Shown: piece after piece, positions 1 through 64,000 of the stretch
Position numbering within the stretch: the first letter of the stretch is position 1
Layout: each line of letters opens with the position of its first letter
Source: Patescibacteria group bacterium
GTDB taxonomy: Bacteria > Patescibacteriota > Patescibacteriia > Patescibacteriales > UBA12465
Assembly (NCBI GenBank): GCA_041665845.1
Contig: JBAYIC010000007.1
Span: 3,046-67,045, forward strand
Direction of reading: 5' to 3'
Length of the DNA: 64,000 nucleotides
The notes under the pieces: model-generated
What the model saw: only the letters and a program-made list of their open reading frames with translations
Told to the model about the DNA's origin: nothing
The model's database searches: none
Position numbers and translations under genes: made by a program

Positions 1-5
1 TATTA

Positions 6-734
6 TTGTTATTATCAGCGATTACGATGGTTATGATTGCATTGATTATGCTTACCTCCGTGCCAGTAGTACAAGGCGAAAAAAGTGACATTACACAGCA
101 AATCACACAACAATCCACCCAATTGGTAAACACACCGGTTCAAATTTCAAACATTGATGCTACAGCTCTAAACTGGAATTGGAATGAAAACTACACGACA
201 ACAACGACAAGCAAAGGCGATATGTTGATGTTATCAGGCACAAAATTGAAAGAGAACTATTCGATGCTTACAACTTCTTCCGGATCCAACCTGGCCAGCA
301 CAAACTGTTTACAAGCGGCAACGAAATCATTATCATTCACTACAGATCCGCAGTATTTTGCATGGTACGATGGCATGATGATTGAGATGGCAACTACAAA
401 TTTAAAGAATTCAGAACTAGCATTAAGCAGGGTAAACTCTTTAAATAACATGAAGACTATTGATACGGGTGAAACCACACAGACTGATGCAATGAATCAA
501 ATTGAAACGACTACAGGTTTGAAAGATGGTGTGATGGCAGCTATTGATACGGGCACTTTCCTTAACACTGCAACTACACTGACAAATGCAATGAATCCGT
601 TTGATGGAATTACCGATTTTGCAATGATGCGACCCGAACAGGCAACAAATTTTTCAAATACAACTGTTTGTATTAGCTGGATGAATTTTGCCGCTTATGC
701 CGATGCCGGAGCCTTCAACCAAACGTATATATAA
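6..734 (+). CDS. Secreted/surface Thr/Asn-rich hypothetical protein (start uncertain at window edge)
   Basis: ORF track. N-terminal hydrophobic signal-like segment (ITMVMIALIMLTSVPVVQG) is followed by low-complexity T/N/S-rich sequence. Confidence 0.5.
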   Translation: MLLSAITMVMIALIMLTSVPVVQGEKSDITQQITQQSTQLVNTPVQISNIDATALNWNWNENYTTTTTSKGDMLMLSGTKLKENYSMLTTSSGSNLASTNCLQAATKSLSFTTDPQYFAWYDGMMIEMATTNLKNSELALSRVNSLNNMKTIDTGETTQTDAMNQIETTTGLKDGVMAAIDTGTFLNTATTLTNAMNPFDGITDFAMMRPEQATNFSNTTVCISWMNFAAYADAGAFNQTYI

Positions 735-813
735 TGGTTTAAGGCGATATTACTTTTAAAAAAAATTAAAAACAAAAAACAAAATTTTCTCAAAAAACTT
801 GCTTGCTGCAAAA

Positions 814-842
814 GAGACGTTCCGTTGGTTCGTCTTTTTTTC
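814..842 (+). terminator. Possible intrinsic terminator
   Basis: Short stem agacg(815-819)/cgtct(831-835) followed by a T-run, just after the 6..734 ORF. Confidence 0.35.
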
Positions 843-866
843 TTGGTCAAAATTTTTATCTCTCGG

Positions 867-1358
867 TTAAATTCCTAACCTCATTTTATATTCTTGATTA
901 ATTTGATAGTCCGTCGGACTTAATAAACGAGGAGCCGAAAAACTATGAGAATATCTATAATAGATTGAATAATATTTAAATTGGTAATGGTTAATAAAAA
1001 CGTCAGTTACTAAATGTACCGCACCAGCAAAGGCGAGTGTGAGAAAGATTATTTTTAATACTTTTTTTTCTCTAAAAATCCATCCTAAAAACAAAAGAAT
1101 CGGAAAATACTCCCAGGCATGAAAAAATATTCTAATTTTATCAGTTGTTAAGAATTGTCTACTTTCGATAAAATACTGAGCATTAAATTGAAAGCCATAA
1201 ACTAAAAAATATTCCAAAACATGATCCATGTCTATTAAAAAACCGCCAGTGATGCCCATAATAATGCCCAACCAAACATGTTTAAATCGTCGACCAAAAT
1301 AAAAACCAACCAGAACCGCTAAAATAAAATGGATAATCAAATGAATATATAAAGGCAT
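867..1358 (-). CDS. Polytopic membrane protein, possibly YdjM/DUF457-like membrane-bound metal-dependent hydrolase
   Basis: ORF track. Several TM segments with conserved His/Asp (DMDHVLEY, FFHAWEY). Family assignment is from memory only. Confidence 0.4.
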   Translation of the reverse strand: MPLYIHLIIHFILAVLVGFYFGRRFKHVWLGIIMGITGGFLIDMDHVLEYFLVYGFQFNAQYFIESRQFLTTDKIRIFFHAWEYFPILLFLGWIFREKKVLKIIFLTLAFAGAVHLVTDVFINHYQFKYYSIYYRYSHSFSAPRLLSPTDYQINQEYKMRLGI

Positions 1359-1363
1359 AAAAT

Positions 1364-3454
1364 TTATTTTTTATTACTAAAATACCAATTCAAAATATCA
1401 TAAGCAATCGGAACGGAAATAGCGCTTCCTTCGATTCCCTCTTCAACTAAAACAGTAATTGCTAATTCTGGTTTTTCATAAGGGGCAAAACCAATAAACC
1501 AAGCATGATTTGCTTTTTTACTTGACCACTGTGCGGTACCGGTTTTACCAGCCGAAGTTACTGGTAAAGAGCTTAGATAACGACCACTACCGATGGTAAC
1601 CGTCTGGCGCATGCCCTCTCTTACTATGTTCATATTCTGAGAATCAATAAAATCTTTTCTCATAATTTTTGGTACTATCTCTTGAATAACCTGATTATTA
1701 CTATCTAGTATTTTAGAAACTAGGTGCGGTTCATAAATCGTCCCGCCATTTGCAAACGCCGCCGTATAATTAGCGACTTGAAGTGGCGTAACAATCACAT
1801 CTCCTTGGCCAATTGAAAAATGATAGGTATCACCGATATACCAAGGCTCTTTTTTAGTTTGTTCTTTCCAAACGGCTGTTGGTACAAAACCTTTTGCTTC
1901 GCCGTTTAAATCTATTCCCGTTACCTCGCCCAAACCAAAAAGTTTAGAATACTTTATTAAGCCGGTTAACCCTAAACCTTTAAAATCTCCATAACCGCCG
2001 CCAATATAATAAAAAAAGGTATTAACTGAAAAGGCAATGGCTTTTCTAACATCAGTTACCCCATGGCCACCAGCCTTCCAATCAGGGAAAAACCACTCGC
2101 CTATTCTCAAGCCTCCATTACTTAAAAAACTAGTAGTTTCGTTAATAATTCCTTCTTGTAAAGCGCCGGCGGCAAAAAGCGGTTTGATGGTTGAACCCGA
2201 AGGAAACTCGCCGCTGATTGAACGATTGAAAAGCGGCTGATCAGGATCAATTAAGAATTTATTATAATCAGATTGAGATATACCCATGGCAAATAAATTA
2301 TTATTATAAGTCGGTAGACTCACCATAGCTAATATCTCTCCGTTATTAGGGTTGATGATAATAACTGAGGCACGCTTAAAGTTACCTTTTTCTAAATAAG
2401 TCCTCGTTATCTCTTCCGTTTTTTTCTGTAACTCAAGATCTAGAGATAAAAGTAGATTAAACCCGTCCTGAGCCGGAACTTCGTTAATAATCTTCTTGTG
2501 GCGCCCCAGGGCATCAACTTCAATATTTTTTCGCCCCCCCTCTCCTTTTAATTCATTTTCCCAATAATATTCAATTCCAACTTTACCAATATAATCAATC
2601 ATTGAATATTTTTTACCCATTTTTTTAAGTTCTTGGCCACTAATTTTTCCTGTATATCCTAAAACATGCGATAAACTACTAATCGTTGATATCTCTGGAC
2701 CGATTACTCCTGAGGTAAGATATTCTCTTCTTATTTTATTGGTTAAAAAAACACCCGGCCATTGAGGGAGTTTTAAATAAATAAGCATCGCCTTATCGTA
2801 ATCAATATTGTCTTGAATAAAAAGTGGCTGATAAGATTCGAGCGATCCTATTTTTACGGAGGATAAAGAATCTTTTACTTTATAAAAAGATGAGTTATCG
2901 GAAATTAAACTAAATTTACTAGAATCGGTTGAAGTAGAAACAATAGGAATAGACGCTTTTTCTGTTTCAACATCGCCTAATACAAAACTTATTTCTCTGA
3001 TTAAATTATCGCGCGCGAGTTCATTTCGCGGTAAATCAATCGGGCGTAAATATAAAACAAAATTAGCTTTATTTCTCACCAGAGGCTGCATATTTTTATC
3101 ATAAACAATTCCTCGCTTAGGTTCGATAATTTCCGCTCGCAATCGATTATCTTCTGATAATAAATAATAGTATTGATTTTTTATAATTTGCAACCAAATT
3201 GTCCGAGCGAGTAAAATAGCTAAAATTAGGAGAGCAATAAAAGCAAAATATTTTAACCTTTTAAAATTAAAGCTTCTAGTTACTATTTCTTTACTGCTGT
3301 TATCGGATAAAAAAGACTGCTCTGTCCAATCCGAATAATAAACTGAATCTTTTAATTGGCCAAATTTAAACCGACCCTCTTTAATAGCAAATGGATCAGA
3401 ATCTCTATCTTGTAGCGCTTCTAAGAGCCTTTTTTGTTTAATATTACCAGACAT
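1364..3454 (-). CDS. Class B penicillin-binding protein (PBP2/FtsI-type transpeptidase)
   Basis: N-terminal TM anchor plus the transpeptidase motifs SxxK (GSTIKP), SxN (FSVNT) and KTG (GKTGTA). Confidence 0.85.
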   Translation of the reverse strand: MSGNIKQKRLLEALQDRDSDPFAIKEGRFKFGQLKDSVYYSDWTEQSFLSDNSSKEIVTRSFNFKRLKYFAFIALLILAILLARTIWLQIIKNQYYYLLSEDNRLRAEIIEPKRGIVYDKNMQPLVRNKANFVLYLRPIDLPRNELARDNLIREISFVLGDVETEKASIPIVSTSTDSSKFSLISDNSSFYKVKDSLSSVKIGSLESYQPLFIQDNIDYDKAMLIYLKLPQWPGVFLTNKIRREYLTSGVIGPEISTISSLSHVLGYTGKISGQELKKMGKKYSMIDYIGKVGIEYYWENELKGEGGRKNIEVDALGRHKKIINEVPAQDGFNLLLSLDLELQKKTEEITRTYLEKGNFKRASVIIINPNNGEILAMVSLPTYNNNLFAMGISQSDYNKFLIDPDQPLFNRSISGEFPSGSTIKPLFAAGALQEGIINETTSFLSNGGLRIGEWFFPDWKAGGHGVTDVRKAIAFSVNTFFYYIGGGYGDFKGLGLTGLIKYSKLFGLGEVTGIDLNGEAKGFVPTAVWKEQTKKEPWYIGDTYHFSIGQGDVIVTPLQVANYTAAFANGGTIYEPHLVSKILDSNNQVIQEIVPKIMRKDFIDSQNMNIVREGMRQTVTIGSGRYLSSLPVTSAGKTGTAQWSSKKANHAWFIGFAPYEKPELAITVLVEEGIEGSAISVPIAYDILNWYFSNKK

Positions 3455-3632
3455 TAAATTATAGATATTACAATCTTAATTAAATCTTAACTCGAATTAC
3501 ATATAAAGGCAAACTTCGGGAATTAAACCAATATTCCTTATTTTATGAGTTTATTTTTAGTTTATCTTTTTTATTATATAATATAAGTACTTTTAAAAGA
3601 GCCTTGTTATTGGAAGGAATTAAAATAAAAAT

Positions 3633-4304
3633 ATGAAAGTCTTATTAATTGAAGATGACCAAGATATCACAGCCTCGCTTACTTCTTTTTTTAAAGAAAA
3701 CAATATTATTTTGGATATTGCAAACGACGGAGAACGCGGATCCTGGTTATCTTTAATTAACGATTACGACCTCATCCTTTCAGATTATAATTTACCAAAA
3801 ATGAATGGAAAAGAAATTATTGATAAAATGCGGAATGAAGGAAAATCAACGCCCGTTATTATGCTCACCGTCCGTACCGATTTGGAAGATAAAATAGATA
3901 TTTTAAGAATCGGGGCAGATGATTATCTAACAAAACCGTTTTCTTTTTGTGAACTTCTAGCGAGAATGCAAGCAATTTCCAGAAGGCCATTAAAATTAAA
4001 CGAAAAGAAAATGTTTATTAAAGATTTGGAGCTTGATACTGAAAAATTTAGTGTTAAAAAAGGGGGGCGAAATATAAACTTACGAGCGAAAGAATTCTCT
4101 CTCCTGGAATATCTGATGAGGCGTAAAGGCTGTTTTCTTTCAAGACAAGAAATAATGGAACATGTCTGGGATGAGAATGCTGATCCATTTTCAAATACAA
4201 TTGAAGTTCATATTATGAATCTCCGCCGCAAAATCGAAACTAAAAAAGAGCGTTTTATTTTTACCGTTTCCAATCGTGGTTATAAAATAGACGAAAAAAG
4301 ATAA
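3633..4304 (+). CDS. OmpR-family response regulator
   Basis: Receiver domain (EDD, LILSDYNLP, LTKPF) followed by a winged-helix DNA-binding C-terminus (NTIEVHIMNLRRKI...RGYKI). Confidence 0.9.
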   Translation: MKVLLIEDDQDITASLTSFFKENNIILDIANDGERGSWLSLINDYDLILSDYNLPKMNGKEIIDKMRNEGKSTPVIMLTVRTDLEDKIDILRIGADDYLTKPFSFCELLARMQAISRRPLKLNEKKMFIKDLELDTEKFSVKKGGRNINLRAKEFSLLEYLMRRKGCFLSRQEIMEHVWDENADPFSNTIEVHIMNLRRKIETKKERFIFTVSNRGYKIDEKR

Positions 4305-4343
4305 TCTTGCAAGATTAAATAATTAATTATTAATCAAAAAAAC

Positions 4344-4454
4344 ATGAAAAACAACAACAAAAAAACCGCCCGTCGCTACCGACTTGCCCGTTTAGCACCG
4401 CTTGCTATAATTCTCGCTGGATTTTTAAATCCTGGAACTCCTTGGCGCGATTAA
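4344..4454 (+). CDS. Possible 36-aa small ORF (MKNNNKKTARRYRLARLAPLAIILAGFLNPGTPWRD) between the RR and HK genes
   Basis: ATG..TAA frame found by hand and below the ORF-track cutoff. It is locally GC-rich with a hydrophobic core. No clear SD sequence. Confidence 0.3.
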   Translation: MKNNNKKTARRYRLARLAPLAIILAGFLNPGTPWRD

Positions 4455-4458
4455 CAAA

Positions 4459-4487
4459 AGCGCCCTCACAAAAAGAGGGCGCTTTTT
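4459..4487 (+). terminator. Intrinsic terminator between the RR and HK genes
   Basis: 9-bp GC-rich stem agcgccctc/gagggcgct with a 7-nt loop and a T5 run. Confidence 0.7.
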
Positions 4488-4501
4488 AAAAACAAAATCA
4501 T

Positions 4502-5872
4502 ATGATTAAACAGTTCATATCACCAAAGAGTAAAGACGAAGATTTAGCTAGGAAAGAGTTAATCCTTAATATTCTAATTTTTTTCTCTATTATCTGTTTT
4601 TCAATCTTAAATATTATTAGGATTATCGATCTAATAAGCAATGAAAACGACCGAGGGCTCCCTTTTATTTTTACTCTCATAATTCTTGGCTTTTTTATTT
4701 TTCTATTTATCCTTTCAAGAAAAGGATTTATTAAACTCGCTTCTTGGTTAATCATTATTATCTACTCCATCCCTATGATTTATTCTTTCTTAGCATGGGG
4801 AGCTGATTTGCCAGCCGCTTTACTAATGGGAGTTCTAATCATAACTTTCTTTGGCGTTTTAATGGGCGCTAAAATCGCAGTTATTAGTGCGGCTATTTTA
4901 AATATTTTCTTAATAATTATTACTCATCTTCAAACAACAAATAAAATCCATTTAAACAATTATTGGCGAGCAGAAAAACATGAATTAAGCGATGCAATTA
5001 CCTATGCCGTTTTAATGATGATTATAACGGTTATCGTTTGGATATTTGATAAACAAATGGAGCGAGCCTTAACAAGAGCTAATACAAGTGAAAAGGCCCT
5101 GATCAAAGAACGAGACGAGTTAGAAGTAAAAGTCGAAGAAAGAACCGCTCAGATAAGAGGGTTAGAAGCAGATAAAATGAATCAACTCTACCGTTTAGCG
5201 GAATTCGGGCGTCTTTCTTCAGGAGTATTTCACGATTTAATAAATCCCCTAACAGCAGTTTCTCTTAATTTAGAACAGATAAAAAATGAGGATAAAAATA
5301 ATTTAAATAACGTAAAGGATTATCTTTCTCAAGCTATTACCGCTTCGCATAAGATGGAAGATCTGATTGCTTGTATCAAGCGGTCGCTTAGACAAGAAAG
5401 TTTAAAAACTATTTTTTCTCCAAAAGAAGAAATTGATTCGGTCATTAAAATACTAAGTTATAAATCAAGAAAGGCCGGAGTTGAATTATCCTTTGAAACT
5501 ACTGAAGAAAAAAAGTTTTACGGAGACCCAGTGAAATTCAGTCAAGTTATAATTAATTTAATTTCTAATAGCATAGACGCTTGCGAAATGAAACAAAATT
5601 CAAATTCTCAAAAAATTAATATTAGTCTTCTTTATAATGATAGCCAAATGATTTTAAAAATTTGCGATCAGGGAGCAGGAATTGCTACTGAAAATATAGA
5701 AAGAATATTCCAACCTTTCTTCAGTACGAAAAACGGCCGTGGTTTTGGTTTGGGCTTATCATCAACTAAAAACATAGTCGAAAAAGAATTTTGTGGCTCA
5801 ATTGATGTTAAAAGTATCATTGGCCAAGAAACAATCTTTACTATTATAATCCCCTTATCATATGCCGATTGA
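4502..5872 (+). CDS. Sensor histidine kinase
   Basis: Multi-TM N-terminus, coiled coil, H-box (SGVFHDLINPL) and HATPase_c motifs (NLISNSIDA, DQGAGI, GRGFGLGL). Confidence 0.85.
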   Translation: MIKQFISPKSKDEDLARKELILNILIFFSIICFSILNIIRIIDLISNENDRGLPFIFTLIILGFFIFLFILSRKGFIKLASWLIIIIYSIPMIYSFLAWGADLPAALLMGVLIITFFGVLMGAKIAVISAAILNIFLIIITHLQTTNKIHLNNYWRAEKHELSDAITYAVLMMIITVIVWIFDKQMERALTRANTSEKALIKERDELEVKVEERTAQIRGLEADKMNQLYRLAEFGRLSSGVFHDLINPLTAVSLNLEQIKNEDKNNLNNVKDYLSQAITASHKMEDLIACIKRSLRQESLKTIFSPKEEIDSVIKILSYKSRKAGVELSFETTEEKKFYGDPVKFSQVIINLISNSIDACEMKQNSNSQKINISLLYNDSQMILKICDQGAGIATENIERIFQPFFSTKNGRGFGLGLSSTKNIVEKEFCGSIDVKSIIGQETIFTIIIPLSYAD

Positions 5873-6680
5873 AAAAACTTACTATTGGCCAACTTGGCTA
5901 TTTGACTCTTTTAATAGCAGTCTTAAAGACGAAACCCAAAAATGCCTTTTTGGCCAAGCGCAAACGCACCTTTGGCGAGCACTTAATATTTATGATGATT
6001 TTTTAGATAACGAAGGAGAGCCAAAAGAATTATCATCAGCGAATTATCATTTTAGAAGTTTTTTAAAAATAATATATACCGCTAAGCTACCAAAATACTT
6101 TTATCTTTGGGCGGAAAATAAACTATTAATTTTAGAAAAGGCTAATAAGCTAGAAGTTTCAACGAGAATTACTCTTATAAACGAAGGGATAATAACTATT
6201 CCTAAAAGTTTGCCTCATTTTAATAACCTCACAAAATTATCAGAAAAGTCTTTAGCCTTAGCAATCGCCCCCGTTGCCCTTTTAATTAAAAACGGAATAA
6301 TTAAAGAAAATAAAGAACTAAAAATTATCAATGATTTCTTTAAGTATGGGTTAGCCGCGAAACAACTATCAGATGATGCTAGTGATTGGCTGGAAGATTT
6401 AAAAAATAATACAATTACTGCCGTAAATGTTTTAATTTTAAAAGAAGCAAAAAACAAAAAAATAAAACTTAATATTAACAGAAGACCGGAAATTTTATAT
6501 CTTCTCTTTATAGAAGCTGTTGCTGGAAAAACCTGTTACAATATTTTAAATCTTTGTGCAAAGGCAAAAAAAGAAGCAGCAAAACTTGGACTTGAAAACC
6601 AGGCGCCAATAATTCTCAAACTAATTAAACCGCTAGAAACAGCGGCTCAAAAAGCCTTAAACTTTAAAAAGATGCTATAA
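5862..6680 (+). CDS. Hypothetical all-alpha protein with two DDxxD motifs (divergent class I isoprenoid-synthase-like?)
   Basis: DDFLD at residues 45-49 and GLAAKQLSDDASD at 163-175, about 126 aa apart as in trans-prenyl synthases. It overlaps the HK stop by 11 nt and precedes a GT2 gene. Confidence 0.4.
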   Translation: MPIEKTYYWPTWLFDSFNSSLKDETQKCLFGQAQTHLWRALNIYDDFLDNEGEPKELSSANYHFRSFLKIIYTAKLPKYFYLWAENKLLILEKANKLEVSTRITLINEGIITIPKSLPHFNNLTKLSEKSLALAIAPVALLIKNGIIKENKELKIINDFFKYGLAAKQLSDDASDWLEDLKNNTITAVNVLILKEAKNKKIKLNINRRPEILYLLFIEAVAGKTCYNILNLCAKAKKEAAKLGLENQAPIILKLIKPLETAAQKALNFKKML

Positions 6681-6687
6681 TAAAATT

Positions 6688-7371
6688 ATGGATAAAATAT
6701 TATCAATCATAGTCCCAATATATAATGAGGAGAATCTAGTCGCAGAATCTTTACCGGCTATTTTTGAGCTACCAATTAACAAAGAAATAATCATAGTTAA
6801 TGACGGATCGGATGACCGCACTCCGATTTTACTAGAAAAATTAAAGAAACAATATGATTTTACTCTTATCCATCAGGAATCGAATAAAGGCAAGGGCGCG
6901 GCGGTAAAAAGAGGCTTAGAGGAAATGAAGGGTGATTATTTTATAATTTGCGATGCCGATCTAGAATATAATCCTCAAGAAATATGTAAACTTTTTAAAG
7001 AAGCAAAACAATCAAACAACGAAAAAATTGTAATTTATGGTTCTCGTTTTAAAAACGTTAATAAAATTTCTTTTCATTATCTAATCAATGCCTTCTTAAC
7101 CGGCTTAACCAATCTTCTTTTTAAAACAAACCTAACGGATATGGAAACTTGCTTTAAACTAGTCCCGGCTACTGCTTTGAAAAAAATTAGTTTAAGCGGA
7201 CAAAGATTCGAAATCGAACCAGAGATAACGGCTCGGCTTTTAAAGGCTGACTATAAGATTATTGAGTTTCCTATTAGCTATAGCCGTCGTAATTATCGCG
7301 AGGGTAAAAAAATAACCGCCAAAGACGGGATTTTAGCGGTTATAACATTAATAAAAGAAAAACTAGCGTAG
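6688..7371 (+). CDS. Family 2 glycosyltransferase (polyprenyl-phosphate sugar synthase-like)
   Basis: Motifs IVPIYNEE, NDGSDDRT and the CDADLEY DxD motif. Confidence 0.85.
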   Translation: MDKILSIIVPIYNEENLVAESLPAIFELPINKEIIIVNDGSDDRTPILLEKLKKQYDFTLIHQESNKGKGAAVKRGLEEMKGDYFIICDADLEYNPQEICKLFKEAKQSNNEKIVIYGSRFKNVNKISFHYLINAFLTGLTNLLFKTNLTDMETCFKLVPATALKKISLSGQRFEIEPEITARLLKADYKIIEFPISYSRRNYREGKKITAKDGILAVITLIKEKLA

Positions 7372-7388
7372 CAATAGTAAATCAAATT

Positions 7389-9419
7389 CTAATTAAGCGG
7401 CAATTCCCCGCTTTTTTTTAAATCCTCAACTTGGTTTAAGTAATATAAAGCGTCTACATCATGTCTATTTATTTTTTTTGCTTGGTGCCAATAATACTGA
7501 GCATTTTTATAGTCAGCTAATTGCCAATATACCAAGGCTAATCGGCTATATACTCCAGGAGTATTTTCTTCAATCTTCAAACTTCGAATAAAATAATCTA
7601 TTGATTTTAATAAAGACTCTCGGTTGGAAGAATTAGCATATAAATAAGCGAGCGAAAGCACTGCTCTTCCATTTCGCGGTTTAGCAATCATGATTTGATT
7701 ATATATTTCTCCGGCTAAATCAGGTTGACCAAAACTTTGAGCTAGGTCTGCTAGATTAAATTTAGATTTGAAATCTGAATTATCCGATAATTCGCGCAAC
7801 CTACTTCTAAATTTCCAAGTATCAATTGCGTATTTATTCAATATTTCGGAAGAAGTATTTGATTTGAAAGATAAAATAACATAATAACGATCAAAATAAA
7901 TCAAAGTCCAATCTTTATCTTGTAAAATCCTAGTCAAAAATTCTCGGCCCCAAGGAGTCGAATCAGTGTAAGAAAAATAAACCGTCTTAAACTTATACTG
8001 CTCTAGGTATTTTTTCCATTGCCCTTCGTTTTGTTGCATTGGCAAATAGATCTCGGTAAAAAACCGACTACTATAAGCTTCTGGACGATTATCAACAAAA
8101 ACTTTCTGTGTTGGCGCTAAGCCAAAAATAAGGGCGCTACCGGCATCATAATTATTAAAAATTGGGCCGCTCACTCCATTGTCTTTAAAGAATTGGAAAG
8201 AATCTTCGCTTCCAATTCGTAAACCTAAACCAAATTCTCCTTTCAAAAAATTATGACGGCCGGAATAATCAGCAATAAAATATATAATTACAAAAAAAAT
8301 GAAACTGATTACCAGCACAAAAATATACCATCTTCTAAAACCAGAAAATTTTGGAAAAATAATAAAAAATTTAGATTTCAAAAAAATAAGTGGCTGATAA
8401 ATCCCTGCCCCAATTAAAACTAAAGCAACCAAACCAAATAAAGCAATGTTTCTAGAAGCAAACAAGGCGAATAGAGAGAAAAACAATCCTAAAAATGAAT
8501 TAAACCAGCGGATTTTTTTGGTAAAAAACCAAGTTGATATAAAACTTATCAACAAAAGAATTAAAACTAATTTAAAAATCTGAAAATTATAATTTAACAT
8601 TAAATCATCTAGGAAAAATATGCTTTTATTTTCAGCTATTTGATAACCGTAGTTTTTAAAAATATTTAAAGGGTAGAGCAAACCAAAAATATGGTTAGGC
8701 GTAATAATACAAACAACAATAATTAATAAGAAATCGATAATCTGAGATTTAACTGCTAACAAAGATCCATGCGCCCTTTTTTTAAATTCTCCCAATTGAA
8801 TAACAAAATTAAGCAAAAATTTTTCGATCAACTTAAGCGCAATTAGAATTAAACCAATAAAAAAATAGATATGAATATTAGCCCAGAGAACAAAGAGCGG
8901 AATTAGAATAAAAAGACGTTTTTTCCTAGAAAAATTTTTATTCTCTAACACTAACCAAGTTAAGGCTAAAAATAGATAACTGAAAATCTCCGGACGGATT
9001 TCGACCCGTTCACTAAACAAGAAAATAATGGGAATCGCTAAAATAGCCGCAATTAAAAAACTAGCTTTCTTTTGCGCTAATTTAAAAAAAGCGAAAAAAG
9101 TTAACACCGCTAATAGAATATTGAAAAGAGAAAGGAGCTTAAATCCTCCCAAAAAGTAAACCGCGTAAAAAATTACTCCCGCCAACCAATGGTGATTAAT
9201 AAAACGTGTTTCCGGTTCAGTATAAGAATAGAAATTTTTAAATAAAACATCTCTATTTTCAAATACTAGACGCCCATTTTCTAAATGGCGGCCAAGATCG
9301 ACCGCCGAAAATTCTATTTTCTGGGCAAAGACAATAACCACGAGCAGAAACAAACCAAATAAAACTAAGGCCTTTAGTAGCTTTTCTGGATCACGCAAAT
9401 TTTTGAACATTTTAAGCAT
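7389..9419 (-). CDS. Large polytopic membrane protein with C-terminal TPR repeats
   Basis: More than 10 predicted TM helices, then TPR-like repeats (AYLYANSS..., ALVYWQLADYKNAQYYW...). Confidence 0.65.
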   Translation of the reverse strand: MLKMFKNLRDPEKLLKALVLFGLFLLVVIVFAQKIEFSAVDLGRHLENGRLVFENRDVLFKNFYSYTEPETRFINHHWLAGVIFYAVYFLGGFKLLSLFNILLAVLTFFAFFKLAQKKASFLIAAILAIPIIFLFSERVEIRPEIFSYLFLALTWLVLENKNFSRKKRLFILIPLFVLWANIHIYFFIGLILIALKLIEKFLLNFVIQLGEFKKRAHGSLLAVKSQIIDFLLIIVVCIITPNHIFGLLYPLNIFKNYGYQIAENKSIFFLDDLMLNYNFQIFKLVLILLLISFISTWFFTKKIRWFNSFLGLFFSLFALFASRNIALFGLVALVLIGAGIYQPLIFLKSKFFIIFPKFSGFRRWYIFVLVISFIFFVIIYFIADYSGRHNFLKGEFGLGLRIGSEDSFQFFKDNGVSGPIFNNYDAGSALIFGLAPTQKVFVDNRPEAYSSRFFTEIYLPMQQNEGQWKKYLEQYKFKTVYFSYTDSTPWGREFLTRILQDKDWTLIYFDRYYVILSFKSNTSSEILNKYAIDTWKFRSRLRELSDNSDFKSKFNLADLAQSFGQPDLAGEIYNQIMIAKPRNGRAVLSLAYLYANSSNRESLLKSIDYFIRSLKIEENTPGVYSRLALVYWQLADYKNAQYYWHQAKKINRHDVDALYYLNQVEDLKKSGELPLN

Positions 9420-9634
9420 AAAACGATATCGGGAAAAGACCTTATATTATATCTTATCCTATAATCTCCTACAAATATCTAATTTTGTCAATTATATCAC
9501 ATATTTTATAACTTTGCTAAACATAATTTTACTAAACTGAGTATTTCACTAATATTGATGATTCCTTAATTTGACGCTTCTTGCTTACAAACATATAATT
9601 AATAGGTATCCATAAATATTAAATCCGTGCAGTT

Positions 9635-10717
9635 ATGAGAAATAAAACAATGGATGTAATGCTTGCCCTAGGAATAATTTTTGTGGTCATGGGGCATAAT
9701 TACCAACCAAGTATTTTCTTTATTCCAGCCTATACCTTTCAAGTAGCTCTTTTCTTTTTTGTTTCCGGTTATTTTTTCAAAGCAAAAATTAATTTTAGGG
9801 ATAAGTTAATTTGGCTAAAAAAGAAGTTAATTAATTTGTTGGGACCATATTTTATTTACAACATTCTTTACGCGCTGATAACTTTTTATTTATTATCACG
9901 TGGAGTTTCTTTGGGGGTTTCAACCGGTGAAAAATTTAATTTTTATCGATTTTTTATTACTCCTTTTGTTAATGGCCATCAATACTTTCTCTATCTCGCC
10001 GCCTGGTTTGTACCGCAACTTTTTTTAATTCATTTAAGCGCCCAGCTGCTAATAATTAAAGAAAAGAAAATTTACATTTTTGGAATATTATTAATATCTC
10101 TTACCTTATCATATTTATTTATTAGTAACCGCCCCTCAGAACAAGGCGATTTATTATTAGTCCTAGGCCGAACAGCTTTTGGTTTAAGCTTTTATCTACT
10201 TGGAAAATTATTAAACATTTTTGAAACAAAAATTAAAAAATATTTATGCTTACCAGAAACTTTTCTATTAATTTGCATCCTTTACATCAGCCTAGAATCA
10301 TTTTTTGGCGGTTTTAAATATTCACTAGTTTTTGGAGAATTCTCTAATAATCCGATGGCTACTCTAAGCGGAACAACTTTAGCAATATTAATGATTTATA
10401 TAATTAGTGATTACATCGGGAAATCAATTTCAGAAAATAGCCTAATACTAAAAATCGGCCAGAATACTTTCAGTATCATGGCCAACCACTTATTAGTCTT
10501 TTTATTTATTAATTTTATTCTATATAAATTCTCTTTAATTCCCGCCGCTTCCCTATCAAACGTTTTCTTTAATTACAACGTAGGAAGATCCTGGTTTGTT
10601 TACTTGATTCTAGGAATTAGCTTACCGCTTTTATTCTCGCTGTTTATAAAAAGATTGATGCGATCTAAAGTATCCTCGCTAACTCCTTTGAACTTTTTGA
10701 AAACTACTTTAAAATAA
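9635..10717 (+). CDS. Acyltransferase-3 family membrane O-acyltransferase
   Basis: Polytopic membrane protein with the N-terminal LGIIFVVMGH motif typical of acyltransferase_3. Confidence 0.65.
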   Translation: MRNKTMDVMLALGIIFVVMGHNYQPSIFFIPAYTFQVALFFFVSGYFFKAKINFRDKLIWLKKKLINLLGPYFIYNILYALITFYLLSRGVSLGVSTGEKFNFYRFFITPFVNGHQYFLYLAAWFVPQLFLIHLSAQLLIIKEKKIYIFGILLISLTLSYLFISNRPSEQGDLLLVLGRTAFGLSFYLLGKLLNIFETKIKKYLCLPETFLLICILYISLESFFGGFKYSLVFGEFSNNPMATLSGTTLAILMIYIISDYIGKSISENSLILKIGQNTFSIMANHLLVFLFINFILYKFSLIPAASLSNVFFNYNVGRSWFVYLILGISLPLLFSLFIKRLMRSKVSSLTPLNFLKTTLK

Positions 10718-11535
10718 TTTAAACTTTTTATTTTATTAATTATTTTCAAGCGAGAAGCCGGAGGAATCTCTCTGTTCCATATTTTATAAAGACTAGGAGA
10801 ATAGGAATAATAGAAAAACGCTCCACCAGATTTAGTTCGTCGACTCACATCGTTTATCGCCTTGATTAAAACTTTTAAAATATCATCATCACTTATATCC
10901 CCCGTTAAATAATTTAAAACATTTGATAAATTTATAATATCAAACTTTCCCTTTAGACTTTTAGCAACCGAAATATCATTAATATCTAATTCTAAAGACT
11001 GCAATTTCTTGTTTTTCATTATTTCTCTACATTTTAAATAACTCTGCTCATCTTTTAAGTAAGTATTAATTCTACCGGCTAATGATTTTATCATGGAGCG
11101 CTGACGAAAATAATCAGATTTAATAAGTTTCTTTCCGCTATAATCAAACTCTTGATATATTTTAATAAAGAATTTTTTCGGCTCTTTAGACAAGTCTTTT
11201 TTCAATTTATTAAAAAGTTTAAAATCTAGCGCACCATTACTCATATTACTACCGAAGAATTTGATAAATTCTAAATACGTTAAATTAAAAATAGCAGCAA
11301 CTTTAAGCTCCAACATGAAAGAGGCGTATTTATTAATATCAAACCCAACAACTTCTTTCGCGCCAAAAAAATAAGCATCGATTATTTGATCACCAGAACC
11401 AATGATACTCAGCACTCTCTTATTTTGCATATCTAACACTTTATAATAAGAAGAGGCCATTTCCGTAGCATAAATATACATAGGAGATGTGCTGGTCATT
11501 TTATGATGAGATGGCTTAATCATATTTTTATTCAA
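10600..11535 (-). CDS. DUF3419/BtaA-like SAM-binding protein
   Basis: VLSIIGSGDQIIDAYFFGAKEVVGFDIN...LELK block resembles the DUF3419 Rossmann region (from memory). Its 3' end overlaps the convergent gene by 118 nt. Confidence 0.55.
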   Translation of the reverse strand: MNKNMIKPSHHKMTSTSPMYIYATEMASSYYKVLDMQNKRVLSIIGSGDQIIDAYFFGAKEVVGFDINKYASFMLELKVAAIFNLTYLEFIKFFGSNMSNGALDFKLFNKLKKDLSKEPKKFFIKIYQEFDYSGKKLIKSDYFRQRSMIKSLAGRINTYLKDEQSYLKCREIMKNKKLQSLELDINDISVAKSLKGKFDIINLSNVLNYLTGDISDDDILKVLIKAINDVSRRTKSGGAFFYYSYSPSLYKIWNREIPPASRLKIINKIKSLNYFKVVFKKFKGVSEDTLDRINLFINSENKSGKLIPRIK

Positions 11536-12229
11536 GCCCGTTTACTTCTCGCCAAAATCTCTTAAAATATAAAACCATAAAATTATGTCTTCTCAGGGCG
11601 ATTTTTTTACCGGTTTTAGTTAACATTTTATCTTTAATTTTTTTTAATTTAAATTCATATTCCATAATGGCCGTATCATCTTTGGTATAAGCATAATCCT
11701 TCTTTGATTTTATTAATCCTATTTCATTTCCAGTATAGAGGCCATTTTGCAAATAACCCGCAAACAGAAAATCTCGTCCAACACCAACCGCTCCGATAGA
11801 ATCAAGCTTATCAGCATCAAAAAGTACCTTAGCTTCAATAGTTTTAGGAATATTATTATTTCGATATCGATGACTGATAATACAATGCAATATATTATCT
11901 ACCAAACTTTGATCAATTTTATATTTTAGTAATATTTTTGCAGATAACTCGGCCCCTTTTTCGGCATGACAAAATTTTCCTCGACTTTTTGTTTCCTCCT
12001 TTCGCCCAATATCATGCAATAAAACCGCTAAAGTTAAAACTGATAAATTAGCTCTTTCCTTTCGCCCAATATTCATAGCTAAATTATTTACCCGCTCTAC
12101 ATGAGACCAGTCATGACAACCATCAGCATCAACAAAATATTTCTTTGCTTCCAATCTTATGTGCTCTATAATTTTTTTATTTATTTTCATATTATTTAAT
12201 ATATTTTTCAACAACTCCTTTATTGGCAT
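11528..12229 (-). CDS. HD-domain phosphohydrolase
   Basis: Motifs HDWSHVERV, LLHDIGR and ISHRY. The start may be ATG 12190, which would remove the overlap with the upstream gene. Confidence 0.8.
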   Translation of the reverse strand: MPIKELLKNILNNMKINKKIIEHIRLEAKKYFVDADGCHDWSHVERVNNLAMNIGRKERANLSVLTLAVLLHDIGRKEETKSRGKFCHAEKGAELSAKILLKYKIDQSLVDNILHCIISHRYRNNNIPKTIEAKVLFDADKLDSIGAVGVGRDFLFAGYLQNGLYTGNEIGLIKSKKDYAYTKDDTAIMEYEFKLKKIKDKMLTKTGKKIALRRHNFMVLYFKRFWREVNGLE

Positions 12230-13604
12230 CCACTTTTATAAAATCACCATCTTTCAATATTTGTGTCGCTATTTTAGTACCTATAATACAAGGCTTTTTT
12301 ATTTCCCTAGAAACAATGGCCGCATGGCAAAGTAGTCCGCCTTCATCGGTTATTATGGCCTTTGCTTTTTTCATGGCGGCTAAATAATCCGGCCTAGTCA
12401 TAGTAGAAACTAAGATATCCCCGCTTTTGACCTTGGCAATATCATTAGGATTAATAACTATTTTAACATAGCCGGAAACGATTCCCGGGCAAGCTACTTG
12501 GCCTTTAATTTGAGAAACATTCTGTTTTTCTGCTCTTTTTACAATTTCATTTATATCAACAATAGTGTCTTTTCCATCTTTAAAGATATAAACACAATCC
12601 ATAGCCTTTCTTTTTTCAATAACTTGTTTTATCTTTTTTGAATTTTTAAATAGTTCTATAATTTCTTGATGCAATAAAAGAGAAATATTTTTCAAACTAA
12701 TTTTATATCTTTTAGCTATTTCATCCAGTATTCTGCCATGCTGATAAGAAGATAGCGACCTAAAATGGCTTCTATGATCTTTTAGAAAAAAATGCTGGTG
12801 AGCATAATCAAGAAATAATTTATCTATTTTTGACCAAGAATAATTCTTGATAAAAGAAGCATATTTATTTTTATTGTCTTGAAACTCTTTTTTAGTCTTG
12901 TCTATAAACTCTCTTGCCTGTTTACGGCTAATCTTTTCAGCTCTATTTTGAAAATAAATTAATGAGTAAGGCTTTACTATCGCGCTATAACAAGGTATAT
13001 AAGAATATTTAGCCCAATGTTTTTTAAGTAACTTTTTCCTGTCGCTACTATCTAAAATAATCTTCATTAAATCTAGCTGCTCTTGAATAATATAATGGGG
13101 CTTTTCTAGGGAACCGACTATTTCTAGGCCTGTTTTAATATCTACTTTATTTCTTAATAGAACTTCTATTAATTTTTTTTCCGTTATATCGCCCAAAATG
13201 AAACCAACCCAAATAGCAGAAACATCTGCATCTAAAACTTTAATTGATTCTTTAAAAATACAAGCGAGTTCTTTATCAGAAACTTTGTTTAAATTAATTT
13301 TGCTTATCCTTCTAAAATATTTTTCAATAAATAAAGCTCTTCTAATTACTTTATTGTTAATATCTTGGAGAAATTTAGAATTTAAAAAGCGATTATTAAA
13401 AAAATAATTATTGAATTTCTCCCATTCTTTATTTAAAAAATATCCGTCCGCACTATCTTTTTTAATCAAATAAAGCTGGCTGTTTATACCCCGCCCGATT
13501 ATTTTCTTTAAAGGTTTTTGGCAAGATATGGAATAAGTTTGAGCCTGGTGCAGAGTTAGTGGCCGATTGAAAAACTTATACCAATTTTTTAAATCTATTT
13601 TCAT
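12192..13604 (-). CDS. PEP-utilising-enzyme mobile (swivel phosphohistidine) domain protein with an unknown helical N-terminal domain
   Basis: C-terminus ACPG..SG.VKIV...ILVSTMTRPDYL...TDEGGLLCHAAIVSREIKKPCIIGT. It is a paralog of the 54.7-64 kb genes. Confidence 0.8.
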   Translation of the reverse strand: MKIDLKNWYKFFNRPLTLHQAQTYSISCQKPLKKIIGRGINSQLYLIKKDSADGYFLNKEWEKFNNYFFNNRFLNSKFLQDINNKVIRRALFIEKYFRRISKINLNKVSDKELACIFKESIKVLDADVSAIWVGFILGDITEKKLIEVLLRNKVDIKTGLEIVGSLEKPHYIIQEQLDLMKIILDSSDRKKLLKKHWAKYSYIPCYSAIVKPYSLIYFQNRAEKISRKQAREFIDKTKKEFQDNKNKYASFIKNYSWSKIDKLFLDYAHQHFFLKDHRSHFRSLSSYQHGRILDEIAKRYKISLKNISLLLHQEIIELFKNSKKIKQVIEKRKAMDCVYIFKDGKDTIVDINEIVKRAEKQNVSQIKGQVACPGIVSGYVKIVINPNDIAKVKSGDILVSTMTRPDYLAAMKKAKAIITDEGGLLCHAAIVSREIKKPCIIGTKIATQILKDGDFIKVDANKGVVEKYIK

Positions 13605-13613
13605 AACATTACT

Positions 13614-14012
13614 TTAATATTTCCCTTTTCCCGGAATTATATTTCTAACGCCTCCGTGCGGGTTCTCCACGTCGCCCCTATATCGCGGAATTAGATGTAT
13701 ATGTAAATGATTAACAGTTCTTCCGGCGGGCTCGCCTTCATTTACGCCTATATTATACCCGTCTGGACTATATTCTTTTTGGATCATCGTTTTAGCCTCC
13801 TTAATTAATGTATATAACTGGACTAACTGTTCATTATTAAGATCGAACAAAGAGTTTATATGCAGTTTTGGTACTACTTCCAAATGCCCCTTGGAAACAG
13901 GAAAGTTATCCCAGCGAGCATAACAAAAATCATTCTCCAAAATAATTCTATGCTCTTTTTTGTTATCTCTGTCACAAAATAAACAGTAATTTTCTTCTAT
14001 TGTATTTTGCAT
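13614..14012 (-). CDS. HIT-family nucleotide hydrolase/transferase
   Basis: Histidine triad HLHIHLIPR. Confidence 0.85.
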   Translation of the reverse strand: MQNTIEENYCLFCDRDNKKEHRIILENDFCYARWDNFPVSKGHLEVVPKLHINSLFDLNNEQLVQLYTLIKEAKTMIQKEYSPDGYNIGVNEGEPAGRTVNHLHIHLIPRYRGDVENPHGGVRNIIPGKGKY

Positions 14013-14059
14013 AAATTATTGTTATTTTTGTTTTTTCTTTAGGAAACGCGTATTTTCGA

Positions 14060-14527
14060 TTAGGAATTTGTAGCTTGCTTGATCGCAGTTTTAAATTCTT
14101 CGGGAACATCCGTTCCTATGCGATAAATTTTCCCATTTTTCATGATTATTTCAACCGCATCAAAACCGGAAACGTTGTAAATCCACATATACGGCCAGAG
14201 ACGCAATCTTATTCCCCATCCGTAATACCAGCGGTTCTTTACTGATTTAGCTGAAGTTATTTGATTAAGCGGAAACTTCCTGGTGAAGATTCCATAACCA
14301 AACTTGATCCGAAGATAATTTTCATCAATCGACGTTGTCAGGGTTGTAAACGACGCAAGAATAAGCAGAATTAATACCATTACGGTAGTAACGGCAAAAT
14401 TTGAGCCAGAATCGACCGAGGGAGGTTCAGCTGAGGCCGTAATATAAGCCCATAAAAAGAGCACTAGCACGGCCAGTATGACAACTAACATCAAGTAACC
14501 AATTTGGGTGTGTTTGTATTTAATCAT
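14060..14527 (-). CDS. Membrane protein (two N-terminal TM helices)
   Basis: ORF track and hydrophobic segments. No motif recognised. Confidence 0.55.
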   Translation of the reverse strand: MIKYKHTQIGYLMLVVILAVLVLFLWAYITASAEPPSVDSGSNFAVTTVMVLILLILASFTTLTTSIDENYLRIKFGYGIFTRKFPLNQITSAKSVKNRWYYGWGIRLRLWPYMWIYNVSGFDAVEIIMKNGKIYRIGTDVPEEFKTAIKQATNS

Positions 14528-14634
14528 ATTTTTTAGTCTGAATTAATATTTTTACTATTTGTTTAAATATTAGCACTAGCCGTTCCAAAGTTCAACTTCT
14601 TACCAAAAAACGGCCCTAATATTAGAGCCATTTT

Positions 14635-14670
14635 AATCTGCGGAGAGGGGCACTTGGAACGGTACTCTCC
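14635..14670 (-). repeat. tRNA-Ser 3'-end-like relic (repeat copy 1)
   Basis: aatctgcggagagggg..ttggaacggtac resembles the 3' part of tRNA-Ser(UGA) at 17978 (gcggagaggg, ttcgaac, ggtac). It shares a 13-nt and a 10-nt block with 26821-26855. Confidence 0.5.
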
Positions 14671-14678
14671 AAAAATTC

Positions 14679-15548
14679 TTATTTTTCTAATGACTTAACA
14701 AGAGTTCCAGACTTATCGTTATTATAAACTATTCTGCCTTTTATCCTAACTAAATTATCTAGGTTATCCTGAGATATCTTATCGTAATCATCAATATTCA
14801 CGTTTTGCCATTCTCCATCAGTTTTATTTTCTTGTCTAATTTGTCTACTTTTTATTTGTTCTTCTTTTTTTGGATTAAGTAAAATAATCATATCAGCTGT
14901 ATCGCTTAAATTATGACTCAGCAAATTAGCATGATTGATTATGTAGGGCGGTTCTTCTCTCCCTAAGACAAAACTCAATAATTCCGATAAATTAGCTTCT
15001 TTATTTTTTTCTTGTCTATAAATCTGAAAAAAATGATCAAGGTCAATATTTTTAAAATTTGTCTTCTCAGCTAATTCTCTAGCAAAAGTTGATTTTCCCG
15101 AACCGACATTACCAACAACATAAATCTTTTGAGCATTAATTTCTTGAATATTTTTAACTATTTCATTAACATCCCCAGGTGTAAACATTTCTCGATTCGG
15201 TTGTTTAAATAAATCTTGTTTATCTTTATGTGTTATTTCCCAAATTGGCTGACCAATTGCTAATACTTTACTAACAAATTCATCCTCATCCTTAAAGGTT
15301 AATCCGTTTAATTGGCTCTTTACCGAATTTAACAGAGATCCATCGACAAATTCTTTAATTTTATCGCTATCCATTTCTTGCAAAATAACCTCAACGGGAT
15401 TTTTAGAATTTTTGAACAATTCTCTCAAGCCGATTTCTTTTTGGTTTAATACATTCCTATCTACGCCGATTTCTTTATTTTCATTATCTATCAATACTTC
15501 TGGATTTAGCTTGTTTTCGGCTGATATAAAATTTCTCTCGTATGACAT
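14679..15548 (-). CDS. P-loop NTPase/kinase-like protein with an unknown N-terminal half
   Basis: Walker A VGNVGSGKSTFARELA. The C-terminal half resembles adenylate-kinase/AAA_18-like proteins. Confidence 0.6.
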   Translation of the reverse strand: MSYERNFISAENKLNPEVLIDNENKEIGVDRNVLNQKEIGLRELFKNSKNPVEVILQEMDSDKIKEFVDGSLLNSVKSQLNGLTFKDEDEFVSKVLAIGQPIWEITHKDKQDLFKQPNREMFTPGDVNEIVKNIQEINAQKIYVVGNVGSGKSTFARELAEKTNFKNIDLDHFFQIYRQEKNKEANLSELLSFVLGREEPPYIINHANLLSHNLSDTADMIILLNPKKEEQIKSRQIRQENKTDGEWQNVNIDDYDKISQDNLDNLVRIKGRIVYNNDKSGTLVKSLEK

Positions 15549-15569
15549 TGCGGTGGTAATTATAAATTA

Positions 15570-16010
15570 TTAGACATTTTGTGTTTTAAAAATTTTTACA
15601 GCCTCTTTTTGATTATCTAAATATAATAATGAGATTGCCTCTTCAGGTTTTATCCAAATCAGTTCATGATCAATCTCAGTTTTGGTCTCTAAAAATTTAT
15701 CAATTTTACATGTAAAAAAATACCCTATGCTTTCCATGTTAACATTTAGCGTTGTGGAGTAAAAATGATAATTCCCACAAGCAAAATTATTCAATGCTGA
15801 AATTGCGGCTCCAATTTCTTCAAGACATTCCCTTTTTAAACATTCATCTGGCGATTCTTCATTTTCCATCCCACCTCCCGGTAAAAAGAAACCTTTTTCT
15901 GTTTTTATCACAGCAATTAAATTATCAACATTTTTAATAATCCCATATGCACCTGGCCTTTTGATATATTTTTTATCTTTCTCCGGTTGATTTATTGAAA
16001 ATTTAATCAT
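15570..16010 (-). CDS. NUDIX hydrolase
   Basis: Nudix box GGGMENEESPDECLKRECLEEIG. Confidence 0.85.
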   Translation of the reverse strand: MIKFSINQPEKDKKYIKRPGAYGIIKNVDNLIAVIKTEKGFFLPGGGMENEESPDECLKRECLEEIGAAISALNNFACGNYHFYSTTLNVNMESIGYFFTCKIDKFLETKTEIDHELIWIKPEEAISLLYLDNQKEAVKIFKTQNV

Positions 16011-16062
16011 ATTTAATAATATTCGCTAAGATTAAGCCATTTATTAAATAGCAAGTGATCGT

Positions 16063-16590
16063 TTATTTTAACTCTATTTTTACATTTTCAGCCATATTTT
16101 TTGCGCCGATAAATGAAAGGGTATCTATATTCGAATCAGATAGCCCAATCAGGTCAAGGTCGGGACGGTTAAATATTTTTATCCCTTTAATTTCTTTATC
16201 ATGCAATAAAGAATTTTTTAATTCATCATATTCTTTTTTATCTAATACAAAATCGACATCGCCCACTTCCTCATGCTGATCTGGTTTACGAATATAAAGA
16301 TAAGTATAAACAGCCCTCGGAGTATTGCCTTGGCCATAAATCACAATGGGTTCATGAAGACGGTAATATTTTTCATTCCAATTATCTGATTCTTCGGTAA
16401 GTTTTTTTCGCAATTTTGTGAGAAATTTATATTCATCGTCATAATGACAAAATATTCCAATATTGCCTGCGGCGGGAAGATACTTTCCGTAAATTTTTTT
16501 ACAAAGCTCAAAGCATTTTAAATGGGTATATTTTATAGCTTCAAACAGTTGATCTTTATTTTCTATTGGACTAAACCTATAAAATTTCAT
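16063..16590 (-). CDS. Hypothetical protein
   Basis: ORF track only. Confidence 0.5.
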   Translation of the reverse strand: MKFYRFSPIENKDQLFEAIKYTHLKCFELCKKIYGKYLPAAGNIGIFCHYDDEYKFLTKLRKKLTEESDNWNEKYYRLHEPIVIYGQGNTPRAVYTYLYIRKPDQHEEVGDVDFVLDKKEYDELKNSLLHDKEIKGIKIFNRPDLDLIGLSDSNIDTLSFIGAKNMAENVKIELK

Positions 16591-16689
16591 ACTGTTATTA
16601 TATTATTTGGAAGAGACTGGTATACATCATAATAGCTCCTTAATTGTTTGTGAAACAGTAATATAGGAGAGAGCGGAAATAGATTCTAA

Positions 16690-17778
16690 TTAAATATTTT
16701 CACCTTTTAAAACACACCTATAGGAAGTTCTGGTGCTTGTATAGTTTCCTTCATTGCCACCCGATTTCCAAGTATCAGTAGTTTCATTTTTATATTCTAC
16801 AGCAGATACCGTATCTGGATAGAACTTTTTACAATAAGTTAATTTATCTAACCCTGCTCCTGATTGGCCATCTAAATCGGTCAACCATACACCCCTTTCT
16901 AAATCCCAGTGTTGATTAACTTTACCGCTCCACATCATTATTCTCGGGACATTAAGATCGCTGGCATTCACTTCTAATTTTTTACTGTCTAGTGAATTAA
17001 CGATAGCAGTGGTCGCTATCGCCGACGAAATACTTGTATAACCAAACCATTGAGCCTCATCTATATCATCAACCAAAGCAACCTCTCCCGTAGTTGGCTT
17101 AAATCTATAACGACTATAAATCCCCTTTAAGACACCCTTACTCATTGCGATGCGACCGTTTCTTCCATATTTCTGATCGGGATTTATATACTCATATTTA
17201 TTAACTAAATCAACTAAAGAAATTTTTAAGTCATCGACATTTATATTGTCCGCGCTAGAAAAAGCAACAGCACCCTCACAATACTTATCCAGACTGCATT
17301 GCATTCCCATGAGTTGTTTATTATTAATATCCGAACTTTCGTGAGAGCTTAATTGAAGATCTTTGTCATCTATCAAATTATATTTTTTATTATAAGTAAC
17401 CCATATATTTTTTGGTAGGCCATTATCAAATTTAGAATCACTTAAATAAATTGCATTATAAGAAAGATAATTTTTCTCTTTTTGATATACAAATTCAACT
17501 CTTTTTAGCTTAGCATCTGATCCAATTTTATCAATCGCTACTTGTTGGGCGGCTTGGGCAAAATCTTTAAGATCTTTAATATCAACTTTCTCATCATAGA
17601 CTATTTCAGAAATAATTTTAAAATTTGCCCTACTCTCCTTCGTTGACTCAGAAGATGATGCTTTTTCAACAGAATTATTATCACTAGTATTTGTTGTTTT
17701 GCCTTTATAAACTGAGCAAGCGCTTAGCGATGCTAATAACAACAAAGTTAAAAAAAATAAACTAATTTTTTTGAACAT
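16690..17778 (-). CDS. Lipoprotein (hypothetical)
   Basis: Signal peptide with lipobox LLLASLSAC. Confidence 0.65.
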   Translation of the reverse strand: MFKKISLFFLTLLLLASLSACSVYKGKTTNTSDNNSVEKASSSESTKESRANFKIISEIVYDEKVDIKDLKDFAQAAQQVAIDKIGSDAKLKRVEFVYQKEKNYLSYNAIYLSDSKFDNGLPKNIWVTYNKKYNLIDDKDLQLSSHESSDINNKQLMGMQCSLDKYCEGAVAFSSADNINVDDLKISLVDLVNKYEYINPDQKYGRNGRIAMSKGVLKGIYSRYRFKPTTGEVALVDDIDEAQWFGYTSISSAIATTAIVNSLDSKKLEVNASDLNVPRIMMWSGKVNQHWDLERGVWLTDLDGQSGAGLDKLTYCKKFYPDTVSAVEYKNETTDTWKSGGNEGNYTSTRTSYRCVLKGENI

Positions 17779-17941
17779 ATTAATTTTTATAAAATAATAA
17801 ATGATTATAATTATATTATAGCTTAATCGCTTATTTTTTAAAAATTAGGATTAGAAAATTTTCATTTAAAGAGATTATTACTTTACGTCACAATAATGTC
17901 ACAATGTAATACCGAAGGAGAAGTTTTTACCAGTTTTATAA

Positions 17942-17966
17942 CAAAAAATAGGCTAATATTAGCCTA
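17942..17966 (-). terminator. Intrinsic terminator after tRNA-Ser(UGA)
   Basis: Palindrome taggctaatattagccta, followed on the minus strand by TTTTTT. Confidence 0.6.
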
Positions 17967-17977
17967 TTTTTACTTAG

Positions 17978-18064
17978 CGGAGAGGGAGGGATTCGAACCC
18001 TCGGTACCCTTTCAGGCACGACAGTTTTCAAGACTGTTCTATTCAACCGCTCTAGCACCTCTCC
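17978..18064 (-). tRNA. tRNA-Ser(UGA)
   Basis: Cloverleaf folded by hand: acceptor GGAGAGG/CCTCTCC, anticodon arm ACAGT-CTTGAAA-ACTGT, long variable arm, T-arm GAGGGTTCGAATCCCTC. CCA is not encoded. Confidence 0.9.
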
Positions 18065-18181
18065 TTTTTTTGTATTTTTGGCGAATAACTACTTTTATTT
18101 TACTGATTTACCAGAAAAATGCAAATATGCTATAATGAATATACTATAATATTAAAATAATTAATAATTCACCATAAAACT

Positions 18182-18595
18182 ATGGCCATAATTAATTGGA
18201 CCGAAGAATATTCAGTTGGAGTCGCAGAGCTAGATAAGCAGCACCAACAACTTATAAATATTATCAATCAGTTATATGCTCTCTATGCTGATAAAAAATT
18301 TGATAAAATTAATGTCGAACCTATTTTTAAAGAATTACTAGATTACGCTGATTATCATTTCAGCACCGAAGAACATTATTTTAACCTGTATAACTACGCT
18401 AACAAAGAACAACATTTTGCCCTACATGAATCATATCGTCAAAAGATTATCGGCCTTAAGAAAGAATATGACTCAAATAACAGCGAAAAAACTTTATTCG
18501 CAATTAATAATTACTTAAACGACTGGTGGACATGGCATATCAATAATGTTGATAAGGAATATGTTGCCTATTTTAACGCTAACGGCTTGAAATAA
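18182..18595 (+). CDS. Bacteriohemerythrin
   Basis: W.EEYSVGV..LD.QH...I and HF..EE / H...H iron-ligand pattern. Confidence 0.85.
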   Translation: MAIINWTEEYSVGVAELDKQHQQLINIINQLYALYADKKFDKINVEPIFKELLDYADYHFSTEEHYFNLYNYANKEQHFALHESYRQKIIGLKKEYDSNNSEKTLFAINNYLNDWWTWHINNVDKEYVAYFNANGLK

Positions 18596-18601
18596 TTTTA
18601 T

Positions 18602-20335
18602 CTATTTAGTAACATCAATTACTACATAACCATCCTTATCATAAACTTTATTAAAATGATCAGAAATGAAAAGTTTCTGATTTATTTTAATTTCTTTTTC
18701 TTCAATTCCCTTAATTATTTTATCAAGATGAAAATATAAGTAATAATTTTCATTATCTTTAAAAAATATAAAACGCTTTAATTTGCCATATGAGCAATCT
18801 TTTATTTTATTATAAAGCTCATCGGGAGATTGCGAATTTGCTAAAGACTGAACATAATCGTAGCGCTCAGAAAAAATAGCGGCGGGGTTATTATTATGTT
18901 GATTAAAATAAATTAGATGATTAATCGGTAGAAAGGCTAATATTTGAGGCGTCGTTTGTAAGGTAAGTTTTGAACTAACTAAATCATCTTGTTTTAAATA
19001 ATTAATTAAATCAATAACTGATTGATTAGCGTTTCGGGATTCAACCCGACGCATTCTTACTATTGGGTCATCTACAAAAAAACCAAAAATAGATTGAGAG
19101 GCAAAATACATTACGCCAAGAACACAGGTAGTAATATAATAATTTCTATTTTCATTAATATGAAAATGAAGAAATAAACGCTCTAAACCATAAGCCGCAC
19201 CAATAGCCAATATTGTCGGTGCTAAAATATAAAAACCCCTAAATTCTTGGAATGGAATTTTAAATATCAGAAGAGATATCATTCCTAGGCCCCACCAAAG
19301 AAAAGCAGTTAATAATAAAAATAATAATTGTTTAATAAAATTACGACTTCGATAATAAACTATAGTTAAAAAACCAAAAAGTAAAATCAAACTATTTATT
19401 CCGTTAAGCTTAAACATCGGTAACCAAAGATCTAGCCCATTAGGAGTGAAGAAGGCCGTCTGCCAACTTTCCATTCCATTTTTAAAATAACTTATTGTTA
19501 AAGGCACTAAAAATGGTGAAGCAACAATCAGGGTTATAATCATGGTTTTAAAAAGTGCAAAAAAATATTTAATTCTCTTGCCCTTCTCTTCTGTAACGCC
19601 CAACAGAAACAAGGCGATAGCGGCAAAAATTAACCATAAGTAATAAGTCATGAAAATAAGGCCCGCAATTATCCCGTATATCAATATTTTTTTGTTATTT
19701 AATTTATCTTGAGAAATATTTAAATAAAGACTGATATACCAAAATATCGTCGTTGCCGCAGCGATAACTTCGTATGGTTTTCCAAACAATAAATCTTTAT
19801 CTAGAATTGTAATAATTAACAATGGAACTAGGAATATAAACATTGCTCCCGGCATTTTCTCTCCTAAAAATTTATCCTTAATCAAATATTTCTGAAAATA
19901 ATATAAACCGACTGGGAAAAATAAGAAAAAAGAAAAGGCGGCTAATTTAAAAATTACGATACCATTTAAATTAAAAACTCTACCAATTAAACCAAAGAGC
20001 CAAAAGGATGCCGGGGGATAAAATGATGGTAAGCTATGATAAGCAAAATCTGCGCTAAAATTAACGTGCGCAAAGGTGTTATACATGGCCGTGAGTGTTA
20101 TTTCATCTCCCTGTAACCCCCAAAACGGTAATTGTAAATCATTTACTAACAGAAAATATGAAGCCGCCGATATCAACCCCGCTAAGGCTAAAAAATAAAC
20201 CGGACTCTTCTTTAAATAAATTAAATAGAAGGAAATAGCAATAAATAATAATAATAATAGCTTGATACTAATAAGAATTTGCACATCTAAAAAATCCATA
20301 TTATCTTTCTTTATATACCCAATGTTTATAAGCAA
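18602..20335 (-). CDS. Large polytopic membrane protein (GT-C-type glycosyltransferase-like)
   Basis: About 14 TM helices plus a soluble C-terminal domain, sitting downstream of a GtrA-like gene. An alternative start at 20299 would avoid the overlap. Confidence 0.5.
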   Translation of the reverse strand: MLINIGYIKKDNMDFLDVQILISIKLLLLLFIAISFYLIYLKKSPVYFLALAGLISAASYFLLVNDLQLPFWGLQGDEITLTAMYNTFAHVNFSADFAYHSLPSFYPPASFWLFGLIGRVFNLNGIVIFKLAAFSFFLFFPVGLYYFQKYLIKDKFLGEKMPGAMFIFLVPLLIITILDKDLLFGKPYEVIAAATTIFWYISLYLNISQDKLNNKKILIYGIIAGLIFMTYYLWLIFAAIALFLLGVTEEKGKRIKYFFALFKTMIITLIVASPFLVPLTISYFKNGMESWQTAFFTPNGLDLWLPMFKLNGINSLILLFGFLTIVYYRSRNFIKQLLFLLLTAFLWWGLGMISLLIFKIPFQEFRGFYILAPTILAIGAAYGLERLFLHFHINENRNYYITTCVLGVMYFASQSIFGFFVDDPIVRMRRVESRNANQSVIDLINYLKQDDLVSSKLTLQTTPQILAFLPINHLIYFNQHNNNPAAIFSERYDYVQSLANSQSPDELYNKIKDCSYGKLKRFIFFKDNENYYLYFHLDKIIKGIEEKEIKINQKLFISDHFNKVYDKDGYVVIDVTK

Positions 20336-20768
20336 TGAAATTGCAACTAAAAAGCAAACCGATAGAAACTAACCTAACTATCTTATAATCTATGCCAATA
20401 AGGCTATAAAGTAAATACATCAGAATAATAGAGGCAAAATAATTGAAAGCAACTAAAATAACATAACGGCTAAATTGACGCAGTGGTTTCTTTCTAGTTT
20501 CAAACGACCAATATTTATTTAGTAGGAAATTATAAATAATAATTATTATCTGATTAGTTGCGACTGCTAAAACTGGAGTAAAGTTAATCTTTTCTTTTAA
20601 AAATATCAATAATCCAATATCTATCAACGCCGAACTAGAGCCAACTACTAGAAACCGAGCAATTTGACCTTTGGAGTTAAAAAGATAATCTTTAAATTTA
20701 ATAATCAAATTCATATATACTAAACTAATTTGTTCTACCGTAACTGATTTAGCTAGATTTAGAAACAA
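20301..20768 (-). CDS. GtrA-family membrane protein
   Basis: Four TM helices and the RFLVVGSSSALIDIGLL motif. Confidence 0.7.
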   Translation of the reverse strand: MFLNLAKSVTVEQISLVYMNLIIKFKDYLFNSKGQIARFLVVGSSSALIDIGLLIFLKEKINFTPVLAVATNQIIIIIYNFLLNKYWSFETRKKPLRQFSRYVILVAFNYFASIILMYLLYSLIGIDYKIVRLVSIGLLFSCNFIAYKHWVYKER

Positions 20769-20770
20769 TT

Positions 20771-21169
20771 TTATTTAATAAAGCCAAAATGTTTTAAAGC
20801 TGGTTTAATATTAGGAGCTAAAATTTCATTATCCAAATCAACTAAATTCAGCCATTTCCATTCTCTAATATCTGTCCCCGGAATAATTTCATTTTTCCTT
20901 TCCGCTAAAAAATGAACTAGAACAACGCTAACTTTATTACTATCAATCTTTTTTTCAGTATAGAAAAAGTATGGCTCGCTATTTAATATCTTTATTTCTA
21001 ACCCCATTTCTTCTTTAACTTCCCTGGCTGCAGTTTCCTTAATATCTAACTCATAATCTTCAACCCGACCGCCGCAAAATTTCCAAAAATTATCCTCACC
21101 ATGTTTATTGAGTAGAACTTGATTATTTTCAACAATAACTGGGCCGGAGGCAATTATAATTTTTAACAT
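20771..21169 (-). CDS. NUDIX hydrolase
   Basis: Nudix box GGRVEDYELDIKETAAREVKEEMGL. Confidence 0.8.
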   Translation of the reverse strand: MLKIIIASGPVIVENNQVLLNKHGEDNFWKFCGGRVEDYELDIKETAAREVKEEMGLEIKILNSEPYFFYTEKKIDSNKVSVVLVHFLAERKNEIIPGTDIREWKWLNLVDLDNEILAPNIKPALKHFGFIK

Positions 21170-21223
21170 ATATGTATATGGTTATTTAAAAAAACTAAAT
21201 ATCTTGCAAAAATCAGACAATCC

Positions 21224-21931
21224 TTATATGTGCTCAAATTCAAAGACATAGAAAGTAAAATTTTCAAAAGAAGAAGGCTTACTGTATAACTTTAATAATT
21301 TATACCCGTTAATTTTACTGAGTTCAAACGGTAAATTTATGTCTAAATCAACAAAATTTGCCCAACCAAAATATATTCTTCCCTTTGGTTTTAGATAATT
21401 TTTTGCTTCTTTAAAAAATTTTATTTTCATTTCATCGCCCGGGTCCCAAAACATCCTATCAACGTCATCCTTGATTTCATGTTTTGTGTATGGAGGATTG
21501 CAAACAATGATATCAAACCTCCCTTTCACTTTTTCAAAAACATCTGATTTAAAAAATTTCACATTATCAACCTTATATTTCCTTGCATTATCTTTACTAT
21601 TTTTTATGGCTAAACTATTTATATCTACAGCTATCCCCTCTTTAGCTTTTTTTGCTAAAGCAATTGAGATAGCGCCAGTACCGCAACCGATTTCTAAAAA
21701 ACTCTCAGTTTTCATTATTTTTACAGAATCTATCATTAATTCAGAATCTCCACCAGTTTGATAAACCCCCGAATTAGCTATTATTTTAAGTCCATAACAT
21801 TTTACTTCAATCGGCTTACTTTGACGACTTTTATTTATTCTATCTGATTGTCGAGGAATGGCTTGAAAAGTGCTTTGTTTAATTTTTTTCATAAAGGGTA
21901 TTAGTAAGAGAGATTTTTGAAAATCGGACAA
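21224..21931 (-). CDS. SAM-dependent methyltransferase (HemK/PrmC-like, NPPY)
   Basis: Motif I EIGCGTGAISI and motif IV IIVCNPPY. Confidence 0.75.
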   Translation of the reverse strand: MSDFQKSLLLIPFMKKIKQSTFQAIPRQSDRINKSRQSKPIEVKCYGLKIIANSGVYQTGGDSELMIDSVKIMKTESFLEIGCGTGAISIALAKKAKEGIAVDINSLAIKNSKDNARKYKVDNVKFFKSDVFEKVKGRFDIIVCNPPYTKHEIKDDVDRMFWDPGDEMKIKFFKEAKNYLKPKGRIYFGWANFVDLDINLPFELSKINGYKLLKLYSKPSSFENFTFYVFEFEHI

Positions 21932-21937
21932 CTGATA

Positions 21938-23380
21938 TTATTTAGCATTCTTAATAAACTCCTCAACATCAATTAAGGGCGTAAACGGTACTCCCTCTAT
22001 AGTTACCGGAGTCTCTTTATGAACCATCCTTGTTTCCAGATTATTATTTTCCCCCTTTTCTAATCTATGGACATCATAACTACGGATAATATTACCATCT
22101 GCACCTTGAAAATATTTAATATTTTGCTGATGAACAGGATAGGTTGGGTCGTTCAAACTCATATAATAATCCCAAGCTGTTAAACCATCGGCGTCAATAA
22201 CTCTATTCATCTCGGGGTCCTCTTTCAAATGTTTGGAATCTCCAAAAACAATATAATTAAGGCGGCCCGTACTATCAATTCTAGATGCTTTTCTTCTTTT
22301 TATATCACTTTTAACTGCTGTATTTTTATAAATATCACTAATATTTTTATCATCAAACTCTTCATGAAGTTCTTTTCGCGATAAGCGCATACCTGGGTTT
22401 AAACAAATTTTACATATTCTATAAAAATCCAAAGCGGCTTCATTCCGCTCTTTTTCTTTAACCGCAATTACCTGTTCAACGGCTGAATCCTCCATAGACT
22501 TTTTCCCCTGAGGATTCTTATAATGCATGTTTATAAAATTATTAGGCAAGTTAATGTCATAATAATCTTTAATCTGTTCCTTGCTATCATCAAGAGTAAT
22601 AACAGTCGGCGGAATAATTCCTCTACTTTTATAATCTTTCTCTAAAAGAGCCTCTAAAACTTCGCGTTTTGAGCCCTCGGTATAAATAATATCATCCACC
22701 GCATCGCTCATATCCGTCCTATCAATCCTCCCTTTTTGATAATTAATATCACCAAAAGTTAAAATAGAGATTCTTATTTCTCTTTTTTCCGTTGTGTTCC
22801 TTCCTAATGCTAACAAGACACGTTTCATCCCTTGATCAATAAACTCGTTAGGATTAACTCCTACTGTGATTAATCCATCAATGAATTCTTTTTCGCCAGG
22901 TTTATATTCTTCAATTTTTTCAACTAAATTATTAAAACGAAGAACTTTTTTATTTTCATCATTAACTATTTTAGACGCTTCATAAAGTTTTTCAAATTCT
23001 TTTTTATCCAACCCCGTGCTCTCGCAAATTTGGTCTCTTAAAAAATTATTATAAGTTGTTGTTTTATTAATAACATCATCAAAATCAATCACCACCCAAA
23101 CTTTCTCGGAAGCTCTTTGTTTTTCTGCTGAATCTTCTGAATTATCTAACAAGCCTCTAACTCGATCAATATATGAAGGGGGCTTACTTGGATCATCAAA
23201 AATCGGAACCAACTCTCTTTCATCGCCCGTTAATTTTTTTTCATAAGAGCATTCTTCATTGCGCATTCTTTGAAGGGACTGCTCGGCTAAATTTAAATAA
23301 TCCGACTGCAATTCATCGGAATTTTTTTCAATTTTTTGATCTATTTTTTTGAATGGTAATTGAGGTTCTTGCCCTATCAT
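21938..23380 (-). CDS. Hypothetical protein (possible HAD-like core)
   Basis: ORF track. WVVIDFDDVINKT resembles HAD motif I. Confidence 0.5.
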   Translation of the reverse strand: MIGQEPQLPFKKIDQKIEKNSDELQSDYLNLAEQSLQRMRNEECSYEKKLTGDERELVPIFDDPSKPPSYIDRVRGLLDNSEDSAEKQRASEKVWVVIDFDDVINKTTTYNNFLRDQICESTGLDKKEFEKLYEASKIVNDENKKVLRFNNLVEKIEEYKPGEKEFIDGLITVGVNPNEFIDQGMKRVLLALGRNTTEKREIRISILTFGDINYQKGRIDRTDMSDAVDDIIYTEGSKREVLEALLEKDYKSRGIIPPTVITLDDSKEQIKDYYDINLPNNFINMHYKNPQGKKSMEDSAVEQVIAVKEKERNEAALDFYRICKICLNPGMRLSRKELHEEFDDKNISDIYKNTAVKSDIKRRKASRIDSTGRLNYIVFGDSKHLKEDPEMNRVIDADGLTAWDYYMSLNDPTYPVHQQNIKYFQGADGNIIRSYDVHRLEKGENNNLETRMVHKETPVTIEGVPFTPLIDVEEFIKNAK

Positions 23381-23389
23381 ATATTAAAT

Positions 23390-23746
23390 TTATTTGAAAT
23401 ACTCTGTTGGGAATTTTATCCACTCAAGTTTTATTAAAATAACTATTACTAGCGTGTATAAAATTGAAAAAATCAGGTCTTTGATTAATTCTTTTTTTGT
23501 ATATCTAGTTGTATCGGAATCTAGCAATTTTTTTGCTCCTTGATGCATTAATATAAAACCGGCAATATTGGTTATCCAATAACCGATAACCATCATCGGA
23601 GCAAAAAAATTTTTCGAAATAAGGCTAAATAAAAGAGCAAATCCATAAGCAATAGGGATATTCAAAAATAAATCGTTCCACCATGAAAGCGGTGACAAAA
23701 GATAGCCCAAGGTAACTATAAACCCATTTGCAATTTTACTGCGCAT
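23390..23746 (-). CDS. Small membrane protein
   Basis: Three to four hydrophobic helices. Confidence 0.55.
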   Translation of the reverse strand: MRSKIANGFIVTLGYLLSPLSWWNDLFLNIPIAYGFALLFSLISKNFFAPMMVIGYWITNIAGFILMHQGAKKLLDSDTTRYTKKELIKDLIFSILYTLVIVILIKLEWIKFPTEYFK

Positions 23747-23775
23747 AGTTTCTGTTTAATCTATACTCAATTATA

Positions 23776-24177
23776 TCATAACACCTTAATTTGTTCTAAA
23801 AAGGTGTTTAATTCCCTTAACGGTCGCTTTTCATTATCCCAATAATGAGTTTTGATACCTAAGGACTGAGCACTCACAACAGCTTCTGGATTATGTTCAA
23901 AATACACAACATCTTCGATTTCTAAATTAAAATGCCTAAGCATTTTTGTATAATATTCAGGGTTTGTCTTTTCTGGATTATGCTTTAAAGTAAAGACTTC
24001 GTAAGGCATTTTATCTAAACCAAATTCTTCAAACTGTTCATCGTTTGCTCCTGTGAGAATAATTTTTTTATTAGGAAATTCATCAAGAATTTTTCGCATT
24101 GGTTCAAATATCTCAAAATCTCCATTTTTAGTTTCTACAACAAATGCATCAACTGCATCAACAAGAATTGTTTTCAT
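23776..24177 (-). CDS. HAD-like hydrolase (short)
   Basis: N-terminal ILVDAVDAF (DxD-type) motif and overall length. Confidence 0.5.
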   Translation of the reverse strand: MKTILVDAVDAFVVETKNGDFEIFEPMRKILDEFPNKKIILTGANDEQFEEFGLDKMPYEVFTLKHNPEKTNPEYYTKMLRHFNLEIEDVVYFEHNPEAVVSAQSLGIKTHYWDNEKRPLRELNTFLEQIKVL

Positions 24178-24239
24178 AATTTATTATAATATTTATAACG
24201 GCGCAGGTAATCGGAGTTCAACGAATTTACCGCAGCCCA

Positions 24240-25742
24240 TCATAAAGTTATTTTAATTAGTTCTTTCCAAATAGCATACATGGCATAAGTATCCAGATAA
24301 CAATATTCCAGAAGATTTTTAGCAGTCTTATTTTTTTCTTCTTCTGAGTTAGCCTTTAGAATCTTTTCAAACCATGCCTCCATAGCCGAGCCGCCCTCTT
24401 TTATTTCTAGTTCTTTATAACTTAACTCTGGAACCAATACGGGTAATACTTTTTTAATCGATGTACTCCCCTTAAAATTAGAGTGAACATGCAGCTGTTT
24501 ATGAAATATATCCATCAAATCATAGATCCTATTATTTATATCGGCAAGAAATTCTTTATTATTTGGACTCAATTCTCCTAATTCTGAATTTCTTGTTCGT
24601 TCAAACGGTTTATACCAAACAATAATGTTGCCTTCGGAACCAATAGATTTTTTGAGAGCAGAAATTATTTCTTCGGTTGGATCAGAATTATCCATATGGA
24701 GATATTCATGGTGCTCAAGATCGCCATCAGAACTATTTAAAACATGTAAGGAAAATTGAAAAGGAATGTGTTGATACGGCTTGAATCCTTTAAATAGCGG
24801 TATGGCTGATGGGTATGTTTCATAATCTAAAAAATACAAAGGATAGCTAAGCGACTCTAATTCATTTTTTATAGCCGAATGATCTATAATTGGTATCTGA
24901 CTCTTATGAACATCCACTTGATTTCTCTGTGCATCTGATAGTTTAAAATCATCAGGAATATCATTTATATCCAAAATTCCCAAATTTACTAATTCAGCTA
25001 ATTTTTTCTTACTCAGCCCGATACGAGAAAGGTCGTGAATAGAATACTCTGGAACCTCTGGATGAGAATAATGAAAAGTCGAACAATGATTACTGCGCCC
25101 TTGATAGATACAAGTGCACTCCAAAGCATTCTCGTCTTTCTGAAAAAGAGTCTCTTCGGCTTTACTCATTTTTTCTCGAGTAGCATCTTCTCTTTCTAAT
25201 ATTTTGTCGGTTACATCATCTATCACAAAAAGTTCATGAATGTTTATTTCATCACCACGAATATACTCTTTATTTAAATGGATAATATTGACGTTTCCGA
25301 TCTTAATCCCGCAATTACGCAAGATTACCTGCTGAAAAGCGGCATCTTCAATATGATCTCGTTCTTCGCCATTTTCCTTCAAAGTATTAGTACCTTTTAT
25401 TTCGTATAGATTCCAGCAATCATTATTTTTATCATATTCTAAAACATCATTTCTGGCCAAAAAATTTCCAGAAATAAAAGTTGACTGAAAAATAACTGAT
25501 TGTTTATTTTCAATATATTGTTGTGTTTTTGTGGCTGCTGTTTTGCCAAATTCTTCAATCAAAACTCCAGATGGAAAAAGTTTTCTCGCCCATAATTCAA
25601 CTAAATTTCCATTAGCGACTAAGCTTTTTTCGAAAGCGGATAACTCAAATTTAGATGCTAATTCTGGTTTATATTGCTTGAGCCAGGCGTTCTTAGCACA
25701 AGCAAGAAACTCAAGATAGATTGTTTTGGTGATGTGTTGCAT
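24240..25742 (-). CDS. DUF2779-like protein (RecB/Cas4-like nuclease fold?)
   Basis: N-terminus ITKTIYLEFLACAKNAWL plus Cys cluster CTCIYQGRSNHC. Family assignment is from memory. Confidence 0.5.
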   Translation of the reverse strand: MQHITKTIYLEFLACAKNAWLKQYKPELASKFELSAFEKSLVANGNLVELWARKLFPSGVLIEEFGKTAATKTQQYIENKQSVIFQSTFISGNFLARNDVLEYDKNNDCWNLYEIKGTNTLKENGEERDHIEDAAFQQVILRNCGIKIGNVNIIHLNKEYIRGDEINIHELFVIDDVTDKILEREDATREKMSKAEETLFQKDENALECTCIYQGRSNHCSTFHYSHPEVPEYSIHDLSRIGLSKKKLAELVNLGILDINDIPDDFKLSDAQRNQVDVHKSQIPIIDHSAIKNELESLSYPLYFLDYETYPSAIPLFKGFKPYQHIPFQFSLHVLNSSDGDLEHHEYLHMDNSDPTEEIISALKKSIGSEGNIIVWYKPFERTRNSELGELSPNNKEFLADINNRIYDLMDIFHKQLHVHSNFKGSTSIKKVLPVLVPELSYKELEIKEGGSAMEAWFEKILKANSEEEKNKTAKNLLEYCYLDTYAMYAIWKELIKITL

Positions 25743-25751
25743 TTTTGAATA

Positions 25752-26318
25752 TTATATTATTACGACACCCATTTCTCCAATCTGCAGACCAGCGGCATTG
25801 GCTTCATCGGTATCTAGATGCAAATTCCAAACGAAATCAGCCCGAACACGCACGACGACTTGCGCAAAAATTACCGCACGTTCAACGCCACATTTAACGG
25901 AGACGACTTGTCCGTCTTGAAGAATATATTTTTTAGCATCCTCTAAAGAGGCGTGAATATGTCTTTGTGGCCTAATCGCACAATTCCTAGATACTTGTCC
26001 TCTAGGACCAATAATTTTCAACTTGGCAGCTTGAGCCATATTACCAGAAACTGCTAAGGGAACTTTTAGGCCGAGCTTACGAGTATCGGTTAGAGAAAGT
26101 TCAACTTGTGTTTCCAGGCGCTCCGGGCCGACCACTCGAACATTTTCTATCAGCTTGTCGCCATTTTGTAGATTTACTTTCTCCACCGCGGCATACTGGC
26201 CAGTTTGAGAAATGGCTTTTAAGGACCTAAGCTTATAGCCAACCCCAAACAGCAAATCTACATCCGACCGACTAAGATGAACATGCCGAGCTGAAATTTC
26301 TATAGGAATAGTTATCAT
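25752..26318 (-). CDS. pduL: Phosphate propanoyl/acetyl-transferase PduL
   Basis: Duplicated PduL motifs (ISARHVHLS, QRHIHAS, HLDTDEANAAG). I chose the start at ATG 26318; the track ORF extends to 26372. Confidence 0.85.
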   Translation of the reverse strand: MITIPIEISARHVHLSRSDVDLLFGVGYKLRSLKAISQTGQYAAVEKVNLQNGDKLIENVRVVGPERLETQVELSLTDTRKLGLKVPLAVSGNMAQAAKLKIIGPRGQVSRNCAIRPQRHIHASLEDAKKYILQDGQVVSVKCGVERAVIFAQVVVRVRADFVWNLHLDTDEANAAGLQIGEMGVVII

Positions 26319-26328
26319 AAATAAATTG

Positions 26329-26739
26329 TTATTTTTTAAGTCGCATGCCGGTTTCAAATAATTCAAAGTCAAATTTATTATAGAAAGGTATTAAAAAATC
26401 TCTATTGTTTGGGTCAACAAATAAACTAATAGAACTATATTTTTTATCTGCTGTAAAAGCTAATAAGTTGTTCATTATCATTTTCCCTATTCCCTGACTT
26501 TGATAATCTTTATGAACAACGATATCATAAAACATACAAAATATCCCGTCTTCTACGATTCTACCCATGCCCACCATTTTATCCTTGTCATATACACTAT
26601 AAACAAAGGAGGACTTATCTAAAATTTCACGCCATTTCTCTTCCCCTCTTTTAGTACACCAGCCGACAGAAAATCTCAGAGCATTTATTTGCTCCCAGTT
26701 TAAATCTTTATTTGTCGATTCTGTTAATTTCATAATCAA
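26329..26739 (-). CDS. GNAT-family N-acetyltransferase
   Basis: Acetyl-CoA motif YQSQGIGKMIMN. Confidence 0.8.
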   Translation of the reverse strand: MIMKLTESTNKDLNWEQINALRFSVGWCTKRGEEKWREILDKSSFVYSVYDKDKMVGMGRIVEDGIFCMFYDIVVHKDYQSQGIGKMIMNNLLAFTADKKYSSISLFVDPNNRDFLIPFYNKFDFELFETGMRLKK

Positions 26740-26820
26740 AAATTATATTAATAATCTTATAATAACTGTATCATGCCATTACTCTCTATGAAAAACAGTC
26801 CCTATTTCAAGATTATTTTT

Positions 26821-26857
26821 AATCTGCGGAGAGCGTGGGACGATGTTGGAACGGTGT
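26821..26857 (-). repeat. tRNA-Ser 3'-end-like relic (repeat copy 2)
   Basis: aatctgcggagagcgtggga..ttggaacggt resembles the 3' end of tRNA-Ser(GCU) (gcggagaggcggggattcgaacc) and matches copy 1 at 14635-14663. Confidence 0.5.
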
Positions 26858-26889
26858 TTTTATACAATATCAACAAATTTAACTAATAT

Positions 26890-27807
26890 TCACTTTTTAA
26901 GTATCCCATAGGAACAGCCCTCCAAATCGTTTTTTCCCATAACAATGTTTATGCCTTTTTCCTGCAAATATTTCACCGACTCTCCCGGGATAGCATCTCT
27001 TATTTTTTCTATTTCTGCTTTTTCATCATTTGTTAGTTCCTTTTCATCTCGTTGTTTTGCAAGTAATTCTCGAAACCTTTTATTGTTTTGTCCAATAAAA
27101 TTAAAAACGGGCGCACTAATCCTAGCTTCTCCACCCTCTTTAAGTATCCTTAATATTTCAGTTATACAAAAATCAATATCTTCTTTCTTTCTAAAACCTG
27201 TCGGCGGCCCACCATGTGATATAAGCAAATCGATAGAATTATCTAAAATTTGAGGAAGACCTTTGGTAATATCTGCCACAATACCATTCTTTAGTTCTGG
27301 TCTTTTAGATAATATATTTTCCCTTTTATCTATCGACAAAACCGTACCGGCTTTTCTTATTGTGGCCGCTCTTTCTATAACTTGAGTGCCCGAACCAAGG
27401 TCAATAACTTTTTTGTCTTCTAAATCATCAAAAGTTAGACCTAGACGACTCAATATCTTTGTTGCCCTATTCATTGCCTCTTCATCTGAAAAAGCATCGA
27501 TACACTCAGCTTCTGCCTGCTCGATTCTTCTTATTTTTTCCTCATCTCTATATTTTTTAATTTCGAATTTATTGTCTATAATATTAATTTTAAAACCACG
27601 AGGATCAACCCATTCACTTCTATCAAAAGCATTGTCTAAAAATTGGCTTAATGTAGTTTGTCCATCTCCAATCGGCAGATCTAGTTCTTCCACCTGATAG
27701 CCAGCTATATGTTTTAAAATATAAGCCATCATCTCCCCTTTTGACTCAAACATTATTTTAGGTTTTAACCTATTTTCTATTGGTATGAAACCATTCTCGA
27801 ATGACAT
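26890..27807 (-). CDS. SAM-dependent methyltransferase with an unknown N-terminal domain
   Basis: Motif I VIDLGSGTQ. Its first ~17 aa resemble those of the 14679..15548 product. Confidence 0.65.
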   Translation of the reverse strand: MSFENGFIPIENRLKPKIMFESKGEMMAYILKHIAGYQVEELDLPIGDGQTTLSQFLDNAFDRSEWVDPRGFKINIIDNKFEIKKYRDEEKIRRIEQAEAECIDAFSDEEAMNRATKILSRLGLTFDDLEDKKVIDLGSGTQVIERAATIRKAGTVLSIDKRENILSKRPELKNGIVADITKGLPQILDNSIDLLISHGGPPTGFRKKEDIDFCITEILRILKEGGEARISAPVFNFIGQNNKRFRELLAKQRDEKELTNDEKAEIEKIRDAIPGESVKYLQEKGINIVMGKNDLEGCSYGILKK

Positions 27808-27868
27808 ATAATTTTGATTACTTATGTGAATATTATATCATACCGTTCCAAGGCAATAAACTCCCTAT

Positions 27869-27894
27869 CAAAAAATAGCCCTAAAATAGGGCTA
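27869..27894 (-). terminator. Intrinsic terminator
   Basis: Stem tagccct/agggcta (27876-27894), followed on the minus strand by a T6 run. Confidence 0.6.
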
Positions 27895-28120
27895 TTTACA
27901 AACCGCGGGCTAACTGAGTTAGATACCACCGTTAACAAGGTTTATAAGGGCTTTTGAGTGCCTTTTTTCGAACTCAAAATAAGTAAGTGGGTCGGGTAAA
28001 TGAGACAAATGAGACACTATAGAGCTTTTAGCAATTTGCAAGGGTTTATTAAATATTTTGGCTAATAATTGACTAAATATCGGATAAATAGCAATAAAAT
28101 AAACAACTATATTATAATAG

Positions 28121-29011
28121 CTAAATATCGTTAAAAGCTTGATAGTTAATAATCCCTTCTATACAATAATTTATAAATCCTTCTGAAGATGCTAACCCGT
28201 CCCTTAATGCTGCCTTCCAATTATTACCACCTTTTAACAATCTTTTTGAATCGGCATCATCTTCAATCCATGTCTTAATTTTACTATATAAAATATTTTT
28301 TGCGGGCAAAGACTCTTCCCTCTTATACGTATTAATAATGATATCCATTATTGAGGATATTTCCTCGCTAGAATTTTGGGAATATTTTTCAAGCAAATTT
28401 AAGTTAATAAAATGATTTTTTATTAAGGTGGAAAAATTTATATCAAATTCTTCTGAAAAATTTAAAGAAAAAATAGGCACAAATTTATCATTTGCCGACT
28501 CTATATTACAATACAAAAATATTTCAGCAGCATCAATTGGATCAAAATAAAAATTTAAAAATTCGCGAATACCATCTTCATTCAACCATTTCTCTAATTT
28601 CTTATTATTACAATCTGAGCAACACGGAACTAAATTCAATGAAAATATTGAAAACTCCGGGAAAATACTTTTCGGTAAATAATGATCAAATGGTTTAACT
28701 GGACTAATGCCACAATATTGACAAACGTTTGAATTATTTAATTCAATAATTTTTGCTTTAATTTTGTCTAGTTGGTGTAGTATTTTTGTCTTTGTGACAT
28801 AACAAGAACGGAGGGCACTTCCTTGCCATTGTTCCCAGCTTTCTATTGGTAATAATTCAAGTTCCTTCTTTTTTAATTCATAATCATTATAACGACTTTT
28901 GACTTTATCAAAAACGCCTGAAAGGATTGCTCTCTGCGGTTCTCTTTTTTTGCCTATCATTTCAGACAAAAAATTTTCATTATTAATTTCTGGTATTTTA
29001 AGATTCTTCAT
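28121..29011 (-). CDS. HNH endonuclease (Septu PtuB-like)
   Basis: CQYCG-x8-DHYLPKS...CCSDCNNKK. ATGA overlap with the upstream ATPase gene. Confidence 0.75.
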   Translation of the reverse strand: MKNLKIPEINNENFLSEMIGKKREPQRAILSGVFDKVKSRYNDYELKKKELELLPIESWEQWQGSALRSCYVTKTKILHQLDKIKAKIIELNNSNVCQYCGISPVKPFDHYLPKSIFPEFSIFSLNLVPCCSDCNNKKLEKWLNEDGIREFLNFYFDPIDAAEIFLYCNIESANDKFVPIFSLNFSEEFDINFSTLIKNHFINLNLLEKYSQNSSEEISSIMDIIINTYKREESLPAKNILYSKIKTWIEDDADSKRLLKGGNNWKAALRDGLASSEGFINYCIEGIINYQAFNDI

Positions 29012-30906
29012 TTTTTTTTATCTCTATCAAATAAACTTTGTAGATATAATTTTGCATTAAAGCTTAATCTATTATTAAACAAGGATAAAATTTGTTTGTA
29101 GCTACTGACTTCGGCTAACTTTTTTAAAACATCTTTATAAGTAGACGCACTATAGTCTGTTTCAAAAATTTCATTAGTAATTATTGATAAATTTTCACCA
29201 AAACTTTCAATATTTAAACTATTAATAATTGGTTCTCCACCTTGTCTTTTCAAAACGTTAATATATTTTGAGGGAATCTCTTGTATTACAATTGGCGAAT
29301 GTGTAGAAATGACCGCATATGAGTCAAACTGGTTAATAATTTTATTAAGCATTCTCATAAAATTAGAAATGGCATTAGGATGAAGATGCACTTCTGGTTC
29401 ATCAATTAAAAGCAATGATTGCTCACGAATATAAGCTATTATATTAGTAAAAATATTAAGTAAAATCGCTTCGCCAGAACTAGTTTCATTAAATATCTTT
29501 TCATAATCTTTATTATTAAAATTATCAATCCCCAAAAGTTCCCCAATTACAACTTTCCATATTTCTAATCTTTCGTTTTGTTCAACACTAACCATCGCTT
29601 TAATAAATTTATCCCTTAACTCGTGTCTACTCATGAGCCTCTCTAACTTTTCTCCATTATTTTTTTCCGAGATTCTTATTCCTAAAAATAAATAACTAAA
29701 AACTTCGGTGCTTGCTTCAGGGATTTCAAATTTATCAAATACGCTATATGAAATTGCAATTATTTTACTAAAATGCGGCTTTGGTTCAAAAAATCCATAA
29801 CTATTTTTATTATTTAGCTGCCCGCTTAACGCATTCGCCATATTAGCGAGTAAACCTGTTTTGCCTGTGCCATTCTTTCCTATCAATGCATTTATTCTGT
29901 AGGGGAGCTTATCTTTTTTAAAGTTAAAAGATATCTTATGATCAGAATCAAACCCGAGAATCTTCGTTGTAAATAGAAACTGTGTATTATTCTCAAAAAC
30001 TTCATATCCAATTTTAAATAACTCGCCAGCTTCATTAAAAGCTTTTTCGGTCTCACTGAAACGCATTATTGATGTTTTCCACCCCTCATCACTTAAAAAA
30101 TCATCAGAAAATTCGCTTCCCCTAAATACAGCGTCATTTAAAGCTCTCAAAATCAGCTCATATTCCTCTACTGGTATTTTCACTACTTCTTGATAATATT
30201 CTATCGAATTCCCAAGTGAAATATAATCATCCGCTAACTTTTCAATATCATTATCGATTCTTGTAATCTTATTATTTTTTTGAAGTATTTTTATTGTTCC
30301 CAGCCTAATACTCTCTTTTTTATTTTTGTAATAAACTACATGAAATAAAGTTTGCCAATTAAAGTCATTCCAATTATCTCTAGCCAAACACAAACAAGGA
30401 TAAAAGACTGAATCTGTTTGTGGCGGTGACGGATTTAAATAGCTGCTTCCTATGTAAATTTTTAATTTCGGATAATAATTAGTTTCTCTATATTTAAATA
30501 CCGGCCTGTTAAGCAAAAAACTTGCCCTGTATAATTCATAGCCAGAATTTTTTAACAGCCGATTGAATTCGTTAAAAAGTATTAATACTTGAGCAGTCTC
30601 TTCTCTGACGGTCGGATGCAAACAAAGACAAATAAATTCTAAGAAAATATTGTCTGCGCAATTTAGTAGATTAAAACGCTCATCTTTAAAAACCCAATCA
30701 TCATCCCAATCATTCGGATTAGTTATTCTGTGTCTTATTATATCGCCAGCGGCGTCTTTATGTCTTGCGTCATATGAAGGGAGTAATGACAAGTCAAATA
30801 TTTTACTTAAAAAGTCTACATCATCTAAATTTCCATGCCAAGAAATTGAAGAAATTTTAAGAGAATCAAAAATGCTTTGTCTAATTATTTTATTAATTTT
30901 TCTCAT
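29008..30906 (-). CDS. ABC/AAA_21-type ATPase with a ~340-aa N-terminal extension (Septu PtuA-like)
   Basis: Walker A GKNGTGKT (residues 343-350), Walker B LLLIDEPEVHLHP, STHSP. The N-terminus carries SWHG, DWDDDWVF and LHPTVRE blocks. Confidence 0.75.
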   Translation of the reverse strand: MRKINKIIRQSIFDSLKISSISWHGNLDDVDFLSKIFDLSLLPSYDARHKDAAGDIIRHRITNPNDWDDDWVFKDERFNLLNCADNIFLEFICLCLHPTVREETAQVLILFNEFNRLLKNSGYELYRASFLLNRPVFKYRETNYYPKLKIYIGSSYLNPSPPQTDSVFYPCLCLARDNWNDFNWQTLFHVVYYKNKKESIRLGTIKILQKNNKITRIDNDIEKLADDYISLGNSIEYYQEVVKIPVEEYELILRALNDAVFRGSEFSDDFLSDEGWKTSIMRFSETEKAFNEAGELFKIGYEVFENNTQFLFTTKILGFDSDHKISFNFKKDKLPYRINALIGKNGTGKTGLLANMANALSGQLNNKNSYGFFEPKPHFSKIIAISYSVFDKFEIPEASTEVFSYLFLGIRISEKNNGEKLERLMSRHELRDKFIKAMVSVEQNERLEIWKVVIGELLGIDNFNNKDYEKIFNETSSGEAILLNIFTNIIAYIREQSLLLIDEPEVHLHPNAISNFMRMLNKIINQFDSYAVISTHSPIVIQEIPSKYINVLKRQGGEPIINSLNIESFGENLSIITNEIFETDYSASTYKDVLKKLAEVSSYKQILSLFNNRLSFNAKLYLQSLFDRDKKK

Positions 30907-31003
30907 TAATTTAAATTTAATAAATAAAGCTTATCAATTATTATATATAATGTATTTTAATCAATTTTATCTCTATTTATCATTATAAAAAACATTAAAA
31001 AAT

Positions 31004-31504
31004 CTAATCTAATTTTTCTTCAATTAAATTCCAACTATTTAAATATCGTTCTATGTTCCAACCATTTTCATTTTTCTTTGGTGGTATCTGGACGGAACGG
31101 AAACTAGTTTTGGCATGATGTTGCCCTTTTTTCCCCGGAGCATTAAACCATATTTCATGAGATTCTTTTACATTCCTAGCCATAACAGAAGACGGAATTA
31201 TGTAATAAGAAAAATCTTGTTTAGACTGCATAGTCGGAATACAAGCTAAAACCCAAAAAAAATTATTTCCATATTCTTTTTCTGCCTTTTTTCCAACACT
31301 GCAATCACTGTCGCTTGGACGAAAAGTTTTAACTTGAATATGGACAAATTTAGTACCTTCTTCATTACTGCAGAGAATATCGGTATTAGGACAGTTGCCC
31401 ATAGTCACTACTGCCGCATAACCTCGGCGACAAAGTTCCGCTGCAACAAAAAATTGACTCGCACTACCTCTATGATTTTTGTTTTTTGTTTTACTGCCCT
31501 GCAT
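31004..31504 (-). CDS. PD-(D/E)xK nuclease-fold protein (Hjc-like)
   Basis: E23 (AAELCRRGY), D42 (NTDILC) and Q57-V-K59 (HIQVKT) are spaced as in Hjc/PDDEXK nucleases. Confidence 0.5.
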   Translation of the reverse strand: MQGSKTKNKNHRGSASQFFVAAELCRRGYAAVVTMGNCPNTDILCSNEEGTKFVHIQVKTFRPSDSDCSVGKKAEKEYGNNFFWVLACIPTMQSKQDFSYYIIPSSVMARNVKESHEIWFNAPGKKGQHHAKTSFRSVQIPPKKNENGWNIERYLNSWNLIEEKLD

Positions 31505-31509
31505 ATATT

Positions 31510-32169
31510 TTAGATATGAAAATTATCAATTTTTCTTTTTTTATTATTTATAGCATAATCATCCAATGAAAATTTCTCCAAAGGAGTTAGTCCTCTCCCG
31601 GAATATTCGAGCGTTCTATATAAATATCCAATAAACGAACCAGCATAACGAAAACGTCTGACGCAAGCACTAATATGACTATCTACAAGATCATTATACC
31701 CCTTCCAACTAGAAAAACTCTTATCGAACTCAACCCAATAATCTACTAAATATCTTAATAGCACCAATATCTTATCGTTTGCTAGCATATTACCCTTCTG
31801 AGATAATCTCACAAGCTTAATGCTTATCCAATCACAAATTGTCTTATCTTCTTTGCTTTCTCTAGATATAAAAGTATAGAGTTTTTCTTTATATTTATTC
31901 AAAATTATATTTAGCTCATCCTCGTCTTCATATAAAGATACTGTTTTTCTTTGTCTTCTTTTCTTCTTCAACCATAACCCCTGATTATATCTTTGAAGTT
32001 GAGAAATTACTAAATCCCAATCCGTCTGATTAAATTCATCTTTTATATTGTCAACGATATATTTATACGAAACCTTACATCGATATTTTACCCAATTTAA
32101 ATGAAATGATTTCGGCTGTTTTTTTATCAACGATCTATCTATATTTCTTACAGCCTGACTTAAATCCAT
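31510..32169 (-). CDS. Hypothetical protein (219 aa)
   Basis: ORF track. 2-nt and 5-nt spacers to its neighbours. No motif recognised. Confidence 0.6.
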   Translation of the reverse strand: MDLSQAVRNIDRSLIKKQPKSFHLNWVKYRCKVSYKYIVDNIKDEFNQTDWDLVISQLQRYNQGLWLKKKRRQRKTVSLYEDEDELNIILNKYKEKLYTFISRESKEDKTICDWISIKLVRLSQKGNMLANDKILVLLRYLVDYWVEFDKSFSSWKGYNDLVDSHISACVRRFRYAGSFIGYLYRTLEYSGRGLTPLEKFSLDDYAINNKKRKIDNFHI

Positions 32170-32171
32170 TG

Positions 32172-32465
32172 TTAATCCAGATTAATTATCTTGCCGTCTT
32201 CATGTAGAAAATGATGATGATAAAATTTACCTTTAAAATTTCCACATTCTTTACACGTACTAGCTAGATAACTTTCATTACTAGTTTTACTATAATGATT
32301 TTGCAAAATCACTCCATTTTGCTTTGCAAGAGATATTTCAAGTTCATTAAACTCCTCCGGGCCTTTATATGTTCCACCATCAAAAACAAGTGCGGTTTTC
32401 ATTAATTTGCCACATTTCCAACATTCTATATCTATTACCTTTAAATATTTCTCATCTCTTTTCAT
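32172..32465 (-). CDS. Zinc-ribbon protein (97 aa)
   Basis: CWKCG ... CKECG, two CxxC pairs. Confidence 0.6.
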   Translation of the reverse strand: MKRDEKYLKVIDIECWKCGKLMKTALVFDGGTYKGPEEFNELEISLAKQNGVILQNHYSKTSNESYLASTCKECGNFKGKFYHHHFLHEDGKIINLD

Positions 32466-32470
32466 ATTTC

Positions 32471-32647
32471 TTATGTCTCTATAATTTTATAATTCTTTTG
32501 AAGATACATAAGCTCTTCAACCTTATTCTTAATAATTTCATTTTTGGTATCACAACATTCATCCTGAATTAATAAATTCAAAATGGTTGCCAAGGTTCCA
32601 AAATAATCATCCGATTTTATGTGAAATTCTAGCGATTCAATGTTCAT
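32471..32647 (-). CDS. Unannotated 58-aa ORF (MNIESLEFHIKSDDYFGTLATILNLLIQDECCDTKNEIIKNKVEELMYLQKNYKIIET)
   Basis: Found by hand. Its ATG overlaps the TGA of the 534-aa gene (ATGA), and its stop lies 5 nt before the next ATG. Confidence 0.5.
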   Translation of the reverse strand: MNIESLEFHIKSDDYFGTLATILNLLIQDECCDTKNEIIKNKVEELMYLQKNYKIIET

Positions 32648-34248
32648 ACTTTTTGTATCTTAGAAATTACAACATTATAATTTAACATTCTTAGCCTTTT
32701 ACAAACATTTGATAATGCTATTTTACTAAAAAATGGTAAATTCAACTCTTCCGCCGATGAACTTATTATTGCAAAAACAATTTGATATTCAGTAGCATTT
32801 GGTTTACTATCCGTGTCAGAGAGTTTGCAGTCAGCAGGTAAAATATTATTTACGCCATCCCTAAAAGATTTCTCTTCCAAAAACAGTTCGCCAGATACCA
32901 GCCCCTGATTAAATAAATGGCTCAAAACGCTAGAACCGCCATATATCTTAACATGAATCAATCTTTTGTTTGATTTCGAAAACAAATCACAAAATTCTAC
33001 TTTATTATTTCCGCCTCCTATTTGGATTAATTTTTTATCAAAAAGAATATAATCATTATTGTCTTCGGATACTTTTTTGTTATATCCTCCCTCACCCTTG
33101 TCATCCCCTTTTCCTGCAAAAATATTTTCTTGATAATCAGGAAGCCCTAAATTTAACTTAGGCACCGAATCAAATCTTGAATTTATATCGCTAACAAAGC
33201 TGGCATTAATTTTATACCAATTTTTATTATTTAAAATATAATAATTCCCCTCTAAAGTCGTTTCGCAATATAAACAGCTATAAATGCTCCAATCAGCGAA
33301 TTCACTCTTCGTGAAATCATAAACTCTAAACACGTCATAATAGCATTTAAGCTTCTTGATATCTAAGTCATTTAATTTATCACCTAGATAGGCCTTAAAA
33401 TCTAATAAATGTAGATCCTCAAATTGATCTTGGCTACTTTTACTATACTTAAAACCTTCAATTCCAGACCACTCTATAACCTCAGGAACAGCCAACCAGA
33501 TTTTATCTAGATTTTCACCTTTAATTCTATTAACTAACTCTTCGTCTAATTTTTCTATCAAACCGCTATTATCGACTTTTCTTATATTATTAATCCAAGC
33601 AAAATTTTCTTTATAAGCCTCACTCTTATAATATTTAAGATACTCACTCAAGAATCCTTTTATTGTTTTATAATCAGATTCTATTGTTACATGGAAAGAA
33701 TCCCTCCCCGTTATTATCCCGCCTAAATCTTCAACGCTACACTTTCCCGTAACAACATTAACTAAGTCTTGCTCTATATCGACGCCAAAATCCTTTATCT
33801 CACCACTTTTAATAAGCTGCTCTCTGGTTTTCTTTCCGCTTAACGCAAGATCGACTTTGTCGACGCTTCTTAACGTATTTGGTGTAACTAAATTTAATGT
33901 AGTAAACAATCCAAAATCATCTTCACAAACGTCTTTTTTGAGCAGGCTTTTTCCATATCCAAAAACTAGGGCTAATACTCTCTCGTCAACTTCTGTTAAA
34001 AAAACAGCCCTTGTATTTGAGTTACAAAAGCTGATATCACCAAGGGTATCGATGCCAAAAAATTTTTTCAACCAGTTTGGTTCACTTTTTTTGGACTCGG
34101 AGAAATAAAGTGTCCCAATAATCTCATCACCATTTTTTATTTCTTCTTTTTCAAGCGCATCAAAATTATCCACAATATCTTCAAAATCTTTAAACTGTGT
34201 CTTTATGAAAAAAACGGCTATTTTATTTTTATTTTTTCTAGCTGGCAT
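32644..34248 (-). CDS. TIGR04141/DUF6119-like 'sporadically distributed' protein (534 aa)
   Basis: Length and blocks (LVFGYG, DDFGL..TLNLV, ITGRDS, EFCDL-x9-LIHVK..GSSVLSHLFNQG) match my memory of that family. Not verified. Confidence 0.55.
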   Translation of the reverse strand: MPARKNKNKIAVFFIKTQFKDFEDIVDNFDALEKEEIKNGDEIIGTLYFSESKKSEPNWLKKFFGIDTLGDISFCNSNTRAVFLTEVDERVLALVFGYGKSLLKKDVCEDDFGLFTTLNLVTPNTLRSVDKVDLALSGKKTREQLIKSGEIKDFGVDIEQDLVNVVTGKCSVEDLGGIITGRDSFHVTIESDYKTIKGFLSEYLKYYKSEAYKENFAWINNIRKVDNSGLIEKLDEELVNRIKGENLDKIWLAVPEVIEWSGIEGFKYSKSSQDQFEDLHLLDFKAYLGDKLNDLDIKKLKCYYDVFRVYDFTKSEFADWSIYSCLYCETTLEGNYYILNNKNWYKINASFVSDINSRFDSVPKLNLGLPDYQENIFAGKGDDKGEGGYNKKVSEDNNDYILFDKKLIQIGGGNNKVEFCDLFSKSNKRLIHVKIYGGSSVLSHLFNQGLVSGELFLEEKSFRDGVNNILPADCKLSDTDSKPNATEYQIVFAIISSSAEELNLPFFSKIALSNVCKRLRMLNYNVVISKIQKV

Positions 34249-34268
34249 ATGGTTTTATTCATATTTTT

Positions 34269-34297
34269 ATACTACCTCTAAACAAAATTATAATCAA
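34269..34297 (-). promoter_or_regulatory. Sigma70-like promoter of the 534-aa operon
   Basis: Minus strand TTGATT-17 nt-TAGTAT, about 20 nt upstream of ATG 34248. Confidence 0.55.
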
Positions 34298-34380
34298 TTT
34301 TTTCTCTAAAATTAAAGAATCTTTACTGCCATGTTATATAGCATATTACATGGTTTTGGCTAATAATAAAGCAAATACTC

Positions 34381-34409
34381 TTGCACAATATTTTTAAATA
34401 TGCTAGACT
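34381..34409 (+). promoter_or_regulatory. Sigma70-like promoter
   Basis: TTGCAC-17 nt-TAGACT on the plus strand. Confidence 0.55.
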
Positions 34410-34415
34410 GTGGAT

Positions 34416-34892
34416 AAGTGAAATTAACAACCGAATTTAACCTGTATCTCTATAACGTAGAGAAAGATAGAATAAGCGATACTTCAGGGCGACTATTCCA
34501 AGAACTGCGGTAAAGCTATATTCAAACAGAAATATATTACTATTTACAGAAAAGCCCAAGGCTATTAGCAAGGAGCTGGACTATAAATGAAAGAATATGT
34601 TTCGAAGACTATTAGTCTTAATCTAATTTACGTGAGATAAAATGCGTTTGTGTTTTAGTGCCTGTTGGCAATAAAAACTAAAACAGAAACAGCATTTGAA
34701 TAGGTTTGTAATACTATCTATACCCTTATCGACGAAAGTCGGAGATAATAAGCCAGTATAGTTGCAAGGTTATAAATCGAAGGTAAGAGACAAGTTTAAT
34801 AACAAGATTATTTAAACTGGTCATTACTTTTGATTTGTAACCTTTTTTATTTATCAAACAGTAGACCAGTCGAATAATCGGCTGGTTTTTTT
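34416..34892 (+). ncRNA. Candidate ~480-nt structured RNA or long attenuator leader upstream of the ParB-methylase gene
   Basis: No ORF of 60 aa or more on either strand across ~670 bp. A promoter sits at 34381 and a terminator at 34865-34892. Long helices lie at 34639-34697, 34716-34761 (GAAA tetraloop) and 34768-34842. Confidence 0.45.
34865..34892 (+). terminator. Intrinsic terminator 28 nt upstream of the methylase start codon
   Basis: Stem accagtcg/cggctggt (one G-U pair), 6-nt loop, T7 run. Confidence 0.7.
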
Positions 34893-34919
34893 AAAAAACC
34901 AACTTAAATATTTATCTAT

Positions 34920-36185
34920 ATGAGTATAAACTCTAAAGAAAAATTAAAAATTGAAGAAGTAAATATCGCCCTGCTAAAACAATCCGAATATAATCCCAGA
35001 AAATTAAGCGATAAACAAGAAGAAACACTAACTAAAAGCATTAAAGAATACCAATTATTAGATCCGCTAATAGTAAATAATTACAAAGGCAGAGAAAATA
35101 TTATTATTTCAGGTCATCAACGCTATAAGGTGGCAAAGAAACTGGGTTATAAAGAAGTTCCCGTGGTTTATGTTTGTCTAAATCTAGAAAATGAAAAAAG
35201 ATTAAATTTACTAATGAACAAAGCGCAAGGAGAATGGAATTATGAGCTTCTTCAGTCTTTCGACGTAGACCTATTGCTAGACACTGGTTTTGACGAAATA
35301 GATTTTTCTAAAATATTTGATGAGACTATGGAAACTGAAGATGACGGATTTAATATTAGCAAGGAATTAGAAAAAGCTAAGACTACCGATATCAAACCTG
35401 GCGACATATTTAAAATTTGTGGACAAACTGTTTTATGCGGCGATTCAACAGATCCGGAAGTTATTAAAAAATTAATGGGCGAAGAAAAAGCCGATATAAT
35501 CTTAAACGATCCTCCTTATAATCTGAATATTTCATACTCAAGGGGCTTAAGCGGTAACATGAACTACTGTGGTCAAGTTGATGATAATAAAAGTGATTCT
35601 GAATATCGAGAATTTATCAAAAAATCTCTGGCTAACGGATTAGCGGTCAGCAAAAAAAATTTACATGTTTTTTATTACCACGACCCAAAATATACGGGTA
35701 TGTTTCAAGATATCTATAAAGAACTGGGAGTCCAGTATAAAAGAACTGCCCTTTGGATCAAGAATAATGCCAACATGACCCCGCAAGTAGCATTCAATAG
35801 GTGCTACGAACCAATACTATATGGAACAACAGGAAAACCCTATCTTTCTGATGTTAAAAATTTTAACGAGATTATTAACAAAGAGGTTGGTGTCGGCAAT
35901 AGAGCAATAGAAGATATCCTTGACCTACTAGACATATGGCTGGTTAAACGTTTGCCTAGCACAGATTACGAGCATCCAACGGACAAAAATCCAACACTTC
36001 ATGAAAAAGCTTTAAGGCGGTGTACAAAAGTTAATGACGTTGTTCTTGATATGTTTGGCGGTGGAGGTTCTTTGGCTATCGCTTGTGCGCAATTAAAGCG
36101 TAGGAGTTTTATTTGCGAACAAAGCCCAATTTTTACACAATTAATAGTCAATCGACTTAAAATATATGAAAATACAAAAAATTAA
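34920..36185 (+). CDS. ParB-like nuclease domain fused to a beta-class N6-adenine/N4-cytosine DNA methyltransferase
   Basis: N-terminus EYNPRK...ISGHQRYKVAKKLG (ParB/Srx fold). Motif IV LNDPPY precedes motif I DMFGGGGS. Confidence 0.85.
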   Translation: MSINSKEKLKIEEVNIALLKQSEYNPRKLSDKQEETLTKSIKEYQLLDPLIVNNYKGRENIIISGHQRYKVAKKLGYKEVPVVYVCLNLENEKRLNLLMNKAQGEWNYELLQSFDVDLLLDTGFDEIDFSKIFDETMETEDDGFNISKELEKAKTTDIKPGDIFKICGQTVLCGDSTDPEVIKKLMGEEKADIILNDPPYNLNISYSRGLSGNMNYCGQVDDNKSDSEYREFIKKSLANGLAVSKKNLHVFYYHDPKYTGMFQDIYKELGVQYKRTALWIKNNANMTPQVAFNRCYEPILYGTTGKPYLSDVKNFNEIINKEVGVGNRAIEDILDLLDIWLVKRLPSTDYEHPTDKNPTLHEKALRRCTKVNDVVLDMFGGGGSLAIACAQLKRRSFICEQSPIFTQLIVNRLKIYENTKN

Positions 36186-36918
36186 ACGTGGGGATATTAT
36201 CCAACTCGGGGAGCATCGATTACTCTTCGGCGACTCACGCGACCAAGAAAAAATTAAAGAGCTTATTGGAAACAGTAAAATTAATTTAATATTAAGCGAC
36301 CCTCCTTATGGAATCGACTATGTCGCTAGTAAGTCGGGTTTTAGTCAGAGCCTTGGAAAGCCTAAGGATATAGCTAACGATCAACTTCAAAGTGAAGATG
36401 AATATATTAAATTTACAGAAGATTGGCTAAAAGTTATTCTGCCATATCTTGATAGAAAAAACTCTATCTATATATTCAACTCTGACAAGATGATATTTGC
36501 CTTAAGACAGGCCATGAAGAATATTGGCATATATTTTTCCCAGCTGTTAATCTGGGCAAAAAGTAATGCCGTTATAGGTAGACTGGACTATCTTCCAATG
36601 CACGAGTTAATCGCTTATGGTTGGTTTGGCACACATTCTTTCAAAAAAAGTAAAGATAAAAGCATTCTGTTTTGTCCAAAACCAAGCAAGAGCAAATTAC
36701 ACCCGACGATTAAACCCCTTTCACTTTTAAGACGGCTAATACTTAATAGTACTAATATTGGAGATGTTGTCTACGATGGTTTTGGCGGATCGGGTAGTAC
36801 ACTTATGGCAGCCGAAATGATAGGACGGAAATGTTTAATGGTTGAGACTGACGAGGAATACTGCCAAACAATAATTAACAGATATTATCGACTGAAAAAT
36901 ATATCTGAATCACTATGA
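36166..36918 (+). CDS. DNA methyltransferase (beta-class, DPPY)
   Basis: LSDPPYG ... DGFGGSGST. Overlaps the upstream methylase gene by 20 nt. Confidence 0.85.
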   Translation: MKIQKIKRGDIIQLGEHRLLFGDSRDQEKIKELIGNSKINLILSDPPYGIDYVASKSGFSQSLGKPKDIANDQLQSEDEYIKFTEDWLKVILPYLDRKNSIYIFNSDKMIFALRQAMKNIGIYFSQLLIWAKSNAVIGRLDYLPMHELIAYGWFGTHSFKKSKDKSILFCPKPSKSKLHPTIKPLSLLRRLILNSTNIGDVVYDGFGGSGSTLMAAEMIGRKCLMVETDEEYCQTIINRYYRLKNISESL

Positions 36919-37433
36919 GCGGGTATAATAAAAAGAATGTTACGGTGGCGGACATTCTTAAACGAAAGGAGCTTGAAAAAAATAAACAAGCTCAAAAAAA
37001 TAAACGCCAAGAAAACGACAATAAACGAAAACTGACTGCTATTGAAAAAAGACAACAGGAACAGAAGATGCAAATGATTGAAGAGATACGTAATGTTTAT
37101 ATTCCTTCTATTGCCTGCCAAAAAACTGGTATATCTAGAGCGACTCTATATCGTTGGATGGCTGATGATTATAATTTTAATAAAGAGTTTACAAAGAGTC
37201 GAGTGGAAGGACGAGGTGCTATAAATGATTTAGCTGAATCAAAAATTGTTAGTAAAATTAAAAACGATGACACCAAAGCAACAATTTTTTGGTTAACCCA
37301 TATGCATCCAAACTTCATTAATCCTATTCTTTCAATATCAGAGGAGACAAAAGAAAAAATGAAACTATCCCCCGAATATTTGACTGGTCTCGCCAAAAGA
37401 TTAGCTCAATGGAAAAGAGAAAACTTACACTAA
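36915..37433 (+). CDS. HTH protein, phage terminase-small-subunit/phBC6A51-like
   Basis: GISRATLYRWM HTH followed by ATIFWLTHMHPNF. ATGA overlap with the methylase gene. Confidence 0.45.
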   Translation: MSGYNKKNVTVADILKRKELEKNKQAQKNKRQENDNKRKLTAIEKRQQEQKMQMIEEIRNVYIPSIACQKTGISRATLYRWMADDYNFNKEFTKSRVEGRGAINDLAESKIVSKIKNDDTKATIFWLTHMHPNFINPILSISEETKEKMKLSPEYLTGLAKRLAQWKRENLH

Positions 37434-37434
37434 T

Positions 37435-37470
37435 AAAAAATACCGCAGTTTAGCCACTGCGGTATTTTTT
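37435..37470. terminator. Bidirectional intrinsic terminator
   Basis: 9-bp stem taccgcagt/actgcggta flanked by A6 and T6 runs, between convergent genes. Confidence 0.75.
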
Positions 37471-37861
37471 ATTCTTTAAATTTTTTAACTAAGAAATTAA
37501 AATTAGGATCACTCACAGAAATCGGCTCATTATTCTCATCAAATTGCACTGTAAGCGATAACACCTTTTTACTGCTCAAGGTTACTATAAGATATATTAC
37601 CCCTGGAAGTATCCAGAGAAGTAATAAAACAATAAAGGCTATTGGATTAAATCCGCTTAATTGTTTATTGAGGACAATATAATTATTTTCGTAATTTTCA
37701 GAAACAACTGAATAGGCGGGGTACTTCTGTTTTAAAAATTCAATAAACTTTTTAAACCTGCCATCTTTAATGATGTTTGCCTTATCAAGACTTTCGCCAC
37801 AATGGCGACACTTCTTAGCTTCGTCTTGTATTTCTTCGGCGCAAAACGGACACTTTTTCAT
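37469..37861 (-). CDS. Zinc-ribbon membrane protein (130 aa)
   Basis: MKKCPFCAEE...CRHCG followed by one TM helix. I chose the start at ATG 37861. The 5' extension in the track ORF (to 38074) runs through a palindromic non-coding structure. Confidence 0.6.
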   Translation of the reverse strand: MKKCPFCAEEIQDEAKKCRHCGESLDKANIIKDGRFKKFIEFLKQKYPAYSVVSENYENNYIVLNKQLSGFNPIAFIVLLLLWILPGVIYLIVTLSSKKVLSLTVQFDENNEPISVSDPNFNFLVKKFKE

Positions 37862-37888
37862 AAATTTATAAGTTATATTTATAAATAT

Positions 37889-38057
37889 GGATGTCCGAAT
37901 AAAACAAAAACGGACACCCGACCTAGTTGCAAAACTACATTTTGGGTTTCCGCAAGGATTCCTACTCATGCTGGTCGGGATGTCCGTTCCTGTGCATGAA
38001 TAGGAAAAATAGGCCAAAAATGACCAAAATCCTTGCGTATCTAAATGTAGTTTTGCA
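37889..38057 (-). promoter_or_regulatory. Nested imperfect palindrome, a candidate structured RNA or DNA site
   Basis: Paired arms 37928-42/38043-57 (15 bp), 37951-60/38028-37 (10 bp), 37961-71/37994-38004 (11 bp), plus 37911-23 complementary to both 37973-86 and 37889-97. Confidence 0.45.
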
Positions 38058-38121
38058 CTTAAAATATAACTCAAAATAGCCTAAAAGTAAAGCAAAGTTA
38101 CCAACAATTTGCCTACAGCTA

Positions 38122-39537
38122 ATGCCTAGACTTCCTATATTTATTGCGGCATTACTTGGTCATAACAACTATAACCATATGAACCAAGTAACTACAATTT
38201 TAAGCCCTAATGCAACCATACAGGGCCAAAACGGGGCTAATTTAGGGGTCTTGTCGCAAGAAACTCTCAAATATTGCCTCTATGCCCGTAAGTCGACAGA
38301 ATCGGAAGAAAGACAGGTATTATCAATCGATAGTCAAATTAAAGAAATGCTCGATTTGGCTACTAGAGAAAATCTCAATATTACGGAAATAAGGCGAGAA
38401 TCCCATAGCGCTAAAGAAGTTGGACAAAGACAAATATTTAACGAACTAGTAGCCGATATTAAACTCGGCAAATTTAATGCTATATTAACCTGGGCGCCAG
38501 ATCGTATATCAAGAAATGCTGGCGACCTTGGAGCAATAGTAGATTTAATTGATCAGGGCATACTTAAAGAAATAAGAACCTTTAGCCAGAGATTTACTAA
38601 TAATCCCAATGAGAAGTTCTTGTTGATGATTTTAGGATCACAAGCCAAACTAGAAAATGACAATAGGGGCGTAAATGTAAAACGAGGGTTGAGGACAAGA
38701 TGTGAGATGGGGTTATGGGTGGGACCTGCCCCGCTAGGTTATTTAAACCAAAACAGAATGGACAAAAAATGTCAGGTTATCGTTGACCCGCTTAGAGCCC
38801 CTGCCATTAAACAGATATTTGAGAAAGTAGCCTATGAAAAATATAGTGGTCGAAAATTATATCACTGGCTAGTCCATGAGCTTAACTTTTACACTCGAGG
38901 CAATAAGCCATTAACACTTAGCGGCATATACAGAATACTAGATAACACTTTTTATTACGGGGTATTTGAAAGACCAAAAGGAAGTGGTAATTGGTATCAG
39001 GGTAAGCATAAACCACTAATCACTCAGGACTTATTTGAAAAAGCGAAAGCCCAGCTTAAAAGAGATAATATTCAAAGAGAAAACAAGGAATTTGCTTTTA
39101 CTAAAATGTTTACCTGTGGATTTTGCGGATCTGGAATATCTGCAGAAAGTAAATATAAGCAATTGAAAGATGGCACTACCGCACACTATATTTATTATGG
39201 ATGTTCTAGGGGGAAAGATAGATTTTGTAAAAATAAATACATAAGAGAAGAGGAGCTTATTGAAGAATTACTGAAAATCATAGATAAATTAGATATGAAT
39301 GAATTGGGAATACTAACGAGAATGGAAATGGAGGTTGAACGACTTAATAAGTTTCAAAATATGGTATTTGGCGAAAAGCGGCTCATCAAAAAACAAAAAC
39401 CCGCAGTTGATATGCGAGTTTATGCTAAGTATGTACTTAAAGAAGGAAGTTCTATCGAGAAACGAGAACTACTGGCGAATTTAAGAAGTAAAATTAATCT
39501 TGAGAATAAGAAATTAATATTGCTAAATAAGTTATAG
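38122..39537 (+). CDS. Large serine recombinase
   Basis: Resolvase catalytic domain (YARKSTESEERQVLSIDSQ), recombinase domain, zinc ribbon (CGFCGS...YYGCSRG..FC) and a coiled-coil tail. The start could be ATG 38179. Confidence 0.9.
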   Translation: MPRLPIFIAALLGHNNYNHMNQVTTILSPNATIQGQNGANLGVLSQETLKYCLYARKSTESEERQVLSIDSQIKEMLDLATRENLNITEIRRESHSAKEVGQRQIFNELVADIKLGKFNAILTWAPDRISRNAGDLGAIVDLIDQGILKEIRTFSQRFTNNPNEKFLLMILGSQAKLENDNRGVNVKRGLRTRCEMGLWVGPAPLGYLNQNRMDKKCQVIVDPLRAPAIKQIFEKVAYEKYSGRKLYHWLVHELNFYTRGNKPLTLSGIYRILDNTFYYGVFERPKGSGNWYQGKHKPLITQDLFEKAKAQLKRDNIQRENKEFAFTKMFTCGFCGSGISAESKYKQLKDGTTAHYIYYGCSRGKDRFCKNKYIREEELIEELLKIIDKLDMNELGILTRMEMEVERLNKFQNMVFGEKRLIKKQKPAVDMRVYAKYVLKEGSSIEKRELLANLRSKINLENKKLILLNKL

Positions 39538-42500
39538 ATACTTATTCAAAATCATATCTTTTTTCTGTTTCGTTTCATTCAACTTTTGGTTTAATCCCAC
39601 AATTTCATCTTCAATTTTTACAATTTGATCAATAGCTTTTTTCTGGTCAACAAGAGAGGGTAAATTGCAAGTTTGATTATAAACGTCATTTCTATTTAAA
39701 CCAGGCACTCCAGCTCCTAAAATTAGATCCTCTAACTCTAGGCTAGCTAGGACATAGTAAAGAAATTTGTAATCAACATCTTCACTGTTTTTTTTAACAT
39801 AAAATGTAGTATCTATAGGATAATTATCCTCATCAATCCAATTAACTTTACCGGCTGATCCTTTACGACCAACGATTATAGTCGGACCCGTAACAATAAA
39901 ACTATTATGACGTCCAACAACACCATTGGAGCCCATCACTGGGTATTTCCCATTTATTCTCTCTCTTTCTGGTAAGGCGGAGCCATACTCAAGCGTCAAT
40001 ATATCTCCAATTCTAACATTTTTAAACTTATTAGAGGAAAATAAGTGTTTTTTTATCTTTTCTTTTAAAGCTTTTATTTTACCAACAATTTGTTCATCGC
40101 TCTTATTAATTTTTTCTATTTCTTCTAATATCTTATTCTGAGTGCTATTAGAAATCATCGGTATTTTAATCTTAGATAAATCGTCAGAGTAAACATGCGG
40201 CTGAGCCTGCCCCCTCTGCAATGTATAAATTTCATTCTGAGTGTTCTTTAAAAACTCATATAATAATTTTGTCTTTATACTGTTTTCGTCTTTTGACTTA
40301 ATTGTATTACAATCGGAAGCAAATATTGGTTTTCTAAAATAATTAACGAAACCAGCATAGGCGCCAGAGGCGCTTACGGTAATAATATTACCATCTCTAT
40401 TTGCTTTATTGTGAAAATAAGCAGGGGTTTGTCCTCCAGCAATAACAGGGATATCGCCTGCAGTAACCCCCTCCTGCGTAATTGATGTGCCCTTTTTTAT
40501 ATCAGCAATATCAGATAGTAAGTAAAATTTATCTGTTTTCCAAAGACTCTCAAATTTTATTTTTTTTTTAAAACTTAAAGAAATTGTTTTTTCAAAATCA
40601 ATCCTATCAAAACTCATCATATCAACCAAGTTTGCCCTAAAAACATGATTTTTTACTGTATCATCAATACTAGAACTATCATCACCTAAAAAGGCCTGAT
40701 AAATATAACTACTTGCCTTTTGTCGATTCTTCTGATCGGATGGATCAAACATTTTTGTGCACTCATCAATAGATTTATTTCTTTGAATTGGATGAATTCC
40801 TTCATAGCCACGTCTAAAACTAAACTCATACCCCAGGAATAATTTCTCTTCTTTTTTATCTCCCGATTTTACAATTACCACTTTTTGACTACAGCTTAAA
40901 ATAAAATAAAGTATTTTTTCCTTTTCTTTACGTATAATAATATCCTGTATTTCTTTTTCATTCTTAATCTTTATTTTTTCAAGATATTCTTTATATAAAA
41001 CATGTTTTTTAATTCTATCATTTGGTTTTCCCTGGCAAAAAGTTATATAGTCAGAAAAATCAAGTTTCTCCCAAACAAATTTTACGTATCTTGAAAATAC
41101 ATTTTCTATTCCGTTTACTGTTACATCATTAAAATTGTGAAAAAATTTATTTACTGATTCTTGAAAATTTTCCCATTCATAATTTGTTCGACGACGTAAA
41201 AATAACACCACCGTATTTGTTCCTGTCGCCATAAATGTACCTGAACCCAGTTCAGTAATACTAATAATCTCAAAATATTTAAACAAAATTTCTCTTGCCT
41301 TAGTATAAATACCAGCGTTACTTAGTATGCTTGATGGTAAAATGATGCCCGCCATCCCGCCGTCCTTTAGCAACTGCTTAGTCCTTTCTATAAATAGGCA
41401 CTCTATTTCCGAACTCTGGTCGGTCAATTTTGAAAATAAATCAAAAGATTCTCTCGCGCATTCTTCATTTAACGTCCCTTTAAAGGCCGAGACTGAATAT
41501 GGGGGATTTGAAATTACTAAATCAAACTGTTTATTGTCTTGATGAAAATTACTATCAGTTTCCTTTAATTTCCCACGATATTTATTCGGTTTATCAAACG
41601 TATTCAACCCATCTTCATGAATAACTTTAGCTAATCCATCACCATGCAAATAACAACCCACTTTGGCAGTTTTCACAAGACGATAGTCTTTCTCTATGCC
41701 ATAGAGATAGTCAAACGCCCAATTAAACTGGTCACTCTTCCAAGATTTAATTTTTTTGGCTGATTGCGGATTTAAAATATTTTCGTCAATAACATTAATA
41801 TTCTTTTGAATTTCATCCATTGATTCCGTTAAAAAATGACCACTGCCCGCGGCGTAATCAATTGTAAAAGGCAACAAATCAGTTGGATTGCCCAACTTTA
41901 ACTTTTCATCAATTATTTCTTTTATTGGCAAACTTCTTACAATAAATCTAGCTACTGGCACTGGAGTAAAAAATTGTCCGGACTCTTGTTTGAGCCCAGT
42001 AGTTAAGAGCAGTTCAAAAAAATCACCAAGATATTGATGTTTTTGATTATAACGAATTTTAAAGCCTTGTAACAACTCGACTACTTCTTTTACAACCTTC
42101 GCGTTATCTTCGAATGACGCATCATCAAAAACTTCTTTAAAAGCGAATTCATTATTCTTTTTAAGCCTAATTTCTGTCAATATTTTTAGAAAATCTGCTT
42201 TATACTTTGAATCAACTGCTCCAAATTTTTGTTCAAATTCTTGGTCGCTGACATCAGTAACCTCTTTTTCCAATAATTCGTGCATTCCTTTCTTGTACAG
42301 ATCCGTTAATCTTTTCTGAAATGAAATATTATCATCTTCTCCGTCTAACCATTGAAAATGCAACTGTTCATTATCAGATCTATTTTCATCAACAATTTTA
42401 CAAAGAAAAAGAGTAAAAATTTTATTAAAGGCATTAGGCTTGTCGGAAACGACATTCTGTCTTAAAATTTCTAGAAACCTATTAAAAATAAAACTACTAT

Positions 42501-43176
42501 CTTCTTGTTTAATTATTTTTAAATCCTTAGTTGTCAGAGCCTTGCTTTGATATTCGTAAGCATTAACCCAATCATCAAAAATTCCATTTAATTTTGTTAA
42601 TTTACTCCATCTCTCAAACAAATCTTTTACATTACCGGCCTCTCTGTAGTGGTCTTCAATTTTTACAATTTCATTCTTGTATTCTATTTTTTTATCAATA
42701 AAATCAGACGTGTATATTATTAAATATTCTGCATTTCTATCTTGTTGAAAATATGTAAAAATTTGTCCACCGTCTTTTTTCAGTTTTTTGCTTTCTTTTT
42801 CAAACTCAATTCCCCAAGTTTTACATTCAATCATTAGATATGCCTGTCCATTCTTTTCAATTAAAATATCGAGTCGCCCACTAGTACCATGCCCTGTAGG
42901 AAATATTTTTTCTAATATAATATCTTCTGGCTTATATCCCTTTTCCAATAATCTATTAACACACTCCAAAACAACCCAATTTTCTTCTTGAAAAAAATTT
43001 TGAGTAGTGCCACTGTCTGATCTTATTTTAGAGCCAAAATTAATTTTTTGTTCTTCAAAATCAACCTCAATAATATAATCATTGAATTTAGCAAATTTTT
43101 TCTGGAGAACACCCAATGCTCCTTCTTTAGATAAAAAGCCTAATTTTAGCAAAAATTCTTTCTTATTCATAGCCAT
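39532..43176 (-). CDS. Single-chain restriction-modification-specificity enzyme (Type IIB/IIG, AloI/CjeI-like)
   Basis: N-terminal PD-ExK (RLDILIE...MIECK). Gamma-class N6A methylase motifs (QFFTP, DYAAGSGHF, SNPPYS). Two C-terminal HsdS-like TRDs. Confidence 0.8.
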   Translation of the reverse strand: MAMNKKEFLLKLGFLSKEGALGVLQKKFAKFNDYIIEVDFEEQKINFGSKIRSDSGTTQNFFQEENWVVLECVNRLLEKGYKPEDIILEKIFPTGHGTSGRLDILIEKNGQAYLMIECKTWGIEFEKESKKLKKDGGQIFTYFQQDRNAEYLIIYTSDFIDKKIEYKNEIVKIEDHYREAGNVKDLFERWSKLTKLNGIFDDWVNAYEYQSKALTTKDLKIIKQEDSSFIFNRFLEILRQNVVSDKPNAFNKIFTLFLCKIVDENRSDNEQLHFQWLDGEDDNISFQKRLTDLYKKGMHELLEKEVTDVSDQEFEQKFGAVDSKYKADFLKILTEIRLKKNNEFAFKEVFDDASFEDNAKVVKEVVELLQGFKIRYNQKHQYLGDFFELLLTTGLKQESGQFFTPVPVARFIVRSLPIKEIIDEKLKLGNPTDLLPFTIDYAAGSGHFLTESMDEIQKNINVIDENILNPQSAKKIKSWKSDQFNWAFDYLYGIEKDYRLVKTAKVGCYLHGDGLAKVIHEDGLNTFDKPNKYRGKLKETDSNFHQDNKQFDLVISNPPYSVSAFKGTLNEECARESFDLFSKLTDQSSEIECLFIERTKQLLKDGGMAGIILPSSILSNAGIYTKAREILFKYFEIISITELGSGTFMATGTNTVVLFLRRRTNYEWENFQESVNKFFHNFNDVTVNGIENVFSRYVKFVWEKLDFSDYITFCQGKPNDRIKKHVLYKEYLEKIKIKNEKEIQDIIIRKEKEKILYFILSCSQKVVIVKSGDKKEEKLFLGYEFSFRRGYEGIHPIQRNKSIDECTKMFDPSDQKNRQKASSYIYQAFLGDDSSSIDDTVKNHVFRANLVDMMSFDRIDFEKTISLSFKKKIKFESLWKTDKFYLLSDIADIKKGTSITQEGVTAGDIPVIAGGQTPAYFHNKANRDGNIITVSASGAYAGFVNYFRKPIFASDCNTIKSKDENSIKTKLLYEFLKNTQNEIYTLQRGQAQPHVYSDDLSKIKIPMISNSTQNKILEEIEKINKSDEQIVGKIKALKEKIKKHLFSSNKFKNVRIGDILTLEYGSALPERERINGKYPVMGSNGVVGRHNSFIVTGPTIIVGRKGSAGKVNWIDEDNYPIDTTFYVKKNSEDVDYKFLYYVLASLELEDLILGAGVPGLNRNDVYNQTCNLPSLVDQKKAIDQIVKIEDEIVGLNQKLNETKQKKDMILNKYL

Positions 43177-43239
43177 AAAAGTATATAAATATTATAACAT
43201 ATTTAATAATTTTGGTATAACCTTTTTTATTTAGCTTAC

Positions 43240-43264
43240 CAAAAAGCCCCGTAAATACGGGGCT
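43240..43264 (-). terminator. Intrinsic terminator after tRNA-Ser(GCU)
   Basis: Stem agccccg/cggggct followed on the minus strand by TTTTT. Confidence 0.7.
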
Positions 43265-43293
43265 TCATGGGTCTGTCCGATACTAAATTGTCT

Positions 43294-43385
43294 TGGCGGA
43301 GAGGCGGGGATTCGAACCCCGGATAGAGGTAAACCCCTATAACAGGTTAGCAACCTGCCGCTTTCGACCGCTCAGCCACCTCTCC
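43294..43385 (-). tRNA. tRNA-Ser(GCU)
   Basis: Hand fold: acceptor GGAGAGG, anticodon arm CAGGT-TGCTAAC-ACCTG, long variable arm, T-arm CCGGGGTTCGAATCCCCG. CCA is encoded. Confidence 0.9.
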
Positions 43386-43388
43386 AAT

Positions 43389-43485
43389 TTTGATTATTTT
43401 ACATTCTACCGCTTTCACGAGCTAAAGCTCGTTCGCCTACGGCGAGACCCGCGCTTGACCGTCTGCGACGGTCACAGCACCTCTC
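43389..43485 (-). other. GC-rich three-hairpin element ending in a duplicated tRNA-Ser 5' fragment
   Basis: Minus strand reads GGAGAGGTGCT, then hairpins GACCGTC/GACGGTC, TCGCC/GGCGA and ACGAGC/GCTCGT. The 12-nt block cacctctccaat is repeated at 43377-88 and 43476-87. Confidence 0.4.
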
Positions 43486-43535
43486 CAATCTTTTTTATTT
43501 TTATGGTATAATCACTATATAAAATATCAAAACCC

Positions 43536-44069
43536 TTGTCAAACAAAAATATGGCGGAAAACAACTTAAAATCTTTAAACTGGCAGGTGCCAGAATATCA
43601 TTCTCCAGAAAGGCCTCGTGCTTGGTACATTGCCGCTTTTGTATTTATTGGTATCTCTCTATTTTTTTGCTTTTTTTCCATTACCGCTTGGCGTTTAGAA
43701 TTTCTTGGTTATAATTCAAATTTCCTTTTTGCGCTTATTATGATAATGGCGGCGATAATTACGCTCTTTAATGAAAGCCGTCCGCCAATAATAGTTGATG
43801 TTGAGCTCGGACCGGAAGGAATAACAATTGGTTCTAAGTTTTATGATTACGATGAAATAAAACATTTCTCTGTTATTTATAAACCGAAGCAAAGTGTAAA
43901 GAGTATGTACCTAGAATTTAAAAATTCTATTCGCCCTCGCTTAGCAATTCCGTTGCGCCGTATGGACGCACTTACCGTCCGTAATTATTTAGTTAGATAT
44001 TTAGATGAAGATTTAGAAAGAACCGACCAGCCGCTATCCGAACAGTTGACTAAACTGCTAAAACTGTAA
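43536..44069 (+). CDS. Membrane protein (two TM helices plus a soluble domain)
   Basis: ORF track. An extended -10 (tgGTATAAT) lies upstream. Confidence 0.55.
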   Translation: MSNKNMAENNLKSLNWQVPEYHSPERPRAWYIAAFVFIGISLFFCFFSITAWRLEFLGYNSNFLFALIMIMAAIITLFNESRPPIIVDVELGPEGITIGSKFYDYDEIKHFSVIYKPKQSVKSMYLEFKNSIRPRLAIPLRRMDALTVRNYLVRYLDEDLERTDQPLSEQLTKLLKL

Positions 44070-44089
44070 TAAGATAGGAACAGTTTTTA

Positions 44090-44164
44090 GCATCCATCGT
44101 TCAACGGATAGGACGTAAGCTTGCGGAGCTTGAGATCCAGGTTCGATTCCTGGTGGATGCACCA
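44090..44164 (+). tRNA. tRNA-Arg(GCG)
   Basis: 75-nt hand-folded cloverleaf: acceptor GCATCCA/TGGATGC, anticodon loop TTGCGGA, T-arm CCAGGTTCGATTCCTGG. CCA is encoded. Confidence 0.8.
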
Positions 44165-44181
44165 ATCAAGAATTAATTATA

Positions 44182-46218
44182 ATGATTAATTTAGCCTCAA
44201 AAATAACCGAACTCTCGCGCGTCGGGAAAGTCGGCGTAAAACTACTTAAAAAGCTTGGTCTGGAGAATATCCAAGACCTGCTTTTTTATTTGCCGTTCAG
44301 ATATGATGATTTTAGTTCTCTATCCAAAATCTCTGAACTTATCGCCGGACAAAATGTTAATATTCGTGGTGAAATTGAACTCATCCAAAACAAACGCAGT
44401 TTCAAAAAACGGATGAATATAACCGAAGCGTTAATTAGTGATGAAACAGATTCAATTAAAATTATCTGGTTTAATCAGCCGTTTCTAACTAAAAGCCTGA
44501 AAGTTGGAGACTTAGTTTCTTTAGCAGGACGAGTTTCAGAGAGCCAAGGACAATTAACAATGGTTTCTCCACAATACGAAAAAATATATTCAAGTGAATT
44601 AGTGCATACTCAAGGACTTGTTCCTAATTATCATTTAACTGAAGGTTTAACGCAAAAACAATTGCGTTATTTCATCAAACAAATTATTAATCTATCGGAA
44701 AAAGTTGAAGAATGGCTACCAAATAAAACTATAAAAAAGTTTGAGCTTCTCAGTTTAAATAATGCCTTAAAACAAATTCACTTCCCCAAAAATCTAGTTG
44801 AAGCTGAGGCCGCGAGAAAACGTTTAGCTTTTTCTGAATTATTTTTGCGCCAATTAAAATCGCAAATGATAAAAAAAGAATTAAGCGGACAAAAAGCACT
44901 TGCGATAAAATTTCAAGAAAAAGCAACACGCGAATTTGTTGCTTCCCTCCCTTTTCAATTAACTGATGACCAGAAAAAAACAGCCTGGGAAATACTAAGA
45001 GATATTGAAAAACCGAGACCGATGAGTCGATTGGTAGAGGGCGATGTCGGAAGTGGAAAAACAATTGTCGCGGCGATGGCCATGTTAAATGTTGTGCTAA
45101 ATAAAAAACGCGCCGCCCTGATGGCGCCAACAGAAATATTAGCCGAGCAGCATTTTAGATCTTTAAATAATTTGTTTCAGGGCTTAAATATTAGCTTAGA
45201 GCTGATGACCGGCTCTAAGAAAAATAAAGAAGCGGGACAAGCTGATATTATAATTGGAACTCATGCCTTAATTCAAAAAAATGTAGAGATTAAAAATTTA
45301 GCACTTGCGATTGTTGACGAACAACATCGTTTTGGCGTTAATCAGCGTCAAAAAATAATTGATTTTAATAAACATGATGACTTTGTTCCACATTTTTTAT
45401 CTCTTACCGCGACTCCTATTCCGCGTTCTTTAACCCTAGCTATATATGGCGATTTAGATTTATCGATTATTAAGGAACTCCCAAAAAACAGAAAAAAAAT
45501 CATCACCAAATTAGTAAAAGAAACCGAAAGACAAAAAGCCTATAATTTTATCAAACTGCAGATTAAAGCTGGAAGACAAGTTTTCGTAATTTGTCCGCTC
45601 ATTGAAGATTCGGACCAATTAGAAACAAAATCAGCTAAAGCTGAGTATGAGAAACTAACAACCGAAATATTTCCTGATTTAAAAATTGGATTACTGCACG
45701 GAAAAATGAAACCAGTTGATAAAGAAACGACCATGAAAAATTTTCTTGATAAAAAAATAGATATTTTAGTTTCAACTTCAGTAATAGAAGTCGGCGTTGA
45801 TATTCAAAATGCGAGCGTCATGATGATTGAAGGAGCGGAACGCTTTGGGCTTGCTCAACTTCACCAATTTAGAGGTCGCGTTGGACGCAGTGAACATCAA
45901 TCATATTGTTTATTGTTTCCGTCTAAGGAGAACGTCGGAAGTGAAAAAACTATTGAGAGATTGAAAGCTATGGAAAAGTATAGTGATGGCTTTACTCTTG
46001 CAAAAATTGATTTGAAATTACGCGGCGCCGGAGAGATATATGGGAATACCCAGAGCGGATTTCCGGAATTACAAATTGCGAGTTTATTTGATTATGAACT
46101 TATTAAAAAATCAGCCGATGAAGCTGAAGCCATTATTCAAGAAGATCCGAATTTAAATAATCATCCATTACTGAAAATAAAATTAGGCGAATGGGAAAAA
46201 TTAATTCATTTGGAATAA
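44182..46218 (+). CDS. recG: ATP-dependent DNA helicase RecG
   Basis: Wedge/OB N-terminus and helicase motifs GDVGSGKT, DEQHRFG, LSLTATPIPR and QLHQFRGRVGR. Confidence 0.9.
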   Translation: MINLASKITELSRVGKVGVKLLKKLGLENIQDLLFYLPFRYDDFSSLSKISELIAGQNVNIRGEIELIQNKRSFKKRMNITEALISDETDSIKIIWFNQPFLTKSLKVGDLVSLAGRVSESQGQLTMVSPQYEKIYSSELVHTQGLVPNYHLTEGLTQKQLRYFIKQIINLSEKVEEWLPNKTIKKFELLSLNNALKQIHFPKNLVEAEAARKRLAFSELFLRQLKSQMIKKELSGQKALAIKFQEKATREFVASLPFQLTDDQKKTAWEILRDIEKPRPMSRLVEGDVGSGKTIVAAMAMLNVVLNKKRAALMAPTEILAEQHFRSLNNLFQGLNISLELMTGSKKNKEAGQADIIIGTHALIQKNVEIKNLALAIVDEQHRFGVNQRQKIIDFNKHDDFVPHFLSLTATPIPRSLTLAIYGDLDLSIIKELPKNRKKIITKLVKETERQKAYNFIKLQIKAGRQVFVICPLIEDSDQLETKSAKAEYEKLTTEIFPDLKIGLLHGKMKPVDKETTMKNFLDKKIDILVSTSVIEVGVDIQNASVMMIEGAERFGLAQLHQFRGRVGRSEHQSYCLLFPSKENVGSEKTIERLKAMEKYSDGFTLAKIDLKLRGAGEIYGNTQSGFPELQIASLFDYELIKKSADEAEAIIQEDPNLNNHPLLKIKLGEWEKLIHLE

Positions 46219-46250
46219 TAAAATAAATCTTAAGTATAAGTTTAGACAAG

Positions 46251-46283
46251 AAAAAAAGCATCTTGTGATAAGATGCTTTTTTT
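46251..46283. terminator. Bidirectional terminator
   Basis: Stem agcatctt/aagatgct flanked by A7 and T7 runs, between convergent genes. Confidence 0.7.
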
Positions 46284-46309
46284 GAAACTTTTTAGGGCTT
46301 CAAAAGAGT

Positions 46310-46657
46310 TTAGGCTGTAATTGGCTTTTTTTCATGTTTTAAAAATAACATGATTGTTGTTACTACTACAGACAGCCAAATGACGGCCAGCCCAGGAGAC
46401 CAAACAATAAAGTCACGAAGCCAGTCCGCTACCCCCCCAGATTTAAATCCAGAGACAACTAAGGCGACAAATGAAATAATCGCCCAAGCAAGACCGATAA
46501 AACCGAGTACCATGTAGGTTATAAGGGCACCTGATAACACTCTCTGCACTTTAGGCTCGTCCACAATTGCAACCAAAAGGTTATCGATAGCCTTAGCGGC
46601 TTTTCTGATCTTTTTAGCTGCTTTGCGAGCCTTCTTTGAAATTTTTTTAGATACCAT
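46310..46657 (-). CDS. Small membrane protein
   Basis: Lys-rich N-terminus followed by three TM helices. Confidence 0.55.
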   Translation of the reverse strand: MVSKKISKKARKAAKKIRKAAKAIDNLLVAIVDEPKVQRVLSGALITYMVLGFIGLAWAIISFVALVVSGFKSGGVADWLRDFIVWSPGLAVIWLSVVVTTIMLFLKHEKKPITA

Positions 46658-46708
46658 AACTAACGATATTAGTGATTAGTGAAATTTCAGTTTCAAAGTA
46701 CTAAAAAG

Positions 46709-46737
46709 AGTATAGCATATTATCAAACTATTGTCAA
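46709..46737 (-). promoter_or_regulatory. Sigma70-like promoter
   Basis: Minus strand TTGACA-17-TATACT. Confidence 0.6.
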
Positions 46738-46781
46738 TACAGCAGAAACGTGTTGTATTTTTAGCTTTATATTAGCCAAGC

Positions 46782-46810
46782 TTGACAATAGTCTAATAAT
46801 GTACTATCAT
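46782..46810 (+). promoter_or_regulatory. Sigma70-like promoter
   Basis: TTGACA-17-TATCAT. It is a near mirror copy of the minus-strand promoter at 46709-46737. Confidence 0.6.
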
Positions 46811-46855
46811 GTATTTATCTTAAACGTCCTTTATATATAAACTAAAAATCGTCCA

Positions 46856-47098
46856 ATGAGCAAAGACACTATTATCGCAATCGCTCCGGCAGAAGTAGGA
46901 AACAAAAAAGAACAAGGAAAAATCCTTGGACTGAGAGTTGACAACGGCCAAGTTATGGCCATGTTTATCGGACAAAGCAGTCGAGCAAAAACGAGAGATG
47001 TTAAATTCAAGGATTTAGGATTCCCTCACAACAAAGCTCGAAACGCCGCCGAAGCATTACGCGCCGATGTAATCGCTGAGTTCGTCCCTGAAGATTAA
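46856..47098 (+). CDS. Hypothetical 80-aa protein
   Basis: ORF track, with a promoter upstream and a terminator downstream. Confidence 0.5.
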   Translation: MSKDTIIAIAPAEVGNKKEQGKILGLRVDNGQVMAMFIGQSSRAKTRDVKFKDLGFPHNKARNAAEALRADVIAEFVPED

Positions 47099-47126
47099 TT
47101 TCATCAGGCCAACCACTCAAAACATC

Positions 47127-47162
47127 AAAAAACGAATTGAATCCCTTCAGTTCGTTTTTTCT
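47127..47162. terminator. Bidirectional terminator
   Basis: 9-bp stem aacgaattg/cagttcgtt (one G-U pair) flanked by A and T runs. Confidence 0.6.
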
Positions 47163-47181
47163 TGGCTAAATTATTTTATTA

Positions 47182-48531
47182 TTATTTTATAAACTCAACT
47201 AAATCTTCTAAGTTTTTTATTTTGGTAATTTCTAACTTCCCCGCCTTCACTTCGGTATTAGGAATAAGGGCTGCTTTAAAACCTAATCGCTCCGCTTCTT
47301 TTAATCTTTCTTCTAAACGAAAAATATTTCTTACTTCCCCGCCTAAACCAACCTCCCCTAAAACTATCGTATCGCGTTTAAAGTTTTTGTTTAAATGAGA
47401 AGAAATTATGGCCGCTACTGCCGCTAAATCAAGCGCTGGATCAGAAATTCTTAATCCCCCAACTACATTTAAAATTATATCTTGAGCTAATAAATTTATT
47501 TTTGTGCGCTTTGATATAACAGTGCTTAAAACTTGTAATCTATTTAAATCAAACCCGCTTGCTTTTCTCTGCGGATAGCCAAAAACTGTTTTCGAGACTA
47601 GAGCCTGAAGATCTATCATAAACGGCCTTGTTCCTTCAATTACACAGCCTAAAACCGAACCGGAAATATCACCAACATTTGTTTCGATAAACACCGCTCC
47701 CGGATTTTTTACTTCCTTAAAGCCTAACCCGGTCATTTCTAAAACTCCCAATTCATTAACCGAGCCGAAACGATTTTTAGTCGAACGAAGCAAAGAATAA
47801 TTATGGCTCGTTTCCGCTTCCAAAGACAAGACTGTATCAACAATATGCTCTAGTGATTTTGGACCGGCAATTTGACCATCTTTTGTAATATGACCAATCA
47901 TCAAAACCGCGATATCATTCTCTTTAGCTAACTCCAAGAATTTAACTGCCGTTGCTCGAATTTGGCTGATGCCTCCAGCTTCAGAAATGACCTGATTTGA
48001 ATAAACCGTCTGGATAGAGTCAACTATCAAAATATCCGGTTTAGCAGCTTTAGCGGCTGCTACAATCCTTTCTACATTAGTTTCAGAGATAAACTTAAGA
48101 TTATCTAAACTGCAATTTAACCTATCAAGACGGCTCTTAACCTGTGCCGCCGACTCTTCGCCGCTTGCATAAATAACCGATAATTTGCTATTAGCCGAAC
48201 CAGCAATTTGGGCAACCAAAGTTGATTTTCCTATTCCCGGTTCACCGCTTAACAAAACTAAGGACCCAGGGACAATTCCTCCCCCCAAGACTCTATCCAC
48301 TTCTTCTAGCCCAGTTGTTAAACGTTTCAAGGCCCCGGCTTTAATACTACGCAAATCTAAAATTTTTGCCGCCCCAACTTTTTTAGCATCCTCAGCTTTT
48401 TCTTGATGAGAATCTATTATTTGTTCGCTTAAAGTTCCCCAAGAACCGCATTCTAAACAGCGCCCACTCCATTTAGGAGATTGGGCGTCGCAATTAGAAC
48501 AAGTAAAAATTGTTTTAACAGAATTAGCCAT
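47182..48531 (-). CDS. radA: DNA repair protein RadA/Sms
   Basis: N-terminal zinc finger CSNCDA..CLECGSW, Walker A GEPGIGKST, KNRFG motif and a Lon-like C-terminus. Confidence 0.9.
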   Translation of the reverse strand: MANSVKTIFTCSNCDAQSPKWSGRCLECGSWGTLSEQIIDSHQEKAEDAKKVGAAKILDLRSIKAGALKRLTTGLEEVDRVLGGGIVPGSLVLLSGEPGIGKSTLVAQIAGSANSKLSVIYASGEESAAQVKSRLDRLNCSLDNLKFISETNVERIVAAAKAAKPDILIVDSIQTVYSNQVISEAGGISQIRATAVKFLELAKENDIAVLMIGHITKDGQIAGPKSLEHIVDTVLSLEAETSHNYSLLRSTKNRFGSVNELGVLEMTGLGFKEVKNPGAVFIETNVGDISGSVLGCVIEGTRPFMIDLQALVSKTVFGYPQRKASGFDLNRLQVLSTVISKRTKINLLAQDIILNVVGGLRISDPALDLAAVAAIISSHLNKNFKRDTIVLGEVGLGGEVRNIFRLEERLKEAERLGFKAALIPNTEVKAGKLEITKIKNLEDLVEFIK

Positions 48532-48555
48532 AATTTATCCTCACCGCTAAATTTA

Positions 48556-49182
48556 TTATTTAACCCAATAGGCTTGATCTACTAACCAATCGCCATTAAC
48601 CTTTTGTAAAGTTATTTCTATGTCTTGATTATATGCCTTCCCCTCAGTTTGGCCAGTGCTTTCTCGACGCTGAGTGGTTACTACAATTTTAGCTTTTCCG
48701 GCCGTATCATTATATTCCACAACTTTACTAACAATTGCCTTAGTGGTAATGCCATAATATTCTTCTCCCGCTTTTGTGGCCGCTTTTAAATCAGCAACAT
48801 ATTTATCGGCCCAAGTCTTCATATTATCAGTCATGAAAAGATTCAAATCAGTGAAATTACTATAATTGGAATAATTAGAAAATGATCCGATTCTTTGGGC
48901 AACAAGTTCTGCAAGTTTAACAAGATCATTTTGATTAATTTTATGTTCAGCTTCTTTACTAGTATCATAAAGCTGATAATTTCTGTTCCTATCTCCTGGG
49001 GTTGTCGTTGGAGTTTCTTCAACAATACTAGGTAGTTGGGCGGTTACAGCCGGTTGCTCAACTGAAACTATCGGTTGCGGCTTTTCATTGCCGTAGAAAA
49101 AACCAAAATAAATGATAAGACCTAGAATAATAAGACCGAGCACAATAATTATTATTCCTAGAGACTTGCGGTTAGTTTGCAT
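48556..49182 (-). CDS. Membrane-anchored hypothetical protein
   Basis: One N-terminal TM helix. First gene downstream of the VirB4-like gene. Confidence 0.55.
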   Translation of the reverse strand: MQTNRKSLGIIIIVLGLIILGLIIYFGFFYGNEKPQPIVSVEQPAVTAQLPSIVEETPTTTPGDRNRNYQLYDTSKEAEHKINQNDLVKLAELVAQRIGSFSNYSNYSNFTDLNLFMTDNMKTWADKYVADLKAATKAGEEYYGITTKAIVSKVVEYNDTAGKAKIVVTTQRRESTGQTEGKAYNQDIEITLQKVNGDWLVDQAYWVK

Positions 49183-49217
49183 ATTTTTAAAATTTATTAA
49201 CTATGTTACAAAACAAA

Positions 49218-51119
49218 TTATTTTTCAGGCTCTTCTTCTTGGCGACTTTCATCGAATTCTTTCTTGGCCTCTTCAAGCTCTAAAAGTTGGCGCGGATCAG
49301 AAGTTATCAGTTGATCTTCCGTATAAGAAGCGACTATTTTCATCGCTACGTGTTTATTGCCAGCAAAAAATATGCCTTCGCCGATTCCGCATTCAAGCAG
49401 TAGATATCTTTCTCCCTCCGTTAAAATAAAAGTTTTTTGAACCAAATCTATCGCCGCTGGTGATTGTTTAAGTAATATCTGCAAGGAAGAATTATTAACT
49501 ATCGCTTGACCGTAAGGTGAAGTTAAAAAGTCATTAACATCTTGAGTAATTGTTGTTACTCCAAGATAATATTTACGACAACGTTTAACAAGCGCAAAAA
49601 TAAACTTAGCGCTATCTTCATGTTGCATCATCCACCAAGCCTCATCAATTACTAATATTCTCTTCTTCATTTCACTTCTAACAACATTCCAAATATAATT
49701 AACAATTGTATAAATCGCAATTGGTCGAAGTTCGTCCTCTAAATCACGAACGGAAAAACAAACTAATTGATTATCCATTTCAACGTTAGTCGGCGAATTA
49801 AGTAATCCGGCGAAAGTTCCTTTGGTATATTTCCTTAAACGCAGAGCTAATTCAGCGCCGCCTTCCATTCCATCTAAAACTTGCTCTAAATCGGACATAG
49901 TCGGCGGTTCAATTTTAGATAAATCAGAATCAGGCGTAATATCTTTTTTGGCATATGCTTCCAGTAGAGCTCTATCAACGATTGAATCCTCATCATAATT
50001 TAAAGCACCCAGCATTAGACGAACTAAACCCTTTAAGGTAATAACGGCGCTTCTGATTATATCTTTTGGCCGCGCTTCACCGCCGATAGAGCGTGGTAAA
50101 TCAAATGGATTAATTTTATTTTCACTTGATAAAGAAATATTAATATAAGTTCCACCAACCGCTTCCGCTAAATGTTTATATTCATATTCCGGATCAATTA
50201 CAATCACATCTGTTCCTAACATTAAAGAACGTAAAATTTCTAATTTAATTGCGTAACTTTTACCAGCGCCGGAAGTCGCAAAAACAACCGAATTAGCATT
50301 TTGCAAAGAAAAACGATCAAACAAAATTAAGCTATTATTATGGCGATTAATACCATACAAAATTCCGCGATCGCTGGTTAGTTCGCTAGAAATAAATGGG
50401 AAAGAAGAAGCAACCGGTGAAGAGTTCATATTAAAAGCGATGTAGAGCTCATCATTTCCTAGGGGTAAGGTAGAATTAAAACCTTGTTCTGATTGATAAT
50501 ATACCCGACGAGAATAAACTAAACGGGAACCAAAAATATCTTCAACTTGATCGGAAACTCGATCTAAGTCTTCCATGTTTTCCGCATAGATAGTTATATA
50601 CAATGCAAATTGAAAAAATTTTTCTGTTCCTTGAGTAAGCGCATCACGTAAATATTCGATATCGCGTAAAGCAGTTTCTCGAAGCGGATCACGAGCAGCT
50701 CCTTTTTCAGCATCAGAAATTATTTGTGCTTCTAAAGTTCCGACTTTATTTTTTAATTGCTTTAAAATAATGGCGCTCGCTATCGGATAAAAGAACATGG
50801 AAATGTCAAAGGTAAGATTTAAATTAATAATCGGAGCAAACCAACCGATAGAGATATAACGAGGATAACTTATTACAAAAATTGTGCGCAAAAATTTATC
50901 ACCTAGATATAAATGATTTGGTTGAACTTTCAAGCTAGCCGGAGCAATAATATCTTTAACAGATAGAACTCCACGCCTAAAGGCCTTCTCTTCTTCAATA
51001 ACTTCTCTCGTTAAAACTGGATCAGCTTCAATTTCTGGCCCTGCTTGTTTAGGGCTAAACGTAATCGGAGTATTCAAAGTTATTTTATTTGGCTCTTCTC
51101 CTTTATTAAAATTTATCAT
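49218..51119 (-). CDS. VirB4/PrgJ/TraC-like T4SS ATPase
   Basis: Walker A ATSGAGKSY, Walker B RILVIDEAWW, and a VirB4-type N-terminal region. Confidence 0.8.
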   Translation of the reverse strand: MINFNKGEEPNKITLNTPITFSPKQAGPEIEADPVLTREVIEEEKAFRRGVLSVKDIIAPASLKVQPNHLYLGDKFLRTIFVISYPRYISIGWFAPIINLNLTFDISMFFYPIASAIILKQLKNKVGTLEAQIISDAEKGAARDPLRETALRDIEYLRDALTQGTEKFFQFALYITIYAENMEDLDRVSDQVEDIFGSRLVYSRRVYYQSEQGFNSTLPLGNDELYIAFNMNSSPVASSFPFISSELTSDRGILYGINRHNNSLILFDRFSLQNANSVVFATSGAGKSYAIKLEILRSLMLGTDVIVIDPEYEYKHLAEAVGGTYINISLSSENKINPFDLPRSIGGEARPKDIIRSAVITLKGLVRLMLGALNYDEDSIVDRALLEAYAKKDITPDSDLSKIEPPTMSDLEQVLDGMEGGAELALRLRKYTKGTFAGLLNSPTNVEMDNQLVCFSVRDLEDELRPIAIYTIVNYIWNVVRSEMKKRILVIDEAWWMMQHEDSAKFIFALVKRCRKYYLGVTTITQDVNDFLTSPYGQAIVNNSSLQILLKQSPAAIDLVQKTFILTEGERYLLLECGIGEGIFFAGNKHVAMKIVASYTEDQLITSDPRQLLELEEAKKEFDESRQEEEPEK

Positions 51120-51133
51120 ATTAAACTTAGCTA

Positions 51134-51808
51134 CTATCCTAATTTCATTTTTTCTAAATCAACTAATTGTTGATTTTTTGAAGTCTCAGGATTATAAGTT
51201 TTGTAATAAAGCTCAATTAAACTCTGAGTATCAAGTCTAGCAACGGCAACTCCCATTGATTCTAAGCCGCCGATTGCGCTATCTAAACGACGATCAAGCA
51301 TCTCCTGATAACGATTAAAAGTCTTTTCTTTAAGCCTAATTATGGTAGCCGGCCGTAGTGCTTCTCTAATAAGACTAAAGAAGCCCTTGCGCTTATCAGT
51401 TAACGGATCATAAGGAACTACTACTAAAAAACGCTTACTCATAATTCTTCCCAGCGATGTAAGTTCTTTGATATACGCGATATAATCAGCTGTTTGTAAT
51501 TTCAGTAATTTATTTGTTTGTTCTTTTTCTTTTTCTTTTAAATAATTAAGATAATTATCAATATCGAGCTCTCGAGATTGAACAACAATTTGTAAAGTAA
51601 AACTGAGATTATTTAAAAATCTAACATACGAACTAATAACCGCATTTTGCTCATCTTCACTTTTTAAAGCAAAATTAATACTCGAAACTAATAATACCGC
51701 TCGCAGAGTACCATCTTTCATTACCACTGTATCTTCTTTAATCTCAGCAATATCTAAATACTCTTGAGTAGAAACACTTATTTTATTACCCGCTAATTTA
51801 TTAGCCAT
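51134..51808 (-). CDS. Hypothetical protein (T4SS-operon associated)
   Basis: ORF track. Positioned between the PrgI-like and VirB4-like genes. Confidence 0.5.
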   Translation of the reverse strand: MANKLAGNKISVSTQEYLDIAEIKEDTVVMKDGTLRAVLLVSSINFALKSEDEQNAVISSYVRFLNNLSFTLQIVVQSRELDIDNYLNYLKEKEKEQTNKLLKLQTADYIAYIKELTSLGRIMSKRFLVVVPYDPLTDKRKGFFSLIREALRPATIIRLKEKTFNRYQEMLDRRLDSAIGGLESMGVAVARLDTQSLIELYYKTYNPETSKNQQLVDLEKMKLG

Positions 51809-51817
51809 ATAAAAAAT

Positions 51818-52240
51818 TTATTCTCCTTTATATTTACCCTTAGTATCAACAATTAAAGCAACTTCCGCTAAACGAGATTTCTTATAATATTCTTTCGGTT
51901 CTGGTTTTAATTCCGGTTTAACAGTAACATCAATATTTTTTTCTTTATCGTGCATGATTGTATTATTATTCCAAACTCTAAGACGCGGCCGACGCAATGT
52001 TTGTGTAGCATTTAGTAGAAAAAAATGGAAAGGACGGCCGTTAATCTTTACAAAGGCAAAAAGGATAGCAATAACCAGGACAACCGCGGCAATAACTAGA
52101 AATAAAGAGAAATCAAATATGCGATAGCTTAAACCAATTACTAAAGCAGCACCTAAAAATATTACAAATTGGCGAGTAGTAATCGGGCCGATAATCTTAC
52201 TTTCGATGTCAATAAATTGTGGGACAGTAAACTGTTGCAT
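51818..52240 (-). CDS. PrgI-family membrane protein
   Basis: N-terminus FTVPQFIDIESKIIGPITTRQF followed by two TM helices, which is the hallmark of the PrgI family (from memory). Confidence 0.6.
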   Translation of the reverse strand: MQQFTVPQFIDIESKIIGPITTRQFVIFLGAALVIGLSYRIFDFSLFLVIAAVVLVIAILFAFVKINGRPFHFFLLNATQTLRRPRLRVWNNNTIMHDKEKNIDVTVKPELKPEPKEYYKKSRLAEVALIVDTKGKYKGE

Positions 52241-52249
52241 AAACTCGAA

Positions 52250-53596
52250 TTAAAAAATAAGTTTTCCGTTAAGACTCATGATTGCTTCAATTTCCGCCAA
52301 AGTTAAACCTGCTTGATTATTTTTTTCACGCTTCTCTAAGGCTTCTTTTAACGGAAGACCGGATGAAACCGCCTCTTGAACGATGCGTAAATAAAGACGA
52401 CTAACCGGACTCTTACGCCAAGCACTAATACCGGCAATCATTTTTTCATAACCATCTTTTTCTAGTAATTTTATTTTATTAAAAATCTTTGTTGTTATTT
52501 CTTCAGGGGTTGTACCAAGGCGACGAAAATTTGTTAAATCTAAAAATTGTATTTCTTCAAGCGGTCCCATTATTTTTGGCGCCGGTTTAACATCATGCAT
52601 CATGGGGCGACTACTACTTGGCGCCGCATTTCCTAAGATAGATTTTCTAGCTAATGCCGGGCTCGCTGGAATAGCAGAATGAGCAACAACAACGGGAGTA
52701 GGGGAAATTGGAGGAGTAGTAGGAATAATTGGCGTCACTGGTTTAACCGGAGGAGCGAGAGGAGCAGGTGGTGCAGGAGGAATATGAGGAACGGAAGCTA
52801 ACTTTATTTCTGGCGTTGCTTTAGCTTTTGGAGCTTCTGGGATCGATTTTAGTTCTAGCGTTGCTTTAGCTTTTGGAGCTTCTGGAGCGGAGATTCTTTT
52901 AGTCTCACCGGAAGCGAGCGCTCTTTTTAAATCATATTCAACAACCGGAGAAGATAATTTATTATTAAAAGGAAAGGCAGCTTTTAACCCGTCTGATTCA
53001 GAAACAATTCTATCTAAACGACTAATTGGCGCCGCAGTATTTGTTGATGCGGAATTTATTTCTTCGTGATATTTAAATTTTTTGCTATCACAAACTTTTA
53101 AAACTTGATCAACTTCTGAAGGAGTAAGATTTAATCCACCAGTAGCGATATCCTTAGCGAGCGAGGCTCTAGTATCTATTCGGCTGCGTACCCCTCTAAG
53201 ATATATCGTTAATATTTTTTTTAAACGTTCTATTAAAAATTCACTCGGCATCGCCAACCCTGCTTCCTTGATTAATAAATTAATATCTTTTGATAAATCC
53301 AGGGAACGCTGTTCATTAGATAAGCCAACATAGTCCGCAACTGAACTAAAAATTTTTTCTTTTAACTCTTGGGTCATTTTAGTTGCTTGTTCAGGAGTCA
53401 GGCTAAATTCACCAGCAAAAATAGAGGGCAAATCTTTAATCGATAGTCCTTTTATCATGACTTTCATCACGATCATCGCCAAATCGACTCGATAACGGCT
53501 TTCAATTTCCGCCAAAGAAGCCATAGCTTCTTTAGAAGAAATCTTGTCTTTTAAATCTTTAGGCAGGTTTTCAAATTGTTGTAGATAATCAAACAT
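52250..53596 (-). CDS. Pro/Ala-rich hypothetical protein with an internal 15-aa tandem repeat
   Basis: ORF track. EAPKAKAT repeat (28-nt DNA copies at 52813-40 and 52858-85) and a PPAPPAPLAPP tract. Confidence 0.55.
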   Translation of the reverse strand: MFDYLQQFENLPKDLKDKISSKEAMASLAEIESRYRVDLAMIVMKVMIKGLSIKDLPSIFAGEFSLTPEQATKMTQELKEKIFSSVADYVGLSNEQRSLDLSKDINLLIKEAGLAMPSEFLIERLKKILTIYLRGVRSRIDTRASLAKDIATGGLNLTPSEVDQVLKVCDSKKFKYHEEINSASTNTAAPISRLDRIVSESDGLKAAFPFNNKLSSPVVEYDLKRALASGETKRISAPEAPKAKATLELKSIPEAPKAKATPEIKLASVPHIPPAPPAPLAPPVKPVTPIIPTTPPISPTPVVVAHSAIPASPALARKSILGNAAPSSSRPMMHDVKPAPKIMGPLEEIQFLDLTNFRRLGTTPEEITTKIFNKIKLLEKDGYEKMIAGISAWRKSPVSRLYLRIVQEAVSSGLPLKEALEKREKNNQAGLTLAEIEAIMSLNGKLIF

Positions 53597-53605
53597 TATG
53601 TAAGA

Positions 53606-53648
53606 AAAAATCAGAAAAATAAACAGAAGTTATATAATCCTTCTGTTT
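53606..53648 (-). terminator. Intrinsic terminator
   Basis: 9-bp stem aaacagaag/cttctgttt, followed on the minus strand by a T-rich run. Confidence 0.55.
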
Positions 53649-53712
53649 ATCATTTTAACATATTTTAGGTGAAATTGGAAAGGCAAATACTGATGTAAAT
53701 GCGAGGCCAAAA

Positions 53713-54651
53713 CTACAAAGTAGTTATTGGCCGACTTTGTGTGATATAGAACTTCCCTTTTTCATAAGCCCATTCGATATCACAAGGAAATTTATAATGT
53801 TTTTCAATTGCTAAACAAACTTTAGCTAATTCTATTACTTGTTTACCGGTTAATTTTTGCTTAGCTTGGGCGGATTTAAGGACCGGAACCCATTTGATCC
53901 CTTTACCGGGGGCTTTAACAATCTTTCTTGTCTGTTCAGAAATATTAATATCAATAATATCAAGGTCTTTTTTGCCTAAAACATAAGAATCGGGGGTAAC
54001 GGATCCAGAAACGATTGCTTCGCCCAGACCATAGCCGGCCTCAATAATCATCTGGTTTCTATCTTGAGTAACCGGGTGAACGGTGAAAGCAATTCCGGAA
54101 ATCTCGGAGTCGACCATTTTTTGAATAACAACCGCGACGCTAACTTTCGTTTTTAACATCTTTTTTTCATGGCGATAAAAAATCGCCCGTGGAGTAAACA
54201 AACTCGACCAACATTTTTTTACATTATCAAGCAAAGTTTTTTCAGTCGTATTTAAATAAGTTTCTAGCTCTCCAGCCCAAGAAGCGGCCGAAGAATCTTC
54301 CGCTGTCGCACTAGAACGAACAGCAACATAAGGCGACTTTAGTTTTTTAAATTCTTGCATTATATCTTTAGCTAAATCTGCAGGCATTTTTACGCCGGCG
54401 ATTAAAGCGCGGATAGTAGATGAAGCACCGTCGACCGAATTAACATCCTGATAATTAACTTTTTTTAATTGCGTTTCTAATTCTTGGGTTAAATCTGTTT
54501 CTTCTAGAAACTTATCGAAGGCTTCGGCTAAAATAACACATCCCGGAGGAACTTTCAGTCCTGCTTGAGTCATTTCACCAAGTGAAGCTCCTTTACCGCC
54601 GGAGGTAGCCGCATCTTTTTTTCCAATTTGAGAAAAAGGTTTGATTAACAT
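53713..54651 (-). CDS. Stand-alone PEP synthase/PPDK N-terminal ATP-grasp (nucleotide-binding) domain protein
   Basis: GGKGASLGEM, VAVRSSATAEDS, ISGIAFT and PCDIEWA blocks of the PPDK_N domain. It has no swivel or PEP-binding domain. Confidence 0.85.
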   Translation of the reverse strand: MLIKPFSQIGKKDAATSGGKGASLGEMTQAGLKVPPGCVILAEAFDKFLEETDLTQELETQLKKVNYQDVNSVDGASSTIRALIAGVKMPADLAKDIMQEFKKLKSPYVAVRSSATAEDSSAASWAGELETYLNTTEKTLLDNVKKCWSSLFTPRAIFYRHEKKMLKTKVSVAVVIQKMVDSEISGIAFTVHPVTQDRNQMIIEAGYGLGEAIVSGSVTPDSYVLGKKDLDIIDINISEQTRKIVKAPGKGIKWVPVLKSAQAKQKLTGKQVIELAKVCLAIEKHYKFPCDIEWAYEKGKFYITQSRPITTL

Positions 54652-54682
54652 ATTATTTATTATTAATAACTAACTGATTAAC

Positions 54683-56536
54683 TTATTTTATAATTTTATC
54701 ATTAGCAATCTCTTTTTTCAATTTAGCCTCACTAATAATATCGATTTTACCGTGAGTAGCATCAACGTCAATTATCATTCCATCTTGCAAAATTTTTGTT
54801 GCAACTTTAGTCCCGACTACGCAAGGGATTCCAAGTTCTCGAGAAATAATCGCCGCATGGCAAGTTATTCCGCCGACGTCTGTAACAATTGCCGAAGCTT
54901 TTTTAATCGCCGGTACTAAGTCGGGAGTAGTAGCGATTGAAATTAAAATATCACCCACTTTCATTTTTGCCATATCAGAAATAATATTGATAATCTTTAC
55001 TTCTCCACGTGCCCTTCCCGGAGAAGCACAATCTCCGGCTAAAATTTTGATATCACCTATTTCTTCTTTTAAAATATTAAGTTTAGAAACAAAATCTCTA
55101 GCCTTATCACCCGTTAAAAAGATTCCTGTTTTTGGTTTATTACTTGAATAATAAATACTAAAACTATAACGCTCATTTAATAGTTCGGCCGAAATATTAC
55201 CGCCTCTTAAAATATGTAATAATTCTGAAGGATTTAAATAGCGAACTTGGCGTAAAGATAAATACTGACGGCGGCTTATTTCACGATATAAGTTTTCCAA
55301 TACTGATAGGGCGTGAAATATTGCATCTTTTCTTGAACCTTTAGTAAAAACTAAATCGCGGGCAAACTTAAAAATTCCTAAATGCTTAGCATCCATATCT
55401 AATGTTTTCTCCAATTCCTGTTGGCGTCTTTCAGTTTTTATCTTGTTTTCTTCGCTTTCTTGAATCGCGTTATCGGGATTTATTTTTTGTCTTATTAAAC
55501 TACTCAAAATATCTATAAAATATTCTTGATTCCAGCCAGGGCCGACCATTCCGTAGCCTAGCGAACCAAAACCTTCAACATGTTTTTTTAATTTAAGCGC
55601 AATTTTTTTATCAACCAACGCTATTTCTGCCGCGATTATTCTCGACTCGGTAAGACTAAAATATTCTTTCAACTTAGAATCAGAAATTATATCTTTTAAA
55701 ATAAGTAGTAGGGCTCGATACTCTTCTGCCGATTTTGACGGCTGCAAGGGAGTTGTTAAAACAGAAAAAGTATCACCCATCGATAATCCCGCCCTCTTAA
55801 CCTTTACCTCTAAATAACTCATTAAATATTTAGAGAATGTTCCCTCCCCAAAATCTAAAACTGTTTGCGGTAAATGAAGAAGATGCAAATCGGTATAAAC
55901 TTTAAAAAATTTCTCAAAGATATTGGCTAATTCTAAATCAGAACAAGCCTTTAAATTTGTTTTTCTTAGTCTATCAGAAGCTTGATAAAGATTGACTATA
56001 TTTTTTTCCAAGTCACCAATATATTTTCCACACCAAGCAGAATTATCTTTAACTCGATTAAAAATCTCGGTATTCATCTCGTAAAAATCCTTCTTTGAAG
56101 TTAAAAGCTGGCAAAAATTATTTTCAAAAATAGTAACTAAGGTTCCGAGATTAGTCTTAAAATCATACAACCGACTAAATTCATCGGCCATTTCGGCATT
56201 CCAAGCTGGCGAGGTAAAAAGCGGATAATAGTTTGGCATCTCTTCAAGACAAAAAATTTCATCCCCGCCATTATTAGCAGAATATTTTTTAAACATCGAT
56301 TCTAGGTCGGAAAAAAATTTACTCGCCTGATTGGCAAAAAAATATTTCTTGCCGGAAATATTTTCTGTTACCAAAAATTTCCCGGTAACCAGATTAGCTA
56401 ATTCTTTATGAACATTAGCTTGATCTAAACCGAGAGTTTTAACAACTTCACGCGCATAATATTTCTTATCAGAATTTTTGAAAAATAAAGATAAAATATC
56501 CAAACGTGTTTGCGAACTAATTAAATGATTTAACAT
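54683..56536 (-). CDS. wHTH + unknown helical domain + PEP-utilising swivel phosphohistidine domain protein
   Basis: N-terminal ArsR-like wHTH. C-terminal GRARGEVKII...TDVGGITCHAAIISRELGIPCVVGT. Confidence 0.75.
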   Translation of the reverse strand: MLNHLISSQTRLDILSLFFKNSDKKYYAREVVKTLGLDQANVHKELANLVTGKFLVTENISGKKYFFANQASKFFSDLESMFKKYSANNGGDEIFCLEEMPNYYPLFTSPAWNAEMADEFSRLYDFKTNLGTLVTIFENNFCQLLTSKKDFYEMNTEIFNRVKDNSAWCGKYIGDLEKNIVNLYQASDRLRKTNLKACSDLELANIFEKFFKVYTDLHLLHLPQTVLDFGEGTFSKYLMSYLEVKVKRAGLSMGDTFSVLTTPLQPSKSAEEYRALLLILKDIISDSKLKEYFSLTESRIIAAEIALVDKKIALKLKKHVEGFGSLGYGMVGPGWNQEYFIDILSSLIRQKINPDNAIQESEENKIKTERRQQELEKTLDMDAKHLGIFKFARDLVFTKGSRKDAIFHALSVLENLYREISRRQYLSLRQVRYLNPSELLHILRGGNISAELLNERYSFSIYYSSNKPKTGIFLTGDKARDFVSKLNILKEEIGDIKILAGDCASPGRARGEVKIINIISDMAKMKVGDILISIATTPDLVPAIKKASAIVTDVGGITCHAAIISRELGIPCVVGTKVATKILQDGMIIDVDATHGKIDIISEAKLKKEIANDKIIK

Positions 56537-56564
56537 ATTCCCATATATAATTTATGTTTTATAA

Positions 56565-56593
56565 ATTATATAAATATATTGTTTTATTGTCAA
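56565..56593 (-). promoter_or_regulatory. Sigma70-like promoter
   Basis: Minus strand TTGACA-17-TATAAT, about 30 nt upstream of ATG 56536. Confidence 0.65.
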
Positions 56594-56633
56594 TACTTAT
56601 TGTAAATAATACAATAAAGACGTAGTGCCATAA

Positions 56634-58514
56634 TTAAGCCCTTTCAATCACTTTTACTATTCCCTTATCGGCATCAACTTCCACTAAATCACCATCATGA
56701 AGCACCTTGGTAGCGATTTTAGTCGCAATTACGCAAGGTTTCCGCATTTCGCGAGCGACGATAGCGGCATGAGAAGTTACTCCGCCCTGATCAGTTACAA
56801 AGGCCGCCGCCTTTTTCATTGCTGGGACTAAATCGGGTTGAGTAGAAATAGAAACTAAAATATCGCCTTCCTGCATTTTTTGCATATCGGAGATTATATT
56901 TACTATTCTAACTTTGCCACGCGCTTGACCGCGACAACCACATTGTCCTTTGAGTTCAGAGGCTTCAATCTCTTCATGTTTTTGAATATATTTTTCAACA
57001 ATATTTTTTGCTTCTTCACCGCTATAAAATAACTCTGTATCTTTAGCGGTATAGTAGACGCAGAACTCAACACGTTTTTTAATTTCTGCTTTATCAATAG
57101 CACCATCAAAAAGTGCCGCTTTAATTTCCGAAGACTTCATAAAACGCAACTCTTTTAATTTTATACCTACTCGATCGGCGATTTCTTCTAAAATAAAAGT
57201 AGTTTTATAGAGCGCAAACAGCTGAGCATAACGGCGATAAGTTTTAGTAACCATAAAATCTCCCCAAGCAGAAAAGAAGCGTTGAATATCTTTTTCTAAT
57301 TTTAATTGTTCAATTAATTCTTTTCGCTCTTTAAGAGTCTTGACAGTATGTGTCTCTTGCTCAAAAAATGTTTCCGCTAAATTTGCATCACCATTTACCA
57401 TTCTCACTAATTCTTTCAAATAATGCTCAAAATCATAAACACCTTGTTCTTCCGTATAAATAAATTTAGTATAAAAATATTTATGATAATGATCTTCAAG
57501 ATGCGACATTATTTCCGGAGCGATTTCTGCTTTTAAACCGCGCACGACTTCCGAAAACTTAGCTTCATATTCTTCACTATGCGTATAAAGCCCAAAAAAC
57601 TTAACATCTTCTTCTTTAAATTTTCTAAATAACTCTTTAAAAATGGCTAGTTGCGCCGGATTATTCTGAACCATGATACCAATTTTCATGAGATTATCCT
57701 GCTCCTCTTTTAAGCGCGAGGCTTTATCTGGTTGAGTGAGAAGAGATAAATATTCTTCAATTTTATTATCAGATACGCCGATTTTTTTTAAAATACTTTT
57801 ACCGCGATTTGTTAAATTATCGCCGAACATATCAGCCGCAACCGGAATCCAGCCATAACGATAATAATCTAAATGAGTATCTTCATGCTCTTGATAATAT
57901 TTCCATAATTTTTCTTTACTTAGTTTTTGCAAACCACTTTCCGGAATACAAGCGACTACTTCATTTAGTTTATCGGAATATAATCTTATTTTGGCGTTTA
58001 CTTCTTCCATAAAATCAATATCGCCAAGAAACTTATCAACCAAATGTTCCCCGCCCTCATGCGCATCAGCCTTATCAAAATAAAAACAAAGATTATAACC
58101 ATGATAAACACCTACTATTTGTTTGTAAGCATGTCCGCCCGGCTCCTGAAAACCATTGGTAAAACAATAAAAAGGAATTGCCATAAACCAAGGACTAATA
58201 TTCATTATCTCCTCCGCTAAGAACCAATCATGTTTAAACATCTGTTCTAAATTTTGTTTATTATTTTTTGCAAGTAACGATTTAAGCTCATCTATCGCCT
58301 GATAATTTTTATTTAATAAATAATATTTTTTCTTGCCAATAATTTCTTGGCTCACTATCCTCTCGTCTATTAAGCCGCTTAGCTCGCGAGAAACATTAGC
58401 GCTATTTTTATTTAAGGTACTTGCTATTTCACCTAAATAAAACTTAGCTCCTTCGGATTGACTAAGAAGTTCCAAAATTTCATAAGTAGTTTGAGATTTA
58501 AATAGATTTTTCAT
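56634..58514 (-). CDS. wHTH + unknown helical domain + swivel phosphohistidine domain protein (paralog)
   Basis: N-terminal wHTH. C-terminal GQARGKVRIV...TDQGGVTSHAAIVAREMRKPCVIAT. Confidence 0.75.
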   Translation of the reverse strand: MKNLFKSQTTYEILELLSQSEGAKFYLGEIASTLNKNSANVSRELSGLIDERIVSQEIIGKKKYYLLNKNYQAIDELKSLLAKNNKQNLEQMFKHDWFLAEEIMNISPWFMAIPFYCFTNGFQEPGGHAYKQIVGVYHGYNLCFYFDKADAHEGGEHLVDKFLGDIDFMEEVNAKIRLYSDKLNEVVACIPESGLQKLSKEKLWKYYQEHEDTHLDYYRYGWIPVAADMFGDNLTNRGKSILKKIGVSDNKIEEYLSLLTQPDKASRLKEEQDNLMKIGIMVQNNPAQLAIFKELFRKFKEEDVKFFGLYTHSEEYEAKFSEVVRGLKAEIAPEIMSHLEDHYHKYFYTKFIYTEEQGVYDFEHYLKELVRMVNGDANLAETFFEQETHTVKTLKERKELIEQLKLEKDIQRFFSAWGDFMVTKTYRRYAQLFALYKTTFILEEIADRVGIKLKELRFMKSSEIKAALFDGAIDKAEIKKRVEFCVYYTAKDTELFYSGEEAKNIVEKYIQKHEEIEASELKGQCGCRGQARGKVRIVNIISDMQKMQEGDILVSISTQPDLVPAMKKAAAFVTDQGGVTSHAAIVAREMRKPCVIATKIATKVLHDGDLVEVDADKGIVKVIERA

Positions 58515-58631
58515 ATATTTGTCTACTGGGCAATAATTATTGCCCTACAAACAAATAATATATTATAAACGGATAAAAGTCAAGATAAATTAGGTAAAAA
58601 GGATAATAATATCAGGAGAAAGTGCTATATA

Positions 58632-58660
58632 TTGACAAATTTATCATAATGTTATATAAT
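58632..58660 (+). promoter_or_regulatory. Sigma70-like promoter
   Basis: TTGACA-17-TATAAT, about 100 nt upstream of ATG 58768. Confidence 0.65.
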
Positions 58661-58767
58661 ACAGAGAATGAACTTTGAAAATTTTTGTTAAACAATCCGG
58701 CTGGTCTTTTTTGACTAGCTATAAACGCCTCTTGTCCCGTAGGTAGATCACGGGGCTAATCTGTATA

Positions 58768-59403
58768 ATGGGAAATACTACAACTAATGCCATCATTTTT
58801 CGTCATGGGCGAAAAGACGGTAACAACAACATTACTGAAGAACAAATCGCCGAAATTTTGGAAAATGGCGTTCCTGGGCTCAACGAAATAATCATGGGCC
58901 AAAAAAAAGTTATCGTGCACTTTGGTAGCGACTTCGCACGGACCGAACAAACCGTTATGGCATTCAAAACGTATGCTGAAAAAATTGGTTTATGCGAGTT
59001 CGACGGGTATCTCCCCTCCAATAATCGTTATGGCAACGAGGAAATGTTCGCCGAATTTATGGCAAACCCCGAAATCGTTGCTCAAGCCAAACAAAGTAAT
59101 TGGTATGAAGCTTTCAACCAATTTAATCCGCGGTTTGTAGAAAGAGTTCAGGCTGACATGTTAGAGGCTTTAATTGAAGACCTCAACGCCGTTGAACCTG
59201 GTTCGACTATCATTATGGTTGGCCATACTCCAACAATCGAATGGCTCACATTTGCCGTTGACACGACCGGAAAAATTTCCCGGAAAGCCCAATTAAAAGA
59301 ACTTACGGGTTTTGTATTCACCCGCAACGTTTTTAACTTAAAAGGTAAGGCTAAGCCATCTCGCCAGAACCGGATATATATCTCTGGAACGATTGGTTTC
59401 TAA
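58768..59403 (+). CDS. Histidine phosphatase (PGAM-like) family protein
   Basis: RHG motif (IIFRHGRKDG) and a later IIMVGHTP motif. Confidence 0.7.
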   Translation: MGNTTTNAIIFRHGRKDGNNNITEEQIAEILENGVPGLNEIIMGQKKVIVHFGSDFARTEQTVMAFKTYAEKIGLCEFDGYLPSNNRYGNEEMFAEFMANPEIVAQAKQSNWYEAFNQFNPRFVERVQADMLEALIEDLNAVEPGSTIIMVGHTPTIEWLTFAVDTTGKISRKAQLKELTGFVFTRNVFNLKGKAKPSRQNRIYISGTIGF

Positions 59404-59522
59404 AACTTTGCCCCCTCTCTCTTTGCTCTCTCAAACTTAACGTCGATCGACGTAATCGATCAACAAAAAAACCGATGTTTCAACAGCACCGGTTTTTTAT
59501 TTGCGAAAAGGTTTAAATTTTT

Positions 59523-60425
59523 TTATTTTTTGCCTTCAATATTATTTCTATATTCTTGAGATAAATCTTTAATTTTATTTTCATCAACTAAATATTCTTT
59601 ATCTCTAAATAATAATTTTACAGTTTTTTGTTTATTCGTATCTATGCTCACTGCAAATTCTATTTTTTCTCCAGGGCTTAAAGCGCCCCCTATTTCTTCA
59701 AGATTCCTAAATCCAATTACTTCTTGTAAAAATGGTTCAATCTTTGGACCATGTGTTACATTAATTAATCGCACTTCACTACCATTATAGAAACGCTCAG
59801 TCATCCCTAGCTCCATAGCAGCTCTCTCGCCAATTTCTACGGCCGTTTCGTGTCCAGTTAAAACTCCATTCTCTTTGCAAATCTCTGGATTATCAAGATA
59901 CCATTGGACGATTAAGGAATATTTATCTAGCTTTGCACCTAGTTTCATTTGTTCCTCTGCCCAAGCACTAGCTAAAGGCATAATCTTACCAAAATTAGCC
60001 GTTGCATCCAATTCTTTTCTGGTTCTAATATTAAATTCATTAACATCTCTTTGATTATTGTTTAAATTCTCCGCTTTGGTTCCTTGTAACGATTCCAGTG
60101 TTTTATTTATAACTCTAGTATCATCTTCAACATTTTGTAGCATTAAATCAACCGTTTCTTGCGCCCTTAATTTTGGGGAAGCATAGCCTTTGACCGCCGC
60201 TTCCTTTATTTCACTTCCGTCAAACGCCGCCGCCGCTTGGCCCTTTTCCGTTAAAAAATCAGCGCTCATTCCTGTTACTGGATCCTTGCCTGGGTCTTGA
60301 TGACGTTTAAATTCGATAACTGCTTTAATATTCTTCCCAAACTCTTTTTGCTCCGACTCAGCTGTGTTTTTTATCTGACCGGCAGCAGCAGAATTTTCTA
60401 CTTTACCAAAATTAAAGAAACTCAT
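59523..60425 (-). CDS. Divergent histidine-phosphatase-family-like protein
   Basis: FKRHQDPGKD and INVTHGPKIE correspond to the RH(G) and (G/T)H motifs. Paralog of 61226..62173. Confidence 0.45.
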   Translation of the reverse strand: MSFFNFGKVENSAAAGQIKNTAESEQKEFGKNIKAVIEFKRHQDPGKDPVTGMSADFLTEKGQAAAAFDGSEIKEAAVKGYASPKLRAQETVDLMLQNVEDDTRVINKTLESLQGTKAENLNNNQRDVNEFNIRTRKELDATANFGKIMPLASAWAEEQMKLGAKLDKYSLIVQWYLDNPEICKENGVLTGHETAVEIGERAAMELGMTERFYNGSEVRLINVTHGPKIEPFLQEVIGFRNLEEIGGALSPGEKIEFAVSIDTNKQKTVKLLFRDKEYLVDENKIKDLSQEYRNNIEGKK

Positions 60426-60467
60426 AAATTTGTTAACCTAATAGGCTAGGTTTTAATTATAAATTAA

Positions 60468-61097
60468 TTAATATTTTAAGATAGACTTTGCTTTTTTACT
60501 AAAGTCTATAAAATTTTTATATAAAATAATATTGAGACCGATTTTCTGAGGATGGATTAAATTAAAGTCTTGATCATCAATCATTAATACTTCATCCGGC
60601 CTTAATTTATATTTCTTTAAAATATATCTAGCAGTTTCTGGTGATTTTTTATCAATGTTTAGATAATAAGTATTAGTAGCTTCAAAATGATTAGCTAGGG
60701 CAAACTTCTTCATCGCATATCTGAATTGTCCTGGAGTATTTTTAGATAGTAATAAGATTTTATAACCCTCTTGCTTACGCATTAAAGCCCATTTAAATAC
60801 TTGTTTGTTTAAATGTTGAAAAGATAAATGTTTGGCGAGTAATTCTGCTCCCGATTCTTTAATCCCCAGCTCCTTGGCGGTTAAGTCGGTTGCTTGTTTC
60901 TCAGAAATTTTCCTAGTCGCGGCTTGGCAAAAATATTTATGATAAACAATTTTGTAACAATATTCATAATCAAATCCATATTTTTTACATAGCCACTCGC
61001 AAGTATCCCGGTAACTGCCTAAAGACATCACACCATACAAATCTATGACAATTAGTTTGATTGCGTGTTTTGATTTTAATTGTTTTTGTTTCATCAA
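60468..61097 (-). CDS. HAD-superfamily hydrolase-like protein with an atypical motif I
   Basis: VIDLYGV (the second Asp is replaced), LLSKNT and MIDDQDFN. Confidence 0.6.
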   Translation of the reverse strand: MMKQKQLKSKHAIKLIVIDLYGVMSLGSYRDTCEWLCKKYGFDYEYCYKIVYHKYFCQAATRKISEKQATDLTAKELGIKESGAELLAKHLSFQHLNKQVFKWALMRKQEGYKILLLSKNTPGQFRYAMKKFALANHFEATNTYYLNIDKKSPETARYILKKYKLRPDEVLMIDDQDFNLIHPQKIGLNIILYKNFIDFSKKAKSILKY

Positions 61098-61225
61098 CTC
61101 TATACTATGAATTATGTTTCAGCTAATCTATTTGTATAACATTTTATTGTACAGATGAATTACGTTATTGTAAATTGTAAAAAATACCATATATTTAAAC
61201 ATGTTTGAATGCTCTCAATATAAAA

Positions 61226-62173
61226 TTATATTTCAGCATTTTTCTCCAACTTATTAGAAGAACTAATCGGCGTTACCGCAGCTTCAAAAGTAGCGCGGCG
61301 ACTAATTATTGCATTGATCGTTCCTGGAGTAATTTCAATTTCTTTCTGTTCTCCTTTATCGGGGTAGGATAAAATTATTGATTGCGCCTCTCCCTTATTT
61401 ACAATTCTCAAGCTCATTCCCTTCGTTTCCGCCCAGCCATTTCCCAGGCCGTTTAAAAACTTATTGCATGCCTCTCTCCCTTCTTGCAATTTCAAGAGCT
61501 CAGCCATAAAAGATTCTGGAACACCTTGATGGGTAGCTAAATATCTTTCTAAGTGAAGAGGAAATTCTTCGCCATCTTTTTTCTTTTCATCAGCTAACCG
61601 GTTGAAATTGTTACCAATCTTACTATAACGATTTACTAGCTCTGCAATGTTGCCGGCTTGGCGCAAATAAGTGGTAGAAATTTTATCACCTTTTTCTATT
61701 GCTTGTTTATCACTATCTTCAGAAAGCCATTTCATATAATAGCCAGATTTAAAAGCGGTCTCTCCTTCATGATGAACAGGCCCGTCTAAATTAAAGCCCA
61801 ACCTATCATCGCGATATATTTTTTTGCCCATTTTTATTTCTTCAGCAACTTTATCATTCATTTCTCCTAAACTATCTCCAACTTTAATTTTGTCTTCATT
61901 AGCTAACATCGCTAACATTGCCGTTTCTGCCGCCCTATCCATTAAACTAGCACCAGCAACTGAAACATTTACGTCGGGATTAAGTTCTAGCCCCTTTTCA
62001 TGAGCAAGCGCCCTTCCTTCTGGCGTTAACAATAATTCGAGATTGGGTCGGTTTGGGTCATTTTCTTTTTTACTATGACGAAAAATTTCTAGCCTAACTT
62101 CTGTTTCTAGAGGCTTCTCGACTTCCGCCTTTTTCTCTGTCCCTGCTTGCTGCTCTGGAAAAAGTTTAAACAT
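61226..62173 (-). CDS. Divergent histidine-phosphatase-family-like protein
   Basis: EIFRHSKKEND and YLATHQGVPE motifs. Confidence 0.45.
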   Translation of the reverse strand: MFKLFPEQQAGTEKKAEVEKPLETEVRLEIFRHSKKENDPNRPNLELLLTPEGRALAHEKGLELNPDVNVSVAGASLMDRAAETAMLAMLANEDKIKVGDSLGEMNDKVAEEIKMGKKIYRDDRLGFNLDGPVHHEGETAFKSGYYMKWLSEDSDKQAIEKGDKISTTYLRQAGNIAELVNRYSKIGNNFNRLADEKKKDGEEFPLHLERYLATHQGVPESFMAELLKLQEGREACNKFLNGLGNGWAETKGMSLRIVNKGEAQSIILSYPDKGEQKEIEITPGTINAIISRRATFEAAVTPISSSNKLEKNAEI

Positions 62174-62191
62174 ATTGTTTTAGTTATTTAA

Positions 62192-63652
62192 TTATTTTCT
62201 TTTTAATATTTTTACTATCCCCTGATTAGCATCAACTTCTAACCAATCATCATCTTTTATTTCTTTACTAACATGTGATAATCCAACCACACAAGGAATT
62301 TTCATTTCTCGACTAATAACAGAAACATGGGCAGTAATTCCTCCTTCTTCGGCAACAATCGCACCAACTCGAGATAGAATTGGAACAAAATCTGGCCCAG
62401 TATTCATCACCACTAGAATATCACCCTTATTTACTTTATGAAAATCTTTGGGCGAATGGACAATTTTTGCTTTTCCAATTGCGCTCCCCTTGCAAGCCGT
62501 TCGACCAGTAAATTCACCGGTAATATTTTTAGAATATGCTAAAAACTTTTTTGCATATTTATCAGCAAACGCACCAATATATTTTAATCTTATTTTACCA
62601 GTTAAGCTTACAAAAACTGTATGTCTTTGATAAATAGCCGTTTCTTTTTTGTTATACTTCTTACCCGCGGCTAAATTAATAGCATCCGCGTGGCTTAAAT
62701 CCTTTATATCTTCGACAGAGACTCCTGTACGCCTGCTGATTTCCTGAAAAATACCTTCACCAAATAACTGTAGTTTATTGGTCGAGAATTTAAAATAATC
62801 TTTAAGATAACTTACCTCACCGGTAACTTTGGCAACCAGCTTATCTTTTTTTGATAATTTATTTACAATCGCCATTCGTTCTCTTTGCTCTTTAATGAAG
62901 TTTTTCTTAATATTTTTTAAAAGCTTGTTTGGGTTTTTCTTAATCAAAACTTTTACTCTATTTTCATAACTAATTAAAGTAGATAATGGCTCATCATAAT
63001 ACCCAAGGCTAAGCCAATGGAATTTATTATAAATTTTCTTCAACTCTTTATTATATATATCTGATTTAGACTTAATAATTTTTTGCGAAACTTTATCCGC
63101 TAGAGTAAGTAAGGCAATATTTTCTTGAGTCGCAAAACTTTGACGAGAAGAGGCTGATAATAGGCTACTATAATCTGCATTTTTTAGATGACCGGATGAA
63201 TTTTTAAAATATTCCAATACGCCGCGGTCTATTAAACGTAAAGTCATAGCCGCTTTATGTAATTCTTGAGTTTGAATATAATAAAAAGAAAGTAAATTCC
63301 CTAATTTCTTATCAGTTAACTGCAGAGTAGGCTGTGCACTTATATAGCTAATGGCCCCTTCCCTAACCGTTGTTAAATAATTTTCTAGAGTATTTAACAA
63401 ATTAGGCTTTTTAGTAAACCTATCTAAAGCTGATAAAAAATGATTTTTATCTTTAACGGCATAATAAATCTGAAATTTGCTATCTTTATATTCAACAATA
63501 GTAATTGTGTTAATCGGAAATAGATCATGCTTTTGCCAACAATAATTTGCTACCACTTCGGCAATATAAAGATGCGAAGAGCGGCTCGCTTCAGGAATTA
63601 TTTGGTAACCATTTAAATCAATTATTTTATTATCAACCACACTTTTTTTCAT
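62192..63652 (-). CDS. Unknown helical domain + swivel phosphohistidine domain protein (paralog, no wHTH)
   Basis: C-terminal CKGSAIGKAKIV...AEEGGITAHVSVISREMKIPCVVG. Confidence 0.75.
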   Translation of the reverse strand: MKKSVVDNKIIDLNGYQIIPEASRSSHLYIAEVVANYCWQKHDLFPINTITIVEYKDSKFQIYYAVKDKNHFLSALDRFTKKPNLLNTLENYLTTVREGAISYISAQPTLQLTDKKLGNLLSFYYIQTQELHKAAMTLRLIDRGVLEYFKNSSGHLKNADYSSLLSASSRQSFATQENIALLTLADKVSQKIIKSKSDIYNKELKKIYNKFHWLSLGYYDEPLSTLISYENRVKVLIKKNPNKLLKNIKKNFIKEQRERMAIVNKLSKKDKLVAKVTGEVSYLKDYFKFSTNKLQLFGEGIFQEISRRTGVSVEDIKDLSHADAINLAAGKKYNKKETAIYQRHTVFVSLTGKIRLKYIGAFADKYAKKFLAYSKNITGEFTGRTACKGSAIGKAKIVHSPKDFHKVNKGDILVVMNTGPDFVPILSRVGAIVAEEGGITAHVSVISREMKIPCVVGLSHVSKEIKDDDWLEVDANQGIVKILKRK

Positions 63653-63653
63653 A

Positions 63654-64000: not shown

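Follow-up and report, generated by a model that had tools for sequence, protein, structure and literature searches.

Gene content of the island at tRNA-Ser(GCU)

The window, by which we mean the whole 64-kb stretch of Patescibacteria (CPR) DNA that was analysed, carries an accessory, mobile and defence-laden island at a tRNA-Ser(GCU) gene. A previous sequence-only reading had listed, between 28.1 and 43.2 kb, an ATPase with an HNH protein, a DUF6119 operon, two methylases, a terS-like HTH protein, a large serine recombinase (LSR) and a 1214-aa restriction-methylase-specificity enzyme, and all of these were confirmed with Pfam, PADLOC and NCBIfam, the terS matches being weak. The leftmost gene encodes an HNH nuclease (28,121–29,011, minus strand; PDC-M01B, Septu PtuB-like; PADLOC E=6.8e-63, with a weak Pfam HNH match) and overlaps by 4 bp the gene of an ATPase with AbiJ_NTD3 and AAA_21/AAA_15 domains (29,008–30,906, minus strand; PDC-M01A E=6.7e-153, PtuA E=2.9e-78). 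The two form one operon with the gene arrangement of Septu (PtuAB) and PDC-M01 and, given the PtuA matches in PADLOC, they are considered a Septu-like candidate defence system. A further candidate defence gene encodes a DUF6119/TIGR04141 protein (32,644–34,248, minus strand; Pfam E=9e-139, TIGR04141 E=2e-145) that had no match in PADLOC and no prior description in the literature searched, most subscription journals lying outside the search. Downstream of it are four small genes (31,004–32,647, minus strand; 166, 219, 97 and 58 aa), the first three of which encode proteins with no Pfam, PADLOC or NCBIfam match. At a related locus, L090, a DUF6119 gene fills the same slot and is again followed by a trio, of 61, 97 and 220 aa.

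To the right of this cargo lies an operon of three genes on the plus strand, which encode a fusion of ParB_N and an N6_N4 DNA methylase (34,920–36,185; both domains by Pfam), an N6/N4 DNA methylase (36,166–36,918; Pfam E=1e-34) and a 172-aa small-terminase-like HTH protein of the phBC6A51/Sf6 type (36,915–37,433), and which is closed by a bidirectional terminator-like hairpin with an 18-pair stem (37,432–37,473). Homologues of the three were found in 27, 28 and 21, respectively, of 80 LSR loci, and the ParB-methylase also precedes the LSR at L014, L027, L089 and L090. The HTH protein matches the terminase small subunit family phrog_4102 (E=2.5e-7), and a fold search returned weak matches to the phBC6A51 homeodomain and to TerS proteins, so that its assignment as TerS is a weak one (E of about 1e-3 to 1e-7, pTM 0.44). 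A viral relative of this protein (L162) matches phrog_4102 at E=5e-22 and is encoded upstream of a methylase, TerL and portal, which is the position of TerS. The adjacent gene for a 130-aa zinc-ribbon protein (37,469–37,861, minus strand; Pfam Zn_ribbon) has a homologue in L011 alone. It is followed by the LSR gene (38,122–39,537, plus strand) and by the gene of a Type IIG restriction-methylase-specificity enzyme (39,532–43,176, minus strand; 1214 aa; PADLOC REase_MTase_IIG E=2e-247), in which Pfam found N6_Mtase, Eco57I, two Methylase_S stretches and, weakly, HSDR_N_2.

No capsid, TerL, replication or transfer gene was found in the island, nor were a recombination directionality factor, a LexA/S24-type or other master repressor, or a primase or rep-ori module identified in it. 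A Pfam scan covering the ten proteins of 28,121–38,074, the LSR and the Type IIG enzyme, with the 58-aa ORF at 32,471–32,647 left out, detected no tyrosine-recombinase, relaxase or T4SS domain, which bears out the earlier statement that the serine enzyme is the only recombinase and that a tyrosine integrase is absent. T4SS-like genes do occur at 49–53 kb, outside the island.

Element boundaries and attachment sites

The extent of the element was set by comparison with a contig (L003) of a different sample that lacks the island and is 100% identical to the window over 20,724–27,908 and 43,296–44,500. These matching flanks of 7,185 bp and 1,205 bp overlap by 4 bp and delimit an element at 27,909–43,299, so that the whole 15,391 bp is a single indel, either complete or missing altogether in backgrounds that are 100% identical. 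The left junction was found in identical form in a second sample (L004). The 4-bp overlap, GCGG, is the sole sequence common to both junctions and likewise to attB and attP; a search for direct or inverted repeats at the ends of the island gave nothing significant, as is expected for a serine recombinase. The GC content of the island (31.8%, against 33.5% for the remaining window) is within the spread of other window stretches and is thus not diagnostic, which made the GC profiling that had been proposed as an island marker uninformative.

The sequence-only reading had also suggested a comparison with genomes lacking the island, and had itself placed the left edge at a decayed tRNA-Ser 3' end at 26,821–26,857. 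The comparison did yield the exact junctions, and it shifted the left edge to 27,909, as L003 carries both this relic and the methyltransferase gene at 26,890–27,807, which are therefore host DNA. The proposed likeness of the relic to tRNA-Ser held when gaps were allowed, with 6 of 5,078 tiles scoring as high and 13 of 15 positions identical to tRNA-Ser(UGA); in ungapped local alignment it was noise, with a score of 18 against 19–21 for many other tiles of the window. A second copy of the motif, with 17 identical bases and TTGGAACGGT, lies at about 14,630–14,663, far from any island. The relic belongs to a repeat that is dispersed in the host DNA, and it was rejected as attL on account of its ungapped score, its retention in the empty site and its second copy.

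These data bear on the explanation that a composite or decayed element extends from the tRNA-Ser fragment at 26,821 to the tRNA gene, has lost its integrase and carries the LSR as unrelated cargo. The weak, non-random resemblance of the relic to tRNA-Ser 3' ends and the variation of cargo modules between relatives would fit such a history, which we nevertheless consider highly improbable, since the relic and the gene beside it are present in the empty-site contig, the motif recurs at about 14.6 kb, the island is one indel with a 4-bp overlap, and the LSR is linked to tRNA-Ser across its clade. The supposition of at least two insertion events thus does not agree with a 15,391-bp unit that is present or absent as a whole: the cargo is modular, but it is swapped inside the element rather than by separate chromosomal insertions.

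Both junctions have the structure of attachment sites. The left one, attL (27,881–27,935), consists of a host B arm, the core GCGG (27,905–27,908), at the end of which identity to L003 stops, and the P' arm of the element, GCTAACTGAGTTAGATACC. It leads into a non-coding left end (27,909–28,120) with the motifs TATAAGG and GTGGGTCG, and related attP and attL sequences have similar motifs after the P' arm. The right one, attR (43,269–43,325), comprises the P arm of the element, GGGTCTGTCCGATACTAAATTGTCTTGGC, the core (43,296–43,299), at the start of which identity to L003 resumes, and the acceptor and T arm of the host tRNA. This target, the tRNA-Ser(GCU) gene at 43,294–43,385 on the minus strand (ARAGORN and Rfam), has its 3' end towards the island and, with a terminator, forms the right edge, as had been read correctly. 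The terminator (43,240–43,263, minus strand) is borne by the element, reads GCCCCG-TATTTA-CGGGGC followed by a T run on the minus strand, and takes the place of that of the host, a different hairpin following the tRNA in the empty site. The core corresponds to positions 71–74 of the tRNA, which places the crossover in the end of the acceptor stem, and the 3'-terminal CA of the encoded CCA is derived from the element; the tRNA of the empty site is also intact, without an encoded CCA. A GC-rich stretch upstream of the tRNA matched no Rfam family.

Each of the two motifs, P and P', is found a single time in the window, precisely at its junction. Of the 53 related loci with a downstream tRNA, 39 have a conserved P arm beside the 3' end of that tRNA and 10 more have a variant form of it, and the conserved P' arm at the far junctions delimits elements of 4.4–15.4 kb. 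Joined attP sites were seen at L025, L049 and L085–L088, as well as on a 56-kb viral contig carrying TerL, and in the nearest relative (L085) this junction has about 79% nucleotide identity. The junction of the exact window element was not found: the attP pattern had no exact match in IMG/VR, and none of its four matches in a metagenome scan was to this element. The terminal overlap expected of a circular free form was not found in the L025 contig. In six of seven attP sequences the imperfect dyad symmetry was highest when centred on GG, which suggests GG as the crossover dinucleotide on the basis of symmetry, the sequence alone limiting the crossover to the 4-bp GCGG. In addition, the P' half-site, GGGTTAAGTACCC, seems to imitate the T-arm of the tRNA, GGGATTCGAACCC, which lies at an equal distance from the crossover, and such mimicry may lie behind both target recognition and the formation of tandem arrays.

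The large serine recombinase and its clade

The LSR has the Resolvase (PF00239, E=3.7e-18), Recombinase (PF07508, E=1.6e-11) and Zn_ribbon_recom (PF13408, E=9.5e-8) domains and a catalytic motif, Y-x-R-K-S-T, whose R56, K57 and S58 are invariant across 26 homologues. Its gene had been described as lying 5 kb inside the island; the 3' end is in fact 3.8 kb from the right end, within the usual range of LSR-to-attR distances in the clade (0.15–8.1 kb). The search returned more than 8,000 homologue clusters, the top 120 of which were at least 70% identical. Thousands of homologues at 60–94% identity are found in Patescibacteria, and a collection of species-representative genomes yielded at least 532 confirmed matching stretches, almost all of them labelled Patescibacteria. 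By comparison, identity to recombinases in deposited phage records was at most 29%, the best match among solved structures was SprA/YokA (E=8e-10), and the score for NCBIfam CcrB was 113 bits, where 900 is the cut-off; the CcrA/B/C equivalog cut-offs were not attained.

A tRNA gene lies downstream of the LSR in 53 of the 80 loci, invariably (53/53) with its 3' end towards the recombinase gene. Forty-eight of these are tRNA-Ser genes, with five anticodons, an excess with a binomial P of about 1e-42 if tRNA-Ser is taken to make up 10% of all tRNA genes, the loci, which come from MAGs, not being fully independent. The earlier reading, which looked to tyrosine integrases for integration at tRNA genes, had left the serine recombinase as an implied bystander; that clade members adjoin tRNA-Ser 3' ends with conserved att half-sites speaks against this role, and we infer that the LSR is the integrase that inserted the element in the 3' end of tRNA-Ser(GCU). 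In addition, tRNA targeting by a clade of serine integrases appears to be undescribed: the literature searched, with subscription journals mostly outside its reach, contained no prior account of a serine integrase with a tRNA target or of one in Patescibacteria. The evidence is about evenly balanced on the broader proposal of a phylum-wide, undescribed clade specialised for the acceptor-stem end of tRNA-Ser, whichever the isoacceptor, that has now and then switched to the tRNAs for Asp, Trp, Asn and Glu.

The LSR and Type IIG genes converge, with an overlap of 6 bp, an arrangement that could also suit a DNA invertase which phase-varies the specificity domain of the adjacent Type IIG enzyme and has nothing to do with integration. 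Shufflons of hsdS driven by recombinases are known (PMC7672463). However, no significant inverted repeats or spare copies of the specificity domain were found in or near the Type IIG gene, the LSR has a Recombinase domain and a zinc ribbon, as integrases do, and its relatives adjoin many cargos other than restriction-modification genes and commonly the tRNA 3' ends counted above. An invertase or shufflon role was therefore rejected and is, in our view, the least probable of the explanations weighed here.

More weight is due to the possibility of a grounded prophage remnant, in which a temperate CPR phage used the LSR at tRNA-Ser and lost its structural genes, leaving DNA that excises at most, is not transmitted and is retained for its defence genes. 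The same LSR clade is represented on the 56-kb viral contig, together with TerL, an endolysin-like gene and attP; the backbone of ParB-methylase, methylase and TerS-like protein is phage-like; and the island is without capsid, TerL, replication and transfer genes. Against this, the same architecture, free of structural genes, is found with other cargo in unrelated genomes, some of these elements measuring just 4.4–4.6 kb, the att sites and the LSR are intact, backgrounds of 100% identity occur with and without the element, and a close relative has a joined attP. Moreover, LSR identity between the same genomes (66–75%) exceeds that of RecG (40–64%), which indicates ongoing horizontal spread. 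We consequently regard such a remnant as unlikely, though less so than the other alternatives. The intact LSR ORF and att half-sites, the recurrence of the architecture and the joined attP are likewise at odds with the decayed phage, satellite or ICE remnant proposed before; the 15.4-kb unit is one intact mobile element with phage-defence genes, neither composite nor a decayed relic.

Proposed integration mechanism and relation to known systems

Taken together, the data make us confident, short of certainty, that 27,909–43,299 is a single intact integrative element of 15,391 bp that was inserted by its own LSR (38,122–39,537) in the tRNA-Ser(GCU) 3' end of a CPR bacterium. In the proposed mechanism, LSR dimers would bind attP, an imperfect palindrome of about 45 bp (P-GG-P'), and the tRNA end serving as attB, would cut at the central GG, corresponding to tRNA positions 71–72, and would exchange the strands through subunit rotation before religation. 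The P arm would give the tRNA the terminal CA of the encoded CCA and a new terminator, so that the tRNA stays functional. The architecture is that of a backbone (ParB-methylase, methylase, small-terminase-like HTH protein and LSR) with two cargo slots, and the Septu-like pair, the DUF6119 operon and the Type IIG enzyme in these slots make the element a mobile defence island.

The enzyme has the same three domains as those of phiC31, Bxb1, A118 and SPbeta SprA, and phiC31-type systems share with the window element short att sites with minimal identity between attP and attB, an imperfect dyad symmetry, a recombinase gene pointing towards attP or attR and, within the clade, a phage that carries attP. 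They differ in that the target here is a tRNA 3' end rather than a protein-coding gene or an intergenic site, that a variable cargo slot of 0.15–8.1 kb separates the LSR from attR, and that most clade members are small elements without structural genes. A survey of 2026 reported that serine integrases prefer coding sequences (PMC13626063), and the Islander paper (2014/15) stated that serine integrases were not known to target tRNA genes. With Islander-class tRNA islands, PICIs and tycheposons, on the other hand, the window element shares integration at a tRNA 3' end and a tRNA kept functional by element sequence; accessory and defence cargo and occasional tandem arrays are likewise common to that group and the window family. 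The integrases of that class are tyrosine recombinases, whereas the one here is a serine enzyme, and in the window element a displaced tRNA fragment is absent and there are just 4 bp in place of a long direct repeat.

As tRNA genes are classic landing sites of tyrosine integrases, a large and highly conserved serine-integrase clade at tRNA ends with a 4-bp overlap points to convergent use of these ends, and island finders that seek displaced tRNA fragments would miss such elements. If the broader proposal of a specialised, phylum-wide clade is correct, the clade is an exception to the rule that tyrosine integrases alone target tRNA genes, and it drives both temperate phages and small satellite-like cassettes with no terminase subunit other than the small one, which would be a major vehicle of defence systems in CPR bacteria. 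To our knowledge, few mobile elements have been described in these bacteria with their tiny genomes, for which the present family appears to be a main route to gain and swap defence systems. Serine integrases work on short att sites and need no host factors. An enzyme whose attP is defined and whose target is a conserved tRNA-Ser end could give a one-step integration tool for CPR bacteria, in which genetic manipulation is otherwise difficult.

Similarly to SCC, the window element is a non-phage, non-conjugative cassette with an internal LSR, a target at the 3' end of a conserved housekeeping gene and variable cargo, but it has a single recombinase, uses tRNA-Ser instead of rlmH and resides in another host phylum. 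SaPI/PICI and P4-like satellites resemble the window family in size (4–15 kb) and in pairing an integrase with a small-terminase-like gene while lacking genes for TerL and the capsid. A further satellite-like trait, seen in relatives of the window element but not in the element itself, is a repressor of the LexA/S24 type that diverges from the backbone operon. Unlike in satellites, neither a replication module nor capsid-remodelling genes nor a helper phage is known here, and the TerS match is weak; phage-satellite-like packaging is a speculative idea, suggested by a backbone in which the small subunit is the only terminase component and by the occurrence of the same LSR clade on the terminase-carrying phage contig. 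As in satellites, whose cargo hotspots are filled with defence systems, the ParB-methylase, methylase and small-terminase-like backbone recurs in other genomes beside variable, mostly defence-filled slots: in the right slot of relatives, six of the ten largest ORFs sampled gave strong PADLOC defence matches, and a seventh was UvrD/GajB-like.

Boundaries of the island and the empty site

The tRNA-Ser(GCU) gene at 43,294-43,385 lies on the minus strand with its 3' end pointing left into the flagged region, and ARAGORN and Rfam both bear out the right edge that the sequence-only reading had placed there. A look-up of the methyltransferase encoded at 26,890-27,807 led to an island-free contig of 8.4 kb from a different assembly (L003), in which tRNA-Ser(GCU), a DUF5673 gene, tRNA-Arg and recG come straight after the methyltransferase gene. 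BLAST showed that L003 is 100% identical to 20,724-27,908 and 43,296-44,500 of the window, the two matches overlapping by four bases, GCGG. Because these matches end and resume there, the island is delimited as 27,909-43,299 (15,391 bp), and the left edge previously set at 26,821 is refuted. The island is present or absent as a single piece between otherwise identical genomes, and this empty site contradicts the proposal that it is a composite of two insertions. A join over a 4-bp overlap is impossible for a k=141 assembler and therefore reflects real reads. In addition, the same attL together with the same cargo genes was found in a third data set, SRR6484324.

The empty host site (attB) reads AAACC-GCGG-AGAGG, in longer form AAACCGCGG joined to AGAGGCGGGG; the left junction (attL) reads AAACC-GCGG-GCTAAC, with AAACCGCGG joined to GCTAACTGAG; and the right junction (attR) reads GTCTTG-GCGG-AGAGG, with GTCTTGGCGG joined to AGAGGCGGGG. 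The attP of the island, as reconstructed from its two ends, is GTCTTGGCGG joined to GCTAACTGAG. The tRNA-Ser(GCU) is whole with and without the island: the shared core corresponds to tRNA positions 71-74, and the element contributes both the CA completing the encoded CCA and, at 43,240-43,263, a new terminator hairpin.

The sequence at 26,821-26,857, proposed as a tRNA-Ser remnant bounding the island, lies outside it and is kept in the empty site, which rules it out as an island junction. Its ungapped score is within window noise; with gaps, it is more like a tRNA-Ser 3' end than 99.9% of window tiles, and 13 of 15 bases are identical to the UGA isoacceptor of tRNA-Ser. A further copy at about 14,630-14,663 has 17 bases (TTTTAATCTGCGGAGAG) and the 10-mer TTGGAACGGT in common with it; as a repeat, TTTTAATCTGCGGAGAG...TTGGAACGGT is placed at 14,630-14,663 and 26,818-26,858, and the 10-mer appears once more at 27,842-27,851. 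The three occurrences of the 10-mer compare with 0.05 expected, and two of them, in inverted orientation, bracket the methyltransferase gene (26,890-27,807). The relic is a dispersed host repeat, perhaps a tRNA-Ser-derived motif.

A tRNA-linked clade of serine recombinases

The large serine recombinase (LSR, 38,122-39,537) carries Resolvase, Recombinase and Zn_ribbon_recom domains and is the predicted integrase of the element. At E<=1e-10 a protein search gave at least 8,000 clusters; identity to the LSR is 70-100% for the top 120, and the named ones among them belong nearly all to Patescibacteria lineages. With each species represented by a single genome, a scan gave at least 532 matching stretches that encode a relative, from which 80 loci were kept for counting tRNA linkage. 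A tRNA gene lies downstream of the LSR gene in 53 of these 80 loci, in every case on the opposite strand with its 3' end towards the LSR (binomial P ~1e-16). Forty-eight of the 53 are tRNA-Ser, with anticodons GCU, UGA, GGA, CGA or predicted ACU (binomial P ~1e-42, if one in ten tRNA genes is taken to be tRNA-Ser), and the remaining five are Asp, Trp or Asn. Across the clade, LSR and tRNA lie 150 bp to 8.1 kb apart, and the 3.8 kb in the window is ordinary.

The LSR is at most 29% identical to phage records and matches SprA/YokA among solved structures (E=8e-10), and is thus only distantly related to characterised recombinases. Between genomes, LSRs are 66-75% identical, whereas RecG proteins from the same loci are 40-64% identical; conservation so far above that of RecG fits horizontal spread. 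According to a 2026 survey, coding sequences are the preferred targets of serine integrases (PMC13626063). Our literature searches for serine recombinases or integrases with tRNA, Patescibacteria, CPR or Saccharibacteria, within a library with few subscription-journal papers, turned up no account of the clade; such elements may already be present, without comment, in large automated island databases.

The motif GGGTCnnnCCGATACTAAATTGTCTTGGC followed by GG (the P arm) adjoins the tRNA end in 39 of the 53 loci and a variant does so in 10 more, while GG followed by GCTAnnnGGGTTAAGTACCC (the P' arm) occurs at the other end of several elements, after unrelated host sequence. Complete elements delimited by both motifs span 4.4-15.4 kb, and the window holds a single copy of each motif, one at either junction. 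The motifs are joined as attP in L025, L049 and four metagenome contigs, one of which (L085) carries a relative of this very island, as well as on a 56-kb IMG/VR contig that has genes for a large terminase and an endolysin-like protein and whose recombinase is 73% identical. Since the dyad symmetry of attP is maximal when centred on the core GG, this non-palindromic dinucleotide is most likely the crossover site.

Several further features of these sites were observed. The clade-consensus P' motif GGGTTAAGTACCC is like the tRNA T-arm GGGATTCGAACCC, which lies equally far from the crossover; P' arm and T-arm of the window (27,909-27,930 and 43,300-43,322) are identical at 11 of 26 positions at zero shift, a likeness that may represent half-site mimicry. 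A second tRNA-Ser (UGA) at 17,977-18,064 is an unoccupied potential attB (…TTACTTA-GCGG-AGAGGG) with no P arm beside it. ARAGORN predicted tRNA-Ser(ACU) beside elements at L049 (11,382-11,471), L050 (14,562-14,648), L061 (5,776-5,863) and L101 (15,941-16,028); in bacterial tRNA-Ser, A is an unusual base at position 34. At L089 (about 13,640-13,690), where no full tRNA is predicted, the P arm adjoins a tRNA-Ser 3' end of only about 22 nt; the target may be rearranged or a fragment. Miniature elements of about 600-750 bp with P' and P ends only, which look like non-autonomous derivatives, were found in L023 (about 12,772-13,531) and in L049 (14,394-15,669), there in a tandem array of attL, mini, attP-like, mini and attR. 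In L088, a 97-kb contig, two full elements stand head-to-tail at about 5,000-14,200 with an attP-type junction between them. Tandem arrays are unexpected for serine integrases, and may result from dimer integration or from P'/B' arm similarity.

Gene content and nature of the element

Profile searches confirmed the gene list originally read from the island, including the lack of a tyrosine integrase: neither a tyrosine recombinase nor a relaxase domain was found among the island proteins scanned (ten from 28,121-38,074, the LSR and the Type IIG enzyme). One island protein has an identical deposited copy labelled 'Patescibacteria group bacterium', which makes the host a CPR bacterium. Because the backbone recurs and the cargo varies among relatives, the island is described as a conserved backbone (34,920-39,537) with two flanking cargo slots, left (27,909-34,248) and right (39,532-43,176). 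The backbone encodes a ParB_N-methylase fusion, a second methylase, a 172-aa HTH protein and the LSR. Homologues of the first three lie upstream of the LSR in about a third of loci, and all three are found in the closest relatives and in L014 and L027. A LexA/S24-type repressor stands divergent from the backbone operon in some relatives; none was found in the window element.

As for cargo, an HNH protein and an AbiJ_NTD3/AAA_21 ATPase were assigned by PADLOC to the candidate system PDC-M01, and this assignment, together with strong PtuA matches, marks the pair as Septu-like. A DUF6119/TIGR04141 protein is followed by four small ORFs, and the cargo also includes a Type IIG enzyme of 1214 aa. 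Three of the small genes downstream (58-61, 97 and 219-220 aa) accompany the DUF6119/TIGR04141 gene both at 32,172-34,248 and at L090 4,462-7,203. This module, a recurring cargo in the related L090 element, has no PADLOC entry, our literature search found nothing on its function, and it is a candidate new defence system. In L090 the DUF6119 operon fills the left slot and a Type I R-M system the right one, L089 has a PycTM-type set and L014 an AAA_13 ATPase and an SNase. When the largest ORF between LSR and attR was sampled at ten loci, six gave strong PADLOC defence matches (Type IIG, Type I twice, PDC-S53, Dsr1 and LmuB) and a seventh was UvrD/GajB-like.

The best-supported interpretation is that the island is a single intact integrative element, moved into tRNA-Ser by its own serine integrase, and a mobile defence island. 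The suggestion of a decayed phage holds only as possible descent from same-clade phages; a recurrent architecture free of structural genes, att sites that are intact and polymorphism at strain level indicate an element class that appears to be functioning. The 172-aa HTH protein has weak small-terminase matches, and a viral relative in the same PHROG (E=5e-22) lies upstream of methylase, TerL and portal genes. A backbone with only a terminase small subunit weakly suggests satellite-like hijacking of a helper phage.

Host surroundings

Immediately 5' of tRNA-Ser(GCU), the host DNA has a GC-rich stretch of about 100 nt (43,386-43,495, minus strand), which the empty site shares. Its first 12 bases match those of the tRNA 5' end and leader, ATTGGAGAGGTG (on the plus strand CACCTCTCCAAT, at 43,378-43,389 and 43,478-43,489); it matches no Rfam family and folds well (z=-3.8). 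A tRNA-Arg with a GCG anticodon lies at 44,090-44,164, and the order tRNA-Ser, DUF5673, tRNA-Arg(GCG), recG is common to the window and L011. A host cluster at 49,218-53,596, outside the island, encodes a VirB4/TraG-like P-loop ATPase and TraC-like and PrgI-like proteins, and is type IV secretion-like.

Follow-up and report, generated by a model that had tools for sequence, protein, structure and literature searches.

A structured RNA with tandem predicted terminators ahead of a ParB-methylase operon in Patescibacteria, a candidate transcription attenuator

Transcription attenuators of the trp-leader type and ON-riboswitches, in which a P1 helix competes with a terminator, share a characteristic architecture. 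A promoter-proximal untranslated leader carries a terminator directly before the ORF, two conserved pairings exclude each other because one strand has two partners, and transcription is terminated by default. Long leaders of a related kind are found in mobile elements. The conjugation operon of pLS20 is headed by a 456-nt leader containing the zipper-type attenuator cATT, where a strand located 5' of a long stem-loop pairs with the 5' arm of the terminator and extends the long stem; this system is anti-terminated by default (PMC13401043). HK022 put, EAR, conAn2 and the lambda pR'-6S RNA-tR' region present another arrangement, a short transcript from a constitutive promoter that ends before a phage-like operon, so that read-through is needed. 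The c4 RNAs of P1/P7 and the CI RNA of P4 are antisense RNAs that originate from the leader of their own operon. Finally, single-stranded DNA promoters of the Frpo/ssi kind precede leading-region genes, including those of ParB-methylases (PMC11541004, PMC7736820).

We describe here an RNA that is complex and conserved and exceeds most riboswitches in size. It opens a portable module that encodes orphan DNA methylases and a serine recombinase. It comes from the Patescibacteria (CPR), a group with tiny and poorly understood genomes in which, to our knowledge, RNA-based regulation and the control of mobile elements are almost unexplored. Our analysis suggests that the pLS20 attenuator is its closest described counterpart. 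Both have a long leader heading a mobile-element operon and a long stem-loop that (here by prediction) takes part in antitermination, and the layout is the same, with a small stem-loop (34718-34761), a long stem-loop (34766-34844) and a terminator (34863-34892) before the first gene. The two differ in that here the predicted partner of the terminator is the 3' strand of the long hairpin, this hairpin also looks like a terminator, and termination would be the default state; the sequences show no similarity. The zipper topology itself was considered and rejected: the 70 nt upstream of the long hairpin pair with the 5' arm of the terminator at -7.6 to -10.1 kcal/mol and not colinearly, against -15.9 to -19.4 kcal/mol for the 3' strand of the long hairpin.

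The window, i.e. the whole stretch of DNA analysed, comprises 64,000 nucleotides of a 112-kb Patescibacteria metagenome contig, ENA ERZ27249449 k141_579730, and all coordinates refer to the window. The left neighbour of the region under study is a DUF6119/TIGR04141 gene on the minus strand (32644-34248). To the right lie, on the plus strand, a gene for a ParB_N-N6_N4 methylase (ParB_N and N6_N4_Mtase domains, 34920-36185), a second N6_N4 methylase (36166-36918) and a 172-aa protein weakly resembling small terminase subunits or HTH proteins (36915-37433), all annotated with Pfam, PADLOC and PHROGs. Gene order is the same in all related loci, and this operon (34920-37433) is presumably the target of control by the leader. 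The intervening gap of 671 bp (34249-34919), originally described as about 670 bp without an ORF of 60 aa or more, contains no ORF longer than 44 aa, the longest ones having 44, 43 and 31 aa. A conserved small protein had been named as an explanation that would speak against a structured RNA, and none of the short ORFs of the gap is kept across the homologues. In particular, a 17-aa ORF at 34588, located behind AAGGAG, is destroyed in two homologous loci (L093 and L177), and a 44-aa minus-strand ORF starting with TTG is confined to close relatives.

The locus belongs to an island of about 15 kb flanked by housekeeping genes and by tRNA-Ser/RecG. Besides the methylase operon and the DUF6119/TIGR04141 gene, the island contains an AbiJ-AAA gene (PtuA/PDC-M01A-like), a type IIG restriction-modification gene, a Zn-ribbon protein gene on the minus strand and a gene for a large serine recombinase (CcrB/integrase-like). 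Among the island genes examined, none was seen to encode a relaxase or a type IV secretion component. The nearest homologues of the methylase are annotated as Patescibacteria, Paceibacterota or Falkowbacteria. A search of viral contigs with the DUF6119 protein returned no match, and a literature search on DUF6119 yielded nothing relevant.

Transcription of the gap probably starts from a promoter at 34381-34409 on the plus strand. The TTGCAC-17-TAGACT arrangement of the original prediction is present in the sequence, with a -35 box TTGCAC (34381-34386), a 17-nt spacer with a TG and a -10 box TAGACT (34404-34409), and its -10 part is conserved in homologues. The -35 box agrees with the consensus at only three of six positions, and because of this weakness the promoter was absent from the output of a consensus scan. 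The extended -10 is TGCTAGACT (34401-34409). A TGCTAnnnT box occurs at an equivalent distance in all homologues of this RNA as well as in the other leader types described below, and since this box heads every leader, the transcription start was placed near 34416 (about 34415-34417 as judged from the promoter position). The whole predicted RNA thus begins on the plus strand at the inferred start, 34416, ends with the U-tract of the last terminator at 34892 and is about 480 nt long. Neither a promoter scan nor the comparison of homologues found a conserved promoter between this terminator and the ATG of the methylase, where there is no room for one either. One internal candidate, TTATCA-16-AATAAT (34851-34878), was discarded, being kept in close relatives only. 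The spacer in front of the ATG is bare, which is normal here because genes of this genome generally lack Shine-Dalgarno sequences.

Homologues of the RNA were collected through a scan based on an alignment of methylases, which gave 160 loci, followed by searches with nhmmer and with a covariance model built for the 3' domain. Identical copies are present in a second sample (L002). RNAs of the same kind, here called type A, lie directly 5' of the methylase in L093 (97% identical), L024 and L025 (the latter equal to L100), and look-ups with closer methylases added L177, L178, L181 and L176. Altogether, type A homologues occupy the equivalent position before related ParB-methylases in five other Patescibacteria/metagenome lineages. 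The divergent gene on the left varies; it encodes DUF6119, an OLD-TOPRIM ATPase together with a UvrD helicase (Gabija-like), a reverse transcriptase with HTH and PDDEXK proteins, or a 352-aa protein. Since the RNA always lies 5' of the same operon and the left-hand gene is a different one in each lineage, we assign the RNA to the methylase operon and reject a link to DUF6119. Some relatives carry, divergently to the operon, a gene for a LexA/CI-like repressor. The defence systems around the module differ as well, and include DUF6119, AbiJ/PtuA-like, Gabija-like, RT-based and type IIG restriction-modification systems.

The RNA matches no catalogued family. Rfam 15, which includes GOLLD, ROOL, HEARO, OLE, raiA, riboswitches, T-box, EAR, C4, ribozymes and group I and II introns, yielded only three tRNAs at gathering score within the whole window. 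For 34100-35050, the best hits were eukaryotic miRNA and snoRNA models far below threshold (E about 1). With the cut-off relaxed to E<=10, no relevant family emerged for the region or for 12 homologous loci, so the earlier failure to recognise an Rfam family holds when cmscan is applied to the window and its relatives. Similarly, annotated collections of phages and plasmids contained no blastn match to the RNA, and an exact 18-mer of the arm of the long hairpin is absent from IMG/VR.

Several lines of evidence indicate that the region encodes a conserved, heavily folded RNA on the plus strand, densely structured over about 440 nt. The minimum free energy of the plus-strand RNA lies between -138.8 and -145.4 kcal/mol (-145.4 for 34410-34900), and its z-score against dinucleotide shuffles is -9.3, compared with -5.0 for the minus strand. 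For comparative analysis we used six type A sequences, representing about four independent lineages. RNAalifold of the four full-length sequences gave 161 consensus pairs in 18 helices, with 97.2% of the cells paired. Covariation in relatives, proposed earlier as a check, was indeed found: in 19 of the 161 pairs both partners have changed. Controls in which the partners were displaced by 1-3 columns gave 0-2 such pairs, and none of 500 column shuffles matches the observed pairing and covariation. Within the 3' domain, where six sequences can be compared, 13 pairs are changed on both sides as opposed to 1-4 in slid controls. Conserved G-U pairs and G-U intermediates assign the structure to the plus strand.

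The core of the fold is closed by two short strands in 34439-34450. AACCU (34439-34443, segment 1) is predicted to pair with AGGUU (34702-34706), and UAUCUC (34445-34450) with GAGAUA (34634-34639); the words AACCU, UAUCUC and GAGAUA are retained in L024 and L025, as judged by eye for those two. A closure of the 3' domain in our first covariance model, between GAGAUAAAA and a U-tract, was abandoned because the full-length homologues pair GAGAUA with UAUCUC instead. The closing strands enclose a variable, multi-branched 5' domain (34452-34633) with helices 34455-34461/34627-34633, 34470-34490/34502-34523, 34529-34549/34581-34603 and 34605-34619. This domain shows compensatory changes between the window and L176 and is far shorter in L024 and L025, whose leaders measure 388-389 nt instead of about 500.

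The helices noticed in the original prediction reappear at 34640-34697, 34718-34761 and 34766-34844, where they are predicted with support from covariation. The first is a hairpin of 22 bp with a GCC/GGC tip, in which 8 of 19 pairs show two-sided changes among the six sequences. The second is composed of CUAUAC/GUAUAG, CUUAU/AUAAG and CGAC-GAAA-GUCG with an asymmetric loop GAGAUA, and four of the six pairs of its helix 34718-34723/34756-34761 covary. The GNRA tetraloop ascribed to this hairpin did not prove to be a conserved trait: its GAAA is replaced by GUAA in L176, AUU in L024 and CUUU in L025.

The third hairpin (34766-34802 with 34808-34844, -32.9 kcal/mol) lies directly before UUUUUUAUUU (34843-34852) and is thus terminator-like. 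We refer to this predicted terminator (34766-34852, plus strand) as T1; it adds to the earlier description, which contained one terminator only. The lower 18 bp of T1, including three G-U pairs, are invariant in all lineages, and its tip varies in both sequence and length. At a distance of 11 nt follows a second predicted intrinsic terminator, T2 (34863-34892, plus strand), AGACCAGUCGA-AUAA-UCGGCUGGUUU with seven U residues at 34886-34892, so that the two stand in tandem. T2 corresponds to the strong terminator previously placed at 34865-34892; its hairpin (34863-34888) has -14.7 kcal/mol, and 27 nt separate its end from the ATG of the methylase. L176, L024 and L025 have at this position a hairpin of different sequence, likewise followed by a U-tract. 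A terminator scan missed T2, probably since the extension of the stem consumes three U residues.

Both terminators compete with alternative helices. The word GGUUUGUAAU (34703-34712), located upstream, resembles the 3' arm of T1, GAUUUGUAAC, and may pair with GUUAUAAAUC in the 5' arm of T1 (34769-34778). This anti-terminator 1 closes a 76-nt hairpin domain on the plus strand (34703-34778), a candidate sensor, which encloses the conserved hairpin 34718-34761 and has -17.4 kcal/mol when folded alone. It forms in all five lineages when transcripts are folded without the 3' arm of T1, and 95% of its cells are paired, against 30-50% with partners slid. Changes in this helix are one-sided only, because the partner in T1 never varies. 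When the complete RNA is folded, AACCU (34439-34443) occupies the upstream word.

Anti-terminator 2 (34807-34877, plus strand) is formed by the 3' strand of T1 (34807-34835) with the linker, 5' arm and loop of T2 (34852-34877). The pairing of ACUGGUC with GACCAGU, which the original prediction had singled out as an antitermination switch, is present at the centre of this duplex, and it is now seen as one link of a longer relay that includes T1. For the window, the duplex energy is -18.6 kcal/mol; L177, L176, L024 and L025 give -14.8 to -19.0 kcal/mol. Its z-scores range from -2.7 to -4.6, with 0-4 of 300 shuffles as good (0 of 300 for the window). In other lineages it is built from different sequences, as in L024 and L025. 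If anti-terminator 2 alone is enforced, anti-terminator 1 appears in the optimal fold of all five lineages. Mutually exclusive terminator and anti-terminator pairings are kept in all lineages examined. Invariance of the T1 5' arm would be expected if one strand must fit two look-alike partners. For the invariance of the T1 stem, a protein that recognises it or a function in the DNA would be other explanations.

On these grounds we consider it somewhat better than an even chance that the region is a 5' leader of the ParB-methylase operon, about 480 nt long, which acts as a relay-type transcription attenuator and is terminated by default. The leader would head a small, integrative module on a defence island, consisting further of the two methylases, the terminase-small-subunit-like protein, the Zn-ribbon protein and the large serine recombinase. 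In the proposed OFF state, which is thermodynamically favoured and would be the default, segment 1 (34439-34443) holds segment 2 (34702-34712). T1 (34766-34844 and its U-tract) and T2 (34863-34892) would then both form through pairs 3:4 and 5:6, respectively, and transcripts would terminate ahead of the methylase ATG. In the ON state, segment 2 would pair with the 5' arm of T1 (2:3) and close the 76-nt domain 34703-34778. The freed 3' strand of T1 would then pair with the 5' arm of T2 (4:5), both terminators would be prevented, and RNA polymerase would read into the operon. In all five lineages, 14-19 kcal/mol separate the ON fold from the more stable OFF fold. An input is thus needed that either stabilises 34703-34778 or blocks T1; candidates would be a protein or a small ligand, and given how stable the OFF fold is, one can hardly imagine the switch working unless a strong effector acts on it. 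Our data establish the conserved structure, its linkage to the operon and the conserved alternative complementarities; the start of transcription, the stops at T1 and T2, the switch and its input are inferred.

The predicted features agree with those of attenuators: a promoter, an untranslated leader, a terminator before the ORF, and an exclusive alternative pairing in which the T1 5' arm is the strand with two partners. In contrast to the trp-leader type and riboswitches, there is no known aptamer, leader peptide, RNA-binding-protein site or Rfam match, and two terminators are coupled by a relay in which 2:3 frees 4 and 4:5 disables 5:6. The leader is also distinguished by a large additional 5' domain and a length of about 480 nt, by its location in a Patescibacteria mobile element and by having DNA methylases as presumed target. 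It thus appears to represent a new, previously uncatalogued class of RNA within a known regulatory kind, the attenuator. If the relay model is true, it offers a concrete and testable switch with two coupled terminators, and a handle on the timing of DNA modification by such elements.

Type A is not the only leader found in this slot. Other ORF-free leaders, 170-300 nt long and here called types B, C and D, precede related ParB-methylases (56-77% identity). They share the promoter box and end in a long hairpin and UUUUUUAUU before the ATG, and are otherwise unrelated in sequence. Most of them are significantly structured on the plus strand, and the type A model matches types B and C weakly, always in the correct place and on the correct strand. 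Leader type is decoupled from methylase similarity: type A occurs with methylases 74% and 62% identical to that of the window, and type D with those of 75-77% and 72%. Further relatives looked up in search of type A carried type D leaders. That near-identical operons have exchanged unrelated leaders suggests that the regulatory RNA itself is under selection. Type D leaders contain a perfect complement of 12-17 nt to codons +36 to +60 of the methylase, and where the subtypes differ, the changes on the two sides match. This points to control at the RNA level there too, an alternative reading being invertible DNA.

A bolder extension, which we hold to be doubtful, would make the RNA a new sensory class. 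A ligand or protein would bind 34703-34778 or the whole 440-nt fold, the relay would gate establishment or anti-restriction methylases of Patescibacteria mobile elements, and leader types A-D would serve a single family of elements with defence islands as exchangeable cassettes for specificity or immunity.

The original prediction had left two options, a long antitermination leader and a stand-alone RNA of a mobile element. The first is favoured by our results. The second is the best of the rivals and, while unlikely, deserves some weight. In this second scenario, an RNA of about 440-480 nt would act in trans, for instance in immunity, in regulation or as a scaffold that binds proteins, the operon would receive leak-through only, and the alternative pairings would be incidental. 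A promoter of its own and two strong predicted terminators would suit such a gene, and so would a size and a number of helices above the needs of a simple attenuator. As in many stable RNAs, the two ends come together, the 5' end being paired with the nucleotides that directly follow T1 (helix 1), but helix 1 shows no covariation. The exchange of unrelated RNA types between closely related methylases is reminiscent of immunity determinants, and the complement to the methylase coding region in type D would suit an antisense RNA acting in trans. The c4/CI-like target complementarity is found in type D (12-17 nt); type A, in contrast, showed no conserved complementarity to any target upstream or downstream, and the Rfam C4 model does not match. 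Candidate antisense matches between the type A leader and ORFs or the operon, including a 14-nt inverted match of the T2 arm at 37377-37390, are at chance level and in non-equivalent positions. Unless read-through is regulated, it would be hard to explain why pairing between the T1 3' strand and the 5' arm of T2 is conserved, and the methylase has no conserved promoter of its own. Linkage to the operon, the lack of a conserved promoter between T2 and the ATG, and the conserved terminator and anti-terminator alternatives thus favour the leader over a stand-alone RNA.

Less probable still is a processive antitermination RNA acting in cis, of the put, EAR or conAn2 kind. Here the leader would modify its own RNA polymerase to pass T1, T2 and later terminators, and the terminators would only block transcription coming from outside. 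There is precedent for structured leaders with terminators at the head of mobile-element operons (PMC8191782, PMC10325885), and the divergent LexA/CI-like repressor gene of some relatives gives the operon a phage-like early/late look. However, exclusive pairings that disrupt T1 and T2 specifically, a trait setting this leader apart from the known processive antitermination RNAs, would be superfluous, and long-stem terminators similar to T1 resist at least conAn (PMC10325885). Similarity to any Rfam family is absent as well, and no Q-, N- or ConAn1-like factor was identified.

The last reading, very improbable in our opinion, is a DNA-level element, either an Frpo/ssi-like single-stranded promoter, an origin of replication or transfer, or an att site of the recombinase centred on the invariant T1 repeat, and against it stand conserved G-U pairs and intermediates that work only on the sense strand, a plus strand more stable than the minus strand with both RNA and DNA parameters, and a normal double-strand promoter with terminators. 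What recalls Frpo/ssi are several hundred ORF-free, self-complementary bases directly before an orphan ParB-domain methylase in a mobile element, and ParB-methylases and Frpo co-occur in plasmid leading regions (PMC11541004, PMC7736820). Frpo, however, folds the template strand, whereas DNA-parameter folds of the window favour the sense strand (-76.7 against -63.5 kcal/mol). The -35 and -10 hexamers (34381-34409) lie outside the conserved helices and are largely unpaired in DNA folds of either strand. No conjugation genes were seen among the island genes examined. An att site was suggested in the window by the invariant T1 arms and a 16-nt exact direct repeat, TAACCTTTTTTATTTA, which spans part of the T1 3' arm and U-tract (34838-34853) and recurs at 43218-43233, at the island edge beside tRNA-Ser and with the serine recombinase encoded nearby. 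This repeat was not reproduced in L180, and RNA and methylase keep together on either side of it in every locus.

The slot between the conserved promoter box (TGCTAnnnT) and the ParB-methylase ATG, which in the window is filled by the type A leader, is not reserved for this RNA. Downstream of this promoter box, at least three more structured leaders, 170-300 nt long and mutually unrelated, were found in front of related ParB-methylases, and each has a long hairpin followed by UUUUUUAUU at its 3' end. Among the homologous methylase loci, type B leaders occur in L023, L097, L169, L021, L034 and L028, type C leaders in L018, L019, L004, L027 and L102, and type D leaders precede the methylase ATG in L013-L017, L094, L095, L173-L175, L179 and L182-L185. 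Leader type does not track the methylase phylogeny, which suggests that leaders are exchanged as modules among related ParB-methylase loci.

Leaders of type D contain a perfect reverse complement, 12-17 nt long, of methylase codons +36 to +60 (VSISSLK), for example L173:673-689 against L173:856-872. Sequence comparison of type D subtypes revealed that the complement and the coding site change in matching fashion, e.g. AAAGAGCUAAUAGAAA vs AAGGAGCU.A.AGCAA. The complementarity could reflect pairing between leader and mRNA, resulting in control resembling that of c4/CI. Alternatively, the two segments could be inverted repeats belonging to an invertible DNA switch.

Just upstream of the -35 element of the window leader lie two related boxes and a short inverted repeat (34306-34318, 34329-34353 and 34359-34372), the inverted repeat CCATGT...ACATGG being flanked by the boxes TCTAAAATTAAAG and GCTAATAATAAAGC. 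Similar boxes, GCTAACATTAAAC and GCTAAAGTTAGAC, with palindromic CTAAnnTTAG, were found again at loci of types B and D, part of them adjoining a divergent LexA/S24 repressor gene. The boxes probably serve as operators in a switch region. The window (34249-34300) and L182:1057-1130 share conserved sequence that runs from the left-hand gene's start codon up to the first box (tatactacctctaaacaaaattataatcaatttttt); the window has the DUF6119 gene and a type A leader, L182 a 1191-aa gene and a type D leader. Judging from this shared sequence, cargo genes seem to be exchanged exactly at the start codon of a common divergent promoter region.

Comparison of the left flanks of the module (window 28121-34248, L180:1-9452 and L181:1-7012) showed that their defence-type cargo differs lineage by lineage. 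One set comprises an HNH-like gene, AbiJ-AAA (PtuA/PDC-M01A-like) and DUF6119, another an OLD-TOPRIM ATPase with UvrD (Gabija-like) and a PIF1 helicase, and the third RT, HTH and PDDEXK genes. In L181, a further ORF-free stretch of about 600 nt (L181:7013-7650, equal to L177:1799-2440) separates a 93-aa gene of the RT-HTH-PDDEXK cluster from the leader promoter and may be a non-coding RNA of the reverse-transcriptase system. The neighbour of the serine recombinase varies as well, being a type IIG R-M gene, an HSDR_N-like gene or a DpnII-like gene.

The third operon gene (36915-37433) codes for a 172-aa protein without Pfam match, weakly similar to phage small terminase subunits and HTH proteins (PHROG 4102, E = 2.5e-7); its L182 orthologue gives a weak Sf6_terminase match. 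This resemblance is a hint that the module came from a phage- or satellite-like element. The ParB-methylase module is present twice on a single viral-classed 32.5-kb contig, IMGVR_UViG_3300042286_000458 (L003 and L004), with ParB-methylases 64-66% identical to that of the window; one copy carries a type C leader and the other lies directly 3' of a 120-aa ORF.

An exact 16-nt direct repeat, TAACCTTTTTTATTTA, brackets an 8.4-kb block of the window containing the methylases, the recombinase and the R-M gene. Its first copy (34838-34853) coincides with the 3' arm and U-tract of T1, the first predicted terminator, and its second (43218-43233) is located at the island edge, between the start of the type IIG R-M gene and the tRNA-Ser terminator. 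The repeat is possibly an att repeat or a shared protein site; it was not reproduced in L180.

Inspection of the 25 nt upstream of 48 ORFs revealed that Shine-Dalgarno sequences are nearly absent from the window genes. Several of these genes have a TATAAT-like box 7-15 nt 5' of their ATG, which suggests that leaderless or very short-leader mRNAs are frequent in the source organism.

Follow-up and report, generated by a model that had tools for sequence, protein, structure and literature searches.

The RNA described so far whose position most resembles that of the present locus is the LOOT motif (Rfam RF03000), one of the 224 motifs of Weinberg et al. 2017 (PMC5737381), and its function is unknown. 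Literature searches found no functional study of LOOT and no description of the RNA family reported here. Like the RNA at this locus, LOOT is found in Patescibacteria MAGs on the upstream side of homologues of this large serine recombinase and in divergent orientation to them, is of similar size, and is followed by co-oriented ORFs. Both RNAs have a long hairpin whose apical loop is paired with a 3′ tail lying directly against a U-run, which in LOOT is usually UUUUUG. There is, however, no detectable homology of sequence or fold between the two: LOOT is made of four separate hairpins with GAAA-type loops and a first hairpin of the form CCUAAaCC...GCAUGG, whereas the present RNA is one nested three-helix hairpin.

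Mechanistically, the nearest systems are intrinsic (Rho-independent) terminators, attenuators, and the expression platforms of riboswitches, which share with this locus a G+C-rich helix located 0–1 nt before a U-run. Attenuators and expression platforms are also similar in that the 3′ strand of the helix has mutually exclusive partners, and in that the element sits between a promoter and the genes that it may control. Unlike the case of an intrinsic terminator, the upstream arm here lies at a distance of about 50 nt, within the apical loop of a hairpin that is already folded, which makes the helix a pseudoknot and not a local stem-loop. The competing partner comes after the U-run rather than before it, and it therefore cannot be a classical antiterminator.

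Two further systems from mobile elements are relevant. The CI RNA of satellite phage P4 and the c4 RNA of P1/P7 are short structured RNAs from the 5′ end of a mobile-element operon, in which repeated boxes are complementary to one RNA segment and RNA-RNA pairing is linked to premature termination. By analogy, the present RNA may be viewed as a leader-type RNA with repeated CGGACAY boxes opposite GUGUCCG, but it has no sequence or structural homology to those RNAs, and the Rfam c4 families do not match it. The integron platform (intI, Pc and attI/attC) is similar in having a recombinase gene that is divergent from a promoter, and a folded palindrome followed by variable genes. It differs in that the present element occurs as a single copy per locus with no repeat array between cassettes, is accompanied by a serine and not a tyrosine recombinase, and is an RNA with a promoter and a U-run. 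An attC-like cassette array, which the variable ORFs beside the recombinase had suggested, was rejected because the covariance model finds one copy per locus (one sense-strand match in each of 180 loci).

The palindrome and its predicted transcript

A nested palindrome of 130 bp lies beside the large serine recombinase gene in the window, by which we mean the whole 64,000-nt stretch of DNA that was analyzed. Repeat searches identified inverted repeats I1 (37928–37942/38043–38057; 15 nt, 100% complementary), I10 (37951–37960/38028–38037; 10 nt, 100% complementary) and I5 (37959–37971/37994–38006; 13 nt, 92% complementary), the last of which includes the 11-bp arm with one mismatch that had been described in the original prediction. 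A direct repeat, GGATGTCCG (D5), occurs at 37889–97 and 37978–86, and 37904–19 is complementary to 37978–93 (I3). When read on the minus strand, the tail GGUCGGGUGUCCG (37923–37911) is complementary to the apical loop CGGACAUCCCGACC (37986–37973) and also to the downstream segment CGGACAUCC (37897–37889). The three nested arm pairs, the loop-tail complementarity and the second, mutually exclusive partner were thus all found where the original prediction had placed them. The minimum free energy of the palindrome region was −65.3 kcal/mol (z = −7.4) for the plus strand and −75.2 kcal/mol (z = −9.4) for the minus strand, and none of 200 shuffles matched the native value on either strand. These results confirm that the palindrome and its complementarities are real and far beyond chance.

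The palindrome is well supported as the gene for a structured RNA of approximately 160 nt, predicted to run on the minus strand from 38060 to 37901. The RNA belongs to a previously undescribed family from mobile elements of Patescibacteria (CPR bacteria). The features of the locus are as follows.

38122..39537, plus strand: large serine recombinase, divergent (Pfam Resolvase, Recombinase and Zn_ribbon_recom)
38086..38091, minus strand: −35 box TTTACT within the conserved CTTTACTTTT (promoter scan; conserved in about 100 homologues)
38063..38068, minus strand: −10 box TATATT, 17 nt past the −35 box (promoter scan; (GC)TATATT conserved in the family alignment)
37901..38060, minus strand: structured RNA, full match to covariance model R1 at 158.6 bits; sole copy in the window
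38043..38057, minus strand: 5′ arm of P1, UGCAAAACUACAUUU (I1; covariation helix 1, both-side changes in 8 of 14 pairs)
37928..37942, minus strand: 3′ arm of P1 (I1, covariation)
38028..38037, minus strand: 5′ arm of P2, CGCAAGGAUU (I10; covariation helix 2, both-side changes in 4 of 7 pairs)
37951..37960, minus strand: 3′ arm of P2 (I10, covariation)
38012..38025, minus strand: P2a, small side hairpin GGUCAUUUUUGGCC between P2 and P3 (folding)
37994..38006, minus strand: 5′ arm of P3 (I5; covariation helix 3, both-side changes in 11 of 11 pairs)
37959..37971, minus strand: 3′ arm of P3 (I5, covariation)
37973..37986, minus strand: apical-loop strand of the pseudoknot, CGGACAUCCCGACC (complementarity, covariation helix 4, duplex energies)
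37943..37950, minus strand: 3′ side of the internal loop between P2 and P1, GAAACCCA (conserved in alignment A4)
37911..37923, minus strand: 3′ tail strand of the pseudoknot, GGUCGGGUGUCCG (complementarity, covariation, duplex energies)
37901..37910, minus strand: U-run UUUUUGUUUU abutting the pseudoknot helix, proposed termination point (sequence)
37889..37897, minus strand: downstream tail complement CGGACAUCC, candidate alternative hairpin with the U-run as its loop (D5, folding)
37469..37861, minus strand: first cargo ORF downstream of the RNA, encoding a zinc-ribbon membrane protein of 130 aa from the ATG at 37861

The predicted promoter, TTTACT-17-TATATT, is of the sigma-70 type and ends approximately 3–5 nt ahead of P1, which probably places the transcript start at about 38060–38058. 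Some homologues carry the −35 variants TTGATT or TTGAAT with unchanged spacing. The RNA is predicted to fold as one long, bent hairpin in which P1 is followed by the internal loop, then by P2 with P2a at its side, and lastly by P3. The sequence and length of P2a vary in the family, and a hairpin is found at its place in most members of alignment A4, as judged by eye. The family consensus of the internal loop is CGGAYAC(C); in the window, the CG that ends the 3′ arm of P2 precedes GAAACCCA. This internal loop is similar to the 5′ half of the pseudoknot loop strand and could offer the tail a third partner. A bend of 180 degrees is predicted at the same loop and would place the tail next to the apical loop. 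On the other side of the promoter, the recombinase probably starts at the Met at 38179, and its homologues of 435–455 aa cover 89–96% of the ORF.

Searches against known families gave no assignment. The cmscan check put forward with the original prediction was run, and no Rfam family matches the element: a gathering-threshold scan of the whole window returned nothing but three tRNAs, and a search of 36500–39500 with the 4227 models of Rfam 15 at E up to 10 gave chance-level matches only, all of which either missed the element or just grazed its edge, and none of which approached its gathering score. ARAGORN detected neither a tRNA nor a tmRNA at the palindrome, and a 'distant'-mode blastn comparison of the 260-bp intergenic region with public phage and plasmid records gave no match.

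A 201-aa ORF reads through the palindrome, and its conservation as a protein had been named as an outcome that would speak against an RNA or DNA element. That outcome was not observed, as the zinc-ribbon homologues begin at the ATG at 37861. A coding N-terminal extension was rejected for want of a conserved frame: in alignment A4 the upstream stretch of this ORF carries 1-, 2- and 5-nt indels, which are not multiples of three, together with paired compensatory substitutions, and other loci have different ORFs. An 11-nt repeat in the zinc-ribbon ORF, AAAACGGACAC (D3), is accounted for by Cys-Pro-Phe-Cys codons. It is confined to some zinc-ribbon loci and missing where the ORF differs.

Covariation and the pseudoknot

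Approximately 100 homologues of the RNA were found in genomes, metagenomes and one viral contig, and covariance model R1 was built on 39 diverse members. Their source environments include groundwater, lakes and digesters (Ga0172381 and Ga0265297 are among the samples). In these 39 homologues, P1, P2, P3 and the pseudoknot were 97.1% paired, compared to 35–43% when the 3′ partners were slid, and there were 196 double-change cells compared to 7–30 in the slid controls. Neither the observed pairing nor the double-change values were equaled in any of 500 shuffles. Stems P1–P3 and the pseudoknot therefore change by compensatory pairs, and the nested helices and the loop-tail pseudoknot are real structures kept by covariation across homologues, as had been proposed.

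The evidence for the pseudoknot was considered separately for the two sets of homologues. Among the pattern-selected homologues one pseudoknot pair varies (AU in 25, GU in 12 and GC in 2). Since most loop and tail bases were prescribed by the search pattern, pseudoknot covariation in the main family rests on few sequences. In L051, L055 and L047, members that were found by the covariance model alone, the loop and the tail are altered jointly. The cognate loop/tail duplex in the window has an energy of −25.6 kcal/mol; it is G+C-rich, comprises 12–13 bp and ends at 37911. Cognate duplexes range from −23.5 to −25.6 kcal/mol, while pairing L051 or L055 with a non-cognate partner gives −6 to −19 kcal/mol. 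The UUUUUG after the tail is kept in the divergent members, which the search pattern had not selected. The second, exclusive tail partner recurs downstream in most homologues, although the sequence around it is unconserved; the tail-to-downstream duplex has a family mean of −11.9 kcal/mol, compared to −5.7 kcal/mol for shuffles and −7.8 kcal/mol for a segment further downstream.

The strand of the element can be read from the same alignment. Across helices P1–P3 of the 39 homologues, the minus strand has 96 G-U cells and 22 A-C cells, and the claim that the mismatches become G-U pairs solely on the minus strand is thus true of the whole family. The invariant nucleotides are unpaired and lie in the apical loop (ACAGGAACGG..CCGACC) and the internal loop (CGGAYAC), while the stems covary freely. 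Opposite GUGUCCG, CGGACAY occurs in both the apical and the internal loop and also downstream. At the level of sequence comparison, these data establish the RNA, its strand, its promoter consensus, its helices and its pseudoknot, along with the genomic context that is described below.

The integrative element and its recombinase

The element that carries the RNA is identified by its predicted backbone genes (a ParB-methylase, a methylase, a small-terminase-like HTH protein, sometimes a large terminase, and the large serine recombinase) as an integrative element of Patescibacteria. A co-oriented ORF lies approximately 40–70 nt past the U-run in every sufficiently long locus, and in nearly all loci it starts at about +200–235 from the RNA 5′ end. 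These cargo ORFs belong to unrelated families, among others Zn-ribbon, bPH_2, SNase and LEM-3 GIY-YIG. The original suggestion of a cis-regulatory switch for the zinc-ribbon gene stands in so far as a minus-strand RNA does lie upstream of that gene; a gene-specific role does not, as the ORFs that follow the RNA come from many unrelated families.

The RNA and the recombinase are not always linked. The recombinase is the divergent neighbor, within 2.5 kb upstream, in 33 of 67 informative RNA loci and is directly adjacent in most of the 33; the palindrome is thus kept beside the recombinase in only about half of its relatives. No recombinase was found within 2.5 kb upstream in the other 34, and at least 63 of 80 homologous recombinase loci have no copy of the RNA. 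Elsewhere the RNA is found just past a tRNA-Ser gene at the element end. In these, the host junction is at the tRNA 3′ end, at AGACAATTTAGTATCGG or its equivalent, 100–280 bp outside the RNA, and the RNA promoter and a terminator hairpin separate the junction from the RNA. Homology between the recombinase-adjacent and the tRNA-Ser-adjacent loci begins exactly at the −35 box. The point where conservation stops, AAAACAAAAACGG, was rejected as an element end because the recombinase on one side of it and the HTH and methylase genes on the opposite side all belong to the conserved backbone, and because the true junction is the tRNA-Ser 3′ end. A housekeeping RNA (6S or SRP-like) beside tRNA-Ser was also rejected, as the RNA always travels with backbone genes and one viral contig carries it twice.

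These observations bear on whether the palindrome is instead a DNA site for the adjacent recombinase, that is, an attP-like, cruciform or oriT-like palindrome. It is palindromic and, in the window as in many homologues, precedes the recombinase gene by 60–120 bp, both of which would fit such a site. The conserved unit, however, runs from the −35 box of the promoter to the U-run, the asymmetry between G-U and A-C cells is unexpected in duplex DNA sites, and the stems drift freely with pairing kept, whereas recombinase sites conserve sequence. The loci in which the RNA and the recombinase occur without each other, and the host junctions that lie outside the RNA, also argue against this reading. 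The att sites of large serine recombinases are approximately 40–50 bp long with abutting half-sites, as described in PMC12286644, compared to the 130 bp of this nested palindrome. Short abutting half-sites, sequence conservation and a location at the element-host junction were all looked for in the palindrome, and none was found. We therefore consider a DNA site to be highly improbable.

It is equally hard to credit that the RNA is a cofactor or guide of the recombinase, similar to the IS110 bridge RNA or the IS607/TnpB omega RNA. A non-coding RNA does lie beside a recombinase gene in a mobile element, and two RNA families, this one and LOOT, occur beside one recombinase family. On the other hand, half of the RNA loci are not beside a recombinase, most recombinase loci show neither RNA, and the recombinase has an ordinary architecture (Resolvase/Recombinase/Zn-ribbon). 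The loops are the most conserved parts of the RNA and the stems the most variable, which is the opposite of a programmable guide. A guide or bridge RNA was rejected because the loops are invariant and paired with the RNA's own tail.

Proposed termination and read-through, and the LOOT comparison

We put at about even the chance that the RNA is a leader whose pseudoknot would act as a terminator gating the cargo genes. The minus strand would hold a self-contained transcription unit in which the promoter drives the RNA of about 160 nt. The 13-nt 3′ tail would pair with the apical loop of P3 to form a pseudoknot helix that ends directly at UUUUUG, and this loop-tail helix would take the part of an intrinsic terminator stem, with its upstream arm displayed on a pre-folded scaffold. 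If the pseudoknot forms, transcription would stop at the U-run and yield a compact small RNA; if the loop is unavailable, it would read through into the cargo ORF or ORFs 40–70 nt further on. In the read-through transcript, the short downstream complement may capture the tail and turn the U-run into a hairpin loop, so that the pseudoknot is locked out. The RNA would then be a leader or attenuator by which expression of the variable cargo is set or switched. What we infer from this arrangement is that transcription terminates at the U-run, that there is a switch, and that a signal would control it.

A G+C-rich helix immediately before a U-tract, as in intrinsic terminators, is present at the locus (the helix extends to 37911 and UUUUUGUUUU occupies 37910–37901). 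The local stem-loop of such terminators is not, since the tail has its partner in the apical loop, 50 nt upstream, and a terminator scan made no call at the U-run. Termination by a pseudoknot helix, with no local hairpin ahead of the U-run, would be unusual.

The 40–70 nt spacer between the U-run and the ORF contains no other conserved promoter. It is AT-rich and could hide a second promoter: in the window, TTGTTT inside the U-run and TATAAA 18 nt further on form a weak −35/−10 candidate. The same arrangement is a poor fit in two LOOT loci, as judged by eye, and the U-run as the −35 box of a second promoter is weakly possible. Were the cargo to have a promoter of its own, the RNA could be a small RNA that stands alone. 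Such an RNA would act in trans on a target located elsewhere, such as a protein or an RNA of the host or a phage; the pseudoknot and U-run would just end and stabilize it, and the cargo ORF would have its own signals. The RNA's own promoter and terminator-like 3′ end are consistent with this alternative, as are the highly conserved loop and internal-loop sequences, which would suit a protein- or RNA-binding surface. LOOT, its positional analogue, is typed 'Gene; sRNA' in Rfam, and the cargo families are too diverse for a gene-specific regulator. Against it are the co-oriented ORF at so short a distance in nearly every locus, the spacer with no conserved promoter, and the apparent selection for the downstream tail complement, which is relevant solely in read-through transcripts. 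A search of the 64-kb window for complements of the tail with up to 3 mismatches gave no more matches than chance. A trans-acting RNA is accordingly the less likely reading, although one that retains appreciable weight, and the two are not exclusive, as an attenuator also releases a short RNA.

A related alternative is that the bent hairpin and pseudoknot together make up an aptamer whose ligand, either a small molecule or a protein of the element or the host, decides by its binding between termination and read-through. Invariant unpaired nucleotides in the apical loop and the internal loop amid covarying stems are a signature of aptamers and ribozymes, and the tail has two mutually exclusive partners. 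Unlike the genes under metabolite riboswitches, however, those that follow the RNA have no common function; the context yields no candidate ligand or binding protein, and no Rfam riboswitch matches. A sensor of this kind appears improbable.

The proposed leader with a pseudoknot terminator can be compared to LOOT in detail. Homologous recombinase loci without this RNA have LOOT at the same place, and six related loci score 68–94 bits. The two RNAs do not recognize each other in searches: the window has no match to the Rfam LOOT model at E values as high as 10, and none of the LOOT loci gives a significant match (E below 0.1) to model R1. The apical-loop/3′-tail pseudoknot of LOOT comprises 10 bp, is 99.2% paired and has compensatory changes in 7 of 10 pairs. 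The U-run begins 0–1 nt past this helix and has the form U4-6G in 12 of 16 loci; in the remaining 4 it is shorter or broken by other bases (CUCUUUG, CUUUGUG, CUUUAUG). Neither the LOOT pseudoknot nor its U-run was selected by any search pattern, and the pseudoknot lies outside the 121-nt Rfam model, where it is not modeled. In six aligned LOOT loci, as judged by eye, the tail can also be captured by a complement further downstream, which leaves the U-run as the loop. In summary, a position beside this recombinase family, a pseudoknot from loop to 3′ tail, and a U-run are common to this RNA and LOOT, by criteria that were derived here and are outside the Rfam definition.

That two unrelated folds have one 3′ design argues that the design is functional. 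It is conceivable, though on balance rather doubtful, that this RNA and LOOT are two folds of one new class of riboregulator, in which the pseudoknot between the loop and the nascent tail is itself the terminator. The cargo, which may serve defense or competition, would then be turned on by a signal from the element life cycle or from phage attack, in the form of a protein, RNA or small molecule occupying the loop. In a bolder version, the RNA would cooperate with the recombinase module and might, for instance, control integration or excision.

A large part of bacterial diversity belongs to the Patescibacteria (CPR), which are uncultured symbionts with tiny genomes. To our knowledge, almost nothing is known of their gene regulation and mobile elements. 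The present analysis adds a well-supported RNA family of about 100 members with strong covariation, a promoter, a complex fold and an unusual terminator-like pseudoknot, which heads the variable cargo region of a widespread integrative element. The orphan LOOT motif gains a host lineage, a genomic context and an extra pseudoknot. If the pseudoknot does terminate transcription, this would be an uncommon mechanism that is easily tested in vitro, and it may offer a handle on how the cargo of these elements is controlled.

A structured RNA on the minus strand

The palindrome lies in a window of 32% G+C, beside a large serine recombinase (LSR) gene, in the following neighbourhood.

Features of the window around the structured RNA
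32644-34248, minus strand: DUF6119 protein
34920-36185, plus strand: ParB-domain DNA methylase
36166-36918, plus strand: second methylase
36915-37433, plus strand: 172-aa HTH protein, weakly similar to a small terminase subunit
37469-37861, minus strand: 130-aa zinc-ribbon membrane protein
37901-38060, minus strand: structured RNA element
38122-39537, plus strand: LSR
39532-43176, minus strand: Type IIG restriction-modification fusion
43294-43385, minus strand: tRNA-Ser(GCT)

A separate hairpin with an 18-bp stem and A-run/T-run flanks (37432-37473), which drew several chance Rfam matches, separates the convergent genes for the HTH and zinc-ribbon proteins and is likely a bidirectional terminator.

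The three nested inverted repeats of the original prediction were all recovered (15/15, 10/10 and 12/13 nt), as was the direct repeat GGATGTCCG at 37889-97 and 37978-86, each copy of which is complementary to 37911-23, also on the minus-strand reading. The minimum free energy was -65.3 kcal/mol (z = -7.4) for the plus strand and -75.2 kcal/mol (z = -9.4) for the minus strand, and in neither case was it equalled by any of 200 shuffles. No Rfam family, tRNA or tmRNA explained the element in a scan of the site and the whole window.

Homologues were sought in 80 genome loci retrieved via the LSR. The element keeps its place and orientation in loci L001, L003, L005, L016 and L021, and L008 carries another copy at a different position. 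The pattern CCGACC-N45-70-GGTCGGRTGYMCGTTTT, derived from the LSR-locus copies, matched twice on a single IMG/VR contig and at 98 metagenome stretches; only 2 of the 98 appeared to be chance matches. An alignment of 39 sequences was used to build a covariance model, which added divergent members upstream of LSRs (L051, L055, L047 and L056) and found exactly one sense-strand copy per locus in 180 loci.

In the 39-sequence alignment, the nested helices P1-P3 and a pseudoknot were 97.1% paired, compared to 35-43% in controls with the 3′ partners slid by 1-3 columns. Both sides had changed in 196 cells (7-30 in the slid controls), and none of 500 shuffles matched the observed values. Compensatory changes were observed at 11 of 11 pairs in P3, 8 of 14 in P1 and 4 of 7 in P2. 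The earlier suspicion of a minus-strand reading was borne out by 96 G-U pairs versus 22 A-C oppositions, and the functional strand is therefore the complement of the window's plus strand. A conserved reading frame through the element is excluded by the 1-, 2- and 5-nt indels and the pairing pattern of the alignment; homologues of the zinc-ribbon ORF begin at the counterpart of its ATG at 37861.

The RNA of approximately 160 nt carries its own promoter. A promoter scan of the minus strand identified TTTACT-17-TATATT (38091-38063) as the sole promoter-like site, with about 3-5 nt between its end and P1. The block CTTTACTTTT...(GC)TATATT is kept family-wide, the -35 box is TTGATT or TTGAAT in some members with the spacing unchanged, and the similarity between LSR-adjacent and tRNA-adjacent copies starts precisely at the -35 box.

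The loop-tail pseudoknot and its competitor

The apical loop of P3, CGGACAUCCCGACC, pairs with the tail, GGUCGGGUGUCCG, over 12-13 bp with a one-base bulge (-25.6 kcal/mol). Little pseudoknot variation is visible within the main family, as the search pattern held most loop and tail bases fixed; the single varying pair is always compatible (AU 25, GU 12, GC 2, and never A-C). Members found via the covariance model are free of this constraint, and both strands have changed jointly in L055 (loop GGGGCAG.CCGAGU, tail GCUCGG.CUGUCCC) and in L051 (loop GGGUAGCUGAGU, tail ACUCGGCUACCC). Cognate loop/tail duplexes remain at approximately -24 kcal/mol, while non-cognate pairings that involve L051 or L055 range from -6 to -19 kcal/mol. 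The conserved pseudoknot abuts a U-run, and UUUUUG directly follows the tail in all members found by the model.

The tail also has an alternative partner 3′ of the U-run that is under selection. The sequence there is unconserved, yet in most members it includes a short segment complementary to part of the tail, with a mean duplex energy of -11.9 kcal/mol compared to -5.7 for shuffled sequence and -7.8 for a segment lying 80 nt farther on; the duplex reaches -8 kcal/mol or lower in 78% of members. In the window this complement is CGGACAUCC (37897-37889), which forms a hairpin with the U-run as its loop. Such a hairpin can only form once the polymerase is past the U-run, and it is mutually exclusive with the pseudoknot.

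Two further repeats involve this region. The 3′-side internal loop that separates P2 from P1 (37943-37950; alignment columns about 138-146) is almost invariant, CGGAYAC, and duplicates the first half of the pseudoknot loop strand, so a third partner for the tail is possible; it has co-varied with the tail in L055 and L016 but not in L051 and L147. An exact 11-nt repeat, AAAACGGACAC, occurs in the tail region (37907-37917) and, on the other strand, in the Cys-Pro-Phe-Cys codons of the zinc-ribbon ORF (37843-37853). It is probably a coincidence of CPxC codons because it is absent from other cargo ORFs.

Recombinase, cargo and the tRNA-Ser junction

Thousands of LSR homologues with 60-94% identity were found, and the named ones are nearly all from Patescibacteria/CPR MAGs, often several per genome. 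The family is unusually conserved across many Patescibacteria lineages, often with at least two copies per genome or even per contig (L007/L009, L043/L078, L059/L060, L045/L050, L058/L065 and L011/L064). Some LSR-bearing MAG records carry the labels Gammaproteobacteria, Flavobacteriaceae or Izemoplasmatales, probably through errors in binning or naming. The window LSR probably starts at the Met at 38179 rather than at 38122, because its homologues are 435-455 aa long. That start codon is flanked by a perfect 9-bp inverted repeat (38152-38160/38183-38191), and the leader blocks TTGCGTCATTA and GGCCTAGACTTCC are kept in LSR-adjacent loci.

Within an integrative element of Patescibacteria, the RNA has a constant place in front of the variable cargo ORFs. 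Read along the RNA, the typical order is cargo, a leftward LSR, the RNA, one to five co-oriented ORFs, and a convergent backbone of HTH protein, methylase, ParB-methylase and, in some loci, a large-terminase-like protein (Terminase_6C domain). Counted from the RNA 5′ end, the first ORF starts at approximately 200-235 nt; it comes from one of many unrelated families, including zinc-ribbon, bacterial PH domain, staphylococcal nuclease, LEM-3-type GIY-YIG and several without a Pfam match. Of the 67 loci that extend at least 900 nt upstream of the RNA, 33 have a divergent LSR within 2.5 kb on that side, in most cases directly adjacent. Among the remaining loci, some have co-oriented cargo ORFs between the LSR and the RNA. 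In a third group (L008/L110, L111, L124, L154 and L166), a tRNA-Ser gene (anticodon CGA, GCT or GGA) is followed 100-280 nt downstream by the RNA, and the LSR is convergent, on the far side of the cargo. The module is doubled on the 32.5-kb viral contig IMGVR_UViG_3300042286_000458 (L081 and L082), where the two copies of LSR, RNA, 138-aa membrane protein, HTH, methylase and ParB-methylase are 75-88% identical.

The sequence AGACAATTTAGTATCGG, immediately after the tRNA-Ser CCA end, is common to nine loci (those listed are L001, L004, L006, L008, L139, L152, L156 and L166) and the window (43260-43385), and adjoins tRNA-Ser genes of differing anticodons. This shared sequence indicates an integration junction; the elements therefore sit at tRNA-Ser 3′ ends, with the RNA unit as an internal module and not the junction. 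The tRNA-Ser(GCT) 3′ end has a single further match, the 3′ end of a second tRNA-Ser (TGA; 17977-18064) that lies 25 kb to the left in the window. The entire 18-43 kb stretch may be island DNA.

LOOT and the possible role of the RNA

The upstream regions of several LSR loci without the RNA still fold strongly. These regions are LOOT RNA (RF03000), an orphan motif identified with Rfam at 68-94 bits; they are placed and oriented like the RNA, divergently upstream of homologues of the window LSR in Patescibacteria MAGs. A profile search brought the number of LSR loci with LOOT to 16 of 80, including weaker copies in 10 loci beyond the following.

LOOT copies identified with Rfam (LSR on the plus strand at about 5001)
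L044:555-682, minus strand: LOOT
L046:4663-4785, minus strand: LOOT
L053:4743-4861, minus strand: LOOT
L069:4680-4803, minus strand: LOOT
L070:4660-4785, minus strand: LOOT
L075:4656-4781, minus strand: LOOT

Outside the 121-nt Rfam model, a 10-bp pseudoknot joins the apical loop of the long LOOT hairpin (P2) to a 3′ tail; it was 99.2% paired compared to 36-50% in slid controls, with 7 of 10 pairs compensatory. A U-run follows the tail after 0-1 nt, as U4-6G in 12 of the 16 loci and in a shorter or interrupted form in the other 4 (CUCUUUG, CUUUGUG, CUUUAUG). In six aligned loci, as judged by eye, a downstream complement could capture the tail and leave the U-run in the loop. The folds of LOOT and the RNA are unrelated, but the position, the context and the loop-tail pseudoknot with U-run are shared; thus two unrelated folds share one 3′ design. 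The 5′ arm of the long LOOT hairpin (e.g., AAAACUCGCUACAAG) recurs in L070, L075, L044 and L046, a few bases 5′ of the next ORF's ATG, so the 3′ arm could instead pair with the translation start region. This repeat varies in step with the hairpin from locus to locus.

Tests gave no support to a recombinase DNA site, one of the two initial proposals, or to an attC-like site, a guide RNA or a coding region. We infer that the pseudoknot helix may serve as the stem of an intrinsic terminator, mainly because a G+C-rich helix ends at a U-tract and the same geometry recurs in LOOT. The RNA would then act as a leader or attenuator, limiting or switching read-through into the cargo, and the terminated product would be a compact small RNA, perhaps with its own function. 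Two alternatives stay live, a small RNA that stands on its own and a switch that senses a ligand or protein, and either is compatible with the attenuator model.

The RNA matched no Rfam 15 family and nothing in the phage or plasmid records searched, and no description of it, nor a function for LOOT, was found in the literature searched. It is best classed as a new family of structured RNAs, one that operates as LOOT does and is its positional and architectural analogue without being a LOOT member. It is one more orphan RNA, yet an unusually well supported one, and its putative terminator architecture is uncommon and testable in a host lineage whose regulation is essentially unexplored.
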